In this document: piece by piece, positions 1 to 64,000 of the stretch | Layout: the number at the start of each line of letters is the position of its first letter | Numbering within the stretch: position 1 is the stretch's first letter | Made by a program: the position numbers and the translations under genes | Notes under the pieces: model-generated | What the model saw: only the letters and a program-made list of their open reading frames with translations | Told to the model about the DNA's origin: nothing | Database searches by the model: none | From: Syntrophomonas sp. | GTDB lineage: Bacteria > Bacillota > Syntrophomonadia > Syntrophomonadales > Syntrophomonadaceae | Assembly (NCBI GenBank): GCA_016841875.1 | Contig: JAENYG010000001.1 | Coordinates: 139,247-203,246, forward strand | Length of the DNA stretch: 64,000 nucleotides | Direction: 5' to 3'

Positions 1-142
1 CCAAGAAAAGAATATGCTTAACAGGTACATGCTGCAGCTCCTTAAACTTTGCCCGGAGCTTCTCAGCCAGCGGCCTGTAATCTTCGTTTATGAAATACTT
101 GCCGTTAAACTCATCAACAGCCAATTCTAATGCTTCTGACAT
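1..142 (-). CDS. phage early-region protein, N-terminal part only (gene runs off left edge)
   Basis: ATG at 142..140, 8 nt after AAGGAGG (rev-comp of 151..157). Frame open to position 1, translation MSEALELAVDEFNGKYFINEDYRPLAEKLRAKFKEL... Confidence 0.4.
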   Translation of the reverse strand, partial: MSEALELAVDEFNGKYFINEDYRPLAEKLRAKFKELQHVPVKHILFL

Positions 143-163
143 GATCCAAACCTCCTTTTATGA

Positions 164-487
164 TCAGTTCTTCAAAATATAATCCACCATATCTGCTGGT
201 ATGCACTTTGTTCCAGGCGAATATAACTCAATGGGCCTCATGGTGGTCTCGCAAATATCCTCGGTCTGCTTCTTGGCGGCGGTACCTCTAATCTTAGCTA
301 TTGACGGTGGATATTCTTCGTTATTAACATGTTCCATCACCCGGGCATGAGCTATCTTAAAAGCAATGTCCTGTAGCCTATCCCTCCACAGTTCATAGCG
401 TTCCTGAGTGATTTTAAACAGCAATGGATAAGCCAGATGAATCACCTTGAGCAGTTCTTTAACTTCGTGATCTGTCATGATTACCAA
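164..487 (-). CDS. phage protein, possibly G39P-type replicative-helicase loader/inhibitor
   Basis: 107-aa ORF overlapping the end of the upstream initiator gene by 7 nt. Its position right after the initiator and the ...EEYPPSIAKIRG... region recall the G39P loader family (from memory, unverified). Confidence 0.4.
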   Translation of the reverse strand: MVIMTDHEVKELLKVIHLAYPLLFKITQERYELWRDRLQDIAFKIAHARVMEHVNNEEYPPSIAKIRGTAAKKQTEDICETTMRPIELYSPGTKCIPADMVDYILKN

Positions 488-1401
488 CCCTCCATTAATT
501 TATCCAGGTCTTGTTCTGTCATTTTATCGGGGCTTGCCCTTGAATTTTGTTCCTGGTAATTAGCATCCGTGTAATCAAGATATCCTGAGTTATAAAATGT
601 GCTGCCATGCATAAATTGCTGCCATTCGGGTTTGTCTTTCTCGTAACGTTCAATGCACCGAAGAAAATGGTCTAATCCCAATGCTTTGTTTAATCTTGTT
701 ATTTGTGATTTCTTGATCTTCCCTTTGCCCTTTTTGTGGGGATAAGCTTTCCAGGAAGTTTCAAAAAATAAATCATCCGAAATAGAAATTGGAGCAGCTT
801 GATGCTCAATATATATAATACTTTCTTTAATACTTTCTTTATCTTTCTTTAAGGGGTCCGCTATCCCTTGGCAATTGGGCGTTTCGAGCGGTAAACTGTT
901 TACCGTACGGTCAACTCCAAGTTGACTATCCAGTAAACTCTCTGTTGACTGTTCGGTAAACTGTTGACTATCCTGTAAACTGTTTACTGAACGGTAAACT
1001 CTTGTATCTCTAAAGATAGTTTTATCCCACTGGTCCACATGGACATTAAAGGAGTATGTATAAGGGGAAGTGTTTTTATCACGGATAATAATATTCCAAT
1101 CCACAAGCTCGTTAAGCTTTCTACTTATTACGCTTTTTTCCATCCAGGTCTCTTCCACAAATACCTGGTAAGGAATACGGGCATGGGTCCTGCGTTTCTT
1201 AATCTTCTCGGTATGATCACTGCTTTCATCATGCCATGCATATGTTTCCAGCCATATTACGTCGATGATTGACCTGTGTGCACCGGATAATTTGGTTTTT
1301 ACCAGTGCCCTTAAGGAATCTTTAGCCAGAGGGAGACTCCCGTTATCCATATCGATTTTAGTGAGATAAGTCAAAAGTCCCCCTCCTTTCAAATATTGCA
1401 A
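481..1401 (-). CDS. phage replication initiator (lambda O-like N-terminal winged-helix type)
   Basis: 306-aa ORF. The N-terminal LSGAHRSIIDVIWLETYAWHD... resembles the phage O-protein N-domain. An iteron array lies inside the gene. A TTG at 1374 behind AAAGGAGGGGG may be the true start. Confidence 0.6.
   Translation of the reverse strand: MQYLKGGGLLTYLTKIDMDNGSLPLAKDSLRALVKTKLSGAHRSIIDVIWLETYAWHDESSDHTEKIKKRRTHARIPYQVFVEETWMEKSVISRKLNELVDWNIIIRDKNTSPYTYSFNVHVDQWDKTIFRDTRVYRSVNSLQDSQQFTEQSTESLLDSQLGVDRTVNSLPLETPNCQGIADPLKKDKESIKESIIYIEHQAAPISISDDLFFETSWKAYPHKKGKGKIKKSQITRLNKALGLDHFLRCIERYEKDKPEWQQFMHGSTFYNSGYLDYTDANYQEQNSRASPDKMTEQDLDKLMEGW
889..1003. repeat. iteron-like array (putative phage origin) inside the initiator gene
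   Basis: GTAAACT occurs 5 times (891, 933, 956, 975, 994). It is interleaved with GTTGACT at 921, 944 and 963 plus an inverted GTCAAC at 910. The last three spacings are 23, 19 and 19 bp. Confidence 0.6.
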
Positions 1402-1443
1402 TAATGAGGCTCATGATAAAGCCCTCCCCTAGATACTATGTTG

Positions 1444-1668
1444 TTAGATACAGCCAGACAAAGTCCGCTTATCTATTTCCGTGGGATCTGCCAGTTTCCA
1501 TCCCAGGCAGCCTTTCCCCTGGGTAGGTGATGTATCCTTATCACTCAGCCGACAGTATGCCGTTCTAACTCTGTCTTTATAGTCTGAATAAGTCCGTGGC
1601 TTAGCCGGTATATAGAATCTACAGGTACCGCAGGAACGTTCCATGAAATCATCTCCTTCTTTGGTCAC
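1444..1668 (-). CDS. hypothetical phage protein (Cys-containing, CGTCRFY...)
   Basis: 74-aa ORF, 4-nt overlap with the upstream gene (1665..1668), same strand as the early operon. Confidence 0.5.
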   Translation of the reverse strand: MTKEGDDFMERSCGTCRFYIPAKPRTYSDYKDRVRTAYCRLSDKDTSPTQGKGCLGWKLADPTEIDKRTLSGCI

Positions 1669-2015
1669 GCCACTCTTTCGCCCAGGTATTCGGCTTCTGT
1701 CACCAATTCAAAGTCGATAACCCAGACAAGTTCGTGCGGGTTCCAGTGACCATAAATCTGTTTAAATGCCTTTTTATAGGCAGGCACATGAGGGTACCCT
1801 TCTTTCCTGGCATCTTCATCGGTAATCTGTCCCAGGAACTCCTGGCGGGCCGCAGTAATCCTTATGTAAGCAAAAGGCTGCTCTCCCTTTTTAAAACTCG
1901 TTTTAGCCTGGTGAATACTCCCCACTTTTGCCCTGCAGTTGGCCCAGGTACGCCTGGTCTGCGTCTTTTTGCGACGTTTGATCGGCTCGACATGTTCTGG
2001 TTTAAAAAGCAGCAC
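1665..2015 (-). CDS. ASCH (PUA-like) domain protein
   Basis: 116 aa. The N-terminal FKPEHVEPIKRRKKTQTRR pattern is typical of ASCH domains common in phage early regions. Confidence 0.55.
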   Translation of the reverse strand: MLLFKPEHVEPIKRRKKTQTRRTWANCRAKVGSIHQAKTSFKKGEQPFAYIRITAARQEFLGQITDEDARKEGYPHVPAYKKAFKQIYGHWNPHELVWVIDFELVTEAEYLGERVA

Positions 2016-2019
2016 AAAA

Positions 2020-2211
2020 TCACCCTACCTTTTTTAAAAACTTAGTCGCAAAGCCACCGCCTGACTTACCTTCCAACAACACTACTTCACTACCGCACAA
2101 ATCCCAGGGTTCAGATTTGACATTGAAAACCTTATCCTTGTATTTATCCATCTGCGCTTCAGCGCAATTTACCATGACAACCTGATCTCCAGGCTTCAAT
2201 TCCTTTGCCAT
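2020..2211 (-). CDS. hypothetical phage protein
   Basis: 63-aa ORF packed between neighbouring genes (0 to 4 nt gaps). Confidence 0.45.
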   Translation of the reverse strand: MAKELKPGDQVVMVNCAEAQMDKYKDKVFNVKSEPWDLCGSEVVLLEGKSGGGFATKFLKKVG

Positions 2212-2463
2212 CTATCCCACCTGCTTCCCTAGTTCCATCTGGCAGCTCTTACATATGCACTTGCCCTTGAAGCTGGTAATCCCTTCTGCATTCCCGCAGA
2301 ATATGCACCCCGGGGCATACTTTTTCAGCACTATCTTTTCACCATCGGTAAAGATCTCCAGGGAGTCTTTTTCTTCTATATCCATGGTTCTACGCAGTTC
2401 CATCGGAATAACAATACGTCCCAACTCATCGATCTTTCTTACCACGCCAGTTGATTTCATCAT
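2212..2463 (-). CDS. AbrB/SpoVT-family DNA-binding protein with C-terminal Cys4 zinc ribbon
   Basis: STGVVRKIDELGRIVIPMELRRTMDIEEKDSLEIF is the swapped-hairpin AbrB signature. The C-terminus has CIFCG...CICKSC. Confidence 0.85.
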   Translation of the reverse strand: MMKSTGVVRKIDELGRIVIPMELRRTMDIEEKDSLEIFTDGEKIVLKKYAPGCIFCGNAEGITSFKGKCICKSCQMELGKQVG

Positions 2464-2482
2464 AATAAATCCCTCCTATTTT

Positions 2483-2689
2483 TTAATTAAATCTCATCCA
2501 TACCTGGGCAATTACCATGGCTATAAATAACACAGCCGCCACTATCGCCATAATTGCCCCCACCCGGTTAAACCATTTCAGAAGTTGCGTGTTTTCGAGT
2601 TTTTCTTCTCTTAACTCCTTATGTTCGATGGCTTGCCGGGCTTCTCCTTCCTTATTTTTGTATATTTTGGCAGATATTGTATTATACAT
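2483..2689 (-). CDS. small membrane protein (one C-terminal TM helix)
   Basis: 68-aa ORF with the hydrophobic stretch VGAIMAIVAAVLFIAMVIAQVW. Confidence 0.45.
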   Translation of the reverse strand: MYNTISAKIYKNKEGEARQAIEHKELREEKLENTQLLKWFNRVGAIMAIVAAVLFIAMVIAQVWMRFN

Positions 2690-2711
2690 TGGTTATCACT
2701 TCCTGTTAGCC

Positions 2712-2966
2712 TTATTCTTGTTCTTCCAATAGTTCCGACGCGAATTTGGCCCCGCATCCTGCACAGACCGTTTTATTACCGCGATTAGTGAATATTACGC
2801 TTATTAATTCGCCATCCTGGAAATGCTTTCCGCAGGAGTAACACTTAAAGCCTTTGTATCTAAAACTGCCGCGTATCCTTCTCCAGCGCTCATCAAATAC
2901 AGCAAAGTCTATCGCAACATGGGTTATATCATATACAGTTGTTCTGGTTTTTGTAATCTTAGGCAT
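2712..2966 (-). CDS. hypothetical phage protein with zinc-ribbon-like CxxC pairs
   Basis: The internal ATG at 2966 (MPKITKTR...) overlaps the upstream stop as TAATG. CYSCG...CAGCG motifs present. The longer track ORF (to 3047) would overlap the upstream gene heavily. Confidence 0.5.
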   Translation of the reverse strand: MPKITKTRTTVYDITHVAIDFAVFDERWRRIRGSFRYKGFKCYSCGKHFQDGELISVIFTNRGNKTVCAGCGAKFASELLEEQE

Positions 2967-3601
2967 TATTTCTGCCCCCTCTCTCGGGCTTGGAGAATAA
3001 ATCCCTTTACTATAGCCCTGTAAACATCCCCAATAGTGGGGCCACAATTCTCCATGTATACCTCGTCTGAATCAGTCAGTTCGTAGTAGCGATATAGTTC
3101 TTCTGCCGCCAACTCCAACGCCTGTCTCGTAATCTCTAGTTCCTTAGCCGCTCTCCGTGATGATTCGGCAATCATTTCATCGTAGGGTAATGATTCGTCG
3201 CAAAACTCCTTAAGGAATAAACCTATCACTCTCGCGGCTGTTGCATATCCCTTGACAATGCCCGTTTTTTTCTCCAACTCCGCAAGCATGGCAGAGCCGG
3301 CACCTGTTTTAAGAGATTTTTGCAAATTAACCATGCTTTCAACTGGTATGAAATACCCTGAAAGTTCAGGTCCGTTATATCCTTTCTTGATATAGCGGTT
3401 GCTTTTGGCAATTAACCCTTGAATCGATCGAATTAACCCTGCACAATCGGCCTCAGCCTGCTTGGTGCGGGACTGAAGCTCTTTTATCTCGCTACCTCTA
3501 TCCAAAAACCGTTCTTCCAGGCATTTAGGGCACATATTGGTTTTGTTTTTACTCAGGTATAATCTCCCGCACCTTTGGCATATAGGGTCGCTACTGCTCA
3601 T
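2966..3601 (-). CDS. hypothetical phage protein, N-terminal zinc ribbon
   Basis: 211-aa ORF with CQRCG...CPKC at the N-terminus and a helical remainder. Confidence 0.55.
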   Translation of the reverse strand: MSSSDPICQRCGRLYLSKNKTNMCPKCLEERFLDRGSEIKELQSRTKQAEADCAGLIRSIQGLIAKSNRYIKKGYNGPELSGYFIPVESMVNLQKSLKTGAGSAMLAELEKKTGIVKGYATAARVIGLFLKEFCDESLPYDEMIAESSRRAAKELEITRQALELAAEELYRYYELTDSDEVYMENCGPTIGDVYRAIVKGFILQARERGQK

Positions 3602-3619
3602 TTAGAGATACCTCCTTCC

Positions 3620-3874
3620 CTATATTTCAACGCTATCTAAATCAATTTTAAGCATCTCTAGTCTATTGGCTGCCGCAATATAGGTTCCAACCCATCCGAC
3701 AAATGTACCATTATCACGTTCATGGCTAATATAAACATCTTCTTGCCGTGCTTCCACAAACACAACGCCAGTATTTATATGTGCTTTAAAACTATGTAAA
3801 TCGGGATTATTTACATTGCGCTCAAGTTTCTGCAGTAATTTAAATATCTTATCTCCGTAACTTAAATCATCCAT
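3620..3874 (-). CDS. hypothetical phage protein
   Basis: 84-aa ORF in the operon. Its start overlaps the stop of the upstream small ORF. Confidence 0.45.
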   Translation of the reverse strand: MDDLSYGDKIFKLLQKLERNVNNPDLHSFKAHINTGVVFVEARQEDVYISHERDNGTFVGWVGTYIAAANRLEMLKIDLDSVEI

Positions 3875-4001
3875 CCTGCCGCACCTCCCCCAGATAGCCT
3901 ACCGCTAGGCCGGCTGCAATGTAAGGGCTGATGTTGATCCAGTACAAGTCTATGTAAGCCAGGATGCAGGCAAAGACTGAGAATACGATTAGTTTTTTCA
4001 T
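3867..4001 (-). CDS. small hydrophobic protein (44 aa)
   Basis: ATG 4001..3999 sits behind GGAAGGAGG. Translation is MKKLIVFSVFACILAYIDLYWINISPYIAAGLAVGY... It falls below the ORF-track length cutoff. Confidence 0.35.
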   Translation of the reverse strand: MKKLIVFSVFACILAYIDLYWINISPYIAAGLAVGYLGEVRQDG

Positions 4002-4037
4002 GAGTCAGTGACCTCCTTCCATGGGTAAGGCCAGAGC

Positions 4038-4745
4038 TTATGCCCCAGCAACATATACCGGCTTCCCGGTTAACTCTTGTAGCTCTCGCTTAAATCTCCC
4101 AGCGTCTGAATTGTCGCCAGATAAGTGAATCAGGTGTATCTCCCTTACCTGGCTCATATCATTGACTCGGATAAACCCCTTAACATTCTCCAGGCTCAAA
4201 TGGCTCTTGAGTATTCGGTTCTTCTGCACCAGGTCCACCAGCCCAGAATCTACATTACTCCTGAGTATATCCAGGGCATAATTGCACTCGATCATCAAAT
4301 GAGTAATGCCCTGAAACTTATATTTGCAGTAATACGAATCGGTAATGAATAATAGTTTCTCACCCGTTTTACTGGCCAGCAGGAAGCCCAAGGGCTCCTT
4401 TGCATCATGCTGTGTGTCAAATGGCAGTATGGTCCAGGTACCTATATTAAAGGGTTCTAGCGCCTTAACCGGATGCCCCCGGTGGTGACCATCCATCTGT
4501 AGAGCATCGAATGTACCATAAGATGCATAAACATCGATTCCAGCCTGCAATATATCCTTGACAGCCTTCGAGTGATCGCCATGCTCGTGGGTAACAAGGC
4601 ATCCGGCCAGGCCAGATAATTTGAAATTAAGAGCCTTCTGTATTTGCTTAAAGGGTATACCTGCCTCGATCAGCAGCGGGGTGCTACCGTCTGACACGCG
4701 GTAGCAATTCCCCGAACTGCTGGAAGCTATTACTTGTATATCCAT
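4038..4745 (-). CDS. MBL-fold metallo-hydrolase (phage recombination-associated nuclease type)
   Basis: HxHxDH motif (THEHGDH). 235 aa, immediately downstream of RecT. Confidence 0.8.
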   Translation of the reverse strand: MDIQVIASSSSGNCYRVSDGSTPLLIEAGIPFKQIQKALNFKLSGLAGCLVTHEHGDHSKAVKDILQAGIDVYASYGTFDALQMDGHHRGHPVKALEPFNIGTWTILPFDTQHDAKEPLGFLLASKTGEKLLFITDSYYCKYKFQGITHLMIECNYALDILRSNVDSGLVDLVQKNRILKSHLSLENVKGFIRVNDMSQVREIHLIHLSGDNSDAGRFKRELQELTGKPVYVAGA

Positions 4746-4747
4746 GG

Positions 4748-5767
4748 CTAGAAACCTGGGCCATCAGTGCCGGTCGGGGCTAATGTTTCAGGCTCCAGTT
4801 CTGCCTCTGGTTCGGTAACGGGAGTCACCTCGCCGGTTTCTTGATCAACAACAGAGTAGTTAACGTCAATAGTCTCTTTATTGGCGTTTTCGTCTATCTC
4901 TTCGGCAACCCTGGCCTCAGCCATAGTCATTTCCATTTCTCTCAGCCGCATGTAATCATCATCAATCTTCTGGCTATCAATAGTAATGTCATTGAATGCC
5001 GCCCGATAAATGGTCTTATAGCACATCTGTTCAAACCATCCCTCGACCTGCTCTTTACCAACCTTCTTGTTTTTGCCGGCTTTTTCGTCGTATTCCCATT
5101 TATCTTTTTCGCCACCCCAAAATTCAACGCTGGCATAGTCCGGCTTGCGCTTGAGAATATCCTTCAAAGAGAAAACCACCAGTTTATTCTTCTCGGGGCT
5201 GTTCTTGTACATGTGGTAGTAGAATCCCCCTACCACTTCGCCCCGATCAAATTCATTGACAACCTCAAACTCATAGGTTGCAACCGGGTTATTCCGGTCT
5301 TTGCGGTAAGATTTAAACTTATCTTTGGAGAATACTACCTCAACTACTACGTCCGGCACATCCAGGCCGTACTTGGTGGCCTTTAATTCAATGCCCCGGT
5401 AGCCTTCTATGAAGCCAATATCATATTTGCCGGTGCCGTTGTTTTTGTATGGGATCAGGTTAATGTGATTCTTCTGGGCGGGATCCAAACCAATTCGGGC
5501 ATAGGATACAACATTTCGGGCCAGCTGTTCCATATTTACGTTAGCCCAAGTTACGGGTACCTGGTCGCGATATTTCTCTGACTTTTTCAGCCTCTTTTCC
5601 TCGGCTGCTTTTAAATTGGCATCGAGTGCTATAAAGTAGTTTTGGGCTAATCTCTTCTGGAAATCGGTCAGGGCAACTTCCCCTACCCCTCCAGTAAATT
5701 CGGCAATAACTTTGTTCATAAACCTTTCCGACATGGTTAAATCTTTATTAGCAATATCTGTGCTCAT
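4748..5767 (-). CDS. recT: RecT-family single-strand annealing protein
   Basis: 339 aa with a RecT-like core (NLIPYKNNGTGKYDIGFIEGYRGIELKATKYG) and an acidic C-terminal tail. Sits in a phage recombination context. Confidence 0.75.
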   Translation of the reverse strand: MSTDIANKDLTMSERFMNKVIAEFTGGVGEVALTDFQKRLAQNYFIALDANLKAAEEKRLKKSEKYRDQVPVTWANVNMEQLARNVVSYARIGLDPAQKNHINLIPYKNNGTGKYDIGFIEGYRGIELKATKYGLDVPDVVVEVVFSKDKFKSYRKDRNNPVATYEFEVVNEFDRGEVVGGFYYHMYKNSPEKNKLVVFSLKDILKRKPDYASVEFWGGEKDKWEYDEKAGKNKKVGKEQVEGWFEQMCYKTIYRAAFNDITIDSQKIDDDYMRLREMEMTMAEARVAEEIDENANKETIDVNYSVVDQETGEVTPVTEPEAELEPETLAPTGTDGPGF

Positions 5768-5967
5768 TATCGTGCCTCCGTTTCATGCTTTTTTAAATCG
5801 TTTTTCCAGTCGTTACAGTCGTCGCAGAGGGCCTCCTGCAGTTCCTTGACGGAATCTTCGGAAACTGTTAAGCCTTTACAAAATCTGGGGCAGGGAAAGT
5901 GTATCTGTCCTGGATGTATTTCCAGACCTTCCACGTATTCACCACAGCGCCCGCGGAATCCATACAT
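5767..5967 (-). CDS. hypothetical Cys-rich phage protein
   Basis: 66-aa ORF, 1-nt overlap with recT, adjacent to the ATPase gene stop. Confidence 0.4.
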   Translation of the reverse strand: MYGFRGRCGEYVEGLEIHPGQIHFPCPRFCKGLTVSEDSVKELQEALCDDCNDWKNDLKKHETEAR

Positions 5968-7995
5968 CTATATAGCCTCCTTAAACAGATTAGCCTGTGC
6001 ACCTTCTACCTCCACCACCAACTTGCTGTATTTTTGCTTGTTCTCAGCGGTAATCTCAGGTTTGATAAGCCGGATGATCTGAGTATTCATTTCTGGTAAA
6101 GTGGTTACTGATTCGGCATTATCCACGAATATTGGCGGATAGAACCCATAGTGTTCAGATAGCGTTCTGATAATATCCATGCCTACAATAATCCGATGGC
6201 CGAGGTTTAATCCTGAGTTATAAGGCACTCCTTTATAGGTGGTCTCACAGGTTTCCTTAATGCCCTCATTGATTTGGTTTTCGAACATCTTGAACCGGGC
6301 TAGTTTAAACTTGCTGTTGATCTTTTCTTCCAGCAAACGCACCTTGGCTTTGGTGAATTCTTCGGTCAGATACAGTTCATGTTCTAATTTTTCAAATGCC
6401 TCGGCCAGTTCGCGTTCCTGCTGTTTCAATTCTTCAATCCGCTTCTTGCCGGATTCAGCATATTCTATCTGCGCAAGGGCTATCTGCAGGCTGGACAATG
6501 CTTCGTTCTGCCAGTCTATTTCGTTTTTGATCTTATCTGTTTCGGCAGTGTTACCGTCCTTCAGTTTTTTGATATCATCCAGTAAGGCAGCTTTCTGCGT
6601 TTCCAACTCAATGTAGTCAACCCTATCAGTTACAGGTGGTTCACTGGTATCAGTGTTGGCAATGTTTTCTTTCATGGCTTCGATTCGAGCATCTAAACCC
6701 GTCTGGTTTTTCCTGGCATCAGCAATTTGGCTTATGAGTGCTGATATTTCTGTTTCCATCGACTCGGACTTTTCTTTTAATTTGAATCCATCTTTACTTA
6801 TCGTCTCCAGATTGTGAGACTTGGCCCGATTGAATTCGCCCAGGGCTTTTTCCCTGGCTGCTTGTAGCTGGCTTTCCGGTAATGATTGGCCGCAGGTGGG
6901 GCAAGTGTCCGATTGTTCAAAGATGAACTGCTGACTGTTGTACTCATACCATTTATCCCGCAAGGATTGCCGCCTAATTTCGTTGTCAGCCTGATCTTCC
7001 AGCAAATACTTAACTCTGCTTTCCATCCTGCTAATATTGCTGGTGACGGATAAGGCTTCTTCCTGAACCCTTCGCAGTTCTTGCCGTTTGCTATCTGCCT
7101 TACCTTCGGTTTTTTCCCGGTACTGGTTCTTAATGTTAATCAGTTCTGTTTCAATCTCCGCGATCTGCCTCTGTTTATCGGTTATAGCCTTGCCATTACT
7201 GAGCGCAGATAATTGTTGCTCCAGCTTGCTGACTTCATCCTTTTTATTGACGATCTGCCCCTGCAGGCTTTCCTTGCTTTCGATGTGTGCCTGCTCCGGC
7301 ATTCCTTTTACTACTTCATCTATCCTGGTAGGTATTTTATCCAGTTCCTTATTAATGCGGGAACGCTCGGCAGCTATAACCTTTTTGTGATCTTCAAGGC
7401 TACGCTGATTTATAATGTTTGTAAGCAACAAAACGTCCTGCTTATTATTTAAGGTTGCATAGCTGTCAATGACTTCTTTGTCTGATATGTCGCCACAAAC
7501 TTCCATGATTATGTCGCGGCGGTCCTGCCAGTGCAGCTGCTCGTTGAAATAAGTGGGGCTGGTCAGGAGCTTGAATATATCTTCGTTAATGATTGAATCA
7601 ATGTACTTCGTGTATTCGCTCTTTTTAACCGGTACTCCGTCAACGAAGTAGTTGGTTTCGTGTCCGGTAAATTCTTGTTTTGCCGATCCCCGCTTCTTAG
7701 TCCACTTCTCCGCATAGACTTTTCTTAATACAGTCTGCTTGCCACCGATATCCAATGCGGTTTCAACTTCGTGGTCAATAGCAGGGATTACTTCCTCGTG
7801 GCTATCCAGGGTCTTAATGGAAAAATCCTTCTTATTTTGGGAATCCTTATCAAACAATAGCCAATGGAATGCATCAGCCAGGGTTGTTTTGCCACCTTCA
7901 TTATCAGCGTAAACTGATACGTTATTCCCCTGCGTATCCAGGGTGAAATTGGCTATTCCCTTAAAATTTCTGAGGGTCATTTTATGCAATCTCAT
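5968..7995 (-). CDS. SMC/Rad50/SbcC-like AAA ATPase with coiled coil and CxxC hook
   Basis: The start MRLHKMTLRNFKG sits behind AAGGAGG. Walker A is DNEGGKTT. A long coiled coil is interrupted by CPTCGQ (zinc-hook-like). The C-terminal PIFVDNAESV is a Walker B/D-loop. Confidence 0.75.
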   Translation of the reverse strand: MRLHKMTLRNFKGIANFTLDTQGNNVSVYADNEGGKTTLADAFHWLLFDKDSQNKKDFSIKTLDSHEEVIPAIDHEVETALDIGGKQTVLRKVYAEKWTKKRGSAKQEFTGHETNYFVDGVPVKKSEYTKYIDSIINEDIFKLLTSPTYFNEQLHWQDRRDIIMEVCGDISDKEVIDSYATLNNKQDVLLLTNIINQRSLEDHKKVIAAERSRINKELDKIPTRIDEVVKGMPEQAHIESKESLQGQIVNKKDEVSKLEQQLSALSNGKAITDKQRQIAEIETELINIKNQYREKTEGKADSKRQELRRVQEEALSVTSNISRMESRVKYLLEDQADNEIRRQSLRDKWYEYNSQQFIFEQSDTCPTCGQSLPESQLQAAREKALGEFNRAKSHNLETISKDGFKLKEKSESMETEISALISQIADARKNQTGLDARIEAMKENIANTDTSEPPVTDRVDYIELETQKAALLDDIKKLKDGNTAETDKIKNEIDWQNEALSSLQIALAQIEYAESGKKRIEELKQQERELAEAFEKLEHELYLTEEFTKAKVRLLEEKINSKFKLARFKMFENQINEGIKETCETTYKGVPYNSGLNLGHRIIVGMDIIRTLSEHYGFYPPIFVDNAESVTTLPEMNTQIIRLIKPEITAENKQKYSKLVVEVEGAQANLFKEAI

Positions 7996-7996
7996 A

Positions 7997-8302
7997 CTAA
8001 ATTGCCTCCTTTCGTTGCTTAAATCGCTTAACGTTGTCAAACAGGGCCTGTCTGCTGGCCCCGTAAATCTCTTCCAACTCGCGCCAGGTAACTCCCTGTC
8101 CCCGCATCCGGATCATGGCTTCTATATCCCTCTGGGTAAACCTGTGTCTGATCGGAGCAGCAGTCTGCTTATGCAGTTTGGTTATCCCAACAGTCAGCAC
8201 AGCTTGCTCCGGGGTCATAAAATCAGGGGCAACCACCGCTAGCTGCAAGGCTCTGTAGTTATACCTGAGATCAAAATCAGCGTGGATCTGCTCTGCTAAC
8301 AT
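7997..8302 (-). CDS. small HTH DNA-binding protein (Hin/resolvase-type HTH at C-terminus)
   Basis: The internal start MLAEQIH... (ATG 8302) sits behind AAGGAGG. The C-terminal GVTWRELEEIYGASRQALFDNVKRF is HTH-like. The longer track ORF overlaps the upstream gene. Confidence 0.5.
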   Translation of the reverse strand: MLAEQIHADFDLRYNYRALQLAVVAPDFMTPEQAVLTVGITKLHKQTAAPIRHRFTQRDIEAMIRMRGQGVTWRELEEIYGASRQALFDNVKRFKQRKEAI

Positions 8303-8303
8303 A

Positions 8304-8555
8304 TCAGACTGCCTCCTTTGCCCCCTCTTTCTCTTTGGTGGGCACCTTCCCGAGTATGGTCTTTGCAATGTCCCGGAAGGGTGCGATCTCTTCTTCCGGA
8401 ACATCGATCTGGGTCACGACGCCCTTAGAGATTTCATTCCTGGATTCAATCTCCACAATGTCTCCAATTTCAACCTTTTCCGGAGTGTAATAGGTGTATT
8501 CTCTGCCTGTGGGTTCGCCCTTTCTAATAAATCTCAGCTTTATAATGTTTGTCAT
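8304..8555 (-). CDS. hypothetical phage protein
   Basis: 83-aa ORF, 4-nt overlap with the upstream gene. Confidence 0.45.
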   Translation of the reverse strand: MTNIIKLRFIRKGEPTGREYTYYTPEKVEIGDIVEIESRNEISKGVVTQIDVPEEEIAPFRDIAKTILGKVPTKEKEGAKEAV

Positions 8556-8866
8556 ATTGCCGCCTCCTTTGTTGAACCGTCTCCATGCTCAGCCCGGGCA
8601 AGAGCTGCTGTAAGTTTTTCTACGGTACCCGCATCCAGTCTGAGGGTTATCAATCCGCCTTGTACGTAATCACCCCAAAGACCGGGCATTTGGCTTCTTA
8701 TTTCTGCCAAGACTTCATACAGGTCTGGAGCTGTAGTTATCAAATTGCCATCGAGTTCTCCGTTATATACTAGGGCTATCAGGTTCCCTGCAGTATCCGT
8801 TATTGGTACCATCTTGCACTCTGATATGCTCTTACCCTTAAACCAGGGTTTCTTTGTATGACTCAT
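8552..8866 (-). CDS. hypothetical phage protein
   Basis: 104-aa ORF, first gene after a 390-bp structured gap. Confidence 0.45.
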   Translation of the reverse strand: MSHTKKPWFKGKSISECKMVPITDTAGNLIALVYNGELDGNLITTAPDLYEVLAEIRSQMPGLWGDYVQGGLITLRLDAGTVEKLTAALARAEHGDGSTKEAAI

Positions 8867-9255
8867 GCTTTCGCCTCACTCTCTAATCACCATTTCTTGG
8901 GCTTTCGCATATATTAAATTGGGCCTCCTGCTGAGATACCACACTATGGGCATACTCGAATAGGTTGCCTCCGGCCCCGGCTGTCACTGGCAGTCGGGGT
9001 TTAATTTGTGTAATCCCCTAATATTCCCCGTCCTTTTCTTAATATGGGGAGGCCGGGGGTGCAGCCTCCCCTGGAGAGGGAATGTAAGATGAAGGTGCTC
9101 AACCTCCCTCTATTGGGAGGAACGATAATTTCTGAATCATCAACCCTTATCTTTGAGGGGAAACCCGGCCTGCCGTGCATATTAAAGAACTTGCGGTCAG
9201 GCCAGCTGGGTACATTTGTTTAAGCAAAAGTTTGTGTTATAATATTGGTGTTAAT

Positions 9256-9735
9256 TTACTTGGCCGCCACGAGCGGTCTTTTTCTTTTTTCCATTAGTTC
9301 TGGTATGGATATCATTGATGCCGCAAATAGTTTTATCTCTTCGATTTTCTTTTCCAGGTCCATCAGGTCATCAAGTATGCTTTTAAATGTTGGAAGTTCG
9401 CTTTCATCTATCACCCCATCTTGTGCTATTGATATTAATTGAGGTCTAATTCGGTCAACTTCGTTATACTCATTCAACAGCCCCAAGACCGCAGAGCAAA
9501 GATTAATTGCTTCGGGTACGCTGTGGGCATAAATCTGCCCAATCGGACAATAATCTGAGCAGTATTTTGCAGTAAGGGTTGGGTCTGTATATATCTCTCC
9601 CATGCTTATGGCGACTTCGGGTGGTACGGTTGTCAGGTAATGTTCGTAGTTGTTAAGCGTTCTATTGCCTATATGTAGCCTGGATGATGCATCTTCTCTA
9701 CTCAAACCAGCTATATTTCGCGCACGTTTAAACAT
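9256..9735 (-). CDS. XRE-family HTH regulator with C-terminal helical domain
   Basis: N-terminal KRARNIAGLSREDASSRLHIGNRTLNNYE is HTH_XRE-like. 159 aa. Confidence 0.65.
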   Translation of the reverse strand: MFKRARNIAGLSREDASSRLHIGNRTLNNYEHYLTTVPPEVAISMGEIYTDPTLTAKYCSDYCPIGQIYAHSVPEAINLCSAVLGLLNEYNEVDRIRPQLISIAQDGVIDESELPTFKSILDDLMDLEKKIEEIKLFAASMISIPELMEKRKRPLVAAK

Positions 9736-9824
9736 TTCGTTATCCCTCCTTCCGCTGTAAAATATAAGATATAAGATTCCTCACTCCCTTCCTCCTCGGC
9801 TGCTGGCGCCGGTTGCCGGGGATA

Positions 9825-10088
9825 CTATCCCGCCTTTAGATCATCCTGCTCAAACTCTTTAAGTGCCTTGAATATAGCTGCAACATCAATGGGTTTGAAG
9901 TTCTCCGGGATGATGTAATCACTGACCATTCCAACAATGGTTTTGCCCTCCTGGTCGATAAAAGCCAGGTTATCCAGCCAACCCTCATTTGCTATAAGGC
10001 CTGGTTCCCACTCGCTGTCTTCTTCCCTCTGGAACAGACAGGGCTTGAGGGTTAATAGAGTGTTAAACTTGCTTTTTTCTGGCATCAT
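9825..10088 (-). CDS. hypothetical phage protein
   Basis: 87-aa ORF in the early operon. Confidence 0.4.
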   Translation of the reverse strand: MMPEKSKFNTLLTLKPCLFQREEDSEWEPGLIANEGWLDNLAFIDQEGKTIVGMVSDYIIPENFKPIDVAAIFKALKEFEQDDLKAG

Positions 10089-10431
10089 TGATCACCTCGC
10101 TTTCTGTTTGCTTTACCTCCGATTCATCTTGATCTAGCAGCCCGGCTTGTTTCATCTTCAATATGTCCTCTGCAATCCTGGGTGCACATACTTTTATCCA
10201 TGCACTGACAACCGGGTCCAAAACTATCACCTCCCACTTCCTTTACCTCCTATCTGCCGCTTTCTTGAAACCAAGCGCCTTCATGTAGGCTTCATCCAAT
10301 TGATCGCATATATTTGAAACCGGGCACTTCGGGCATTCGTTTTGACACAAGCGGCAGATTTCACCTTTGACATCGAAAGCTTTACCGAGTAAGGTTTTAG
10401 GTCATTAACCTTGTCGTCAATCAATTGCAGC

Positions 10432-10647
10432 TCACCCCGCTTTCTTAGCCTCTTCTTGATTCCTGCCTTCAGCCTCGTCTTTGCAATATTGAATAAACTT
10501 CTGATTTTTACTGAGCTTATCTGCATACAACTTGCCTAGAAAAGCCAGTTCAACTTGAGGATCTTCATCAGGCAGCAGTTCCACTTTTTCTTCCAGGACC
10601 TGCCCCTGGAGCGTTTTACGGATTGTATAACGAGCCATGGTAAGCAT
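10432..10647 (-). CDS. hypothetical phage protein
   Basis: 71-aa ORF, first gene downstream of the cro-like gene. Confidence 0.4.
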   Translation of the reverse strand: MLTMARYTIRKTLQGQVLEEKVELLPDEDPQVELAFLGKLYADKLSKNQKFIQYCKDEAEGRNQEEAKKAG

Positions 10648-10713
10648 TTGTCACCTCCTATTCACTTTTCAAAGAACCCTTTGTATTAACCACCCCCAAC
10701 CTGGTAAGACTGT

Positions 10714-10953
10714 TTATGAGTCGGTGCCGGTGGGGTGATAAATATATTCTTGGCGTTTAGCAAAGTTTTCGGGCATAAAAATATCATTAGGGTTCTTCTT
10801 TAAAATGGTTGCTATTTTAACAGCCATCTCAAAAGTAAGTCTCCTTTTACGGTTTTCAATTAAACAATACCCACTCTCAGAAATACCCAACAATTTACCC
10901 ATCTCGGCTTGGGTTAGCCCTGCTTCTTTTCTAAATAATTTTAGTTTTTCCAT
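10714..10953 (-). CDS. Cro-like XRE-family repressor
   Basis: LFRKEAGLTQAEMGKLLGISESGYCLIENRKR is an HTH_XRE motif. 79 aa, divergent from the CI-like gene. Confidence 0.85.
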   Translation of the reverse strand: MEKLKLFRKEAGLTQAEMGKLLGISESGYCLIENRKRRLTFEMAVKIATILKKNPNDIFMPENFAKRQEYIYHPTGTDS

Positions 10954-10971
10954 TTATCTTTCACCTCACTT

Positions 10972-11089
10972 ACTTTGCATATTGCCAAGTGTTGTATTAA
11001 ATATATATTCTTCTTGGCGCTTTGTCAAGTATTGCCGATGTAAAACTTTCTATTTTGCAAAGTGTATTTCTCTTTGCATTTTGTAAAGT
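10972..11089. promoter_or_regulatory. four 19-bp operators of the prophage genetic switch (consensus aCTTTGC-N5-GCAAAGt)
   Basis: Imperfect palindromes: ACTTTGCATATTGCCAAGT (10972..10990), TCTTGGCGCTTTGTCAAGT (11012..11030), ACTTTCTATTTTGCAAAGT (11045..11063), TCTTTGCATTTTGTAAAGT (11071..11089). Confidence 0.7.
11000..11028 (-). promoter_or_regulatory. early lytic (cro-side) sigma-A promoter
   Basis: On the minus strand: TTGACA (11028..11023), 17-nt spacer, TATATT (11005..11000). The -35 lies inside operator 2. Confidence 0.55.
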
Positions 11090-11117
11090 TATACTTAATA
11101 TGGAAAGGTGGTAAATT

Positions 11118-11873
11118 ATGACTTTTGGAAAAAGACTTCGTAATTTGCGCTTAGAAAAAGATTTAACTCAAGCTGAATTGGCCAGGCTTATGGGGCTTGG
11201 TGAATCCACAGTGTCTTTCTATGAGGCTGATAAGCGAAAACCAGATTTTGATACGTTAATTAAGCTGGCCGAACACTTTAATGTATCGACCGATTATATA
11301 CTTGGAATTAAGTCTTTATTAAATAAATCTATTCCAACAGTTCAGCTCCCCATCCTCGGTTCCATCCGCGCCGGCATTCCCCTGTTAGTAGAAGAAAACT
11401 ATGGTGGATATATAGACGTGCCGGAAGATATCAGGGCTGATTTTGTTTTAGAAGTAGTTGGAAATAGCATGATTGGGGCAGGAATTTTAGAAGGTGATTA
11501 TGTAGTATGTCGGGCTGCAGAGGAACCCCAGACCGGCCAGATCGTCGTTGCACTTAGAAACGAAGGCTCTATAAGTGAAGCAACAATCAAATTCTATTTC
11601 AATGGCAATGGGAGTCCATGCCTCAGGGCAGCAAACCCAGACTATTCAGACATAGACTACAAAGATGGTTATAGCTGCGCTGGCCACATGGTTGCACTGA
11701 TGCGAAAAGATGCACCAGGCTATCAGGTTTATAAAGAATATCTAGCGGTTAAGGATTCTGAAGAATGGACAGAGGTGATCGAGCTGGCCACATCGAACGG
11801 CTTAACACATGAACAAATTAAAAGTATCATTGAAGGTCAAGTAGAAATTGCTAAAAGGTTGAAGGGAAAATAG
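11118..11873 (+). CDS. CI/LexA-like phage repressor (HTH_XRE + S24 peptidase)
   Basis: N-terminal LRNLRLEKDLTQAELARLMGLGESTVSFYE and an S24 domain with GNSM (VVGNSMIGAGILEGDYVVCR). RBS GAAAGGTGG. Confidence 0.9.
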   Translation: MTFGKRLRNLRLEKDLTQAELARLMGLGESTVSFYEADKRKPDFDTLIKLAEHFNVSTDYILGIKSLLNKSIPTVQLPILGSIRAGIPLLVEENYGGYIDVPEDIRADFVLEVVGNSMIGAGILEGDYVVCRAAEEPQTGQIVVALRNEGSISEATIKFYFNGNGSPCLRAANPDYSDIDYKDGYSCAGHMVALMRKDAPGYQVYKEYLAVKDSEEWTEVIELATSNGLTHEQIKSIIEGQVEIAKRLKGK

Positions 11874-11895
11874 GCTTTAGAATAGGAGTAATAAA

Positions 11896-12351
11896 TTGAA
11901 GTTATTTTTTATTTTATTAATAATATCTATTTTCTTTATTTATTGGTTTTACTTGTCAATAAAAAAACATCTAGCTAATAGAGATGCTATAAAATTTAGC
12001 TACCTTGGAGGATACCCTGGCATTAAAGGCCCAAAAGTGGTCTTTCTTAGAGATTCTGGGAGTTACCTTGAATTTGAAGGAGTTAAAATTCCAAAGGCAT
12101 CTATAATCGATGTAAAGTTAGTCCCTCGTTCTGCGGTAGGTGGAGCTTTAGCTGGTGCAGCAGTGGGGGCTTTGGTTGCTGGTCCGGTAGGAGCATTGGT
12201 CGGTGGAGCTGCGGCAGCAGGTAGCCCTGGAGCCAATAATGTAATACAGCTATCCTATTCCAAAAATGATACCAATTATGAATTGTTCTTTACTGGTCCG
12301 AATATTCTTAATCAATATCCTTTACTTCAGGGGATGGTTCATAGACGATGA
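11896..12351 (+). CDS. membrane protein with Gly/Ala-rich segment (prophage moron)
   Basis: TTG start behind AGGAG. N-terminal TM helix, then GGALAGAAVGALVAGPVGALVGGAAAAGS. AT-rich codon usage. Confidence 0.5.
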   Translation: MKLFFILLIISIFFIYWFYLSIKKHLANRDAIKFSYLGGYPGIKGPKVVFLRDSGSYLEFEGVKIPKASIIDVKLVPRSAVGGALAGAAVGALVAGPVGALVGGAAAAGSPGANNVIQLSYSKNDTNYELFFTGPNILNQYPLLQGMVHRR

Positions 12352-12505
12352 ACTTTGCAGTAGCAAGCGTGTACATATGGTCGTCGCCACTGAAAGTAAT
12401 TAGCGTGCCTAATGTTCAGTGGAAGATGATTCAGCGGTTGAGAGGCAACGGGTAAAAGCACAGAACCTTATACGCTTGTATTGTTACAGGAAGGGTCTAT
12501 TAGTA

Positions 12506-12757
12506 ATGGCGAATTTTTTAATTAGAATAGCTGTATTAATATATGCTATTATCTTTATTTCGCGAATCTATAATAATGCCGAAAACTTATGGAAAATCAA
12601 ATCTCAAAGGGTGTCTTGGTGGGCAACAGAACCCGCACAAACAGATTATTGGATAAGACTAACGAAGGCATTAAGTATGGCAATGATCATCATATGCATA
12701 TTGCTTTTATTAATGAACATTATAGATTTCATAGAATTCAGCTGCTCTCCTCAATAA
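12506..12757 (+). CDS. small two-TM membrane protein (prophage moron)
   Basis: The internal ATG gives MANFLIRIAVLIYAIIFISRIY... plus a second TM helix, MAMIIICILLLLMNII. Confidence 0.45.
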   Translation: MANFLIRIAVLIYAIIFISRIYNNAENLWKIKSQRVSWWATEPAQTDYWIRLTKALSMAMIIICILLLLMNIIDFIEFSCSPQ

Positions 12758-12972
12758 ATAACAACGAAGGCTATGAATTCAAACGAGCCCTTATTAAACA
12801 GATGGGTAACGAGCATTTTCCCTGGGTGGTCCAAAATTTGACCAGCAAGTGGCCTACATTAACAACGAAATGGTTTATGCCGGAAGCATATCACATTTAC
12901 TATTGTCCATACTGCGGAACCTATATTGCCGGGAATGGCTACGGGAAACCGCCTGCAAGGAATAACGGCTAG
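12694..12972 (+). CDS. hypothetical protein (start uncertain)
   Basis: Only the C-terminal part of the 127-aa track ORF is free of overlap. It has a CPYCG half-ribbon and no convincing RBS. Confidence 0.25.
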   Translation: MHIAFINEHYRFHRIQLLSSINNNEGYEFKRALIKQMGNEHFPWVVQNLTSKWPTLTTKWFMPEAYHIYYCPYCGTYIAGNGYGKPPARNNG

Positions 12973-13172
12973 CTGGCGCCGCAGGATCTGATTAGTTTGG
13001 TTAATATTAACTTGAAGATGATTAAGAGGTTGAAGAGGTAAGACAAGACAAATAACCACCAAATGATATTAAACATAACCTATTAACTTCTTCATTAGAA
13101 GGTTTTTATAGGTGTTTTTTTACCGATGTCATTTTTTTTTGCTATGCTCAAATACCTTACCCGCTATACATA

Positions 13173-13236
13173 AAAAGCTCACCCCAGCATACACATATAC
13201 ACTATGGCGGTGTGCGGATGAGCTTTTACTTTTACG
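13173..13236 (+). terminator. putative intrinsic terminator closing the repressor/moron transcription unit
   Basis: Long imperfect hairpin AAAAGCTCAcccCAGCATACAC...GGTGTGCggaTGAGCTTTT followed by TTTTACTTTTAC. Confidence 0.45.
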
Positions 13237-13428
13237 TTTGTTGATAATATGTTAATGTCAATTAATAACCAGAATGATAGTTCTGGTCCGCATTTCACAA
13301 TCATTAAGCAGCCAGAAAGGTTATGTATCAATAATGTGGCTGTGATCCAACAAAGGATATTAATGATTATTCTACATTTCTCAAGAATAGCTAATTTATT
13401 ATATACTAGTCATGTGTTATCATAATAT

Positions 13429-15360
13429 GTGCCTCGAAATCTGAAAGGATGTTTCAGTTTGAAAAGTATTAATTATTCTGTTAAGGCAAAGGGACATACC
13501 CCTCAATATAGAATGCATAAATATTTTGCACGCCGACCATACAATGTTTTTCGTAATTTGATAGATTATTATACTCAACCCGGCGATATTATCTTAGATT
13601 GTTTTTGTGGTGGTGGTGTTACTATATTTGAATCACTCTATTTAAAGCGTAAAGTAATTGGTGTCGATATTAACCCATTAGCAACTTTCATAACATCTAT
13701 GCAAATTAAACAATATGATTTAAACGACCTTAAGGAGTATTTACACAATTTTATTGATGAAATAAAAGATAAATATATGTTTTTTTACAGGATCGATTTA
13801 GATAATGAATCTGGGATTTTAGAATGGACAGAATGGGCCTATGAGGTATCATGCCCTGAATGTAATTCAACTATTCCCCTAAGCTCCGATTATAAAATTC
13901 GCGATGGCATCTATAGATGCCCAAACGATCAGTGCACTAACAATTCCAAAGGAGTCAAGCGAACTAATTGCAAAGCTCAATCCAGCAGGCCGCTTCGCAT
14001 AAAATATATTTCCGATTCGACAAAACTAGCTATAATTAAAAACCTATCTAATCAAGAATCAGATAACATTATAAAAACAAAAAATACTAAATACATACAT
14101 GCCAATGATATTGTCGATGTGAATATAAAAATACCGCAAAATTGGGATAGGCAGTTTGAGGATTGCTTGGAGCAAAAAGGAATAATCACGTATAAAGATT
14201 TTTTCACAGACCGTAATTATATGGTAAATTTATTAATTTTTAATGATATATTGAAACTCAAGAACACTCTTCCACTCGACATCGTGAATTGTATTTATTT
14301 TATTTTTAGCTCTTCACTACGATATACAAACAACATGACACGAGTCACAGATAACTGGGAAGGTGGAAATCCTACTGCTATGGACAAACACGCTTTTTGG
14401 TTACCCAATCAATATATTGAGACAAACGCAATAAATATATTTGAAAAACGAGCCAAAGCTATTTTAGATGGATTAGCTTACACCAATAAACAAATACCAC
14501 ATAAAATAATTGAAGCATCTGATTTTGCACATCTGAAAGAAGATGCTGATTTTATGATATTAAACCAAAGTTCAAGTTATATACCTATACCGGATAAATC
14601 TGTAAGCGCCGTTATTACTGATCCACCATATGGTAGTAATGTGCAATACGGAGAACTGTCTACAATATGGAATACATGGTATATGAAATATAAGACTTTA
14701 GATTCATTTATTTATAATGATGAAGAAGCAGTTATAAACAGAAAAGCTAAATTCGAAGGTTCAAAAAATACAAAAACCTATGAAGAAATTCTTTATACAA
14801 TCTTTAAAGAATGCCATAGAGTCCTAAAAGATGATGGCTATCTTGTTTTTACCTTCAATAATAAAAACATAAAAGTATGGATGGCTATTCTTCGTGCTGT
14901 CGCAAGAGCTGGTTTTTATTTACCTGAAGATGGAGTAATATTTCAGGACTTTATTCAATCATATAAAAATACATCTCATCTAAAATACCCTGGTAACATT
15001 CATGGTGATTTTATATACTCGTTCAGAAAAATATATAAACAAAAACCAACGAAAACCTTTACAGACAAACTTGTTGATATTATTGATGATCGACTCAGAC
15101 AAACAATAAATGAATTATTTACAGAAAATTCATATTATTCCACTACAGTTCTATATCAAATGATATTTTCAAGTTTAGCAAACGTTTTGATGGAATATGT
15201 ACTAAGTGATATAACTCAATCTAACGAAAGTATTATATCGGAATATGAGAAATATTCTGATAAATATATTTATGAGACTTTGAAAAAGTATTTAATTTTC
15301 GATGGAGAGCATTGGTATACAAAGGGAGTATCTATTATATATGATAAAAACATTAAATGA
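13429..15360 (+). CDS. DNA methyltransferase M1, N6A/N4C class, motif I before motif IV, DPPY catalytic motif
   Basis: HKYFARRPYNVF then FxGxG (DCFCGGGVT) and GVDINPLA near the N-terminus. A Cys4 insert follows (CPECN...CPNDQC). Catalytic ITDPPYGSNVQYG at nt ~14611. An alternative TTG start at 13459 sits behind GAAAGGA. Very AT-rich. Confidence 0.8.
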   Translation: MPRNLKGCFSLKSINYSVKAKGHTPQYRMHKYFARRPYNVFRNLIDYYTQPGDIILDCFCGGGVTIFESLYLKRKVIGVDINPLATFITSMQIKQYDLNDLKEYLHNFIDEIKDKYMFFYRIDLDNESGILEWTEWAYEVSCPECNSTIPLSSDYKIRDGIYRCPNDQCTNNSKGVKRTNCKAQSSRPLRIKYISDSTKLAIIKNLSNQESDNIIKTKNTKYIHANDIVDVNIKIPQNWDRQFEDCLEQKGIITYKDFFTDRNYMVNLLIFNDILKLKNTLPLDIVNCIYFIFSSSLRYTNNMTRVTDNWEGGNPTAMDKHAFWLPNQYIETNAINIFEKRAKAILDGLAYTNKQIPHKIIEASDFAHLKEDADFMILNQSSSYIPIPDKSVSAVITDPPYGSNVQYGELSTIWNTWYMKYKTLDSFIYNDEEAVINRKAKFEGSKNTKTYEEILYTIFKECHRVLKDDGYLVFTFNNKNIKVWMAILRAVARAGFYLPEDGVIFQDFIQSYKNTSHLKYPGNIHGDFIYSFRKIYKQKPTKTFTDKLVDIIDDRLRQTINELFTENSYYSTTVLYQMIFSSLANVLMEYVLSDITQSNESIISEYEKYSDKYIYETLKKYLIFDGEHWYTKGVSIIYDKNIK

Positions 15361-16690
15361 AAACACTATATATAACTCAGGTAAATTAAACGACTACATA
15401 ATCAGCTTAGAAAAAAAATATAATATAGTAGACGAAGTTGATAAATACCATATGCTTGTAAACTTTTCAGAAAATATCGCAGTTCCTTTCCATAATTGGT
15501 TTCGATATCGAGAAGGTTATTCTTCCAAGCTCATTCAACATCTTATTGAATTAAGCAATATTAATAAAGGTGAAATCATTATCGATCCATTTTGTGGCTC
15601 CGGAACAACTATTGTTGAATCGATATTAAATGGCTACAATAGCATAGGTGTGGATGTGAATCCTATGTCAGCGTTTATAACCTCAGCAAAATCGGATATG
15701 TATTCCTCAGAAACATTAACGGAGTGTAAGAGTTTAATAAAAAACTTAGATAAATATCTTCCTAGTTCGTTACCCCTAGAATTATATGATGAAGTTAGAA
15801 AGTTTTTTAATACGGCTAATTTTATTAATCTTATTAGAATCAAATATTACATTGAAACCAAAATCGACAATCCACAGGCACAACAGTTATTTAAACTTTG
15901 TTTCTTATCAATAATTGAAGAATCATCAAATAGAAAAAGAGATGGTAATGGTTTAAAGACCATTCCTACAAAGATATATAACGTTAACCTATATTTCAAA
16001 TTAAAATTAAATATAATAATTAATGATCTTGAATCATTATCTAGAATCAATGATGTTTATGGAAAAGGCTATGCAGGAAGTTCCTTAATGCTAAGAGAAT
16101 TCGTTAACGATTTTGTGGATAAATATCCTGCAAATGTAGGGGCCATAATGTTTTCTCCACCATACCCCAATTCATTCGATTATTTTGAATCTTATAAGTT
16201 AGAACTTATATTAGGAGATTTTGCTTCCAATATAAAAGAAATAAATAAATACAGGGGGCAAGCTGTCTGCTCATTTGTTGGCAATAATGGTATTATAAAT
16301 AATAGTGATTATTACATCGATCTACTTGCAAAGGAGATTGAACAATCTATACCAATAAAAGAGCACCTGACCGGAAAACGTGATTCCCGAACTAGAAAAG
16401 TACCTAATATGATTAGAAGTTATTTTACTGATATGAATAATATAATCCAAGAATGTGCCGAGTGCCTACCTGAAGGAAAAAAATGTTTTATAGTGGTTGA
16501 TCAAAGTGCATACCTTGGGAAAATTGTTCCTACTGATCTGTTGTTGGCAGCCGGTGCGGAAAAATTCGGATTCAATGTTAAGAAGATCATCATTTGTCGT
16601 CGAGCAAAAACGTCTGGCCAGCAACTGCAAAGGTTTCCATATTTAAAAAATTGTTTACGTGAAAGTATTGTTGAACTAATAAAAACCTGA
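15341..16690 (+). CDS. DNA methyltransferase M2, same permuted order, SPPY catalytic motif (m4C-type signature)
   Basis: ATG 15341 overlaps the M1 stop region. FHNWFRYREGYS, then DPFCGSGTT and GVDVNPMS, and later MFSPPYPNSFDY. Confidence 0.8.
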   Translation: MIKTLNENTIYNSGKLNDYIISLEKKYNIVDEVDKYHMLVNFSENIAVPFHNWFRYREGYSSKLIQHLIELSNINKGEIIIDPFCGSGTTIVESILNGYNSIGVDVNPMSAFITSAKSDMYSSETLTECKSLIKNLDKYLPSSLPLELYDEVRKFFNTANFINLIRIKYYIETKIDNPQAQQLFKLCFLSIIEESSNRKRDGNGLKTIPTKIYNVNLYFKLKLNIIINDLESLSRINDVYGKGYAGSSLMLREFVNDFVDKYPANVGAIMFSPPYPNSFDYFESYKLELILGDFASNIKEINKYRGQAVCSFVGNNGIINNSDYYIDLLAKEIEQSIPIKEHLTGKRDSRTRKVPNMIRSYFTDMNNIIQECAECLPEGKKCFIVVDQSAYLGKIVPTDLLLAAGAEKFGFNVKKIIICRRAKTSGQQLQRFPYLKNCLRESIVELIKT

Positions 16691-16708
16691 AAACATTTTT
16701 CTAATCAT

Positions 16709-19579
16709 TTACAAGATTTTATTCACATACAATGCTTTAACATCTTCAGCATAACCATTCAATGCTGCATCTTCAATTATTTTCGTAGAGTTGAGTAGAT
16801 TTGTAATTGCATCATTCGAACCTTCAATTTTACTGATTCGATCATTGACTTTTTCGTTTCTTACGAAAATACTATCAAAAAGCCAAAGATGCTTTTTGAA
16901 GTAATTGAATTGATTGTACACTACTGTTCTGGAAGTCCAAATATCTTTAAACGAAAAAGGAAGATCATATTTATTGTTCAAAATATCTAGCACCTTTTTT
17001 TTATTTTCTTCGCTTAATATTTCTATCTCAGGATAAGTTTCTCGTAAATAATTAATCCTAGCTATGGCTTCATTTATGTATATTTCAGTGGTACCCACCA
17101 GCGAATAAATACAGTAAATAAATTCAAATTTAGTTAAATGATCAAATTCTAAAAAAATCTTTAATATAGCTCTGTATGGAAAAATATACGTTTCATTTTC
17201 ATCAATTACAATTTCATGGTATTTTAATAGTTGTTCCCTAAAAATATCATCAAACAAGATATCGTCTTGATATATTATTTGTCCCAGATTTGATAGAGAA
17301 TAAAGCTTGTCTTTTTTCTCTATCAATCCCAATTTTTCAGTATGCGAAACATTATTATGCCCTTTTTTTAACTCTGAATTTGTTTTGATGTCTACAATGC
17401 TATCAAATTTGTTTAGTGTTGGCAGCACCAGACTATCTCTGTATGCATCTTTGTTATAATCTCCAATTGTCCTGAACACCCTTTTATAAGACGATTTACG
17501 TTGTCTTGGTCCTTCAACAATAACAAGTTTTCCTTTAATATTACTTGGGTCTTTATTAACCTCAGCAATACGAAGGCTTAACCCCTCTGCAAAGTCTATA
17601 ATAGCTATCTTAGGTGGCAATATTAGCTTAATTTTTCCGTTAAGCATATCTGTTTTACCCGGTGCAGTATGGCCTTTAGTCGCCGCTTCGTAATTTATAT
17701 CGTTAATACATTCTGCTAATACCTGATCTTGATCTCTTAATGCTTGTAATACACTGTGTAGAGTATTGAACGATTCAGTATTAACCGATGAAAAATCGGT
17801 AGCCTCAGAAGGAATTATGATAGGAATAATAATATATGAATAATCGGTGTTTTTTTCATTAGTCTTTCTCAGAGCCCGTCCTATAGCTTGTATTATATCA
17901 ACCAGAGAATTTTTAGGATCTGCAAAATAGATTGCATCAATTACTGGGACATCTACTCCTTCTATCAGACAACGGGCATTGGATATAATGCCATATTTCG
18001 ACTTTTCAAATTGTTCAAGGATCTTTCTTCTAGAACCTGCTGTCATTGAGCCATTTACATGTCCCAAATATAAATCTCTATCATCCCTTATTTCGTGACA
18101 TATTTGGTCAATAAGAGAAAGTAAAGAGGGCTCGGAGCTGGACCCTTTAATGAAACTTTGGGCTCTCTCCACTGTACTATGAAATGTAATTACTTTCTTA
18201 GCATCAAGTTCATTAAGACATTTGGCTAGCAAAATTTGTTTAAAAAAACCTTGCGCAGTCGCAACGTTTTTGTATTCATCAGTAACATAATAGTTTTTTT
18301 CAATTAATTCTAACAGCTCATCTTCATCCATGCAACAAACCACCACTTTATAGTCTGATATTACTTGTTGCTCTATGGCTTCACCAAAAGAAATTTCCGA
18401 AAACGTCTTCCCGTATAACTTTTCATCATCCATTGAAAAAACGTCATATTCCGTATCCGCTGCAATTTTTTTAACCCTTGCACTCACAATTCGTTCTGTA
18501 GCTGTCATGAAAAGTCGTTTTTGGATCGGAATATATTTATCATACATACCATAAACAAACATTTCGGAGTCTTTTGTACCTGCAGTTCTATGCGCTTCAT
18601 CGAAAATTCCAATATCGAATATAATATCAGGTATCTTAGACATAGCATTTGTCAATGCATCAAGTGATTGATATGTAGAAAATATCACCCTTTTTCTTTC
18701 TTCTGTTTTGGTTAGGAAATCTTCTATATCATTAGGGGATGTAGTAACCGGAATACCTAGATTAGAAACCTTATATTTTGACTCATCATAGTTTGAGCTA
18801 TTAACAACTGAGGTGTCACTGCAAACACAAAGATATGAAAAAGGCTCTGAAGCTTGTTCCATCCATTCTTTTAGAGTTTGTTTAATCAGTGCTAGGTTAG
18901 GTACAATGAACAATATGGTTTTAGCGTTCATTTTTTCATGAATCCATAGTGACGTAATTGTCTTGCCAGTTGCGCAGGCTGCGATAATTTTACCTCTATC
19001 GTTACTTTCAAAACCTGATATTACTTCATTTATTATTTTTTCCTGATGCGGCTTAGGAGTATGTAGTTCATGGTTTTTTATTGCCTGTTCATGTATTAGA
19101 TTATATAAATTTTCAAAACAAAACTTATCTAACTCAATTAACTGATCTACAAGTATTGTGAACTGATGTTTTTTCTTATCTGATGGTATCGGCAAATCAT
19201 AACAATTAGAAAAAATACAACGATAATCTGCATACTCGGATTCAGCCCAAAATGTAGCTAATTCTGAATATGGAGCTGAGACACGACCTGTTCTAAACTT
19301 TGCTTGGTACGCAACAAGTTTACCATCGCGCCTTACTAATACACCATCAACACCATAATCTGTTTTTTCTAATTGCAACTTATCTCTTAAATCATCCGGT
19401 ATATCTTTTTCACGGTATACTACCTCAACATCATATTTCTCTTTATTCAATGTAAAAAAAGCATAAACAAACTCTTCGAAAATATCTCCTTTTTCTTTGT
19501 TATCAACAATAACTTCAATTTTCTTTTCGAGTTCATCCCAATTATAAAACAATTCATCGAAAATGCTATTATATTCCAT
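16709..19579 (-). CDS. restriction-type enzyme: N-terminal PD-(D/E)xK-like nuclease + SF2 (DEAH) helicase + ~280-aa unassigned C-terminal domain
   Basis: Residues 73-95, TDYGVDGV...YQAKF, form a D...QxK nuclease core. Walker A is ACATGKT (aa 201-207). Also FDEAHR, MTATER and QAIGRALR (motif VI). The C-terminal region has no motif I recognise. It is convergent with M1/M2 and co-transcribed with the C gene. Confidence 0.75.
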   Translation of the reverse strand: MEYNSIFDELFYNWDELEKKIEVIVDNKEKGDIFEEFVYAFFTLNKEKYDVEVVYREKDIPDDLRDKLQLEKTDYGVDGVLVRRDGKLVAYQAKFRTGRVSAPYSELATFWAESEYADYRCIFSNCYDLPIPSDKKKHQFTILVDQLIELDKFCFENLYNLIHEQAIKNHELHTPKPHQEKIINEVISGFESNDRGKIIAACATGKTITSLWIHEKMNAKTILFIVPNLALIKQTLKEWMEQASEPFSYLCVCSDTSVVNSSNYDESKYKVSNLGIPVTTSPNDIEDFLTKTEERKRVIFSTYQSLDALTNAMSKIPDIIFDIGIFDEAHRTAGTKDSEMFVYGMYDKYIPIQKRLFMTATERIVSARVKKIAADTEYDVFSMDDEKLYGKTFSEISFGEAIEQQVISDYKVVVCCMDEDELLELIEKNYYVTDEYKNVATAQGFFKQILLAKCLNELDAKKVITFHSTVERAQSFIKGSSSEPSLLSLIDQICHEIRDDRDLYLGHVNGSMTAGSRRKILEQFEKSKYGIISNARCLIEGVDVPVIDAIYFADPKNSLVDIIQAIGRALRKTNEKNTDYSYIIIPIIIPSEATDFSSVNTESFNTLHSVLQALRDQDQVLAECINDINYEAATKGHTAPGKTDMLNGKIKLILPPKIAIIDFAEGLSLRIAEVNKDPSNIKGKLVIVEGPRQRKSSYKRVFRTIGDYNKDAYRDSLVLPTLNKFDSIVDIKTNSELKKGHNNVSHTEKLGLIEKKDKLYSLSNLGQIIYQDDILFDDIFREQLLKYHEIVIDENETYIFPYRAILKIFLEFDHLTKFEFIYCIYSLVGTTEIYINEAIARINYLRETYPEIEILSEENKKKVLDILNNKYDLPFSFKDIWTSRTVVYNQFNYFKKHLWLFDSIFVRNEKVNDRISKIEGSNDAITNLLNSTKIIEDAALNGYAEDVKALYVNKIL

Positions 19580-19598
19580 ATATTCTCCCTATTAAACC

Positions 19599-19811
19599 TT
19601 ATAACCCTATAAATATGTCAGATAATTTTTTCCCTAATGCTTTCGATAACTTTTCTATATTCACTAATGAAATATTTCTTTCCCCACGTTCAACACCGCC
19701 AATATAGGTTCTATCAATTTCTGCTAGTTCGGCTAATTGTTCTTGGGATAGTCCTTTATTTAATCTTTCAGATTTTATCCGTTCTCCAAATTTCTTGCGA
19801 ATATCTCCCAT
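19599..19811 (-). CDS. R-M controller (C) protein, XRE-family HTH
   Basis: 70 aa. ERLNKGLSQEQLAELAEIDRTYIGGVERGERNISLVNIEKL is a typical C-protein sequence. It lies 19 nt upstream of the nuclease-helicase gene, with a C-box upstream. Confidence 0.85.
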   Translation of the reverse strand: MGDIRKKFGERIKSERLNKGLSQEQLAELAEIDRTYIGGVERGERNISLVNIEKLSKALGKKLSDIFIGL

Positions 19812-19848
19812 ATAAGACCGCCTCCTTCAGCAATTTTTTCATTCAGAT

Positions 19849-19874
19849 GACTATAAGTCTACAGACGATGAGTA
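19849..19874 (-). promoter_or_regulatory. C-box operator pair upstream of the C gene
   Basis: In the gene orientation it reads TACTCATCGTC-TGTA-GACTTATAGTC. This is a perfect GACT-N3-AGTC box (19849..19859), a TGTA spacer and a degenerate second box (19864..19874), 38 nt upstream of the ATG. Confidence 0.7.
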
Positions 19875-19891
19875 TCTTTAAAGAAAAGTAA

Positions 19892-19938
19892 GCATAAACT
19901 AGTCCCAGCTTTGCGAACAAGATGGGACTAGTTTATGC
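19892..19938. terminator. 16-bp perfect-stem hairpin at a module boundary (insulating terminator)
   Basis: GCATAAACTAGTCCCA-15 nt-TGGGACTAGTTTATGC. The flanks are T-rich when read on the minus strand (TTACTTTTCTTT). Confidence 0.5.
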
Positions 19939-20164
19939 TTTACACCCACAAAAAGGTTATGAATACTGTTACCGAAAGAGGGATGAGGTTTCTGCTGGGT
20001 AACACCGCTTACCCACACATGATAGTAATAAACAGACCCGCTTCCGTTGTAGGCCCTAGATGGAAAGATGTTCCTAGATTGATTTAGAATTTTACTATAT
20101 ATTTGTTAGATTATGGTGAAAAGGTGTAAAATTAGGTAAGTTAAAATTCCCGGAGGTGCTAAAT

Positions 20165-21517
20165 ATGGCAACAATAGCTCTGTTATCATGTTCAAAATCC
20201 AAGTTACCATATAAAAGCAAAGCGAAGGACTTATATTCACCTAGCCCTTGGTTTCGCAAAGCATATGATTATGCGAAGCAATCTGAAGTAGATAAAATAT
20301 TTATTCTTTCTACTCTATACGGACTGGTTCCAGAAAATAAGGAAATAGAGCCTTACGAGGCAACACTAAATAATGCTTTCGAGTCTGAAAGGAAAGCCTG
20401 GGCTGATAGAATAATCGTTGACCTGTGCAAAGTGGCTGATCTAGAAAATGATACTTTTGTTATAATTGCTGGAAAGAGATATTATGAGTACCTACTGCCA
20501 CATCTAAAACATGTTCAGCTTCCTCTAAAAGGTCTTAGTCTGGGATATTGGGTACCAACACTAAACCAAATGCTTGGGGAAAGCCAGGGGTCTCTAAAAG
20601 AAGTAAAAAGCGTTTCATATGAGCTTCATCAATTGTTTAATTCGTTACTCCGAGTTCAACATCCGTTTAAGCAGGCGCAAATTCCAATGAATGGTATATA
20701 TATAATGTTCGAAGAAGGTGAGAAGTACCAAGGGATGGACAGGATAGTCCGCGTTGGCATTAATATATCACAGAACAGGCTACGGGGAAGGATTAGAGAC
20801 CACTTTTTTGAAAATAAAGACAAGAGTATATTTAGAAAGAATATTGGGCAGGCAATACTTAACCGAGATAACGATGAATATCTTAATATATGGAGTTACA
20901 ACCCCAAAATGAAAGACCCACCGATTCTGGAAAAAGCCGACCCGGATTATCAGTTTATGATTGAAAAGAGGGTATCTGAATACATAAGGAAAAGTATAAG
21001 TTTTGTATTCATACCAGTTGAGGCTAAAAGCGATAGGCTTCGCTTTGAAAACGCCATAGTTGCCACATTAAATAAAGACCCGCTATTCAATCCTGGTATA
21101 ACTTGGCTGGGTAGACACAGCCCTAAACCAGAAATAAGAACTAGCGGTTTGTGGCTCGTACAGGGGCTTAATGGACTCCCAATTACAGCAAAAGAATTTG
21201 AACATATTAAAAAAATGTCAGGAATTAAGATGGAATATAATTCTCCCCCAATAATAAAATCAGTAAGCTTGCTAACTGAAAGGACATTTGCAGAAGAACT
21301 GAATAAGATCCTAGAGCAAGCAAGTCACCAGGGTAAAGAGTACGCGGATGTGATATCAGGAGACCTCCACCGGTTGGTGGGTGGATATCCCGGTGCAAAT
21401 CATCGAATGCCTACTTGCTGCAAGGTAATGTACAGCTATAGGAAAGATACAGATGAGGTACTTTATGCACCTCCAAGCGGCAAAGGTGCTACTTTAAAGA
21501 TAAGATACTGGCTTTAA
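20165..21517 (+). CDS. multidomain GIY-YIG nuclease-family protein (N-terminal alpha/beta domain, central GIY-YIG, C-terminal Cys-motif domain)
   Basis: ATG 20165 lies 8 nt after GGAGG. GIY at track residues 180-182 (NGIYIMF), then RIVRVGI, RLRGRIRDH and RFENAIVATLN (catalytic-Glu helix). The N-terminal ~130 aa recall DUF6884 (from memory). The C-terminus has SGDLHRLVGGYPGANHRMPTCCKVM. Confidence 0.6.
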   Translation: MATIALLSCSKSKLPYKSKAKDLYSPSPWFRKAYDYAKQSEVDKIFILSTLYGLVPENKEIEPYEATLNNAFESERKAWADRIIVDLCKVADLENDTFVIIAGKRYYEYLLPHLKHVQLPLKGLSLGYWVPTLNQMLGESQGSLKEVKSVSYELHQLFNSLLRVQHPFKQAQIPMNGIYIMFEEGEKYQGMDRIVRVGINISQNRLRGRIRDHFFENKDKSIFRKNIGQAILNRDNDEYLNIWSYNPKMKDPPILEKADPDYQFMIEKRVSEYIRKSISFVFIPVEAKSDRLRFENAIVATLNKDPLFNPGITWLGRHSPKPEIRTSGLWLVQGLNGLPITAKEFEHIKKMSGIKMEYNSPPIIKSVSLLTERTFAEELNKILEQASHQGKEYADVISGDLHRLVGGYPGANHRMPTCCKVMYSYRKDTDEVLYAPPSGKGATLKIRYWL

Positions 21518-21537
21518 TTAATTTAAGGAGGGGTTTT

Positions 21538-21882
21538 ATGAATGCAAAAACAGTCTATCCCCTATCTGGAAGAGGTAAGCCCATTACCTATTTTCAGCAA
21601 GGTAATACTACCATAATTAATTGGGGTTCTATGAAATTCAAGATTACTGATGAGCAAGTTAATAACCTTTTGGCAAACTTCTTTACCGATAAAGATAAGT
21701 GGTATTTATTAGGCACAAATATGACAGGTGCTCCAGAGGGTAGCTTTGGAAATTACATTTCTACACACTTTTCTTTAACCCCACGCCACGGCTCTGCCAT
21801 TGCACCCATACTAGTTAATGAGCAGGTATTGGATTATAGGGGGAAGAAGCCCCTAGAAGTTAAAAAACGAGGGAAGAATTAG
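21538..21882 (+). CDS. hypothetical 114-aa protein, partner of the GIY-YIG gene
   Basis: ATG lies 7 nt after AAGGAGGGG and 20 nt after the upstream stop. No recognisable motif. Confidence 0.55.
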   Translation: MNAKTVYPLSGRGKPITYFQQGNTTIINWGSMKFKITDEQVNNLLANFFTDKDKWYLLGTNMTGAPEGSFGNYISTHFSLTPRHGSAIAPILVNEQVLDYRGKKPLEVKKRGKN

Positions 21883-21885
21883 CTA

Positions 21886-22414
21886 CTACCCCAACCCCAC
21901 AAGCCATATCGGGCAATCCAACCCAATCAACGGCAATGTCTCCTTGGCAATATTAAAGTATGCCATGCCGCTTACAGAGCTTTTCCGATGAGCAAAGTAC
22001 TCATAAGGCCCGCTCATGGTAATTTCTATGCCCAAGGCCAATCTCTTCTCTACGTAGGCCATCTTAAACCCGCAGAAGTCTTTGAACATAGACTCTACCT
22101 TCCCAAACTGCACTTTCTACCTGAACTAGGCCATGGCCATAATGTCTAGCAAAATCCGAGTGCCAGTTTGCCTGCAAGGTGCTGGATGTCAGACACAATG
22201 TCCGTTGCTGGCCGGAGCTGCTGCACCGGTAGGCAATGAATCATATGACCATCCGCAGTCTGTTAGCCTTTTGAAAAACATACCGGTTGATATCCTACTG
22301 GGTCGGCTGCCTGGGCATTGATTCGATGGCGCTAACGATCTCACTGAAGAGTCCGGCATCTATGTTATTTACGTATTCTCTTGAGCAGTTGTAAAAGTAA
22401 TGTTCTATTGACAT
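21886..22414 (-). pseudogene. BglII/BstYI-family type II restriction endonuclease, disrupted by frameshifts and stops
   Basis: The pieces lie in three frames. First MSIEHYFYNCSREYVNNIDAGLFSEIVSAIESMPRQPTQ*, then ...LTDCGWSYDS..., then GLVQVE, a 1-nt shift, and VQFGKVESMFKDF...DCPIWLVGLG. The E-V-Q-F core and the PIxLVGL C-terminus match my recollection of BglII. Confidence 0.6.
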
Positions 22415-22422
22415 GGGAGCTC

Positions 22423-23613
22423 CTATAAAGTGGTATATTTCTTTGACCAATACTGCTTAACTAATGTGACTATGTTTTTATTTATATCTTTGAAATCTCT
22501 CTCATATAAATCCTGCATTCTTTTAACTATGCTCTCAACATCATCCCAATCATGAATACTAACTTGCTTAGTATATATTCGGGTGAATTTAGACTGCCCT
22601 TCTAGTGCTTTATTGGGAATCTTAAATACCCCAGCACTGTTGAGGTGTTCCATAAATTTCATCCTGTCTTCAGGGTCGGGAAACGTTCCAACTTCCAAAG
22701 TCAACTGAAGCTTATCATTGCTCTTTTTTTGAAACCAATATATAACCAAGTACTGATCACGAGTGTAGAGGTTATCTGTTGGTACCACTCCTACAAATTC
22801 CTTAGGTACAAACGCAAACAAGTTTGTGCTACTATGAATACGCTCTATATTGTCGTTCTTTTCCAAAAATGATTCAACAGCCTCAGAAAAACTTGTTGTC
22901 ATAGCATATTGTACAATTAAATCAATTGCATCTTTATGTTGAAGGTATATTTTCTTACATAATTCCTTTAATTTTTCATCTTCCATAAGCAGTTCCTCCA
23001 ATGTTTTTAAGTAATATTGAATAAAGTCAGCAACTTTTGCATTAAGACTATCCAAGTGCATTTCTAAAGCAAACTTGACGATCCTATATATTGATTGATG
23101 ACTTAAGGAACAATATTGTTCTGAATCTTCTGGATCGTCCCCAAATTTTGTTAACAGTATAGGTAATATCTTATAGTCAGGGAAATGTTTATTAACAGTT
23201 CTGAGATACTTTTGTAACTGGCCCTTACGTTCTTTGGAATGGATTTTATTTTCAATCAAGATAGCTAATTTACTTGATCTTGATACAGATAATAAATCAA
23301 TATTTTCCCATTCTCTTAGAATTTCCATGTCGTACAAATTAATTAGACTAATGTCATGTACTTCTGGAAAATCTATATTTTTATCATCATTGGTTAACAA
23401 TGTCTCAGTAATGACTTTTTTTATAATATAATCTCCAAATCGATGTGTTTCGTTTGGCGCTAATAGCCAAGATAAAATGTTTGAATGCCTTATTTCCAAC
23501 GAATTCACTTTTAATATTTTAAGAGGATTAAACTCGTTAACTTCTTTCTCAAGAAGTTCAAGGTTTTCGTTATTTACAATGAATTCGTGTAAAACGTGAA
23601 TATTGTTTTCCAC
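22423..23613 (-). CDS. PD-(D/E)XK nuclease-family protein (stand-alone, 396 aa)
   Basis: N-terminal FNPLKILKV...EIRHSNILSWLLAPNETHRFGD, and a core of NIDLLSVSRSSKLAILIENKIHSKERKGQLQKY (D...ExK). Very AT-rich. Confidence 0.7.
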   Translation of the reverse strand: MENNIHVLHEFIVNNENLELLEKEVNEFNPLKILKVNSLEIRHSNILSWLLAPNETHRFGDYIIKKVITETLLTNDDKNIDFPEVHDISLINLYDMEILREWENIDLLSVSRSSKLAILIENKIHSKERKGQLQKYLRTVNKHFPDYKILPILLTKFGDDPEDSEQYCSLSHQSIYRIVKFALEMHLDSLNAKVADFIQYYLKTLEELLMEDEKLKELCKKIYLQHKDAIDLIVQYAMTTSFSEAVESFLEKNDNIERIHSSTNLFAFVPKEFVGVVPTDNLYTRDQYLVIYWFQKKSNDKLQLTLEVGTFPDPEDRMKFMEHLNSAGVFKIPNKALEGQSKFTRIYTKQVSIHDWDDVESIVKRMQDLYERDFKDINKNIVTLVKQYWSKKYTTL

Positions 23614-23799
23614 GCTTTCCCTTCTTTCAAATTATATTATCTAATCTCAATTTCACCACGCTCCTGGAATATCCTGCTATAAAAATGGATTATTTTTCTT
23701 CTATAGACAAATTGTTATATTTTATGGAAGATTGTGGAGGGATGGTGTAGAATTTAACATAATGTTGTGTTCGGACTAAGAATTATGGGGGAGGTATTT

Positions 23800-24306
23800 A
23801 TGCAAGTAGAATTCGATTTAAATAAAGAGGATTACTGGCAATATAATTTATACATTTATTATAAAAGAAAAACAAAGTTCGGTACCTTTAATAAGATCCT
23901 ATTGATCGTATGCGGTTTTTGGTTTTTTTGGATAGGGTTAATCACTGGTTCGTTATTTGGAATGTTGGCCATAATTATTTTTGGCTTTTTATTAATGTTC
24001 ATTCTTATTAAAACTTCTGTATATCTAGCTGTTTCAAACAGTAAGAGCACCCTCGGCAATTATCATATATCCATTGGTCCAGAAGGAGTAAATGCAAAAA
24101 CTCAACACAGAACAATCTTAACAACTTGGTCTGGAATATATGATGTCGCGAGTGATCGCTCTTATATTTATCTCTTTTACGATAATAATTTTGCTCACCT
24201 AATTCCTAAGCGAGCATTTGCCACACCTGATGATGCCCTTAAATTTGAAAAGCTCGCCACTGTATATTGGACCACTAAAGACTTACCCGAAGATGTTGAA
24301 GTATAA
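23800..24306 (+). CDS. YcxB-like membrane protein
   Basis: ATG lies behind GGGGGAGG. MQVEFDLNKEDYWQYNLY..., two TM helices and a C-terminal soluble part, the layout of the YcxB family (from memory). Confidence 0.45.
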   Translation: MQVEFDLNKEDYWQYNLYIYYKRKTKFGTFNKILLIVCGFWFFWIGLITGSLFGMLAIIIFGFLLMFILIKTSVYLAVSNSKSTLGNYHISIGPEGVNAKTQHRTILTTWSGIYDVASDRSYIYLFYDNNFAHLIPKRAFATPDDALKFEKLATVYWTTKDLPEDVEV

Positions 24307-24331
24307 TTCTGATTACCAAAGGAGGTTCCTA

Positions 24332-25918
24332 ATGAGAAAAACTATAATAGTTTTATGTGCTATTTTACTGTGTTTCACCTTTGCTTTACCAGCCCTTGCA
24401 GCACCCACCGTCAATCTTGACGGCCAGCAGCTGTCCTTTGATGTGCCACCTACAATTGAAGACGGCAGAACCCTGGTTCCACTCCGGGCTATCTTTGAAG
24501 CCATGGGAGCAGAAGTATCCTGGGACCAAAATACCCGGACTGCCACGGCAATTAAGGGTGATACCACAGTGGTACTGCAGATCGGATCCACCACACCCAC
24601 AATAAACGGTCAGGTAAAAACACTGGATGTTCCAGCGAAGATCGTTAACGGCCGGACCCTGGCACCATTACGTTTCGTAGGTGAGGCCTTCGGTGGCACG
24701 GTTGAGTGGAATCAAGCCTCGCAGCTGATCTCCATAACTGCAGTTCCAACCTCGGGAACCCCTCCCCCGGCTGCAGCAGATATTTATGTCCACTTCATTG
24801 ACGTTGGCCAAGCGGATGCAATATACATAGAGCTCCCGGATCACAACGATATCCTTATTGATGGCGGCAATCGAGCAGACGGTCCCCTGGTAGTGGATTA
24901 CCTTCAGGGTCAGGGTGTAGATGATATTGAATTACTAATAGCCACCCACCCACATGAGGACCACATAGGAGGCTTACCAGATGTGCTGGATGCTTTTACC
25001 GTAGAGAGCATCCTGGACAGTGGTTATGCAGCCACTACTAACATATATAAAGAATACAGCAGCAAAGCCCAGGCCGAAGGGTGCAGCTGGGTTAGTGATA
25101 ATTACCAGACATACACCTGGGGCGCTGCCACCCTGCAGATTCTAACCGGCAACCAGTCCTGGGGTGATAATGCAAACGATTACTCTGTAGTCTGCCGGTT
25201 GGATGCTGGAGATATAGAATTCATGTTCATGGGCGATGCTGAGACTGAAGTAGAGGATATTCTAACCGGTTCCCTGGACGCTGAAATATTAAAGGTCGGC
25301 CATCATGGCAGCACCTCATCCAGCAGCCTGGCATTCCTCAACAAAGTGGATCCAAAAGTAGCAATCATATCTGTGGGAACCGGAAATACATACGGCCATC
25401 CGCACCAGGAAACGTTGGATAAGCTGCAAAGCATTGGTGCTACCATTCATAGAACAGACCTGGAAGGAACCATTGTGGTGAGCACTGACGGGACTACCTA
25501 CTATGCCGTTAACAATGATACTGATAATACCAATATACAGGTATCCGCAGTACAACCATCTGACCCCGCACCTATCCAAAATCCTGCAGGAAATGCACCC
25601 CCACTAATACCTGATCCATGGGTTGCCATAACAGATATTGACCTTCAGGGAGAAGTGGTAACCATCAAGAATGATTCCGGATGGACGGTGGATATGAGCG
25701 GTTGGTATCTGGTAAGTGTAACTGGCAATCAGACTTATTACTTCCCGGATGGCTTCAGCCTTTCGCCTGGCGGCACAGTTTATGTTACAAGCGGAAAAGG
25801 GGCAGTCGATCAATATCCTACGCACTTAAAGTGGACCGGGTCGTATATATGGAACAATGAAGGGGATCCTGGAAAGCTGTATAATTCCTCGGGGCAATTA
25901 GTCGCGCAATGGCCGTAA
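24332..25918 (+). CDS. secreted protein: signal peptide + two copper-amine-oxidase-N-like repeats + ComEC-type MBL domain + lamin-tail domain
   Basis: ATG lies behind AAAGGAGG. Signal peptide is MRKTIIVLCAILLCFTFALPALA. The repeats are DGRTLVPLRAIFEAMGAEVSWD and NGRTLAPLRFVGEAFGGTVEWN. The MBL domain shows HFIDVGQADA, ATHPHEDHIGG and VGHHGS. The C-terminal EVVTIKNDSGWTVDMSGWYLVS is LTD-like. Confidence 0.75.
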   Translation: MRKTIIVLCAILLCFTFALPALAAPTVNLDGQQLSFDVPPTIEDGRTLVPLRAIFEAMGAEVSWDQNTRTATAIKGDTTVVLQIGSTTPTINGQVKTLDVPAKIVNGRTLAPLRFVGEAFGGTVEWNQASQLISITAVPTSGTPPPAAADIYVHFIDVGQADAIYIELPDHNDILIDGGNRADGPLVVDYLQGQGVDDIELLIATHPHEDHIGGLPDVLDAFTVESILDSGYAATTNIYKEYSSKAQAEGCSWVSDNYQTYTWGAATLQILTGNQSWGDNANDYSVVCRLDAGDIEFMFMGDAETEVEDILTGSLDAEILKVGHHGSTSSSSLAFLNKVDPKVAIISVGTGNTYGHPHQETLDKLQSIGATIHRTDLEGTIVVSTDGTTYYAVNNDTDNTNIQVSAVQPSDPAPIQNPAGNAPPLIPDPWVAITDIDLQGEVVTIKNDSGWTVDMSGWYLVSVTGNQTYYFPDGFSLSPGGTVYVTSGKGAVDQYPTHLKWTGSYIWNNEGDPGKLYNSSGQLVAQWP

Positions 25919-26029
25919 GGATTTAATGGTTTAGAAAGATATGAGGAAAGACTAATCTGATTCGAAAAGAAGGAGCTAGGTATTTATCGTGTGGGGTTTG
26001 CGAACCACAAACCATGAAGGAGAAAAACT

Positions 26030-26905
26030 ATGCGATCTAAAATAATTAATCCTATTACAATTGTAGGTCTATTACTATCGCTTGCAACAGGTTTTATATT
26101 CTGGCGTTTTCAAGGACCTGATTACAAATTGGCTGTAACTAATGCTTTATTGCTATTTTTAATAATATTGGTGCTAAACTCTGTCTATCAGATCGTTTCA
26201 GAAATTAGAATTCAACAAGATATCTTAACTACTGGAATAAATAAACAACACCAAATAACAACCGAATTATTATCTATAAATAATCTGCTTAGCAAAGATG
26301 ATAAAATAAGATCAGATCTAGGCAAAATAGCTAAGGCCTTGGTAAAAATTCATTCAGCAGATCTGCATCCAATCTTTCAAAAACGTGCTCAAGATAATCT
26401 TGATAGGTTTGCTTACTCATTAAGTAAAATTGCTTCAGGCGAAGTTGCTGAAACTATAGGTAATGACTGGCCTCTTTATGCAGTTGTAGATGAAGCCCAC
26501 ACTTCACTAAAGTCAATTTCTTTAGTCTCCACCGCTTGGTGGCTATCTGAAATTGGGCAAAGGTATATTGAGAAGCTGGACCAAGCCATTATAAGAGGGG
26601 TTAAAACATCTCGAATATTCATAATAAAGGATAATGAAGATGATGAAGATTTAAAAAATATTGCATCCATTATGTATGATAAAGGTGTTCATGTCATGAT
26701 GGTTAGGGAATCAAATTTGCCGAAGGAATTACACATCGGGTACATCATATGTGATGAAACATTAGTACAAATTACTGAATATGATTTCAATAAGTATCCT
26801 AAATACCATACCTTTTCATGTAATCCTCAAACGGTACTTAAGGCAATCGAAGATTTTGACAAAGCAACAAGACGGACTATTGACTTTGTACCACTAGATA
26901 ACTAA
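26030..26905 (+). CDS. membrane-anchored hypothetical protein (two N-terminal TM helices, unassigned C-terminal domain)
   Basis: 291-aa ORF behind AAGGAG, AT-rich, no motif recognised. Confidence 0.5.
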   Translation: MRSKIINPITIVGLLLSLATGFIFWRFQGPDYKLAVTNALLLFLIILVLNSVYQIVSEIRIQQDILTTGINKQHQITTELLSINNLLSKDDKIRSDLGKIAKALVKIHSADLHPIFQKRAQDNLDRFAYSLSKIASGEVAETIGNDWPLYAVVDEAHTSLKSISLVSTAWWLSEIGQRYIEKLDQAIIRGVKTSRIFIIKDNEDDEDLKNIASIMYDKGVHVMMVRESNLPKELHIGYIICDETLVQITEYDFNKYPKYHTFSCNPQTVLKAIEDFDKATRRTIDFVPLDN

Positions 26906-27110
26906 TTTTTTAGCCTATCATTTAGTTTATAATCAGGATGTTCCTCTCTTTATTCCCAAACACACGTTCTCCTGTTTTCCCCTTTCTGATATCATATATA
27001 CAAATCCATCTAAATACTAAAGGAGTCCTGCCATGCCCACTACTGAAATACATTCTCTTATTCACTTTCTTTCTCTGCTATGATATAAACAAGGCATGGA
27101 GGGAAGCAAT

Positions 27111-28631
27111 ATGAAAACCGCAGTAGCTTACGCAAGATATAGTTCAGATAAACAGCGTGAAGAGTCAATTACAGCCCAATTAAGGGCTATTTATGATTAT
27201 GCTCATAAAAATGATATTGAGGTGATCCGGGAATACAAGGATGAAGGTAAAAGTGCTACATCTGATGATCGCCCAGGATTCCGCCAGATGTTTTACGAGA
27301 TAAAAGAAATTAAACCGGACCTGGTATTGGTTCATAAGTTAGATCGGTTTGCTCGTGATCGATTTGATTCTGCTATTTACCGAAGAGAAATTCAACGGGC
27401 TAATGCACGGCTTATTGCAGTAGACCAACCCCTCGATGATTCACCCGAATCTGCACTTCTTGAAAGTCTGCTTGAAGGTATGAATGAGTTTTACTCAAAA
27501 AACCTTGCCAGGGAGGTAATGAAAGGTATGACTGAAAACGCTCACCAGGCGAAATTTAACGGTGGCTGGGTGCCTTTGGGATATGATATCGACAGCGACA
27601 AAAACTATGTAATCAATGAAAGTGAAGCCGAAACTATAAAGTTAATATTCAACATGAAGCTGCAGGGCAATAGTTATACGGCTATTGCTGAAGAACTAAA
27701 TAAACAGGGGCGATTTACAAAACGCGGCAGGCCCTTTGGAAAAAACTCTATATATGAGATTCTTAGAAATGAAAAATACTGTGGTACATACCTATTTAAC
27801 CAGACTCCTAAAAAAGTAGCTGGGAAAAGAAATAACCGGGTAAAGAAGGATGCTAGTCAAATAATTCGTGTGGAAAATGCCATACCCATAATCATCCCCA
27901 GGGAAGAATGGGGGAAGGTACAAGAAATGATGAATGGAAACGTCAGAACTAAGTCCAGGACTAGCTCCACTGTATTCATATTAAGCGGTATACTTAGATG
28001 CCCTGAGTGCGGTTCTGCTATGACTGGCCAGAGTATTACAAAGACTGTAAAAGGAGAAAAACAGAAGTATTATTATTACATGTGCAGTATGGCCAAACGC
28101 ACCGGGGAATGCAGCCACACTAAGCAATACCGCAAGGAACCGTTGGAAGAAAAAGCTATTGAAGCCCTAAAAAATCGGGTAATAAAGGTTAAAGACATAC
28201 CTAACCTGGCAGACCAACTGTGGGCAGAGATCAATAAAATAAATATCAATAGGGATGAAGAGCAAGAAAAGCTAATCAAACAGCTCAAGGAAGTAGAAAA
28301 AACGATTGAAAACTATATGCATGCCATTGAAAAAGGAGCTGCCGTTGATCTAATTATAGATAAATTTAATCAAGCTGGGGAGCAGAAGAAATATCTTGAG
28401 GCAAGAATTGCTGAAAGGCGTAGCCCATTTGATGATCTCACAAAGAAAGACATAGTCAAATACTTGAAATCCCAGCAGAGTATAGAAATTGATGAAGAGG
28501 ATTTAACCAGCTGTAAAAAGATAATAGCCGAATGCTGTGATTCGGCTACCATTGCTGATGATAGTTCATTAAAAATTATATTCAAATACCATTTCGGTAC
28601 TGATAATCATGGTGTCGGAGGCGGGACTTGA
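27111..28631 (+). CDS. large serine recombinase (phage integrase)
   Basis: MKTAVAYARYSSDKQ (catalytic Ser region), a resolvase core, a recombinase domain and the zinc ribbon CPECG...C...C. ATG lies behind GGAGGGAAG. The last 22 nt overlap the tRNA-Leu 3' end. Confidence 0.9.
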   Translation: MKTAVAYARYSSDKQREESITAQLRAIYDYAHKNDIEVIREYKDEGKSATSDDRPGFRQMFYEIKEIKPDLVLVHKLDRFARDRFDSAIYRREIQRANARLIAVDQPLDDSPESALLESLLEGMNEFYSKNLAREVMKGMTENAHQAKFNGGWVPLGYDIDSDKNYVINESEAETIKLIFNMKLQGNSYTAIAEELNKQGRFTKRGRPFGKNSIYEILRNEKYCGTYLFNQTPKKVAGKRNNRVKKDASQIIRVENAIPIIIPREEWGKVQEMMNGNVRTKSRTSSTVFILSGILRCPECGSAMTGQSITKTVKGEKQKYYYYMCSMAKRTGECSHTKQYRKEPLEEKAIEALKNRVIKVKDIPNLADQLWAEINKININRDEEQEKLIKQLKEVEKTIENYMHAIEKGAAVDLIIDKFNQAGEQKKYLEARIAERRSPFDDLTKKDIVKYLKSQQSIEIDEEDLTSCKKIIAECCDSATIADDSSLKIIFKYHFGTDNHGVGGGT

Positions 28632-28694
28632 ACCCGCACCCAGTTACGGATACGCCCCTCAAACGTACGTGTCTGCCGGTTCCACCACTCCGAC
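28610..28694 (-). tRNA. tRNA-Leu (anticodon GAG), class II with long variable arm, encoded CCA
   Basis: Hand-folded: acceptor GTCGGAG/CTCCGAC, D-arm GTG-GAACCGGCAGA-CAC, anticodon stem TACGT/GCGTA with loop TTGAGGG, 13-nt variable arm, T-arm GCGGG-TTCAAGT-CCCGC, then ACCA. Total 85 nt. Confidence 0.85.
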
Positions 28695-28725
28695 ACAAGT
28701 AGTGCTGTCGTTCCCGACACACGGT

Positions 28726-28755
28726 ATTATACAATAGTTTTGAGGTTCATGTCAA
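28726..28755 (-). promoter_or_regulatory. consensus sigma-A promoter for tRNA-Leu
   Basis: On the minus strand: TTGACA (28755..28750), 18-nt spacer, TATAAT (28731..28726), about 30 nt upstream of the tRNA 5' end. Confidence 0.6.
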
Positions 28756-29264
28756 TCGTCTTTACCTTCCAGTGCTGTTGGTACTGTGATATTATCACCA
28801 ATAGTGCTCAAATAATATTCCTATGACAAAACATGCATTATTCAGTAAGAACAATAAAGGATCACCGTTATCCAGTAAATAATCCAGGCATGTAACCTTA
28901 TGGGGGAACTTAGCTGCAGCATATTAATCAATAGCAATGTTTAAAGCAAACAGCTATACCGTTTCTGCTTTCCTGTTCTTTGGTGGATTGGTAATGTTAT
29001 CAAGAAATCTTCATATAGTCTTAAAATTGGTTTGATATTAACAGTTCAAAAAATATAATTGGTAAAATTCGATAGCCTCTCGACGGCCCCCCCCATAATC
29101 ATTAAAATATATATGTAAGCAGTAAATGTAAATAAAATGCTCTATTTCCATTTGCTACCCGTAGCGCATGCCGAGAGTCTGTCCAGGCAAAGGAGGTCGT
29201 AAATAACCATATCCAAGTTGTTAGGGACCGAAATTATTATTAATATTAGGAGGAAATCAAAAAG

Positions 29265-30029
29265 ATGAAGATTTTTAAGAAAAAGACCTTACTAATTCTA
29301 GGTGTAATGTTGATTGTGATAATTGGGGCAGTTTCAAGTGTCTCCGCTTCATCAACCTGGCAGACGCTTCAAGCCTATAGGGGTGTTAAAATATTCTACA
29401 ATGGGGTGGAAATGACTGATTCCAGCCAGTCTTATATTATCAATAACACTACATATGTACCCTTGCGGATGATAATGGAAAAAATGGGCAGTAATGTGGT
29501 CTGGGATTCCAATAACTACTGGGTTTTATTAACAGATAACTCCGCCGCACTTGAAGCAAGTATTGAGGAAAAGGATGATGAAATAGCTTCGCTAGAAAGT
29601 ACCATTGCCAAATTAGAGAGAAAAGTCTCTTCATTGGAAGATACCATTGATGATCTTGAGGATGAACTTGATGAAAATGATATCAGTACCAGTGATATCA
29701 GGGACACTCTGTATTATTATTATGAGGATGCCGGGGACGACTACTTTGATGACAGAGGGATCGAAGTTTCCATAAGCGTGAGTGGGGATGAGGATGACTT
29801 GGCCTATACCATTAAGTTTGATTTCGATGATGCCGATGAATATGAAGATCTGACTGAACTCGACGAAAACGATATCGAGTCTTTCCTGGATGATGTAGAA
29901 GATACTATCTATGATGAAATCGATAATACTGATTTTGAAGATGCCGATATCACAGGCAGACTTGTTGATAAAAATGATTCCGATTATTATGTTCAATATA
30001 ATGGCCGTTACTATATTACCAGCTGGTAA
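29265..30029 (+). CDS. secreted protein: copper-amine-oxidase-N-like domain, coiled coil, very acidic C-terminal half
   Basis: Has a signal/TM segment and YVPLRMIMEKMGSNVVWDS. The C-terminus is rich in D/E (DDLEDELDENDI...). RBS AGGAGG. Confidence 0.6.
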   Translation: MKIFKKKTLLILGVMLIVIIGAVSSVSASSTWQTLQAYRGVKIFYNGVEMTDSSQSYIINNTTYVPLRMIMEKMGSNVVWDSNNYWVLLTDNSAALEASIEEKDDEIASLESTIAKLERKVSSLEDTIDDLEDELDENDISTSDIRDTLYYYYEDAGDDYFDDRGIEVSISVSGDEDDLAYTIKFDFDDADEYEDLTELDENDIESFLDDVEDTIYDEIDNTDFEDADITGRLVDKNDSDYYVQYNGRYYITSW

Positions 30030-30093
30030 TATAGTATTGCTGAATATGAATTATTAATAGAAAACTCAAATAAAAATGTTTTTTCACTAGCTA

Positions 30094-30122
30094 TACCGCG
30101 GATTTTTTCCGCGGTTTCTTTT
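30094..30122 (+). terminator. intrinsic terminator
   Basis: ACCGCGGA-TTTTT-TCCGCGGT followed by TTCTTTTG. Confidence 0.7.
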
Positions 30123-30411
30123 GCTGGTTTTATTCGAGAATGAGCGAGGGGACAAGAAACCTCTATCCTTGATCCCAGCGCAAACCTCTTTTTCAGTTAA
30201 TCAACAAGCTTGGGCCTATGGCCGTATCATCCCAAGTCAAGACGTGGGAGTTCCAGGGCTTTTAAGGTATAAGATGGCTGATCTAATGGGCATAGCATGA
30301 TGATGAAAAGATTTTGCAAAGTAAATTGTTTTATGCTGCGAGCTCAAGTACAATGATCTTGACGACTAATGGATCTGTTCCAAGAAAACTTATACATAGA
30401 GGTGGTAAAAA

Positions 30412-30858
30412 ATGAAATATGCTCATACTAATATTGTTGCCAGGGATTGGAGAAAGCTGGCTCAATTTTATGTAGATGTATTTGAATGCCAGCCGGTATA
30501 TCCGGAAAGAGATCTATATGGAGAATGGATAGATAAAACTACCGGGATTAATAATGTGAGAATCAAAGGAATCCATCTTAGATTGCCTGGATATGAAGAT
30601 GGCCCCACTCTGGAAATTTTTGAGTATATACCTGATAATCTACGGAATTATGAACCTGCCATAAATATGCAGGGTTTTGGTCATATAGCATTTGAAGTTG
30701 ATTCAGTGGAAGATATTTTACAAAACTTACTCAAGCATAGCGGGAGTCATCTGGGAGAAGTAATTGTAAAAGAATATGATAACATCGGTGTTTTGACTGT
30801 TGTCTATGCCAGAGACCCCGAAGGTAATTTCGTAGAAATACAGAATTGGAAGAAATAA
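30412..30858 (+). CDS. VOC/glyoxalase-family protein
   Basis: 148 aa with HTNIVARDW..., GHIAFEVDSVEDI and DPEGNFVEIQ, typical of the glyoxalase/bleomycin-resistance fold. Confidence 0.75.
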   Translation: MKYAHTNIVARDWRKLAQFYVDVFECQPVYPERDLYGEWIDKTTGINNVRIKGIHLRLPGYEDGPTLEIFEYIPDNLRNYEPAINMQGFGHIAFEVDSVEDILQNLLKHSGSHLGEVIVKEYDNIGVLTVVYARDPEGNFVEIQNWKK

Positions 30859-30925
30859 AGCGAGGAGACAGGTTGTCAAACAGCACCGTCCCCTATGACA
30901 ATCCGGAGAAGGTAGGATCGGAGTA

Positions 30926-31267
30926 ATGGATAAGAATAACCCTGAAGAGAAAGGTCTTGCTCCCAAAACTGCTGCTGCATCTCTATTGCTGGGTATCGGC
31001 AGTTTAATCGCCATGGTGTTAGCGATTGTGATCGGCATAAAAGTAGAGGATATCGGTATATTATCCCTTTTCCGGGGCCTGGTTTTACCTATATCCGTAG
31101 CCGCTATCGTTCTTGGGTTTTTAGCACTGCGAAAGATTACAGCAGAAGGCCTGGAAGGTCAACGGATAGCCACAATAGGTATAGTACTTGGTGGCATCAC
31201 TCTAGTCCTGATATCTATTGCGGTGGTGGCAGCAATAGCCTTTTTTGCGCCCTGGCTGTCTGCATAG
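30926..31267 (+). CDS. DUF4190-like small membrane protein
   Basis: 113 aa with three or four hydrophobic helices (ASLLLGIGSLIAMVLAIVIG...GIVLGGITLVLISIAVV). Confidence 0.5.
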   Translation: MDKNNPEEKGLAPKTAAASLLLGIGSLIAMVLAIVIGIKVEDIGILSLFRGLVLPISVAAIVLGFLALRKITAEGLEGQRIATIGIVLGGITLVLISIAVVAAIAFFAPWLSA

Positions 31268-31523
31268 GCAGTAATGGGATAAGGTTCATCAGCTGTCCCC
31301 ACGAACCTGTAGCGGCAAAAATTTGGGCTAAAACGAGCGAAAATACCACAAACCCCAGGGGTGATAAATAGCCTTCCCAATATAGGCAAAAAAGGCTACC
31401 GGAGTACTTAAAGCGATGGTGAGGGCAGCGCAAGCAGATCCTTAAATATAAGGTGAGCATAACATGCATAGAGCGGGAAACGCCCGGTTAAAATAAAGCT
31501 GATATTGCAGGGAGGTGAACTGA

Positions 31524-31763
31524 TTGAGTGACTTAAACATTGTCGGGATCAGGCTGGATGACCGCAGCGATCATGCCAGCAGCGTACAAAAGGTATTGAC
31601 TAACTACGGAGATCAAATCGTAGGACGGTTCGGAATACCGACTCCTGACAAACAAGATGGTCTGATCGCAGTAGTCATAGAAGCAGAAAGCAGTGATGTT
31701 CAATGCCTGACCGACGATTTGCGGAAAATAGATGGGGTTATCGCTAATTCATTGAATCTGTAG
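31524..31763 (+). CDS. TM1266-type small ACT/NikR-C-like regulator (family linked to [FeFe]-hydrogenase maturation)
   Basis: 79 aa, TTG start behind GGGAGGTGA. NIVGIRLDD...VQKVLTNYGDQIVGRFGIP...IAVVIEA fits my recollection of the family. Confidence 0.45.
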   Translation: MSDLNIVGIRLDDRSDHASSVQKVLTNYGDQIVGRFGIPTPDKQDGLIAVVIEAESSDVQCLTDDLRKIDGVIANSLNL

Positions 31764-31896
31764 AGAAGAATCCGGCACCCCCTCCCTTTATGGCCTTATA
31801 GTAAGGCTGCCCAGGTAGTAACCATAAGTGACAAAACCGATCGCTCAATTAATTGACGCAATCGGTTTATTTTATGGATTTATAAAATTTCAATCT

Positions 31897-32394
31897 TTAA
31901 AATTTAAAGCCATTAATTATTTTATTTACTAGTGATTTATTAAAATTTCTTAATGTTTCAACTGCCATATGAAGCTGGGCACTAAAACTGTTTACGGTCA
32001 TTTCCGGTTGACACCGCGATGGCCCTACCGTCAATGGACTAAATCCGGTAAAAGATGCTGCCTTTTGATTCAGTTCATGAAATTTAAGCGGCATAGGTAT
32101 GCCTGTTTTACAGTACCGGGCAAAATGGTAGCAATTATTCCATACCAGATGATAACCGGCTTGTCCAACATAAGATAATGCGGTATTCACTACTTCATCT
32201 GCATCTTTGTATTCACAATATGCAACCGTCTTTCTGGTTCCGCCTTTTAAAAATACATTCATATCAGTTCTCTGGATGTATGAATCAAATTTTTTAAACG
32301 GTTCACCAGTGAAATGTATGCAGGTACCATCACCCATATCGATAGCATGATGAAAATAAAAATAACGAAATACTTTAATATGATCGCCTCTCAA
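31897..32394 (-). CDS. LRAT/NlpC-P60 superfamily protein
   Basis: GDHIKV...HHAIDMGDG..IHF (His) and NCYHFARYCKTG (catalytic Cys, the NCEHF-type LRAT motif). TTG start. Confidence 0.65.
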   Translation of the reverse strand: MRGDHIKVFRYFYFHHAIDMGDGTCIHFTGEPFKKFDSYIQRTDMNVFLKGGTRKTVAYCEYKDADEVVNTALSYVGQAGYHLVWNNCYHFARYCKTGIPMPLKFHELNQKAASFTGFSPLTVGPSRCQPEMTVNSFSAQLHMAVETLRNFNKSLVNKIINGFKF

Positions 32395-32497
32395 GTTTAC
32401 TACTCCCCTATTTTTTTTGTTGGTGGCTTAATATACTTGTACCAAACAAGCTAGCATATATTTTATCACAAAAATCATAAGACCGGTTAAATTATGT

Positions 32498-32740
32498 ATG
32501 ATTCGGGATTTTTTAAAATTCATTCTTGAGGGGGATAACAGGGAAATATTAGAACTAAAAAAGTTAAAACCACAGATATTATCTATGGTTTTAGCTTTTA
32601 TTGATTTTCTTGCTCAGGCCGAGATAAGCCCAAGACACGCTATAAATCAGTTATTAATCAGTCAGCTAAGAGACCGAAGGATAGACTTAACTGAAACTGC
32701 ACCGGCTATCTTATCGAATATTCACATCGGATGGAGTTAG
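32498..32740 (+). CDS. hypothetical protein
   Basis: 80-aa ORF, no clear RBS, end overlaps the convergent gene by 4 nt. Confidence 0.25.
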   Translation: MIRDFLKFILEGDNREILELKKLKPQILSMVLAFIDFLAQAEISPRHAINQLLISQLRDRRIDLTETAPAILSNIHIGWS

Positions 32741-33321
32741 GATGCCAGGGCATTGATGCCTACATTAGTAAGAGATAAACACTCAATATTATCAGTATCG
32801 ATATCAACCACCTCCACCACATACAGGCAGCAATCCGAGCAATCACAGCACTCACACCAGGTAAAGCCAAAAGGCTCCTTGATATCAATTTCTATCTCTG
32901 AGCTGCCACCATTTGAATTAACCTGCTCAGGTTCGCCACCATTAGCGGCAGCGATGCGCCAGCGGCGATCTATATCTACTTCTTTTTCATAAACCCAGGT
33001 ACCCAGCGCAATCTTTGGTCCACCATCGCAAGCTCTGCTTAATTGGAAGATAAGCCGGATGAAAAATTCCCCATCTCTGCTTTCTGCTTTAAAATTAATC
33101 ATGGTGGAAAAGTCAATTTTAACCGTAGGGCAATATAGTCCGCTGCTGTTAAGTGATACAGTACCTGCAACGTAAGCTGCGTGATCATACCCTCTGCCAC
33201 CTCTAGAACTTACCGGGATAGTTAGTCCGGTACCGGTTCCACAATTCAGAACTACTTTGGGGCCATGAGAATCAGGATGAAAGCAACCTGTGTCTTCTTC
33301 AGGCAATTTGTAATTTGACAT
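32737..33321 (-). CDS. hypothetical Cys-rich protein (CECCDCSDCC cluster)
   Basis: 194-aa ORF behind AGGAGG. No signal peptide seen. Divergent from the DNRLRE gene. Confidence 0.55.
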   Translation of the reverse strand: MSNYKLPEEDTGCFHPDSHGPKVVLNCGTGTGLTIPVSSRGGRGYDHAAYVAGTVSLNSSGLYCPTVKIDFSTMINFKAESRDGEFFIRLIFQLSRACDGGPKIALGTWVYEKEVDIDRRWRIAAANGGEPEQVNSNGGSSEIEIDIKEPFGFTWCECCDCSDCCLYVVEVVDIDTDNIECLSLTNVGINALAS

Positions 33322-33568
33322 AAATAATACCTCCTAATGATTATTTATCTAAGGGGCTTAATTTTAAATAGGTAATGGTTTAGTTTGTGGACATTACCAT
33401 TTCTACAATAATTTATTCAATAGCCCAAAATTTGTTACTGTAAACAAGTTCTTATTTATAATCAAGGAAAGAAAAAACATGGGTTCTCTGTCACAATATT
33501 CCAGTGGATAAATTAAATTAACATTATTCCTTCTTATGTAATATTTTATATTAGATGAAAGAGAGGGG

Positions 33569-34450
33569 ATGATTACCGTGGCATCCATTACCTTCCTACC
33601 TAACATGGGTACCTATATATCAGAATGGTATGCTGGTCAGAACTTTGCCTATAGTCAGGCTCTTTTTGTCAGCCAGTTTCAACAGACCGGAGATAAATAC
33701 AGATCTTTACTGCGGTTTGATTTAAGTGGTATTCCTAAGACCAGTACTATTGAAAAGGCTGAATTACTGCTCACTCTGTACCGGAACGAAGTAACATCCA
33801 ATGGTATATATGTAAGTGTCCATCGCCTATTAAATAAGTGGTTGGACCATACTGTAACCTGGGACACCCAACCACCCTTCAGTCCATTCTGGGATGGCGA
33901 CCTGGGCATTGACCAAACAACGCCGCTCGGCCTCTACAGCATCGATATAAGCGATCTGGTCAGGGGATGGTATGACGGGTCGATTCCTAATAATGGCTTA
34001 TTGCTATCAGGCAGTGAGGATAAGAACGATTTGATTGCGTTTAGAAGCGCCAACTATTTGTATAGTAATGACTGGCCTAAACTGGCCATTAAGTTCGTTG
34101 ATGGCATATTGGAAATAAAGGATGAGCAGGAAATAATAATACCAGCATGTCCCGAAACTCCTATTATTGAATCAAATCCGGTCGCTCTGGGGCCAAGAAA
34201 AAAGGCTACTTTTATGATTCTTAATACTTCTAATTCATCACACGTCAAAGTTAAGATCCAGCTGGGCTTCGATAACGATCCTGACGCAGTGTTTTTTGAT
34301 GCTGGTCCCTGGCATTGCCTGGAACCTCAGGGATACCCGGGTGAAGCCCTGGCTATATCCACTTCCGAGGCAGCAGAATATGCCCGAGTCCTCTTCTGGG
34401 GAGAAGGAGGCGAAACTCTAATAGTATATCCAAGGACCAAAGAACCTTAA
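33569..34450 (+). CDS. DNRLRE-domain protein
   Basis: TYISEWYAGQNFAYSQALFV...GDKYRSLLRFDLSGIPKTSTIEKAELLLTLYRN...VHRLLNKWLDHTVTWDTQP is the DNRLRE-domain pattern. GTG 33578 is an alternative start. A paralog lies at 41992..42714. Confidence 0.7.
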   Translation: MITVASITFLPNMGTYISEWYAGQNFAYSQALFVSQFQQTGDKYRSLLRFDLSGIPKTSTIEKAELLLTLYRNEVTSNGIYVSVHRLLNKWLDHTVTWDTQPPFSPFWDGDLGIDQTTPLGLYSIDISDLVRGWYDGSIPNNGLLLSGSEDKNDLIAFRSANYLYSNDWPKLAIKFVDGILEIKDEQEIIIPACPETPIIESNPVALGPRKKATFMILNTSNSSHVKVKIQLGFDNDPDAVFFDAGPWHCLEPQGYPGEALAISTSEAAEYARVLFWGEGGETLIVYPRTKEP

Positions 34451-34498
34451 TTAGGGATTGAGAGCCGGAAGTAAATCTATTGCCGAACTTATGCATAA

Positions 34499-34560
34499 AC
34501 AGGCAAGCCGGGAATAATTCCCCGGCTTGCCTGTTGGTGCTTGGCACCAAAGTTTTTAAA
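34499..34560. terminator. bidirectional terminator between convergent genes
   Basis: AACAGGCAAGCCGGG-loop-CCCCGGCTTGCCTGTT, then TTGGTGC-TTG-GCACCAA followed by AGTTTTT. Confidence 0.7.
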
Positions 34561-34581
34561 TTGTTTAATTTATTAGAAACC

Positions 34582-35028
34582 CTATTCATATCTGGGATTC
34601 TGTACCTGTCTTATATAATACTCTACTGCACCCTTTTCCTTCATCTCATCATTAAACCGCTTGAAACGCTTTCCCAGGTACCCCTCAAGCATCTCTTGGC
34701 ATGGATATTCATCACATTGGAAGCAAAAATCGATCCCTTTTTCCTTGACACATTCTTTAGCCCGACATGTTATAGGACACAGGTCATTATCTCCCCGACA
34801 TCCGCTGCAGTTGGATTCAATAAAAACATCCAGCATCTCTAGAAATTGAGGGTAATTATTATATACCGGTTCATCCTCTGCCCTCAGGCGAGCAATCCGC
34901 CCAAAATTACCAAGCTGTTCTTTTAATTCTCTACTCAAACGTTGGATCTCACTATTTGCATATGAAGCACATCTACTACAGTCTAACCCACAGGGGGCTA
35001 ACCTTTTAACGACATCGAGGTAATTCAT
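34582..35028 (-). CDS. DUF3795-type Cys-rich metal-binding protein
   Basis: ATG 35028 lies behind GGGAGGAAAAAGG. Contains APCGLDCSRCASY, CSGCRGDN and FCFQCDEYPC. Confidence 0.6.
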   Translation of the reverse strand: MNYLDVVKRLAPCGLDCSRCASYANSEIQRLSRELKEQLGNFGRIARLRAEDEPVYNNYPQFLEMLDVFIESNCSGCRGDNDLCPITCRAKECVKEKGIDFCFQCDEYPCQEMLEGYLGKRFKRFNDEMKEKGAVEYYIRQVQNPRYE

Positions 35029-35392
35029 ATTCCTTTTTCCTCCCTTAATCACTTTAGGCCAGTGAACATCGTCCCTGTGAAGCAAGTTTCAGAATTTTTT
35101 TATTCATATAAGCTGCAATTTGTTAGAGATTGGTATAGATAGTGTATTATAAAAACCCATTAACATAGAGAACCCGAGGATAGCTTCACTTTATAATATC
35201 ACAGCATTTCAGGTTCTTTGAGAATATATTGTAGGATTGTTATATCATCAGAGCTAGCCAAAAATAGTTAAGGGAAAAGACCTGCCACTGATTTTTGAAT
35301 TTATTTACTCTTATGGATTAATCTACGTGCAATCTTAATGTTCTATTCGGGAATAATATCAGCAGATTGTTTTTCTAATAGGAGGGATTAAT

Positions 35393-35593
35393 TTGATTGG
35401 AACAGTAAAATGGTTTGATGACAGTAAAGGTTATGGTTTTATTGGAACTGAACAGGGAACCGATGTTTTTGTGCATCAATCGGCCCTGCAAACCTCTGGC
35501 ATAAGATCTTTAAGTGAAGGACAGCAGGTACAGTTCGAGGTTACCATGGGACCCAAGGGGCAGCAAGCTTCTAATGTGCAGCTTCTTTCATAA
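35393..35593 (+). CDS. cspA: cold-shock protein (CspA family)
   Basis: [15 protein letters not shown] and DVFVH are the RNP1/RNP2 motifs. 66 aa, TTG start behind AGGAGGG. Confidence 0.9.
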
Positions 35594-35678
35594 TATCCGC
35601 TGGGAATCCTTATTTCAAAATATTTAGACTAAATGGCATTAGCATTTCAAAAACAAATCTCCACCTCATTTAACAGTT

Positions 35679-35702
35679 AGCCGTGGTAATTATACCACGG
35701 CT
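35679..35702. terminator. hairpin between convergent csp and mntR genes
   Basis: AGCCGTGGTA-ATTA-TACCACGGCT. There is no clear U-tract on either side. Confidence 0.35.
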
Positions 35703-35736
35703 CCTTATCGAAAAAGTCGGCAGCCAGGCACGGCTT

Positions 35737-36225
35737 TTATCCTTCTAAAGCTGCTTGCCTCATCTGCATTAACTCTTCCCATAACTCCGGCTTCTCTTCA
35801 AACAAATGCAGCAATATTTTTATAGATTCTACCGTTTCATAGCTTATGTAATGTTCTATTTTTTCGGTTTCTTCTAGAATTATCTTCTCTTCAACCCCAA
35901 TGAGGGCCAGAAACCTCTCGATGACTGTATGCCTTTGCAATAGATAAGCTCCTAACTCTCGGCCTTTATCAGTAAGAATTACCAGGCCATACTTCTCATA
36001 TTTAACCAGGTTCATTTCGGCAAGTTTTTTAATCATATTCGTAACTGATGGCGGCTGCACATTAAGTGCCGCCGCCAAATCGCTTATTCGGGTATAGGTT
36101 TTATCCAAGGTGAAGCGATAAGTCATTTCCAAATAATCTTCCATACTAGGAGTCAACAGGCTGTTATCTTTTCCCAGAAGTTCGTAACCCCTGGCAGTAT
36201 AGAATTTTGGTTTATCCTGTTTCAT
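35737..36225 (-). CDS. mntR: DtxR/MntR-family metal-dependent repressor
   Basis: SMEDYLEMTYRF...RISDLAAALNVQPPSVTNMIKKLAEMNLVKYEKYG..LTDKGRELGAYLLQRHTVIERFL. Confidence 0.85.
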   Translation of the reverse strand: MKQDKPKFYTARGYELLGKDNSLLTPSMEDYLEMTYRFTLDKTYTRISDLAAALNVQPPSVTNMIKKLAEMNLVKYEKYGLVILTDKGRELGAYLLQRHTVIERFLALIGVEEKIILEETEKIEHYISYETVESIKILLHLFEEKPELWEELMQMRQAALEG

Positions 36226-36269
36226 TTTTTCACCTCAAAAAGCAGCATCTTTAATTACTTTTACTATTA

Positions 36270-36614
36270 TTATATTTTATCCTTTAAAATATATGATTCT
36301 TCGCTTAAGCTCTGCACTGGTTTATTTCCCGTTTTTATGCTGGTTAACAAAGCATACAGTCCCAATATTAAAAATATTACTCCTGCCAGCTTATTGATTT
36401 TATCCGGCCCTATAAAGCGTGCCAGGGTAACACCGACGGTCACTTCAATTATTACGCATAATACCAGAGCCAGGGCACTGGCAGTGAATATCATCCATTT
36501 TCTTCTTGGATTATTACTGGTGATCAGCAGAACCGCTAACTGAGTTTTGTCTCCCAGTTCACACAGTACAATAATGGCATAGGTTGTAAGCCAGGTTAGA
36601 AATTTAATACTCAT
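36270..36614 (-). CDS. UPF0016 (GDT1/TMEM165) half-transporter, subunit 2
   Basis: ELGDKTQL signature, three TM helices, 114 aa. Confidence 0.8.
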   Translation of the reverse strand: MSIKFLTWLTTYAIIVLCELGDKTQLAVLLITSNNPRRKWMIFTASALALVLCVIIEVTVGVTLARFIGPDKINKLAGVIFLILGLYALLTSIKTGNKPVQSLSEESYILKDKI

Positions 36615-36626
36615 CTTACCATTCCT

Positions 36627-36947
36627 TTAACTTATTTTGATGTTGCCAATTACACCAAAAATTAACAGCAAACCTAAAACAGTAAAAGCCAGGGCGGAAA
36701 TTAGAGATATGGTATTAGGTTTTAGAAATCGAGCAATTATATGAGATCCTACAATAACTTCAAAGAACGAAGTACAGATCAAGGCGGTAGCAGATCCCAG
36801 CGCAACCCAGAAGACGTACATCGGTTTGGCTCCAGCTAGCAGTAAAGTAGTTATTTGTGTTTTATCCCCCATTTCGGACAGGAAAACAATTCCCAGCGTT
36901 GATAAGAATAAACGCCAGTTCGTTATTTTCATAAATCTTTGCAGCAA
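36627..36947 (-). CDS. UPF0016 (GDT1/TMEM165) half-transporter, subunit 1
   Basis: EMGDKTQI signature, three TM helices, 106 aa, 12 nt upstream of its partner. Confidence 0.8.
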   Translation of the reverse strand: MLQRFMKITNWRLFLSTLGIVFLSEMGDKTQITTLLLAGAKPMYVFWVALGSATALICTSFFEVIVGSHIIARFLKPNTISLISALAFTVLGLLLIFGVIGNIKIS

Positions 36948-37290
36948 TATACTCTCACTCCTGTTCTTAATCCGGGCTTACTATTTTAGTCTAGACTTAC
37001 TTATTTTTATTCCGATCACTTTTATTTGGTTCCCCTGCAGGTATGGAAAAATAAAATAGCTCCAGGCGATTCTGTTATTTCAGAATAAAACAGTTTTATT
37101 GATTAATTTAACATCAAGGTTTAGTTCAATAGACAATGAGCTGCAAGTTAAAGAAAATCTTTAAAATCAGGTGGTTTGACTTGACAATGTCATTCAGTTA
37201 GATTATGATACTAGTGCCTTGTTCTTGACGCTTACTCCTTTTCGGGTAACGAAGTCCAAGAGTACTACCTGAAGGGAGTTGACTATATTC

Positions 37291-37596
37291 ATGGAAGATA
37301 AGTATCTAGTATGTAAAGATTGCGGGAATGAATTTTTATTCTCAGCATCCGAACAAGAATTTTACGCAGAAAAAGGCTTTGAAAATGAACCGGGTCGGTG
37401 TCCGTCGTGTAGAAAAGCACGCAAACAGCAGCGCAATGGCTACGGTAACTCACGCGGCAGAGAAGATCGTCAGATGTTTAAGACTATCTGTGCTTCTTGC
37501 GGTCAAGAGACTACAGTACCATTTGAGCCCACCGGTGACAGACCAGTTTACTGCAGAGATTGTTTCCAGGCTAGACGGAACAGCAGCTACAGATAA
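37291..37596 (+). CDS. double zinc-ribbon protein (CxxC-x17-CxxC type)
   Basis: CKDCGNEFLFSASEQEFYAEKGFENEPGRCPSCR and CASCGQETTVPFEPTGDRPVYCRDCF. Confidence 0.7.
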   Translation: MEDKYLVCKDCGNEFLFSASEQEFYAEKGFENEPGRCPSCRKARKQQRNGYGNSRGREDRQMFKTICASCGQETTVPFEPTGDRPVYCRDCFQARRNSSYR

Positions 37597-37611
37597 ACAG
37601 CTCAGACATTT

Positions 37612-37650
37612 AAAGGGTTTAGTATGAAAATACTAAACCCTTTTTTATTT
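37612..37650 (+). terminator. intrinsic terminator
   Basis: AAAGGGTTTAGTAT-GAAA-ATACTAAACCCTTT followed by TTTTATTT. Confidence 0.85.
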
Positions 37651-37697
37651 GCAGCATACTATGACGGAAACAATCTTTAATCAGAACTTCCACAAAA

Positions 37698-37814
37698 TTA
37701 GAGGAAGATAGAAGAGAAATTGGTAAAGCGGCCGGAAGCAGTGATGGTAAGGAGGGAATCAGTGCCTTCCTGGAAAAAAAAACACCCCCATTTAAAGATA
37801 ATCCCAGCTATTAA
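37698..37814 (+). pseudogene. C-terminal remnant of an enoyl-CoA hydratase/crotonase gene
   Basis: The frame reads LEEDRREIGKAAGSSDGKEGISAFLEKKTPPFKDNPSY*. The EGISAFLEK(K/R)xPxF tail is the conserved crotonase C-terminus. No N-terminal part is present upstream. Confidence 0.4.
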
Positions 37815-37936
37815 AATATATTTCTTAATCCTTAATGAATGGTCCCGCTGGAATGCAACCAAGGAATTCATAACCTTATTAGGAGTAAAATCGATTTATA
37901 TTATTGCGTTTTAAATTATGTTTTTTTTAATAGTTT

Positions 37937-38683
37937 TTAGTTTAAAAATAGGTCAATACCCATCTTTATGGCAATGACATACAGTACAACTCCTATTATT
38001 AGTTTCACCTGTTTATTTTTAAGCTTCTTACTCATCAACCATGATCCCAGAAGCGCTCCCCCAATTGATCCCCCAACTGTAAACAACAGTAATTTGAAAT
38101 CCAGGAAGCCTAATGATGCTCGCCCCAGGAACCCTGAAAAAGATGAAAAGATCACTACAAATGCCGTGGTGGCAGATGCTTGTTTGGAAGCAATACCCAT
38201 CCAAACTAGCACCGGCACTATAATATTTCCCCCGCCTACTCCCAACAAGCCTCCTATAAAACCAGCAAAACTTCCTGTAAATACACCATAAGCTAATCCC
38301 TTTTCAGGTATTTCTGCTTTAGATGCCTTCGGCTGGTAAAACAGCATCATTGAACCCGCAAATATTAAGAATCCTATAAATAGAAAAATCAGTAAATCCT
38401 GTTGTAAAAACTGGCTAATATATGCACCCACAGGGGATAGGATGGAAGCAGCAATGACAATGGGTAAAGCAATACGCCAGATTATGAGCTTTTCACGAGC
38501 GTAATTAATTGACGCAAAAGTCATAGAAATAGCGTTTAATAAAAGTGCAGTACTCATAGCAGTATGGATCTCTATTCCCAGAGCCAGATATACGGGAATC
38601 AAAACAAAGGCTGCTCCTACTCCAGCAATAGTCAATATAGCAGTAAGTACGAGAGTTATCAAACCTGCAATTAACCAGGTCAT
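37937..38683 (-). CDS. TauE/SafE (TSUP) family anion exporter
   Basis: 248 aa, about 8 TM helices, with an internal duplication and the Gly-rich GGLLGVGGG motif. Confidence 0.75.
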   Translation of the reverse strand: MTWLIAGLITLVLTAILTIAGVGAAFVLIPVYLALGIEIHTAMSTALLLNAISMTFASINYAREKLIIWRIALPIVIAASILSPVGAYISQFLQQDLLIFLFIGFLIFAGSMMLFYQPKASKAEIPEKGLAYGVFTGSFAGFIGGLLGVGGGNIIVPVLVWMGIASKQASATTAFVVIFSSFSGFLGRASLGFLDFKLLLFTVGGSIGGALLGSWLMSKKLKNKQVKLIIGVVLYVIAIKMGIDLFLN

Positions 38684-38733
38684 TTAATCACCTTTTCAAA
38701 GAAGATATCTTTTGATAATCTCATGTTATGCTC

Positions 38734-39339
38734 TCAACTCTCTTGGTCAGCACAGGGTATGCAGACCTTTTTGCCATCTATTTCACTTAATTTATGAGCA
38801 AATGTTCTTTCCCCACAAATGTCACATAATTCAGTATCAAATATACCCTTCTTTTTGCTGATTGGATATTCATCAACGGTACTAATATCTAAAAATGAAT
38901 CTTCCGGTAGATTCATAACTCTTTCTACAAGTGTATCCGTAATTTCCGCGGGAATATTCTGCGGCAGTACACCATTCTTCCGCTGTTCCACAAATGGGGA
39001 TTTCAACATACTAGCAAAGAAATCAGGTTTTATTTGTACCCGCACCGCTTTTTGTTTTTCAATATCGATCAAAGTGAACGCCATTTTCCCATAATATGTC
39101 TTCTTGATGTTGCTTTTTCCATATGTACAACCCGTTACAGTCATCAAACCGTCCACAAAACATCCTGCCGCATGATCGTCACCGGTTTCAGCAATAAGGT
39201 AAAGTTCTTTGTCTTGTGACCTATCAACACCCAACGCATTCATTGCAGCAGCTCCTGCGCGCAGCCCCAGCGGCATTGCCGGGCATTTGTGGCCATGAAA
39301 TCTAATGCCGGTATCGTAGTAATCTTTTGCTTTGATCAT
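38734..39339 (-). CDS. FmdE-family protein with C-terminal zinc ribbon
   Basis: [16 protein letters not shown] and the C-terminal CDICGE...CIPC. Confidence 0.8.
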
Positions 39340-39536
39340 ATAATACTCCTCCTATTAAAAATATTTTTACTCTAACACAGTCGAAAAACTCGTTTTTTCT
39401 CCTTCCCTTTATTATATACAAAAGACTAAAACTCTATCGAGGTAAATTCTAATGAAAAACTGCCGATCAAATACCGGCAGCACAGAGTTTTTATTCTATT
39501 TATAGATATTTTCCATAGAGTCTCTATATCAAGCTA

Positions 39537-41360
39537 TTATAATACTTGTGTTTTTTGTTTGGCCATTCGTTCCCGTTTCACCTTATCGAGAGTCATTTTT
39601 CTAAGCCGCAGAGCAGTAGGAGTTACTTCCAGCAATTCATCTTCAGCTATAAATTCCAGACACTTTTCAAGACTCATGGTAGTTGGAGTAACCAGCCGCA
39701 GTGCTTCATCTGCTCCGGAGGAGCGAGTATTGGTTAGATGCTTCTTCTTGCATACGTTGAGAGCTATATCCTCTTTGCGGCTGTTTTCACCCACGATCAT
39801 ACCTTCATACACATCGGTTCCCGGGCCTATAAAAAGGATCCCTCTATCCTGGGCATTATACAATCCATAAGTCACAGCGGTGCCGCTTTCTGACGCAACC
39901 AGTGACCCCCGGGTACGTCCTGGTATATCGCCCCGGTAGGGTGCATAAGAAGCAAAGATGTGATGCATGATTCCATTCCCTCTGGTGTCAGTTAAAAATT
40001 CAGAGCGCAATCCAATGAGTCCCCGGGCGGGTATATTAAATTCAAGTTTAACCGTTCCACTATTCGAGTTAACCATATTGGCAAGTTCCCCTTTGCGGCC
40101 ACTGACCTTCTCAATTACTGTACCTACATATAGCTCTGGAGCTTCAATAAATAACTCTTCTATAGGTTCTTTCATTACCCCGTCTTCATGCTTAAAAATA
40201 ACTTCCGGGCGGGTAACTGCAAATTCATAACCCTGCCGGCGCATGGTTTCAATCAAAATTGATAGATGCAGCTCTCCCCGGCCTGAAACCTTGAAGGTAT
40301 CAGGACTTAATTCTTCTACTCTCAAGGCGACATTGGACAATAACTCCCTCATCAATCGATCGCGAAGATGTCGGCTGGTTAGATATCTGCCTTCTAATCC
40401 AGCCATAGGACTATCATTTACCACGAAATTCATAGATATGGTTGGCTCATCAATTTTAACAAAATCAATAGGAGTTACGTTAAAAGGTGAACAGATAGTG
40501 TCCCCGATATTAATATTTTCAATTCCCGAAACAGCTATGATTTCACCCGCTGATGCACTATCAACTTCGGTTCGCTGTAAGCCCTCGAAGGTATAAAGGG
40601 TATTAATTCTTACCCGTTGTTGATCACAACTTGAATTACACAGCACATAATCCTGACCTTTTTGAATGGTGCCCCGAGAAATTTTCCCAATTCCAATTCT
40701 ACCTACATAGGGGTCATAACTTATGGATGAAATCCCCAACTGCAGTTCTCCCGCCGGATCCCCTGACGGGGCTGGAATGTGTTCAAGTATGGCATCCAGA
40801 AGTGGTTTCATGTCATCTGACCATTCATCCATGCTATCTTTGGCATAACCATCCCTGGCTGAAGCTAATACAACAGGAAAATCAAGCTGTTCTTCGTCAG
40901 CTTCTAGATCGATAAAAAGGTCTAACAATTCATCATTGACTTTATCAATGCTTGCTCCGGTTCGGTCAATCTTATTTATAACTACCAGTGGTTTTAACCC
41001 TGCCTGCAGTGCCTTTTTAAGCACAAAACGAGTTTGTGGCATGGGGCCTTCATAGGCATCGACCAGGAGAAGAACTCCGTCTACCATTTCCACAATTCTT
41101 TCAACTTCACCACCAAAATCTGCGTGACCAGGAGTATCAACAATATTTATTTTGGTGCCCTGATAAACAATACTGGTGTTCTTAGAAAGAATAGTAATGC
41201 CTCGCTCACGTTCCAGGTCATTACTATCCATTACTCGTTCAGGAACCGACTGGTTAGCTCTGAAATTCCCGGATTGTTTCAGCAATTGGTCAACCAGCGT
41301 AGTTTTCCCATGATCTACATGGGCAATAATAGCAATATTGCGCAGTAATTTTTCTGACAT
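39537..41360 (-). CDS. typA: translational GTPase TypA/BipA
   Basis: NIAIIAHVDHGKTTLVD, DTPGHADFGGEV and NKIDR. 607 aa with a full-length BipA-like layout. Confidence 0.95.
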   Translation of the reverse strand: MSEKLLRNIAIIAHVDHGKTTLVDQLLKQSGNFRANQSVPERVMDSNDLERERGITILSKNTSIVYQGTKINIVDTPGHADFGGEVERIVEMVDGVLLLVDAYEGPMPQTRFVLKKALQAGLKPLVVINKIDRTGASIDKVNDELLDLFIDLEADEEQLDFPVVLASARDGYAKDSMDEWSDDMKPLLDAILEHIPAPSGDPAGELQLGISSISYDPYVGRIGIGKISRGTIQKGQDYVLCNSSCDQQRVRINTLYTFEGLQRTEVDSASAGEIIAVSGIENINIGDTICSPFNVTPIDFVKIDEPTISMNFVVNDSPMAGLEGRYLTSRHLRDRLMRELLSNVALRVEELSPDTFKVSGRGELHLSILIETMRRQGYEFAVTRPEVIFKHEDGVMKEPIEELFIEAPELYVGTVIEKVSGRKGELANMVNSNSGTVKLEFNIPARGLIGLRSEFLTDTRGNGIMHHIFASYAPYRGDIPGRTRGSLVASESGTAVTYGLYNAQDRGILFIGPGTDVYEGMIVGENSRKEDIALNVCKKKHLTNTRSSGADEALRLVTPTTMSLEKCLEFIAEDELLEVTPTALRLRKMTLDKVKRERMAKQKTQVL

Positions 41361-41991
41361 TATATTCCCTCTCCATTTATATCATCTACTAATTAATCGT
41401 AGACATCTGCTTTTGGGCAACGTAGCAATTATATCAGGGAGAAGGAGTATTTACAACTGGATATCATATCATTCCAATTATAAGCCTGTACCCCATAGAT
41501 GATTATCACGGCAGTTTAATCCTCTCCAGGCTGTATAAACTACCCCTGGGCACGGATGGATGAACGCTTTAAAGAATCTGAACATGTTTAAATCCAAACT
41601 AGATGCAAAGGGTAGAGTCATGCCAGAATCCATATGGATGGCATGGAAAGGGTGGGAATTGGGTCAGAAGAAAAGTCCATCTAGATAGGCAAGCCATCTA
41701 ACGCATATAATACTGACCTATATTGAACCCTTATAAACTAAATCTATATTAAAAGGAGCCGTTCATAAATACAAAATACCGGAGACTGTTAATGCTAATA
41801 CTGACATCTATGCTCTCATTTTTCTAAAGGTCAGCTAGTGTAATATGGCGGAGAAGGATACACTGAACACGTGGACGATAAAAAATATTGATATGTTTTT
41901 CTCGAGAAGATAAGCATTTAATGAGAACTTCAAATGGTTTCATTAGATAGAGGCTGGAGTGTTTAACCCCCAGCCTCAAGTGGGTTTATTA

Positions 41992-42714
41992 TTAAAAAAA
42001 TCGCCGCCTGACAGGAAAGTTGTTAGCAGATCTGAAAACTCTGCGTTCTTCACAATCATCAAATCGGCAGCTGGTAGGAAAATTATTATCGTATCTAAAA
42101 AATCTACGTTCATCACAATCATCAGATGGTAGTACTCTTACCAAATCAGATGGGAGTACTACACTTGGAGCAGGCTGAACTCTAACAACAGGCTTCTCAA
42201 CATCAGATGCCGGAGCGACAACAGGTATTAATTGGGGCCAATAGCTGGAATCACTAAATCCACGACCATAGAAACCCAGGAGACTGTTAAAAGTTTCATC
42301 ACATTTCAGGAGCAGGCCGTTATTTAACACATGGTCTGCAAAACCAGTAAGGTTAATGTCTACCCAGCCAAAATATCCTGCATATATTACTGCTGATCCT
42401 ATCGGTACCGTGTCTATTGCTGGCCGATTGTTCCAGGTAACGGTGGATTCATTCCAGTTACCTATGATTCTGTAGACTAACAAGGTAGCAGAAGAAGGTA
42501 TTTCATTACGGTATATCTTTAAACGCAGCTGAGATCTAAACCTGTGCCCATCATAATGATCAAATATCCAATTAAATTTTAGTAGTGACTGATATTCATC
42601 TCCAGATCCCTGGTATCGATTGGTGTACAAATAGGGTACTCCCCCGAAATTCGAATTTGCATAATACTGTGATATATAAGCATCTTCATTAGGATGAAGA
42701 ATATTTGGAAACAT
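41992..42714 (-). CDS. DNRLRE-domain protein with C-terminal Cys/Arg-rich tandem repeat
   Basis: AYISQYYANSNFGG...GDEYQSLLKFNW...YRIIGNWNESTVTWNNRP. The C-terminus repeats DDC(D/E)ERR(F/V)FR..NNFP twice. Confidence 0.7.
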   Translation of the reverse strand: MFPNILHPNEDAYISQYYANSNFGGVPYLYTNRYQGSGDEYQSLLKFNWIFDHYDGHRFRSQLRLKIYRNEIPSSATLLVYRIIGNWNESTVTWNNRPAIDTVPIGSAVIYAGYFGWVDINLTGFADHVLNNGLLLKCDETFNSLLGFYGRGFSDSSYWPQLIPVVAPASDVEKPVVRVQPAPSVVLPSDLVRVLPSDDCDERRFFRYDNNFPTSCRFDDCEERRVFRSANNFPVRRRFF

Positions 42715-42976
42715 AATCTTTCATCTCCTTTCTATTTATTTACTACATTTTATTACCTGAATAAGAAAAATGTTCCTTAGCTGAACCTGCTTGGTAATTT
42801 TCACTATCATTTGCATAAAGATTTTTCAGAATACCTGCCGCTAGTTGATTAATGGACCTTATCTCTACAGCCGTGATCCAGTCTGTTTTTTCTATAACAA
42901 AAACACCCCTGGTTCTAATTTACCGGAGGTGTTGTTCGAATCAAGCGTTTTATATTTTATTCAAAGCATTACAAGG

Positions 42977-43462
42977 TTATTGGTTGCTGAGATCAATAAT
43001 AAAATCAGCTACCTGCTCAAGCTCATCAAAGCGAAACTGCGGGACCTTAAGAGGAATCTCAATATCTGAGATAACGGCCTCATAACTTCCTGGCGGAATA
43101 ACCGGTTCATCCTGATCCCCTGGTCGATAAACGAGTATTCTGGGATTCACTTCCTGTTTAAACCCTTCCACCAGAATAAGATCTACGTCGGTAATACCCT
43201 CCAGAATTTCTTGTAGTGGGGGGCGGGTAGTTAAACGTTGATGGGTAGTAATGGAATCCGGACCCATTACTATAACCCTGGCTGCGCCGGAATTATAATG
43301 CTGCCAGGAATCTTTACCTGGAGTGTCTAACTCATAGCCATGTGAAGCATGCTTTATCGCTGCTACTTTAAAGCCCCGATCATTGAATATTCTAATTAAA
43401 TTAGAAATAACAGTAGTCTTACCCGAATTAGAATAGCCGGTAAAACCTATAACTCTTGTCAT
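42977..43462 (-). CDS. mobB: molybdopterin-guanine dinucleotide biosynthesis adaptor MobB
   Basis: VIGFTGYSNSGKTTVISNLI...FKVAAIKHASHGYELDTPGKDSW. Confidence 0.85.
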   Translation of the reverse strand: MTRVIGFTGYSNSGKTTVISNLIRIFNDRGFKVAAIKHASHGYELDTPGKDSWQHYNSGAARVIVMGPDSITTHQRLTTRPPLQEILEGITDVDLILVEGFKQEVNPRILVYRPGDQDEPVIPPGSYEAVISDIEIPLKVPQFRFDELEQVADFIIDLSNQ

Positions 43463-43495
43463 ACCATGGTCCTCCTGAATAAAGCCGTTAATTAT

Positions 43496-44236
43496 TTAAA
43501 ACATGCGCAGCATGTGCGTGGTACTAGTTTGCCATCTGGGATACTGGAGTTCGGTGGGAAAAACCATTAGAGTATATTTGTGTTCCAGCAGTACTACTTT
43601 TACTTTTTCTCCCATGCGCACAGACTGATCTTTATCAATATTTTCTAAATCCATGTTTTTAATCTGCTCCACATGAGTATTCTCAATGATTTCCTGTACT
43701 GTGGCTATATACCCATCCCCTGACCCGAGCTGCAATTTTCCACGAAATTGCCCATCATTTCCAGTCATGCGAAGCCCGGCGGCGGCCAGAGCCCCAATTA
43801 TGCCCTTTCCGTTTCCACTTAGTTCAAATACATGAAGACCTTGCTTTCCGATCATCCTGTTTGTTTCATCTCTGCTGACTAATCCTTCTTTTACCCTGCT
43901 GGCATAAGCAATAATCTCATCAGTATTGGTCATGCGTTCAGATATTGCAATAACCAGACCGGCATTAGAATCAGGAGATGAATCTCTCCTAACCACTTTA
44001 CAAGCATAATCAATAAAAACTGATAGATACCGCTCTTCAATTTGTGCCGAAAAACTCCGGGCCGTATTGTGTTTCCTGCAACCGGTATCCGGGTGTTGAT
44101 AAAGGCGATGTCGGCTAGGTAACTCAGGTTGTCCCCACCTGTTTTCTTCTAGGACTTTGGTAAGTAAAGAAGCTGTTTCCCCTGCTCCTCCACCGTCCCG
44201 CCTATGCGAATCATCGATCCCTACATAAATTTTCAT
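43496..44236 (-). CDS. hypothetical protein (N-terminal IGIDD motif faintly TiaS/DUF1743-like)
   Basis: ATG 44236 lies 8 nt after GGAGG, giving MKIYVGIDDSHRRDGGGAGETASL... No confident family assignment. Confidence 0.5.
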   Translation of the reverse strand: MKIYVGIDDSHRRDGGGAGETASLLTKVLEENRWGQPELPSRHRLYQHPDTGCRKHNTARSFSAQIEERYLSVFIDYACKVVRRDSSPDSNAGLVIAISERMTNTDEIIAYASRVKEGLVSRDETNRMIGKQGLHVFELSGNGKGIIGALAAAGLRMTGNDGQFRGKLQLGSGDGYIATVQEIIENTHVEQIKNMDLENIDKDQSVRMGEKVKVVLLEHKYTLMVFPTELQYPRWQTSTTHMLRMF

Positions 44237-44261
44237 TATCAACACCTCCTGTAGCTATCCC

Positions 44262-44471
44262 TCACTCCGACCTCATGCAAATAAATGATTCTTTAGTCCA
44301 TCGCCTGAAACGACAGTTATAGCATGAACGGTCCTCATCAGAGACCAGCTCATCTTCGTCATCGATTAAGAACTCATCACAGCCTGCCGCTATTTTAATC
44401 ACTTCTTCCCAGTCCTCTTTACCTCCTGTATATTGATATTTCCCCAGTTCACTCTCTCTCCATACTAACAC
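44262..44471 (-). CDS. hypothetical small Cys-containing protein
   Basis: 69-aa ORF 16 nt upstream of the previous gene, with CYNCRFRRW...FIC. Confidence 0.4.
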   Translation of the reverse strand: MLVWRESELGKYQYTGGKEDWEEVIKIAAGCDEFLIDDEDELVSDEDRSCYNCRFRRWTKESFICMRSE

Positions 44472-45025
44472 CCGAATATCACCTCAATAATTTTTATATA
44501 TAGCCGTATCCGTATCCGTGCAAGAAGGGAGAAAAGAGCCTGGTATTCCCAGACAAATAAAAAAGTACCCTAAGGTACGATCAGAAATATCAGTAGCTTC
44601 TTCCTGATCTCCTTTACAAACACGGAAGGCACAGCCGTTTCCAGCTATACCCCGGCCAGTAAACCATAGCATGTGCCTTAGGTTTAAAGTCTCGGAGACA
44701 TATTATTATTGGCGGCCTATTTTGACCCTAAGTACTATTAATACTATAACAAGTATCAAAAACTCTCAATATTTTTTTGTCTATTTTCCCTTCCAGTTTC
44801 TAATTTCTATTTTAAGAACTATAATAATTTTCTTTCACTTTTCGTTTTGGAAATCACACTACCTACGTTCGGCTCTTGACCAACTGATTGTATGTTTAAT
44901 GCAACTAAGATCATTAAACAAGCAAATATAGCTTTCGGTAACTATGAATATATTTTATTTATAATATAACTAATTGTGATATAATGATTTTTGGTAACCT
45001 ACATTAGGGAAGGAGGGGTGAATTT

Positions 45026-45550
45026 TTGCTGCGTTCAAGAAAGATCATACTGATATCTCACTGTTTGATGAATGTCAATTCAAAGGTAGAAGGACTGGCA
45101 ACGTATGAGTCAGCTCTAGAGGAATTGCTAGTCTCTCTAGTTAAAAAGGGCTATGGGATATACCAGCTTCCCTGCCCGGAATTACGTCTGTACGGCATGA
45201 AGCGCTGGGGTCAAACGGTCAGTCAATACAATAATATCTTCTATGAAAAACACTGCACCGATTTGGCTTGCGAAGTAGTCCGGGAAATCCGTGAATACAA
45301 GCGTTGTAGTTATTCAGTAGATAAGGTGATCGGGCTCGATGGCAGTCCGAGCTGTGGAGTCTCGAAAACTTTTATTGGTGAATGGGGAGGCCTGGACCAT
45401 AGTGGCGAAGCCGGAATTGGACCAGGAGAAGGAGTTTTCTTCCGCTGTCTGCGCGAACAGTGCGATAAAAGCGGACTTACTCTTAGATTTATAGGACTCG
45501 ATGAGAGTGATCCCTCAACATCTGTTAAAGACTTAATCAATACCTTATAA
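45026..45550 (+). CDS. DUF523/TudS-related protein
   Basis: TTG start behind GAAGGAGGGG. The N-terminal ILISHCLMNVNSKVEG and later DGSPSCG resemble the DUF523 Cys pattern (from memory). Confidence 0.45.
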   Translation: MLRSRKIILISHCLMNVNSKVEGLATYESALEELLVSLVKKGYGIYQLPCPELRLYGMKRWGQTVSQYNNIFYEKHCTDLACEVVREIREYKRCSYSVDKVIGLDGSPSCGVSKTFIGEWGGLDHSGEAGIGPGEGVFFRCLREQCDKSGLTLRFIGLDESDPSTSVKDLINTL

Positions 45551-45570
45551 AAATTTAGGAGGATGTAGAA

Positions 45571-46380
45571 ATGATTAAACTGCACAAATATCTGGGTTTA
45601 TTATTAATTATTTTCTTATTAGTATCTTCTATTATGGGCTGTGCTGGCCAAGAGAGTGATGAGACAAATAATCCTGCTGGTGATCCAAGCTTAAATACTA
45701 AAGCAGAAGGCGTATTGACCATCGGGATGTGCGCAACTTGGCCCCCTTTCGAATACCGAGATGAAAATGGAGAGCTTATTGGGTTTGACATTGATATGGC
45801 AAACGAAATCTGTAAAGAATTGAGTCTGAAAGCAGAATTCAAAGACGCTGACTGGCAGGGGCTAGTCCCTTCTCTGCAAAAAGGTGATTATGACATATTA
45901 ATTTCATGTTTCGCCGCCAGTGAAAGCCGTGAAGAAACTGTAGCTTTTTCCGATGTTTACTATGATTTACCATCAACTATCGTGATCCAAGAAGGAAATT
46001 CGGAAATACAGAGCATCGAAGATCTAAAGAATAAAACCATAGGCGTTCAGCTTGGTACTGCAGATGAAATGGCAGCCGAGGAACTGAACAAGCAGTTAGG
46101 TTTTAAAGAGCTTAAGAAGTACAAACTTCCACCTGATGAATTTTTAGATTTGAAGCAGGGAGGCATTGAAGCAGTAGTAGTAGGGCTTCCCTACGCTGTA
46201 CAGACGATTAGGGATCAGGGCGGCTTTACTATAGTGGGTGAACCCTTTGCTCCGCAACCTGTTGTAATGCTGGTTAGAAACGATAATCAAGAACTTCTAA
46301 CTTACATAAATCAATCCCTATCCAGGATGAAAGAAGACGGAACCTATGATTCTCTTATTCAAAAATGGTTTACCATTTAA
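45571..46380 (+). CDS. amino-acid ABC transporter substrate-binding lipoprotein
   Basis: Lipobox SSIMGCAG, PFEYRDENGELIGFDIDMANEICKEL and DILISCFAASESREE (family 3 SBP). Confidence 0.85.
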   Translation: MIKLHKYLGLLLIIFLLVSSIMGCAGQESDETNNPAGDPSLNTKAEGVLTIGMCATWPPFEYRDENGELIGFDIDMANEICKELSLKAEFKDADWQGLVPSLQKGDYDILISCFAASESREETVAFSDVYYDLPSTIVIQEGNSEIQSIEDLKNKTIGVQLGTADEMAAEELNKQLGFKELKKYKLPPDEFLDLKQGGIEAVVVGLPYAVQTIRDQGGFTIVGEPFAPQPVVMLVRNDNQELLTYINQSLSRMKEDGTYDSLIQKWFTI

Positions 46381-46389
46381 GGTTTTCTA

Positions 46390-46427
46390 TGTTCAGATGC
46401 CGACTGCATGCAGTCGGCACCTGAACA
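46390..46427 (+). other. strong intercistronic hairpin between the binding-protein and permease genes
   Basis: TGTTCAG-at-GCCGACTGCA|TGCAGTCGGC-ac-CTGAACA. This is a perfect 20-bp palindrome with an extended 7-bp outer stem. Confidence 0.6.
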
Positions 46428-46446
46428 TAATAAAGGAGACATTTAC

Positions 46447-47112
46447 GTGTATTCATTAGATTTTAGTATAATTCTTAACTGGCTGCCGCATATCGTCAAG
46501 GGGTGTGAACTCACTATATATATCTCCTTACTTTCCATGCTTTTTGCTCTTGTTATTGGCATAATATGCGGCACACTACGTTCATCACCGACAAACAAAT
46601 ATGTACAGATACTAATCGCGTCATATATCGAACTCTTCCGCGGAACCCCGTTGCTTGTTCAGCTATTTTTTATATATTTTGGCCTGGGCCAGGTGGGAAT
46701 AATATTTTCTCCCATGCAGGCTAGCATTATCACATTAGCGTTAAATTCCGGAGCATATATCTGCGAAATAGTTCGTTCAGTAATATCGGCAGTAGACTAT
46801 GGTCAGTACGAGGCCGCCAGGGCTCTTGGAATGAATTATTTTCAAACAATGCGGTACATCATACTGCCGCAGGCATTGCGACTAGCAGTACCTCCACTGG
46901 TAAACTGTTTTTCTTCTATTTTAAAGGATTCCTCCCTGGTATCCATTATTGCCATAGCTGAATTAACAAGAATAGGACAGGAAATCTACGCCTCTACTTT
47001 CCGACCCTTCGAAGCTTATACCACTTTGGGATTGCTCTATCTTTTAATGACCCTGACAATATCCCAACTATCAAAGTTTGCTGAAGTCAAGGTACAAAAA
47101 AGCTTCCAATAA
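46447..47112 (+). CDS. amino-acid ABC transporter permease (His/Glu/Gln/Arg/opine family)
   Basis: GTG 46447 lies 8 nt after AAAGGAG, while the track ATG 46408 lies inside the hairpin. IELFRGTPLLVQLFFIYFGL is an EAA-loop-region signature. Confidence 0.85.
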   Translation: MYSLDFSIILNWLPHIVKGCELTIYISLLSMLFALVIGIICGTLRSSPTNKYVQILIASYIELFRGTPLLVQLFFIYFGLGQVGIIFSPMQASIITLALNSGAYICEIVRSVISAVDYGQYEAARALGMNYFQTMRYIILPQALRLAVPPLVNCFSSILKDSSLVSIIAIAELTRIGQEIYASTFRPFEAYTTLGLLYLLMTLTISQLSKFAEVKVQKSFQ

Positions 47113-47454
47113 TAAGTTTTTACACAAATTTTCCTCAAATAGCTCCTATACTAACACTTCACTTTTGAATCATTTGCGCTCACCCTGCTGCAAAAGCACA
47201 TTACTCAGGCATGACCAACCACACCCCGGACTTTGGGTCCTATTATTTTTTGGGACTATAGGGTTGATTTTCTTGTATATTTATTATATTATTATAATTA
47301 ATAGGACTTATTGACCCCAAAAAACGAAAACATCTTGCGTATTATTATATGACACCATTATTTACTTACAGCAGCAGTACAAATTTTGTCTTATTAGATT
47401 CCTTAAAATGGTTTGAAGGTTAAATTATAAAGTAATTATTTAGGAGTGAGGTTT

Positions 47455-47685
47455 ATGACTAGTGAACTGAGCAACTGCCAAGAATGCGGCCGTCTATTTA
47501 TTGTCAAACATAGCGATAAACTCTGCTTGGAGTGCTGTACAGAACAGCAGATAAAGGTATCCGCAATACGTCAATATTTAAGAGATCACCCTGGCCAAAC
47601 AGCTGTAGAAATGGCCGAAGCCATGGATATGAGTCTGCATTTTATTCTGGGTCTGATCAGACAGGGAATATTGGTGGCTTCATGA
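47455..47685 (+). CDS. YvyF-type small zinc-ribbon protein (flagellar-operon-protein family)
   Basis: ATG lies behind AGGAG. LSNCQECGRLF...LCLECC...IRQYLRDHPGQTAVEMAEAMDMS..ILGLIRQG fits my recollection of TIGR03826. Confidence 0.5.
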   Translation: MTSELSNCQECGRLFIVKHSDKLCLECCTEQQIKVSAIRQYLRDHPGQTAVEMAEAMDMSLHFILGLIRQGILVAS

Positions 47686-47783
47686 TAAGCCTAACCATTT
47701 GATTATTAAAAGAGATTATCAGTAGTTAAGGATTCTAATGAATATATAGAATCCATTACAAATTTAAAATATAAGGTGATTCT

Positions 47784-48893
47784 ATGAAGCAAATCAAAAT
47801 CGAAAACCTGAAAGCAGGTATGGTGACCGGCCAGACAGTATGCAGCAAAAGCGGACAGATACTTATGGTATCCGGTACCCGGTTGAGCAATAGCATGATT
47901 TTAAGGTTGCAGGAGATGGATCTCGTTTCTCTACTGATTGATGAAGCAGAAGAGGTACTCTATCAGGTAACCGAGCATAGCCTGGCACAAACATATAAAG
48001 AGGCATCCACCCAATTTAAGCATACCTTAGATTCTGTTTTCGAAAACAACCACATCAATATCGCCGCTATACGCGCTAATGTAGAGGGTTTGATCAACGA
48101 ATTCCTAAAAAATCGGAGCATATTAACTGCCATATATATAATTAGAAAATGTAATGACTATGCAGTCCATCATTCTATTCAAGTGTGCATCATGTCACTG
48201 GTTATCGGGATAAAATTGGAATATAGTCATGAGCAGTTGATGGAACTGGGTATGGGAGCGCTCTTGCAGGATATAGGGATGGCCAGGGTCGATCCAGAAG
48301 TTATTTCTAAGACCGGTTCTTTAAGCAGCGAGGAATATGATGAGATTCAACAACACAGCACTGTGGGCCACGAGATTATCCAGCGTTACGAAGAAATAAG
48401 CCTGCATGCAGCTAATGTGATCTTACAGCACCATGAACGATGGAACGGCAGTGGTTATCCCCAGGGTTTGAAAACTAAAGAGATCCATGAATATGCCAGA
48501 ATAGTAGCTGTGGCAGATGTTTTTTCAGCTCTCACCTCTGATAGACCATACCGCCCAGCATATACCTTTGACGAGGCGGTAGAGTATATAACTACCTTGT
48601 CTGATTATTATTTTGATCCCAAAATAGTGGATGCGTTTCTCGACAGCATTATTTCGTATCCGGTTGATAGCATCGTCATATTAAATTCTGGTGCATTTGC
48701 ACTAGTAGTTGATGTTCATCCCCAGGTTCCCACTCTGCCAACGGTAAGGATTATTTGTGATTCCAGCCTGAAGATGGCCGTGGCCGATAAGGAGATTAAT
48801 CTCTATAAGACCCGGGATTTTAAAGTAGCACAGGTTCTAAATCAAAAACAAACCGCTTTGTTTTTGAGTAAAACTAAATCTATATCAGGTTGA
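47784..48893 (+). CDS. HD-GYP domain phosphodiesterase
   Basis: HSIQV..., LLQDIG and HHERWNGSGYPQGL. Confidence 0.85.
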   Translation: MKQIKIENLKAGMVTGQTVCSKSGQILMVSGTRLSNSMILRLQEMDLVSLLIDEAEEVLYQVTEHSLAQTYKEASTQFKHTLDSVFENNHINIAAIRANVEGLINEFLKNRSILTAIYIIRKCNDYAVHHSIQVCIMSLVIGIKLEYSHEQLMELGMGALLQDIGMARVDPEVISKTGSLSSEEYDEIQQHSTVGHEIIQRYEEISLHAANVILQHHERWNGSGYPQGLKTKEIHEYARIVAVADVFSALTSDRPYRPAYTFDEAVEYITTLSDYYFDPKIVDAFLDSIISYPVDSIVILNSGAFALVVDVHPQVPTLPTVRIICDSSLKMAVADKEINLYKTRDFKVAQVLNQKQTALFLSKTKSISG

Positions 48894-49068
48894 CCACCTC
48901 CAAAAGCCTCTAAGCACGATTTCCAGCCTATTAATGCTGATAGAATCACTGATAATAGGCCTGGCCACCTTCTATTTTGTTTTAAGCCAACATATATGAA
49001 CTAGAAAAAGTGTTAATATTACTGTATTCTGTCACTATATCCGACCGTAGAAGGGCAGGTGATTTTCT

Positions 49069-49644
49069 CTGTCTCAGGAACAACAACGCTTTAATTTCTG
49101 TCCTAAGTGCTCGGCCAAGCTGGAATACCGTTATTATAAGGATGAACCCCGTTTAACCTGTATTAGCTGTGGTTACCGCTTTTATGAAAATCCGGTAGTA
49201 GGGGTAGCTGGCATAGTCCTGAACGATAAACAGCACATACTCTTAGGACGCCGAAGCAGGGGTAAATATGCTGGCTGCTGGTGTATTCCGTGCGGCTATG
49301 TAGAATACTACGAGGACGTTTATGATGCCGTCAGGAGAGAATTTAAAGAAGAAAGCAATCTCGATATTGAGGTTGTAAGGCCATTTACTGTTCAATCTAA
49401 TTTTCATGACCCGGCTATGCACAGTGTAGGAATCTGGTTTTTAGTAAAGATTACCGGGGGCAGTATATCAGCAGGCGACGACCTGGATGAGCTGGGCTAC
49501 TTTGACCTGGCCGATTTACCAGACCTGGCCTTTCCTACCGACCAAAGAGTACTGGAGCTTCTGCGTCAACGCTTAACGCCAAAAGGCCAGTTGCTCAAAA
49601 GGCCATACTCGCCCCCGGGGTACAGTGACAATCCTTCTATCTGA
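49069..49644 (+). CDS. NUDIX hydrolase with N-terminal zinc ribbon, apparent CTG start (or N-terminally damaged)
   Basis: CPKC...CISCG ribbon and Nudix box GYVEYYEDVYDAVRREFKEESNL. There is no ATG/GTG/TTG between the in-frame TGA (49060) and the first Cys codon (49099). CTG 49069 lies 6 nt after AGGTGA. Confidence 0.6.
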   Translation: MSQEQQRFNFCPKCSAKLEYRYYKDEPRLTCISCGYRFYENPVVGVAGIVLNDKQHILLGRRSRGKYAGCWCIPCGYVEYYEDVYDAVRREFKEESNLDIEVVRPFTVQSNFHDPAMHSVGIWFLVKITGGSISAGDDLDELGYFDLADLPDLAFPTDQRVLELLRQRLTPKGQLLKRPYSPPGYSDNPSI

Positions 49645-49774
49645 TCACCCCAAGCAAGGCTTCACGAATATAATTGGAACATTGCTTGCTGCCGTAAAAA
49701 TTATAGACTAAACTTTATATGGATATCTTAATCAAGATGTCCATATAATACAAAAAGAAGCAGGGGGCATCAAA

Positions 49775-50650
49775 ATGCAAATTACAGAACATATTCATGC
49801 ATTAAAAATTCCTTTTCAGGTTCAAATAAATCCCAGCGCTGCACTGGATAGATTTGTTTATGTTTATCTTATATATGGGGAGAAAATCTGTCTCATAGAT
49901 ACGGGAGTTGCAGGTTCCAAAGAGACCATCTTTGAATATATCAAAAAAACTGGTCGGGACCCCAGAGAATTGTCGCTCATGATTCTAACCCACTCACACC
50001 CTGATCATATTGGGGCTGCCCGGGCTATTAAAGATGCAGTCGGATGCACAACTGCTGCCCATGCCGGCGAAATACCCTGGATCGAAGATATTGAACTGCA
50101 GTATAGAGAACGTACTATTCCAGGCTTTCATTCTCTGGTAGGGGGATCGCTGGAAGTAGATCAGGTGCTCCAAGATGGGGATATTATGACCCTGGAAGAT
50201 GACCTGCAATTACAGGTCATTCATACCCCGGGACATTCAAGCGGTTCGATTTCGCTAATGCTGCTGCCAGATCGGGCACTCTTTTCAGGAGACGTAATAC
50301 CTTTGCCCGGAGATGTACCTATGTATGATGATGTTCTAACCTCCATGGTATCTATAAACAAACTAAAAAATATAGAAGGAATAAAGGTTCTGCTGGCAGC
50401 CTGGGATGAGCCCAGAAAAAATCAAGCAGCTTATGATTCGATTGAGGCAGGGCTTCAATATCTTCAAAGGATCCATGAGGTGGTTATTAATAATGCCTCC
50501 GCTTATTCCTCTGCATCCGAACCACGTTGGTGCAGGAGTATACTGGAAGAACTAGGAATCCCACCGGCAGCGGCTAACCCCCTGGTGGGAAGATCATTAA
50601 TATCACATTTAGAATATCGCGGTATCAATAATTTACTCAAGGACATATAG
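49775..50650 (+). CDS. MBL-fold metallo-hydrolase
   Basis: THSHPDHIGA and HTPGHSSGS. 291 aa. Confidence 0.8.
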   Translation: MQITEHIHALKIPFQVQINPSAALDRFVYVYLIYGEKICLIDTGVAGSKETIFEYIKKTGRDPRELSLMILTHSHPDHIGAARAIKDAVGCTTAAHAGEIPWIEDIELQYRERTIPGFHSLVGGSLEVDQVLQDGDIMTLEDDLQLQVIHTPGHSSGSISLMLLPDRALFSGDVIPLPGDVPMYDDVLTSMVSINKLKNIEGIKVLLAAWDEPRKNQAAYDSIEAGLQYLQRIHEVVINNASAYSSASEPRWCRSILEELGIPPAAANPLVGRSLISHLEYRGINNLLKDI

Positions 50651-50733
50651 AGTATTTAATTTGCTCCTACAGCAGTTAATAACCGTTGTGGCCATTATAA
50701 GTTGACAACTAGCAATAGTATTTATTCTCAGCC

Positions 50734-52074
50734 TCAGGGCATTAAGATCCCAGACAAAGAACTAAGCTCTTTGTCCAGGGTAAGTAAATCTTCAGTATTG
50801 ATATCAGATAATTTTTGTTTTCCCATGGCTGCCGAAGCTATAGCCATCTCATGCTTTGACGCTTCAATGAAATTAGCCAGTCCTGTGACAGCCTCATCAA
50901 TGTTGAGTTTAGCCGTCTTCTTTCCTCCCTCTAAAATCAAGGATTCCAGAGGATACCAGGGTACTGCTTTGGTCAGTTGTTCTCCTAACAGTGCAAAAAG
51001 AACCACATTATCTAGTATGACTGCCCGGGCACCCAGAGCTATCAGTTTGAGGCAGTCTGCAGAATCCCATATACCTCCACTGGCAACAATATCAAGCTGC
51101 CTTTCTAACTTGTTATTGCTTATAAAAGCTTGAGCTCTGGCAATACCATGCGTCAGAGGCATTCCAAAATTTGCGGCAGTGATGGCTGGTGCTATTATTG
51201 AACCTGCTTCGTATCCTTCTAAAATCAGTACATCGATTCCAGCTTGCACTGCTATTTCCAGATCCTTTTCCAAATACTTATTATTCACCATGCGCAGAGC
51301 TACAGGAACTCCCTTAGTAAGTTTTTTTAATTGTTTGACCAGTTTTCCCAATTCCCGTTTACTTCTAAGGTTATATAATCTGGGCAGGTAAGCCTGTACG
51401 TCTCTGTCTTCACGTTTTATGGTGCAGGCAGCAGACGACGTCGCACCCTGACCTAACTTTATCTCTATCATAGCGGCCTGATTTATCACATCCAAGTTAC
51501 CTTGTAACATATCGTAGTCGCTTATAGTAAAAATCGGTTGGTGCATATCCCCGATTTCCTGTTTTGAGAAATTCTGTTCACTTATCACAAGTGGTAAATT
51601 GCTCCGATTAGCAGCACTTATCAATATTGAACGAACCTGATGACTTAGCTGCAGCCCGGTTGATGGAGCAGCAATAAGCAGAGGATGCTTCAATTCTAAC
51701 GGCAGCTCAGTTTTCATACCAAGGATTACCCGGGCATCAACTGAACTGGAATCTTCCAATGGCTTCTCTGACAGCTGGGCAGGATTAAAGAGAATATTAT
51801 CCAATGACGGAGTTCTTCTATAATGTTCAAATGGCTTAAGCAGCGGCATTCCCGAATTAGCCCGGTGAGTGATATCCAATATCCGCATGATTGGAATATT
51901 ATGATACAGATATAGATAAGATAACAAAGAATTTTTGTCTGCTGTTCCTGTCATCAAGCTGCGGATTATTTTATCAATAGTAAAATTTATAACCACCGGA
52001 GTTATCAAGGCGGTAATAATCGAACCCAACAAGGCTCCTGCAAAAGACCAGATATAATGTTGTCCACTCAGCAT
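50734..52074 (-). CDS. membrane-anchored FMN-binding glutamate-synthase-domain-2-like protein
   Basis: N-terminal TM helix. GltS FMN-domain pattern (VPVALRMV, ILEGYEAGS, IVASGGIWDSADCLKLIALGARAV). ATG 52074 lies behind GGAGG, with an alternative start at 52095. Confidence 0.7.
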   Translation of the reverse strand: MLSGQHYIWSFAGALLGSIITALITPVVINFTIDKIIRSLMTGTADKNSLLSYLYLYHNIPIMRILDITHRANSGMPLLKPFEHYRRTPSLDNILFNPAQLSEKPLEDSSSVDARVILGMKTELPLELKHPLLIAAPSTGLQLSHQVRSILISAANRSNLPLVISEQNFSKQEIGDMHQPIFTISDYDMLQGNLDVINQAAMIEIKLGQGATSSAACTIKREDRDVQAYLPRLYNLRSKRELGKLVKQLKKLTKGVPVALRMVNNKYLEKDLEIAVQAGIDVLILEGYEAGSIIAPAITAANFGMPLTHGIARAQAFISNNKLERQLDIVASGGIWDSADCLKLIALGARAVILDNVVLFALLGEQLTKAVPWYPLESLILEGGKKTAKLNIDEAVTGLANFIEASKHEMAIASAAMGKQKLSDINTEDLLTLDKELSSLSGILMP

Positions 52075-52254
52075 GCCTACCTCCAAAAACATCAATATTA
52101 TGAATTATTATTTCCATCTAGCAGCAAAAAATTAGCTGTTATAAAAGCTGATATATATGATGCCTGCAAAAAGAATAAAGTTATTGGCTGGGTACTATAC
52201 CTGTTTACAAACAACATATTCATATATGGATAATAAAAAAGGAGGCATTCGGAA

Positions 52255-53184
52255 TTGATTATTAATGTCTATAAATACCGCACTGCTATTAAAGCAGCTG
52301 CCATAATAGGAGTATTATTTTCAATATTATATTTTATGTGGCCGGATAATAATTCAAACAACCAGCAGCCGGAAACAAAAGATTCTGTCGCATATGGGGA
52401 AAATTTAAGCTGGGATGAAGTGGATGAGTTGTTTCCAAAATATTGCGAGGCATCAGTAATTGATCTGGACAGCGGATTACATTTCAGAGTTCAAAGGAGA
52501 GGCGGTACTTTTCATGCAGATGTGCAGCCGTTATCTGCAGCAGACACCGCGGTGATGAAGAAAATATATGATGATGAGTGGAGTTGGAAAAGAAGGGCAG
52601 TGATAGTTGAACTTGATAACGGTCGGAAGATAGCGGCATCAATGAACGGAATGCCTCATGGTCTGGGTAATATTGAAGGAAATAATTTTGACGGACACTT
52701 TTGTATTCATTTCAAAGATAGCAAAACTCATGGAAGCCGCAAGGTAGATACTGCTCACCAGTTAATGATATGGAAATCAGCCGGTATAGTCGATCAGCAG
52801 TTGATTTCTTTGGAAGCCATCGATACCGTAGATGTCTTCTTTGCGGCGATCGACCAGGGAGAAATGATTACTGCGGGCAAGTTATTAGACTCAGGCAGCA
52901 GCAACACTCTGCTGCTGTTGAATCTAACAAATATTGATGATATTAAAGCTTACGAAATCTCTCCCGCAGATGATAACCGCTTCAGGGTTAACATTAGACT
53001 GATATATAAAAACTCATCTGCATCACATAGTAAAAATCTCCTGATCAAGACTATTCATAGAAACTCAAAATGGAAGATTGACCCTCAGACCTTAACTTCA
53101 CTGTTGGAAGAGGATGGTCCAACAGCAGCTGGCGAAACGGAAAGTTCGGTATTTCAAGAAGATCTGGAAACAGACTCGCTTTAA
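52255..53184 (+). CDS. hypothetical membrane-anchored protein
   Basis: 309-aa ORF, TTG start behind AAGGAGG, N-terminal TM helix. Confidence 0.5.
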   Translation: MIINVYKYRTAIKAAAIIGVLFSILYFMWPDNNSNNQQPETKDSVAYGENLSWDEVDELFPKYCEASVIDLDSGLHFRVQRRGGTFHADVQPLSAADTAVMKKIYDDEWSWKRRAVIVELDNGRKIAASMNGMPHGLGNIEGNNFDGHFCIHFKDSKTHGSRKVDTAHQLMIWKSAGIVDQQLISLEAIDTVDVFFAAIDQGEMITAGKLLDSGSSNTLLLLNLTNIDDIKAYEISPADDNRFRVNIRLIYKNSSASHSKNLLIKTIHRNSKWKIDPQTLTSLLEEDGPTAAGETESSVFQEDLETDSL

Positions 53185-53275
53185 CCGCTATTAAATGGGC
53201 AGGGGCAGCAGAGTATATTATTAATATTAAAAACAAAAGATAACTCTAAAATAACAGCAGCAAGGAGTGATCAAA

Positions 53276-53590
53276 ATGGCCCAACTGGGCGATCCTTTTG
53301 TGGGCAATATCCCCAAACAACTATCCAATGATGAACTTATGCAGGCTTTGCGGGTTGACTTGGCCGGCGAACTAGAGGCCATAATAGCATACGAATCACA
53401 TATCTCTGCTTCACCTGATCCCCGAGTAAAAAAAGTCCTGAGTCATATTGCTGATGAAGAACGCACACATGTGGGAGAGCTTCAGCAACTGCTTTTCATG
53501 CTGAATCAAAACGAGCAGCAAAAAATAGAACAGGGCCAGCAGGCGGTGCAGCAGCAGCAGCAGCAGAATTTCTCTCAGCCTATGCAGTAG
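53276..53590 (+). CDS. EncFtn-like (encapsulated-ferritin-type) ferritin-like protein with Gln-rich tail
   Basis: ATG lies behind AAGGAG. GELEAIIAYESH and ADEERTHVGELQQLL (E...ExxH di-iron motifs). The tail is QQAVQQQQQQNFSQPMQ. Confidence 0.55.
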   Translation: MAQLGDPFVGNIPKQLSNDELMQALRVDLAGELEAIIAYESHISASPDPRVKKVLSHIADEERTHVGELQQLLFMLNQNEQQKIEQGQQAVQQQQQQNFSQPMQ

Positions 53591-53907
53591 CCATTCAATA
53601 CGGGAAAAAACAACTTATAGGGGATCTGAGTTAATAATATTCTACGCAAGATGCCAGGCCGATGATAGAGCTCCCTTCGGGCACCACCCCTAAGGGGGCT
53701 TCTGTCATCGGCTTGAACTCTATCTATGCAAAGGAACGGGCCGGGATGGGGCCAGGATAAACCCTGAATGGCTTACAATCATCATAATTGTTTCATTTCA
53801 ATAACTCCCAGGTTAAATTAAACTCTATTTTAGGGCAGGAATGAACAGCTTTAATATAGAAAAGATATGCAATGTTATTAAATGGGAAATATTCGAGGTG
53901 CTTACCC

Positions 53908-54606
53908 ATGAAGCTTAAAGTAAATCAAAATAAATCTTCAAACCATACAGATAGATTAGACTTCCAGGAAAATCCGCCCCCCAAGACTCCGCTCAAAAAT
54001 CTCCGGCTGGGTCTGCTTATTTTACTTATTTTCTCAGTGGCATTGGCAGCAACTTTGTTTTTTTCCAGGTCTAACCAGACTTTCATCTCGAAACTGGCAG
54101 AACATTTTCCGGCCGTCCACTCTCCCGAAATATCTTCAATCAGTCAGGATCATGAGAAATTATTGCCTGCCGCAGATTATGAATTTCTCAAGAAACTGGA
54201 ACGCTCTCAAACTGCGGTAGATAATGCCATGCAGACCGTTAATGACTATCACAAAATTCCCTGGGCTGATCTTGATAAAACAGCTTATACTGATGCACTC
54301 CTGGCAGGGATGGATGTCTGTGTACAAGAAGAAAAACGAATTGCCGAGCTTGATATGCCCTCTCATTTTGAACAATTAACTGCTTTGACCAGTGAATATA
54401 TTAACTATTCAAACCAGGCATTAATCAGCTGGCACGATGGTTCCAGTACTTCAAATCAAAGCACCATGGACCAGGGTATTCATTTTTATGAGCAGGCTCT
54501 AGAAAAAAGGAAGCAGTACTTTATAGATTTTGAGAATTACTTAAAAAGTATGGGATATACCTATGAAAAACAGGGGGATAGAATTATTTATCAATATGAA
54601 TCCTAG
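53908..54606 (+). CDS. hypothetical membrane-anchored protein
   Basis: ATG lies behind GAGGTG. One TM helix (LGLLILLIFSVALAATLFF) and a helical ectodomain. Confidence 0.5.
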   Translation: MKLKVNQNKSSNHTDRLDFQENPPPKTPLKNLRLGLLILLIFSVALAATLFFSRSNQTFISKLAEHFPAVHSPEISSISQDHEKLLPAADYEFLKKLERSQTAVDNAMQTVNDYHKIPWADLDKTAYTDALLAGMDVCVQEEKRIAELDMPSHFEQLTALTSEYINYSNQALISWHDGSSTSNQSTMDQGIHFYEQALEKRKQYFIDFENYLKSMGYTYEKQGDRIIYQYES

Positions 54607-54771
54607 TCCCGGTTAAAATAATTAGGTCAGTACCTCTATTTACTATCCCCATAGAAATATGTAAATTAATAATTTCAGGGAACTTGGACGGTCATCTAAT
54701 TAAAATTTAAGTTTGGTCGCCTTCGAAACTCTCCTGATAAAAACTATTATGGCATCACAGAAACTAAATAT

Positions 54772-55851
54772 CTACACCAAATAAAAACCAAAGCCTACAA
54801 TAGCATATGCTCCCAGCAGCAAACATCCTTCCAGCCAGTTTGACTCTCCATCCAGGCTTATAAACTGGGCGATTATAACTGCCAGTCCAACGGCCACAAT
54901 TTCATAATAATTAAATTCAATGGTCATAGGAGTTCCCAATAAAAAACTAATAAATATGAGTATGGGGGTCACCAGGAGTGCAATCTGGGTACTGGAACCG
55001 ATCGCTATTTCAAAAGCCAGGTCCATCTTATTCTTAAAGGCCATCAATACCGCGGCAAAATGCTCAGCAGCATTACCTATAACTGGTATGATAATTATTC
55101 CTATAAAGAATTCTGACCAGCCCAGGGTCTGGGTGACCGGTTCTATGCCGCTAACTAAAAACTCACTCTCTACCGCTATTAATATCGTACTCAATCCCAG
55201 CAATATCAGGGACTTACGTTTGCTCCACCGACCAGAAGTTTCAGTTATTTCACAAACCACATCCTGACGCCGCATACTGAAGAACAATCCCAGAAAATAA
55301 ATGACAAAAAGAATAACCGCTACCAGCAGACTAAACTCCCGCAGTGCATATCCGGCCTGATTATGAAAGAAGACCGCCGGGATGATCAAGGCAATCACAG
55401 AAAGAAACATCAGGCTGGTCTGATTGGTAACATGTACCCGATCAAAAGACTGAATGCCATTTTTGATCCCGCCCACCAGAATAGAAAGCCCTAAAACCAG
55501 CAGGATATTTCCAAGAATACTGCCGGCTATAGAAGCTTTAACCACTGAAAACAGACCTGCTTTAAGTGCAAACAGTGTTATTAAAAGCTCGGTAGCATTA
55601 CCAAAAGTGGCATTGAGCAGGCCTCCCACCTTTTCACCCACATAACCGGACAGGTTATCGGTAGCTTCACCCATAATACCTGCCAGGGGGATAATAGACA
55701 GACAAGCGGCAAAAAACACCGCTATCTCTTGGCCGGTATATTCAAAATAGAAGCTGAAGAGAATCGCGGGCAGAAAATAATATAAAATATTTCCCAATAT
55801 AGTCCCTCCTGGAAAATTTGTCTCCGGGTTCATTATACGCAGTATATTCAC
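54772..55851 (-). CDS. cax: Ca2+/H+ antiporter (CaCA family)
   Basis: The two alpha-repeats are GNATELLITLFALKAG and GNAAEHFAAVLMAFKNKMDLAFEIAIGSS. 359 aa, about 11 TM helices. Confidence 0.85.
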   Translation of the reverse strand: MNILRIMNPETNFPGGTILGNILYYFLPAILFSFYFEYTGQEIAVFFAACLSIIPLAGIMGEATDNLSGYVGEKVGGLLNATFGNATELLITLFALKAGLFSVVKASIAGSILGNILLVLGLSILVGGIKNGIQSFDRVHVTNQTSLMFLSVIALIIPAVFFHNQAGYALREFSLLVAVILFVIYFLGLFFSMRRQDVVCEITETSGRWSKRKSLILLGLSTILIAVESEFLVSGIEPVTQTLGWSEFFIGIIIIPVIGNAAEHFAAVLMAFKNKMDLAFEIAIGSSTQIALLVTPILIFISFLLGTPMTIEFNYYEIVAVGLAVIIAQFISLDGESNWLEGCLLLGAYAIVGFGFYLV

Positions 55852-55997
55852 TGAAAAACAAGAAAATATCTTGAATATCTTAGCATCTGCAGGTTTTTAG
55901 CATAATTTTGAATATCTTTACTTTTTACATATTATTTAACTGCATTTTACCATTAAATGCTATACTTACTAATAATCAATATACAGGAGTTGATATC

Positions 55998-56471
55998 ATG
56001 GCCTTTAAGCCCAAACCAAGCTCAGCTTCAGCAGTTTCACTAACCCAGATAGTGCTCCCCTTCCAGGCCAATGTTGCTGGCAATATGCATGGGGGCGAAG
56101 TCATGAAAATGATGGACTCGGCTGCGGGAGTAGTAGCAGCCAGACACAGCCGGTGTAATGTGGTTACTGCTAGTGTAACCAATCTTTCTTTTATTGAGCC
56201 GGTCTTTGTAGGAGATCTAGTAATCTGCAATGCGGAACTCACATATACAGGCACTACATCCTTAGAGGTTCATGTGTGCGTCAAGGCGGAAGATATGGAA
56301 AAAGGAATCACCCGCCAGGTTTCGGAAGGTTATTTCTTCATGGTAGCCCTGGATCGCAATGGGCGTCCCAGCAGAGTGGCGCCGCTCTTAATAGAAAATG
56401 AAAAACAAGAAAGATGCCTGGAAGCAGCCAAGCAACGCATAGAAATAATGAAGAAATCAGCCCGCAAATAA
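55998..56471 (+). CDS. acyl-CoA thioesterase (hotdog fold, YciA-like)
   Basis: ATG lies behind CAGGAG. QIVLPFQANVAGNMHGGEVMKMMDSAAGVVAARH. Confidence 0.75.
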   Translation: MAFKPKPSSASAVSLTQIVLPFQANVAGNMHGGEVMKMMDSAAGVVAARHSRCNVVTASVTNLSFIEPVFVGDLVICNAELTYTGTTSLEVHVCVKAEDMEKGITRQVSEGYFFMVALDRNGRPSRVAPLLIENEKQERCLEAAKQRIEIMKKSARK

Positions 56472-56477
56472 TCAACA

Positions 56478-56554
56478 ATGACACAAGGGGACGTTTTTGC
56501 TGTGTCATTTTCACCAATAGTAGAATGACACAGCAAAAACGTCCCCTTGTGTCA
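56478..56554. terminator. 31-bp-arm inverted repeat (bidirectional terminator) with nested hairpins
   Basis: ATGACACAAGGGGACGTTTTTGCTGTGTCAT (56478..56508) pairs with 56525..56554 at 30 of 31 positions. Each arm is itself a TGACACA...TGTGTCA hairpin. Confidence 0.7.
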
Positions 56555-56560
56555 CTCCGT

Positions 56561-57340
56561 TTAACGTAATGCAGCCTTGATATCTTCTGTAAGTTTCTCC
56601 ATCTCTTTATATTTCTGTTCTGCAATCAGTTCTACCAGAGCACTACCTACAATAACCGCATCACAGAATGGCGCCATATCCCTGGCCCTGGCAGGACCAG
56701 ATACTCCAAATCCTATCGCCAGTGGCAGATCGGTATACCTGCGTACTGTTGAACTTAATAAATTCAGATCTGTTTCAATATGCTCCCGTACACCTGTAAC
56801 TCCTGCAACTGATACACAATAGATAAATCCCCGAGCTGAACTGCATATGACCTCCAAACGTTCAGGAGTAGTAGTGGGAGCCACCATGGGTATTAAGTCC
56901 AACTGGTATTCATCTGCATAAATGCGGAGCATTTCGCTTTCTTCATAGGGAAGATCGGGTATTATCATTCCATTTACTCCGCTTGCTTGAGCCTGAGCGC
57001 AGAACTCTTGAAGGCCAAACTGAAGAATAGGATTATAGTAACTCATTATAACTATCGGAACGGATATTTCCTGGCGAGCATCGGCAATCATCTGTAAAAT
57101 GGATCCTGCTGCAGCACCGTTGGCCAGGGCTCGATTGGAAGCCGCCTGTATAACCGGTCCATCAGCTACCGGATCTGAGAAAGGCAATCCTACCTCTATG
57201 ATATCCGCTCCAGCTTTCGCCATGGAAAGCATAATTTTCAGGCTGCTTTTAATATCCGGATCCCCACCAGTCATATAGGTGATGAGCCCCTTTTCACCGC
57301 TGCTGACCAGATTTTTGAGTCTCTCAGTAATTATGCTCAT
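56561..57340 (-). CDS. trpA: tryptophan synthase alpha chain
   Basis: [17 protein letters not shown] and GFGVS motifs. 4-nt overlap with trpB. Confidence 0.95.
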
Positions 57341-58536
57341 ATATGCTCCCCCTTGTATTGAACTATACTCTCGACATCTTTATCACCCCGGCCCGATAGA
57401 TTTACCACCACCATTTTATCCGCCGGCATACTCGATGCCATGCGAACTGCCTCTACCAGAGCATGAGCACTCTCTATGGCGGGCAGGATGCCTTCGGTAA
57501 AACTGAGCAGTCTGAAAGCTTCCAGTGCTTCACTATCAGTTGCACTGGTATACCTTACCCTGCCTATGTCCTTCAAATATGCATGTTCAGGACCAACTCC
57601 CGGGTAATCCAATCCCGGAGCAATAGAATGAACCTCACTTATCTGTCCTTCTATATCCTGCAGAATATAACTGAACGACCCATGCAGTACCCCAGGCCGT
57701 CCCTTATTAATAGTTGCCGAGTGCCTGCCGCTGTCAAGACCTTCTCCCCCTGCTTCAACACCCACCAACTGTACCTCTATATCCTGCAGAAATGGGTGGA
57801 AAATACCTATAGCATTAGATCCTCCTCCTACACAGGCAACTACCGCATCTGGTAACCTCCCGGTAAGTTCAAGGATCTGCTGCCGGGTCTCCCTCCCTAT
57901 AACCGTTTGTAAATCCCTTACTATCATGGGGTAAGGATGAGGCCCACCTACTGAACCCAACAGGTAATAGGTATTATCAACATTACTAACCCAATCTCGG
58001 ATGGCTTCGTTCATGGCATCCTTAAGAGTTCGGCTGCCAGATTTTACTGGTATAACTTCTGCGCCCAGAAGTTTCATCCTGGATACATTGAGATGCTGTC
58101 TTACCGTATCCTCTTCTCCCATATATATAACACATTCAAAGCCCAGCAGTGCTGCTACAGTAGCTGTAGCCACCCCGTGCTGACCGGCTCCGGTCTCGGC
58201 AATAAGACGGGTTTTACCCATACGCTGAGCCAGGAGAGCCTGGCCCATAGTGTTATTTATTTTGTGAGAACCAGTATGGTTCAAATCCTCCCGTTTCAGA
58301 TAAATCTGGGCTCCACCCAGGTATTTACTCAACCGCTGAGCAGGATACAGCAGCGAAGGACGACCCACATAATTTTTCAAATACCAGGCTAGATCCCTGG
58401 TGAAACCCTTATCTTTTTGGGCTTCCAAATAAGCTGTTTCAAGTTCCTGCAGCGCTGGCATAAGGGTTTCCGGCATGAACCTCCCCCCATATTTATCAAA
58501 GTAACCGCCTTTGGCGGGCATCCCTGAATTCAACAT
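57337..58536 (-). CDS. trpB: tryptophan synthase beta chain
   Basis: [16 protein letters not shown] (PLP lysine) and GGGSNAIG. 399 aa. Confidence 0.95.
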
Positions 58537-58595
58537 CTAATTTGCCTCCTTTAAATAAACACACATTCAGCTTTCTACCCCAATTTTGCCATAGA

Positions 58596-58629
58596 TAAAA
58601 AGAACGACCAGGCCCTGAGGGGCCATCGC
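58596..58629 (-). terminator. terminator-like hairpin inside the trpBA leader (candidate attenuator)
   Basis: On the minus strand: CGATGGCCC-CTCA-GGGCCTGGTCG followed by TTCTTTTTAT, about 60 nt upstream of the trpB ATG. Confidence 0.5.
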
Positions 58630-59367
58630 ATCATAACACAAGTCTTCATGTAGGGGATGCCTCCTAACTCACCGCTTATATAGCCTGCTGCGCAGCCAGG
58701 TGTCTGTATTCAATAAGTCCTGGTACATATCCGAAAATTTAAATGGAATTTAGATCAAAATTCCCATTAAAAATATCAGCAAGTCTATATCCAGTATTAT
58801 TCAGGAAATAAGGGTATTTGACGTTAATCACTTATGGAACATTTTAGAAGTGCCGGGTTCAGGAGCATAAAGAACATACTTAATAACGGTATACCTGCGG
58901 CAGCCGATTTGAATACCCAACTGCTGTGATATAAAACCAAGGAACAGAAAATAGTAAAACCGCTGCATAATGAGCACCGGTAACAATAAACTTCACCTGA
59001 ACTAATCTAAACTCATCTCGTCTCTAAACTCGGCTCATCTCGTCTCATCATAATATTAATTTTTTGTACTATAGCACTTTCATTCAAATCATGTCAACAA
59101 TTTTTTCGGTCTTAGCTAAGTACTCCCTCTAATAGCACCGGGGCAGTTGTCCTGATTTATCAAGTACGATAATACTATATGCCTAAATAAATTTCCTAAT
59201 TACTTTTTTCGACTTTTTTTTTGGCATAAATATGATAAATTAGTAATTGATATATCAAATATTATTAAATAAGCAAAAAACAAGTCTATTTGTGTATGCA
59301 TATCAATCAGAAGTCACCACTATACTCTATCCCACTTAAACTATTAACTACCAGGGAGAAGAATTAC

Positions 59368-62300
59368 ATGAAAGAATATGCAAATATGACCAGAGAAAAT
59401 TTATTGACTGAAATTAAGGATCTAAAAAATCAATTACTGCTGCTGCAAAATAGGCCTCCCAATTATAGTCCGCCAGAACATGATTTAATTCCATTTATCG
59501 AAGATCACAGCGAGATAATAACCCGCTTAGCACCTGATGGTACCATTTTGTTTATGAATCCGGCTGGGGGCCTTTATTTCGGTACACCATTCGAAGAATT
59601 AGTGGCAGTTAATATAGATAAGATAATAACGCCACATTACAATAAGGAATTAAAGTATCTGATGACTCTCCTCTCCCCCGAAAATACGGTAGTAAATTGT
59701 GGAAAAGGACTGCCTGCCATTAATGAATCCCTTTATTATAAAAATTGGAGAATACGCGGCCTTTTTAGAGAAGACGCTCTGGTTGAAGTTCAGCTGGTAG
59801 GAAAAGACATTGCTGATCAAAAATTTTTCGAAAAAATTCTTGACCAGACTAGGCAAAATCTGCATACCGAAATTCTACGGTATAGGCAGGCGGAACAGGA
59901 CTATTATGAATTATTTGATAAAGCTAACGAAATTATCTATTCCCATGATTTCGAAGGCAGACTGCTGTTCATTAATGATAATGGGGAAAAAATACTGGGG
60001 TTTGAACCCGGAACTCTAAAGGGCAGATCCATTTATGATTTAATAGTCCCTCAGAACCACCAGCTGGTCAGAGAAATGATCAAAGTCAAACTAAACAATG
60101 AACAGCGCACTAATTATGAACTTCCGGTACAGAAGGCAAACGGAGAGATAAGGACTCTAGAACTCAGCTCCCGGCTAATTTACCGGGAAAATCAGCCTTA
60201 CGCCATAATGGGTATAGCACGTGATATTACCGAACGAAAGCATTTTGAAGATGCCCTGCAGGAAGGTGAAGCAAAATTTAGAAAACTGGCCGAGACATCG
60301 CCCGCTTTCATAGTTGTTGTACAGGGAAATCACTACAAGTATGTTAACCCCCATTTTGAAAAACTAACCGGCTACCACCAGGAAGACCTGCTGCATATGA
60401 ATTTCTGGGATATAATCCATCCTGACTATCGAGATCTGGTAAGAGAGCGTGGTCTGGCCCGACAGCAGGGAACATGCTTAACATTCCGATATGAATTTAA
60501 AATCAATACAAAAAACGGCAGAGAAATCTGGATCGATTTCGCATCCGACCTTATCGAATATGAGGGCGAACCTGCTGTTATTGGGACTGGCTATGATATA
60601 AGCTCCAAAAAGGAACTGGAACATGCTCTTAGGAATAGTGAAGAGAACTTTCGTAAACTCGCCAATACGGCTCCCGCTTTAATCTTTGTAATCCAGAAAT
60701 ATAGATTCCGTTATGTCAATACCATCTTTACTAATGTCATCCAATATAACTCCTATGACATCCTGGAGTTAAATGCTCTGGACATCGTTCACCCCTCTTT
60801 CAAGACCCTGGTAGAGACTAACCTGTTGAAACTGCAGTCCGGAGAAATATCAGCTTTTCGCCAGGATATCATTATCTTTAGTAAGAGCGGGCAGGAATAC
60901 TGGATGGATCTATCAGCTGATATTATCGATTATGAAGGAAAACCTGCGGTCATCGCTACCGCTTATGATATTACGTCTAAAAAGGAATTGGAAAATGCTT
61001 TGAGAAATAGTGAAGAAAACTTCCGCGCCCTTACTGATACCGCGTCCGCCTTGATCTTTGTTATCCACCGGTACCGTTATATTTACGTTAATTCTATGTT
61101 TCGGGCCATTACCAAATTCAGCAACCATGACCTGGGGGATATGAATTCTCTTGATCCAGTTCATCCTGAATTCAGAGAGCTAGTGAAATATAACCTGGCC
61201 AGGATACAATCAGGGGAAATCAGTATTTTCCGCCATACTATTAAGATGATCAATAAAATAGGTCAGGAATACTGGATCGATTTTTCCGCCCGGGCGATTG
61301 AATTTCAGGGTAAGCAGGCGATAATCGGAACCGCCTATGATGTAACAGATAACCATAAGCTGCAGGTAGCTCTGGGAAACAGCGAGTCAAGCTTCCGCCA
61401 GCTGGCAGAAACCGCTCCTGCTCTAATCTATGTCATACAGGGAAGTGAACTGGTCTTCTTCAACCTGGAGACCGAACGGGTTACCGGTTACAGCAGAGAA
61501 GAACTGGTCAATATGAAGAACTGGGAATTTATTCATCCTGATCATAGGGGGTGGGTAAACGACCTTACTTTAGCCCGTCAGCGGGGGGAAAACGTTCCCA
61601 GTCGTTACGAAACGGTCATCTTAAATAAAAAAGGAGAATCGATCTGGATCGAAGTTGCAGTGAGTATCATTAATTTCAACAACCAACCCGCATCCATGGG
61701 GGTAGGAATAGATATTACCAAACGCAAAAAAGCTATGGAACAAATTAAATTCCTAAGTTATCATGATCGCTTGACTGGCCTTTACAACCGGGCTTTTTTA
61801 GAAGAAAAATTAAAAAAATGGGACGATGAGAAACACCTTCCCCTGAGTATCATTATGGGGGATGTTAATGGACTTAAAATGATAAACGATGCTCTGGGCC
61901 ATCATCAGGGTGATCGATTGCTTAATATGGCAGCTGACTCACTTAAATCATGCTGCCGAAAAAAAGATCTAATAGCCCGTTGGGGGGGAGATGAGTTCGT
62001 CATATTACTGCCCCGCACCGATGGAAAAACCGCATCAGAGATATGTGAAAAAATAACCGGCATTTTTAATGGCCAAAGAGAATTCCCGCTGCAGGTGAGT
62101 ATTTCCCTGGGTGCAGCCACTAAAACCGAAGTACAGCAGAAAATGTCAGAAATCAGTCGGGAAGCCGAAGATAGGATGTACCGCAACAAGCTGCTGGAAA
62201 GCAAGAGCAACCGCAGTACATTTATCCGATCCCTGGAAAAAACCCTCTGGACCCGCAGCCACGAAACTCAGAACCATACCGGCCGCCTGCGCAAACTGGT

Positions 62301-62790
62301 ATCAGAGATTGGCAATGCTCTAGAGCTGGACAGCAGCGAGATTAATAACTTGACCCTGCTGGCAGCTTTGCATGATATAGGTAAAATAGCCATACCCAAC
62401 AGTATACTGGACAAAAAGGATAAACTCACTGTTGATGAATGGGAAATGATGAAGAAGCATCCCGAAATAGGATATCGTATTGCCATGTCTTCTCCAGAAC
62501 TGACCGCCATAGCCGAGTGCATATTGACCCATCATGAACGCTGGGATGGTAACGGTTATCCACTGGGGCTGGAAGAAACTAATATACCTCTTCTATCACG
62601 TATATTGGCGATTGCAGATGCCTATGATGTTATGCTGCACGGACGACCTTACCAGGAAAAAATAACTGTTGATGAAGCCCTGCAAGAAATCCACCGGTGT
62701 GCCGGCACCCAATTCGATCCGAGCCTGGCCCGGCTGTTCATCAAACTTATAAGAAAAGATAAGCTTATAATGCCCAGTGAAGCTGGATAA
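59368..62790 (+). CDS. multi-PAS sensor with GGDEF and HD-GYP output domains
   Basis: ATG lies behind AGGGAGAAG. An N-terminal coiled coil is followed by about five PAS/PAC modules. Then RLTGLYNR...GGDEF (RWGGDEFVILL) and HHERWDGNGYPLGL. Confidence 0.9.
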   Translation: MKEYANMTRENLLTEIKDLKNQLLLLQNRPPNYSPPEHDLIPFIEDHSEIITRLAPDGTILFMNPAGGLYFGTPFEELVAVNIDKIITPHYNKELKYLMTLLSPENTVVNCGKGLPAINESLYYKNWRIRGLFREDALVEVQLVGKDIADQKFFEKILDQTRQNLHTEILRYRQAEQDYYELFDKANEIIYSHDFEGRLLFINDNGEKILGFEPGTLKGRSIYDLIVPQNHQLVREMIKVKLNNEQRTNYELPVQKANGEIRTLELSSRLIYRENQPYAIMGIARDITERKHFEDALQEGEAKFRKLAETSPAFIVVVQGNHYKYVNPHFEKLTGYHQEDLLHMNFWDIIHPDYRDLVRERGLARQQGTCLTFRYEFKINTKNGREIWIDFASDLIEYEGEPAVIGTGYDISSKKELEHALRNSEENFRKLANTAPALIFVIQKYRFRYVNTIFTNVIQYNSYDILELNALDIVHPSFKTLVETNLLKLQSGEISAFRQDIIIFSKSGQEYWMDLSADIIDYEGKPAVIATAYDITSKKELENALRNSEENFRALTDTASALIFVIHRYRYIYVNSMFRAITKFSNHDLGDMNSLDPVHPEFRELVKYNLARIQSGEISIFRHTIKMINKIGQEYWIDFSARAIEFQGKQAIIGTAYDVTDNHKLQVALGNSESSFRQLAETAPALIYVIQGSELVFFNLETERVTGYSREELVNMKNWEFIHPDHRGWVNDLTLARQRGENVPSRYETVILNKKGESIWIEVAVSIINFNNQPASMGVGIDITKRKKAMEQIKFLSYHDRLTGLYNRAFLEEKLKKWDDEKHLPLSIIMGDVNGLKMINDALGHHQGDRLLNMAADSLKSCCRKKDLIARWGGDEFVILLPRTDGKTASEICEKITGIFNGQREFPLQVSISLGAATKTEVQQKMSEISREAEDRMYRNKLLESKSNRSTFIRSLEKTLWTRSHETQNHTGRLRKLVSEIGNALELDSSEINNLTLLAALHDIGKIAIPNSILDKKDKLTVDEWEMMKKHPEIGYRIAMSSPELTAIAECILTHHERWDGNGYPLGLEETNIPLLSRILAIADAYDVMLHGRPYQEKITVDEALQEIHRCAGTQFDPSLARLFIKLIRKDKLIMPSEAG

Positions 62791-63026
62791 TCGAACCTTT
62801 CTGAAATTTTTATTTCGCCTGAGAAAAAATATAGCTTATCCTACAAGCCCCCCATGCTCCCTTAGAATACAAAATGGTCCGAAAAATTCCTTTGACAAAA
62901 GAAATTCATGCTGATAGTTTATTATCACTGGATTAAAAAAACGATCCGCTTTTGCCGATAACGGGTAAAATAATTTTGTTATGTTCAAAGATACTATATA
63001 TATAATTGGATGGGGAGACTTGGAAA

Positions 63027-64000
63027 TTGAAAGTCGCTATAATATACAACCAGGATTTTACAGGTGTAATCAACCAATTGGGTATGCAGAATAAAGAGGT
63101 ATATAATCCTGAAATCGTAAACAATGTGGCTTCGGCTCTTGAATCAGCAGGTCATAACGTGGCTGTCATCGATGGGAATATGCACGTTATTCAGCAGCTG
63201 CAGGAATTTATGCCCCGGGTCCTGGAAGGGGATCGGATGGGAATGGTTTTTAACATGGCTTATGGTATTCAGGGCGAGAGCCGTTATACCCATATACCTG
63301 CCATGCTTGAAATGCTTGGAATTCCATACATAGGTTCCAGCCCGGCTGGTCATGCTCTGGCACTTGATAAAGTAATAACCAAGATCATTATGCAAAAACA
63401 TAGTATCCCAACTCCAAATTTCTGGGTCTTTTCTCATCCATCTGAAGATATGTCGGGCATCGAATTCCCGGTGATTGTTAAACCAAAGATGGAAGCTGTT
63501 TCTTACGGTTTGAGAGTAGTAAATAATGAGGATGATTTAAGAGCAGCAATAGAATATATCATTTCCGAGTTTCAACAACAGGCACTAGTAGAACAGTTTA
63601 TTAGAGGGCAAGAATTTTGCGTGGGCATACTGGGAAATAATCCACCAGAAGCTTTTCCAGTTCTGGAAATCGACCTGGGAAATGATCCCGATGCGATCCA
63701 AACAGTTGATGATAAGCTATTCAACCCGAAAAACAAAATATGCCCGGCTGATATCCCCGCAGACCTTGCCCAGGATATGATCAGATTAAGCATAGATGCG
63801 TTTAATGCTCTGCAATTAAAAGATTTGGCCAGAGTCGATATTCGCCTGGATGAAAACAACCAGATATACCTTCTGGAGATCAATTCGATGGCCAGTCTGG
63901 GAAAAACCGGTTCTTATGTAAATGCAGCGGCTGTAAGCGGATATGATTACAAAGCCCTGGTCAATAAAATTCTGGACGTTGCCGTTCTTCGTTATTTTGC
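63027..64000 (+). CDS. D-alanine--D-alanine ligase-family ATP-grasp enzyme (3' end outside the window)
   Basis: Not in the ORF track because no stop is reached. TTG 63027 lies 9 nt after GGGGAG. KVAIIYN..., GIPYIGSSPAGHALALDKVITK, FPVIVKP and LLEINSMASL. The frame is open to position 64000. Confidence 0.75.
   Translation, partial: MKVAIIYNQDFTGVINQLGMQNKEVYNPEIVNNVASALESAGHNVAVIDGNMHVIQQLQEFMPRVLEGDRMGMVFNMAYGIQGESRYTHIPAMLEMLGIPYIGSSPAGHALALDKVITKIIMQKHSIPTPNFWVFSHPSEDMSGIEFPVIVKPKMEAVSYGLRVVNNEDDLRAAIEYIISEFQQQALVEQFIRGQEFCVGILGNNPPEAFPVLEIDLGNDPDAIQTVDDKLFNPKNKICPADIPADLAQDMIRLSIDAFNALQLKDLARVDIRLDENNQIYLLEINSMASLGKTGSYVNAAAVSGYDYKALVNKILDVAVLRYF

What the first reader, a model, noticed from the sequence alone, without database searches (positions are those of the whole stretch)
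11896..27110. 15-kb mosaic cargo island wedged between the prophage repressor and its integrase
About 15 kb between the CI-like repressor (ends 11873) and the serine integrase (starts 27111) is unrelated to phage propagation.

Contents, in order:
- three small membrane-protein morons;
- an R-M-like module;
- a GIY-YIG two-gene cassette;
- a dead BglII-family endonuclease;
- a lone PD-(D/E)XK nuclease;
- a YcxB-like / secreted nuclease-like / membrane-protein trio.

Segments ~13.1-19.9, 22.4-23.7 and 26.0-26.9 kb look far more AT-rich than their flanks. That is by eye, not computed. Gene orientation flips at least five times, and strong hairpins sit at module joints (13173-13236, 19892-19938). 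This pattern suggests a phage-borne defence hotspot assembled by successive insertions.
Basis: partly seen in the sequence, partly recalled or inferred. Interest (0 to 1): 0.6.

Follow-up and report, generated by a model that had tools for sequence, protein, structure and literature searches.

The report
Prophage defence-gene hotspot, repressor to integrase
The 15 kb between a prophage's repressor and its integrase is a swap-slot for anti-phage genes, because four related elements hold quite different defence systems between the same anchor genes; it is a well-documented new example of a known phenomenon.

Summary
Window 11896-27110 lies inside a ~60-kb siphovirus-type prophage. The prophage is bounded by a 24-bp direct repeat at the 3' end of tRNA-Leu(GAG), and the serine integrase is the only recombinase found.

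The interval carries:
- a C-protein-controlled R-M cassette: two methyltransferases plus a 956-aa nuclease-translocase like the N-terminal half of Type ISP enzymes;
- a fused PDC-M57 candidate;
- a BglII-family pseudogene (one stop, three frameshifts);
- a PDC-S26 PD-(D/E)XK candidate;
- a YcxB protein, a secreted MBL-plus-lamin-tail protein and a membrane protein.

Composition is truly mosaic. The R-M cassette and PDC-S26 are about 32% GC, the genome is 42.6%, and the MBL gene is 49%.

Four related lysogeny modules keep the same frame (cro | cI, cargo, MBL, small cargo, serine integrase). Their cargo differs: Type I R-M with an OLD-like ATPase and a Schlafen-like protein, Druantia type I, or an MmeI-type R-M. 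Swap junctions are resolved almost to the base. Three scars remain: a ghost cI 3' end, the dead BglII gene and a vestigial integrase 5' end.

The island is a new member of a known kind. The split ISP-like R-M cassette is its most novel part.

The parts
11118..11873 (+). cI-type repressor (XRE HTH + S24 peptidase); left anchor of the slot
   Evidence: Pfam HTH_3 9.5e-19 and Peptidase_S24 2.6e-21. 57% aa identity to the cI of relatives L025 and L038.
11896..12351 (+). 151-aa small protein with one N-terminal TM helix and a Gly/Ala-rich zipper-like hydrophobic segment; function unknown
   Evidence: Hydropathy scan. No significant family hit.
12419..12757 (+). 112-aa protein with two TM helices; function unknown
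   Evidence: No family hit.
12589..12972 (+). 127-aa ORF with no TM helix that overlaps the previous ORF by 169 nt; a doubtful gene, or one with a later start
12955..13038 (+). Ghost 3' end of a second cI allele, a scar of an immunity-region swap
   Evidence: It encodes ...LAPQDLISLVNINLKMIKRLK, 85% identical to the last 26 aa of the relative's cI. 79% nt identity to L025:14561-14663.
13173..13236 (.). Hairpin with flanking T/A runs at the left edge of the R-M cassette
   Evidence: dG -21.5 kcal/mol, z = -3.2.
13429..15360 (+). Methyltransferase M1 (643 aa) with FxGxG and DPPY motifs; probably m6A
   Evidence: Pfam N6_N4_Mtase 3.1e-27. PADLOC MTase_II and PglX-like hits. Motifs read. 53% identity to the M1 of the Mu-like phage cassettes.
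15302..16690 (+). Methyltransferase M2 (462 aa) with FxGSG and SPPY motifs; probably m4C or m6A
   Evidence: PADLOC MTase_II 8.1e-72 over the full length. Motifs read. 51% identity to the M2 of L021 and L022.
16709..19579 (-). R subunit (956 aa): Mrr-type nuclease, SF2 ATPase, disordered linker and a folded C-terminal domain of ~250 aa
   Evidence: PDB LlaBIII 4xqk, E 1.7e-67 over aa 14-630. Foldseek E 6e-31. Family profile E 3.3e-100. Model pLDDT is 85-95 for aa 700-956. All family-invariant catalytic residues are present.
19599..19811 (-). Controller (C) protein, 70 aa, directly upstream of R
   Evidence: PADLOC Control_protein 2e-25. HTH_3 1.1e-15.
19849..19874 (-). C-box operator: TACTCATCGTC-TGTA-GACTTATAGTC
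   Evidence: Read directly; it lies 38 nt upstream of the C-gene ATG.
19892..19938 (.). Near-perfect hairpin of about 20 bp at the joint between the R-M cassette and PDC-M57
   Evidence: dG -31.4 kcal/mol, z = -8.0, 0 of 200 shuffles as stable.
20156..21517 (+). Single-gene PDC-M57 candidate: DUF6884 (YaaA-like DNA-binding domain), the PDC-M57B domain and a C-terminal extension of ~100 aa
   Evidence: PADLOC PDC-M57A 1.9e-45 and PDC-M57B 1.8e-67. Pfam DUF6884 6.4e-38. A homologue lies in a defence island of genome G011. The fused form is common.
21538..21882 (+). 114-aa ORF of unknown function; not a conserved partner of PDC-M57
   Evidence: No family hit. Absent from L011 and L012.
21886..22414 (-). 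BglII-family pseudogene; an anchor gene that is intact in one relative
   Evidence: 82% nt identity to the intact gene in L030.
22423..23613 (-). PDC-S26 candidate (PD-(D/E)XK, PDDEXK_4), a 1.2-kb single-gene insert
   Evidence: PADLOC 2.9e-81. Pfam 1.6e-23. It sits in the ~30-bp spacer that is uninterrupted in L030.
23646..23763 (+). Conserved promoter-like linker of ~110 bp found upstream of plus-strand cargo genes in relatives
   Evidence: 85-87% nt identity to two copies in the relative. The core TATGGAAGATTGTGGnGGnATGGnGTAGAAT lies upstream of five different genes.
23767..24306 (+). YcxB-like protein with two TM helices, inserted between the linker and the MBL gene
   Evidence: Pfam YcxB 1e-10. 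TM helices. The linker and the MBL start are adjacent in L030.
24323..25918 (+). Secreted protein: signal peptide, Cu_amine_oxidN1 'stalk', ComEC-type MBL domain and lamin-tail domain; the conserved inner anchor
   Evidence: Pfam hits. NCBIfam ComEC_Rec2 1.4e-37. 86%, 82% and 71% aa identity in the relatives.
26030..26905 (+). 291-aa protein with two N-terminal TM helices and a soluble domain of ~230 aa; function unknown; it fills a second, small variable slot
   Evidence: no family hit. Relatives have a ParE-like toxin pair, 175 aa + DUF7662 + ExoD, or a 238-aa gene here.
27019..27083 (+). Vestigial 5' end (RBS, ATG at 27033, first codons) of the integrase type carried by the relatives; a scar of integrase replacement
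   Evidence: 81-87% nt identity to the pre-integrase segment of L030, L033 and L038.
27096..28631 (+). Large serine integrase; right anchor of the slot
   Evidence: Pfam Resolvase, Recombinase and Zn_ribbon_recom. It is the only recombinase found in the element.
28606..28629 (.). attR core; the identical 24-bp copy (attL) lies at contig C14:107846-107869, outside the window
28613..28694 (-). Host tRNA-Leu(GAG), the integration target
   Evidence: ARAGORN. Rfam tRNA 47.8 bits.

Best explanation
Window 11896-27110 is the accessory part of the lysogeny module of one ~60-kb siphovirus-type prophage. The prophage is integrated by a large serine integrase into the 3' end of tRNA-Leu(GAG), probably in a Syntrophomonas-like host.

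In this phage lineage the stretch between cI and int is a hotspot. A few conserved anchors stay in place: cI, a small BglII-family gene, a ~110-bp promoter-like linker, the secreted MBL gene and the segment just before int. Self-contained cassettes are exchanged between them.

Cargo in this phage:
1. A mobile 6.4-kb R-M cassette. M1 (DPPY motif) and M2 (SPPY motif) probably each methylate one strand of an asymmetric site. R resembles the nuclease-translocase half of a Type ISP enzyme. It probably finds unmodified sites through its own C-terminal domain, translocates with ATP and cuts with its Mrr-type nuclease. A C protein acting at a C-box delays R expression when the phage enters a new cell.
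2. Two single-gene nuclease candidates, PDC-M57 (fused form) and PDC-S26.
3. Membrane and secreted proteins of unknown role.

Because this module is the part of a prophage that is transcribed in the lysogen, these genes most likely protect the lysogen against other phages and foreign DNA, and they travel with the phage.

Shown: the prophage borders, the gene identities, the mosaic composition, different cargo between shared anchors in relatives, the junctions and the scars.

Inferred: expression during lysogeny, anti-phage activity, the R-M mechanism and its site asymmetry, and homologous recombination at the anchors as the exchange route.
For: One element:
- Terminase, portal, major head protein, tape measure, tail, holin and amidase lie to the left of the window.
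- Replication and recombination genes occupy window 1-10950.
- The 24-bp direct repeat occurs on the contig only at C14:107846 and at window 28606.
- There is no tyrosine integrase on the contig. The tRNA is real.

Defence content:
- PADLOC and Pfam hits.
- R matches LlaBIII and LlaGI.
- The C-box was read directly.
- AbiD sits at the other end of the prophage.

Foreign origin:
- GC and tetranucleotide outliers.
- R has no homologue in 125 genomes of the host's order.
- The M1-M2-R unit is collinear, at 51-57% aa identity, inside two Mu-like phages. There too it is more AT-rich than its flanks.

Variable slot, shown by four relatives:
- L025/L030: cI, OLD-like ATPase, Schlafen/AlbA_2 protein, intact BglII-like gene, Type I R-M, MBL, ParE-like toxin pair, integrase.
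- L033/L035: Druantia type I, then MBL with a lamin-tail domain.
- L038: phage early genes, cro, cI, an MmeI-type R-M, MBL, integrase.
- In the relatives the cargo is 30-40% GC and the anchors are 48-50%.

Junctions and scars.

Baseline: the repressor-to-integrase gap is 8 bp in Clostridium phage phiCT453B and about 2 kb in Moorella phage MCACPph1, against 15.2 kb here.
Against: - There is no functional evidence of any kind.
- PDC-M57 and PDC-S26 are only candidate systems in PADLOC.
- About a third of the interval has no assignable function: the small ORFs, the 114-aa ORF, YcxB and the 291-aa protein. The MBL protein has a predicted fold but no known role.
- The relatives are few and metagenomic, and they are diverged (cI 57% aa). 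For two of them the phage nature rests on cI/cro and the integrase only.
- No close relative of the whole phage was found.
- Consensus promoter and terminator scans are at chance level, so the classic promoter-gene-terminator layout of a moron is not demonstrated.
- An R-M system may persist as a selfish addiction module rather than as a benefit to the host.
Confidence: 0.85

Rival explanations
1. The 15 kb and the serine integrase form a separate integrative defence island. It inserted in tandem next to a prophage that has no integrase of its own, so it is not phage cargo.
For: tRNA-Leu(GAG) is a busy integration site. One Syntrophomonas MAG (L004) has a remnant of this integrase type plus a second serine-integrase element there. 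Another (L028) has a tyrosine-integrase island at the same tRNA. The resident integrase was itself acquired by replacement.
Against: Only two copies of the 24-bp core exist on the contig, and they flank the whole 60 kb. No other recombinase was detected in the prophage. cI and int are co-oriented, as in a normal lysogeny module. L038 shows phage early genes, cro, cI, cargo, MBL and int contiguous on one contig.
Confidence: 0.06
2. The cargo serves the phage or itself rather than defending the lysogen. The methyltransferases would protect phage DNA from host restriction. The R-M pair would act as an addiction module that stabilises the prophage. The remaining genes would be lysogenic-conversion or neutral passengers.
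For: R-M systems are known addiction modules and phages often carry orphan methyltransferases (established knowledge). The conserved member of the slot is a secreted MBL protein with a stalk domain that the host genome encodes many times, which looks more like a conversion factor than a defence gene. One former member, the BglII-like gene, has decayed.
Against: R is intact, with every family-invariant catalytic residue, and is under C-protein control. In the relatives the same slot holds Druantia, Type I and MmeI-type R-M systems and an OLD-like ATPase. These are defence systems and have no known role in phage propagation. This reading overlaps with the best explanation rather than excluding it.
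Confidence: 0.08
3. The mosaic composition is a by-product of gene-specific constraints and not of horizontal acquisition.
For: The small ORFs, PDC-M57, YcxB and the integrase are not statistically different from the genome in tetranucleotide usage.
Against: The R-M cassette lies at z = 5.1 with GC3 of 21-26%. It is absent from the host's order and present in unrelated phages with the same low GC. PDC-S26 and YcxB sit exactly where a relative has uninterrupted sequence.
Confidence: 0.01

Closest known systems
Defence hotspots of temperate phages and satellites (P2/P4 hotspots; PMC13586616, Moura de Sousa et al. 2026)
   Same: A fixed position between conserved core genes. Related elements carry unrelated defence systems. 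The same cassette turns up in other kinds of mobile element. Cargo is compositionally foreign.
   Different: The host is a Gram-positive-type, syntrophic anaerobe and the phage backbone is different (siphovirus, serine integrase). The slot lies inside the lysogeny module. A pseudogene and two gene-fragment scars persist here, whereas that study reports that pseudogenes are rare. Nothing here has been tested experimentally.
Superinfection-exclusion and other accessory genes between integrase and repressor in lactococcal and streptococcal temperate phages (PMC7693887, PMC3952083)
   Same: The same genomic position in the lysogeny module, including small membrane proteins directly after the repressor.
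   Different: Those intervals hold one to three small genes. Here the interval is 15.2 kb with complete multi-gene systems. Whether the small membrane proteins here exclude phage is unknown.
[quoted passage not shown]
   Same: R shares the Mrr-type nuclease and SF2 translocase half (aa 14-630, E 1.7e-67; Foldseek E 6e-31). The conserved nuclease and ATPase motifs are present.
   Different: Type ISP enzymes are single chains with a fused gamma-class adenine methyltransferase and a target-recognition domain. Here R lacks both and has another ~250-aa C-terminal domain. There are two separate methyltransferases of the N6_N4 family and a C protein.
C-protein-controlled Type II R-M systems (C.PvuII, C.AhdI class)
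   Same: A 70-aa HTH controller directly upstream of R, and a C-box of the GACTnnnAGTC-TGTA-GACTnnnAGTC type.
   Different: The controlled nuclease is an ATP-dependent translocase, not a Type IIP enzyme. The homologous cassettes in Mu-like phages have no called gene in the ~180-bp gap upstream of R, where the C gene sits here.
PADLOC candidate systems PDC-M57 and PDC-S26
   Same: Strong full-length model matches. A PDC-M57 homologue lies among GmrSD, a UvrD-like helicase and BrxC/D-like genes.
   Different: The A and B parts of PDC-M57 are fused here, a form that is common. Neither candidate has a published test that I could find.

Membership tests
Phage-borne defence hotspot (variable cargo slot) | Located inside a bona fide mobile phage genome with defined ends | tested here: met
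   Structural, lysis and replication genes are present. The 24-bp att repeat pair flanks 60 kb. There is one integrase.
Phage-borne defence hotspot (variable cargo slot) | Same position between conserved genes in related elements, with different gene content | tested here: met
   Four relatives share cI, MBL and the pre-integrase anchors and carry different cargo.
Phage-borne defence hotspot (variable cargo slot) | Cargo consists largely of recognised defence systems | tested here: met
   This phage has an R-M system with a C protein, PDC-M57 and PDC-S26. The relatives have Type I R-M, an OLD-like ATPase, Druantia type I and an MmeI-type R-M.
Phage-borne defence hotspot (variable cargo slot) | Cargo protects the lysogen against phage infection | not testable with these tools
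   This needs cloning and plaque assays.
Type ISP R-M enzyme | N-terminal Mrr-family nuclease followed by an SF2 helicase-like ATPase | tested here: met
   LlaBIII 4xqk, E 1.7e-67 over aa 14-630. Family profile E 3.3e-100. Foldseek E 6e-31.
Type ISP R-M enzyme | Methyltransferase and target-recognition domain fused in the same polypeptide | tested here: not met
   R is 956 aa and has no methyltransferase domain. Two separate methyltransferase genes lie next to it.
Type III R-M system | Res subunit with a C-terminal nuclease and a single Mod subunit that carries the specificity | tested here: not met
   The nuclease is N-terminal (Mrr_cat_2 at aa 53-118). There are two methyltransferases.
C-protein-controlled R-M system | Small HTH controller upstream of R, plus a C-box operator | tested here: met
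   Control_protein 2e-25. The C-box at 19849-19874 was read.
GIY-YIG nuclease superfamily (middle domain of the 453-aa protein) | Significant sequence or structural match to GIY-YIG domains | tested here: inconclusive
   No Pfam or NCBIfam hit. No PDB hit with a 26-sequence profile. hhalign against one GIY-YIG protein gave probability 0.1. The model has pLDDT 95, but no Foldseek hit reaches E <= 0.001; only non-significant GIY-YIG-named hits appear. The motifs GIY...RVG...R..H...E and a beta-beta-alpha...beta-alpha topology are compatible.
PDC-M57 (PADLOC candidate) | Both the A (DUF6884) and B components are present | tested here: met
   A 1.9e-45 at aa 4-138 and B 1.8e-67 at aa 152-354, in one ORF. 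The DUF6884 motifs CxxxK and LSAxxG (PMC11701544) appear here as CSKSK and LSTLYG.
PDC-S26 (PADLOC candidate) | Full-length match to the single-gene model | tested here: met
   2.9e-81 over aa 4-383 of 396. PDDEXK_4 1.6e-23.
BglII-family endonuclease (PF09195) | Homology to the family | tested here: met
   The composite is 74% identical to intact PF09195 proteins, E 2.6e-82.
BglII-family endonuclease (PF09195) | Intact reading frame | tested here: not met
   One in-frame stop and three frameshifts relative to P0121.
Moron (promoter + gene + terminator unit) | Own promoter and terminator flank each inserted gene | tested here: inconclusive
   Consensus scans are at chance level. However, a conserved promoter-like linker precedes cargo genes, a C-box promoter region is present and hairpins flank the R-M cassette.

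The most novel reading that the evidence does not exclude
The M1-M2-R(-C) cassette would represent an uncharacterised class of ATP-dependent R-M system. It would have a Type ISP-style Mrr nuclease-translocase that carries its own ~250-aa winged-helix-like recognition domain, remotely AlwI-like in some family members, instead of a fused methyltransferase and target-recognition domain. It would be partnered with two separate methyltransferases (DPPY and SPPY) that each modify one strand of an asymmetric site. The R family has at least 3,000 members, annotated only as 'DEAD/DEAH box helicase'. The cassette moves as a 6-kb AT-rich unit between unrelated temperate phages. In addition, the conserved ~110-bp promoter-like linker and the other anchors would be the recombination substrates that drive cargo exchange in this phage lineage.
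Probability: 0.4. Interest if true: 0.65.

Novelty: new member of a known kind. Interest (0 to 1): 0.45.

Why it matters
Defence hotspots in temperate phages have been mapped mostly in enterobacterial P2/P4 and lambdoid phages and in mycobacteriophages. This example extends the pattern to prophages of syntrophic, anaerobic Firmicutes.

It gives an unusually legible case. The anchors are conserved, the insertion points are resolved nearly to the base, and three recombination scars survive. Together they show that cassettes, the immunity gene and even the integrase were each replaced separately.

The slot can also be used for discovery. The genes of unknown function in it and in its relatives are good candidates for new defence functions. 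In this phage these are the 151-, 112-, 114- and 291-aa proteins, YcxB and the MBL-LTD protein. In the relatives they include the 199-, 267- and 491-aa genes.

Carriage on a phage adds context to two untested PADLOC candidates and to a widespread but unstudied R-M architecture.

Tried and rejected
Searches for close relatives of the whole phage all failed:
- megablast of the early region against 50,697 phage records found nothing;
- integrase and cI against IMG/VR, GTDB genomes and JGI metagenomes found relatives of the integrase of at most 45% identity, and for cI only its 64-residue HTH part at 44%;
- exact-protein look-ups were empty.

I tried to measure the cI-to-integrase distance in 14 related genomes by locating PF07508 and PF00589 hits near cI homologues. 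Only one cI homologue had an integrase on the same contig within reach, so this was uninformative.

The way in came from using the inner anchors, the BglII-like gene and the MBL gene, as probes.

Other dead ends:
- Consensus promoter and terminator scans were no better than shuffles.
- The GIY-YIG idea was not verified and remains inconclusive: no Pfam, NCBIfam, PDB-profile, hhalign or Foldseek (PDB and BFVD) match was significant.
- The C-terminal domain of R had no PDB sequence match. The full-length Foldseek search was dominated by the motor half. RE_AlwI is hit by only 4 of 34 family members and not by this protein.
- The metagenome record behind L025 is not held for whole-record search, so I walked along it with exact-protein look-ups instead.
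- The tandem-island rival was rejected because no third att copy exists.

Full report
**Where the interval sits**

The window is contig C14:139247-203246 of a 3.97-Mb genome with 42.6% GC. To the left of the window the minus strand encodes an amidase, a holin-like protein, tail proteins, a 1304-aa tape measure protein, a major head protein, a portal and a large terminase. Window 1-10950 continues with replication and recombination genes: DnaD/O-like, RecT-like, SbcC-like and an MBL hydrolase.

At 11118-11873 the plus strand encodes an XRE-HTH + S24 repressor. At 27096-28631 it encodes a large serine integrase. Housekeeping genes such as typA follow.

A 24-bp direct repeat, ATCATGGTGTCGGAGGCGGGACTT, occurs on the contig only at C14:107846-107869 and at window 28606-28629. 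The right-hand copy is the 3' end of a genuine tRNA-Leu(GAG) (ARAGORN; Rfam 47.8 bits). The left-hand copy is followed on the host side by that tRNA's terminator.

No tyrosine integrase lies on the contig. The 15-kb interval is therefore internal to one ~60-kb prophage and lies between co-oriented cI and int, the classic lysogeny module. An AbiD gene sits at the opposite end of the prophage.

**What the interval contains**

- 11896-12972: a 151-aa protein with one TM helix and a Gly-zipper-like segment, a 112-aa protein with two TM helices, and an overlapping 127-aa ORF without TM segments.
- 13429-19811: methyltransferase M1 (643 aa, FxGxG and DPPY motifs) and methyltransferase M2 (462 aa, FxGSG and SPPY motifs), both of the N6_N4 family. 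Convergent to them are a 956-aa R protein and, upstream of it, a 70-aa controller protein (PADLOC Control_protein 2e-25).
- 19849-19874: the C-box TACTCATCGTC-TGTA-GACTTATAGTC, 38 nt before the C-gene ATG.
- 20156-21517: one ORF that matches both PADLOC PDC-M57A (the DUF6884 domain) and PDC-M57B.
- 21538-21882: a 114-aa ORF with no family match.
- 21886-22414, minus strand: a BglII-family pseudogene. A read-through composite is 74% identical over its full length to intact 177-aa PF09195 proteins. The gene has one in-frame stop and three frameshifts.
- 22423-23613, minus strand: a full-length PDC-S26 / PDDEXK_4 protein.
- 23767-24306: a YcxB protein with two TM helices.
- 24323-25918: a secreted protein with a signal peptide, a Cu_amine_oxidN1 stalk, a ComEC-type MBL domain and a lamin-tail domain.
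- 26030-26905: a 291-aa protein with two TM helices and a soluble domain of unknown family.

**The R protein**

R matches the nuclease-plus-ATPase half of the Type ISP enzymes LlaBIII and LlaGI:
- E 1.7e-67 over aa 14-630 for the single sequence;
- E 3.3e-100 for a 34-sequence family profile;
- Foldseek E 6e-31.

R has no methyltransferase domain. After a low-confidence linker (aa 596-695) it carries a confidently folded domain of about 250 aa (pLDDT 85-95). This domain has no PDB sequence match. Only 4 of 34 family members touch the RE_AlwI model.

The family has at least 3,030 members, named only 'DEAD/DEAH box helicase'.

**The PDC-M57 protein**

The DUF6884 motifs CxxxK and LSAxxG described in PMC11701544 are present here as CSKSK and LSTLYG.

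There is no Pfam or NCBIfam hit. A 26-sequence profile finds nothing in the PDB. A pLDDT-95 model has no significant Foldseek match in the PDB or BFVD.

The conserved GIY...RVG...R..H...E pattern and the beta-beta-alpha...beta-alpha topology are compatible with that fold, so the question stays open.

The 114-aa ORF that follows is not found next to the homologues in genomes G011 and G120. The fused architecture is common.

**Composition**

| Segment | GC |
|---|---|
| Genome | 42.6% |
| R-M region 13.1-19.9 kb | 31.8% (1st percentile of 1-kb genome windows) |
| PDC-S26 | 31.7% |
| YcxB | 33.9% |
| o291 gene | 33.3% |
| BglII-like pseudogene | 46.9% |
| MBL gene | 49.2% (96th percentile) |

Tetranucleotide distance to the genome is extreme for the R-M cassette (z = 5.1; 0.3% of random segments are as distant). 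It is raised for PDC-S26 (z = 2.7) and for o291 (z = 1.8). The small ORFs, PDC-M57 and the integrase cannot be distinguished from the genome.

Both hairpins are real. The one at 19892-19938 is a near-perfect stem of about 20 bp (dG -31 kcal/mol, z = -8). Together they bracket the R-M cassette. Real genes change strand four times.

**Is it a variable slot?**

Direct relatives of the phage could not be found with the integrase or cI. The inner genes worked as probes.

*Relative 1* (JGI Ga0074127_100002; loci L025 and L030) reads, in the window's orientation:
- cro, then cI (57% aa identity);
- an OLD/AriA-like ATPase and a Schlafen/AlbA_2 protein;
- an intact BglII-like gene (82% nt);
- 199-aa, HTH_73 and 177-aa genes;
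- a Type I R-M system (HsdR, HsdS, HsdM);
- the MBL gene (86% aa);
- a ParE-like toxin gene with a 146-aa neighbour;
- a serine integrase only 23% identical to the one here, then a comM-like host gene.

*Relative 2* (Ga0074127_100001 / LNQE01001822; loci L033 and L035) has an HTH repressor-like gene and a complete Druantia type I system (DruA 2.4e-137; DruE with E-value 0). It continues with the MBL-LTD gene (82% aa), then 175-aa, DUF7662 and ExoD genes, and then the conserved pre-integrase segment.

*Relative 3* (Logan SRR31227858; locus L038) shows the whole frame on one contig. It has phage early genes, one stretch of which is 79% nt identical to window 9046-9131. It then has cro, cI (57% aa), 267-aa and 491-aa genes, a 907-aa MmeI-type R-M enzyme and the MBL gene (71% aa). 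A 238-aa gene, a serine integrase and a comM-like gene follow.

*A fourth trace* is a Syntrophomonas MAG (L004). It keeps an MBL 3' fragment fused to an integrase 3' fragment that is 94% identical to the one here, next to the same tRNA-Leu, followed by another serine-integrase element.

In all relatives the anchors are 48-50% GC and the cargo is 30-40%.

For scale, the repressor-to-integrase distance is 8 bp in Clostridium phage phiCT453B and about 2 kb in Moorella phage MCACPph1. These are the best-matching annotated phages found with the integrase as query.

**Mobility of the R-M cassette**

R has no homologue at E <= 1e-20 in 125 genomes of the host's order.

Its two closest homologues (57% and 55% identity) each sit with the same two methyltransferases in the same convergent order. 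They lie inside Mu-like transposable phages, marked by Mu F, DUF3164, a MuB-like ATPase and a portal. All three genes are collinear. The cassette's GC there is 28.5-29.6%, below the 35-41% of its flanks.

No gene is called in the ~180-bp gap upstream of R in those copies, where the C gene sits here.

**Junctions and scars**

- PDC-S26 occupies exactly the ~30-bp spacer between the start of the BglII-like gene and a ~110-bp element. The two are contiguous in relative 1.
- YcxB lies between that element and the MBL start codon, which also abut in relative 1.
- The element has the core TATGGAAGATTGTGGnGGnATGGnGTAGAAT. It precedes five different plus-strand genes across the relatives. It looks like a portable promoter, and it could also supply homology for exchange.
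- Window 12955-13038 encodes the last 26 residues of a different cI allele, 85% identical to the cI of relative 1. It lies 1.1 kb downstream of the resident cI. The resident cI and the small ORFs therefore arrived by a replacement that cut into an older cI.
- Window 27019-27083 keeps the RBS, the ATG (27033) and the first codons of the integrase type found in the relatives. It now reads as a 16-codon ORF in front of the unrelated resident integrase. The integrase, and with it the attachment site, was swapped too.
- The BglII-like gene is decaying in place.

**Mechanism**

Inferred from established knowledge of the families: the lysogeny module is expressed in the lysogen, so these cassettes would arm the lysogen.

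M1 and M2 would modify the two strands of an asymmetric site. R would detect unmodified sites through its C-terminal domain, translocate at the expense of ATP and cleave with its Mrr-type nuclease. The C protein would delay R expression after entry into a new host.

PDC-M57, a DNA-binding DUF6884 domain fused to a putative nuclease domain, and PDC-S26 would act as single-gene nucleases. AbiD at the other end adds abortive infection.

**Verdict**

The concept is established: P2/P4 hotspots (PMC13586616) and accessory and superinfection-exclusion genes between integrase and repressor in lactococcal phages (PMC7693887). This is therefore a new member of a known kind. The split ISP-like R-M cassette is a possible new variant that deserves its own study.

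Noticed in passing
window 28600-28631 and contig C14:107846-107900 (left of the window): The integrase stop codon TGA (28629-28631) straddles the end of the att core. In the excised (attP) form the ORF would run 8 codons further (...GVGGGT then LLNQYHAG). The integrase C-terminus therefore differs between the prophage and the free phage. Targeting a tRNA 3' end with a 24-bp identity is unusual for a large serine integrase.
   Followed up: partly
L004:5520-11784 and L028:17526-18705: The same tRNA-Leu(GAG) is an integration hotspot in Syntrophomonas MAGs. One has a remnant of this integrase type (94% nt) followed by another serine-integrase element. The other has an island with a tyrosine integrase.
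   Followed up: partly
contig C14:108336-109208 (locus L007:8336-9208), left end of the prophage: An AbiD abortive-infection gene (PADLOC 7.1e-97) lies between the lysis genes and attL. This is a second cargo position at the other end of the prophage.
   Followed up: partly
window 23646-23763; also L025:9861-9969 and 12502-12620, and genome contig C13:54554-54651: A ~110-bp promoter-like element is repeated upstream of different cargo genes in related elements. One further copy (79% identity) lies elsewhere in this genome, on contig C13.
   Followed up: partly
window 20606-21235 (aa 151-360 of the 453-aa protein): The PDC-M57B domain folds with very high confidence (pLDDT 95, pTM 0.90) yet has no significant structural neighbour in the PDB or BFVD. 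It is either a strongly elaborated GIY-YIG-like fold or a new nuclease-like fold.
   Followed up: partly
L021 and L022 (metagenomic Mu-like phages): Both Mu-like phages carry the M1-M2-R cassette between their lysis and head-morphogenesis genes. They also carry a pair of Dam-like methyltransferases, and one has an S-adenosylmethionine synthetase. They appear heavily invested in DNA methylation.
   Followed up: no
genome contig C5:30538-31305: A second cI homologue (45% aa identity) lies on another contig with no integrase detected nearby. It may belong to a second prophage or a remnant.
   Followed up: no
window 29265-30029 and many loci on contigs C22, C84, C90 and others: The Cu_amine_oxidN1 'stalk' domain of the prophage MBL protein is encoded dozens of times in the host genome. 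The phage protein seems to use a host-typical cell-surface anchoring module.
   Followed up: no
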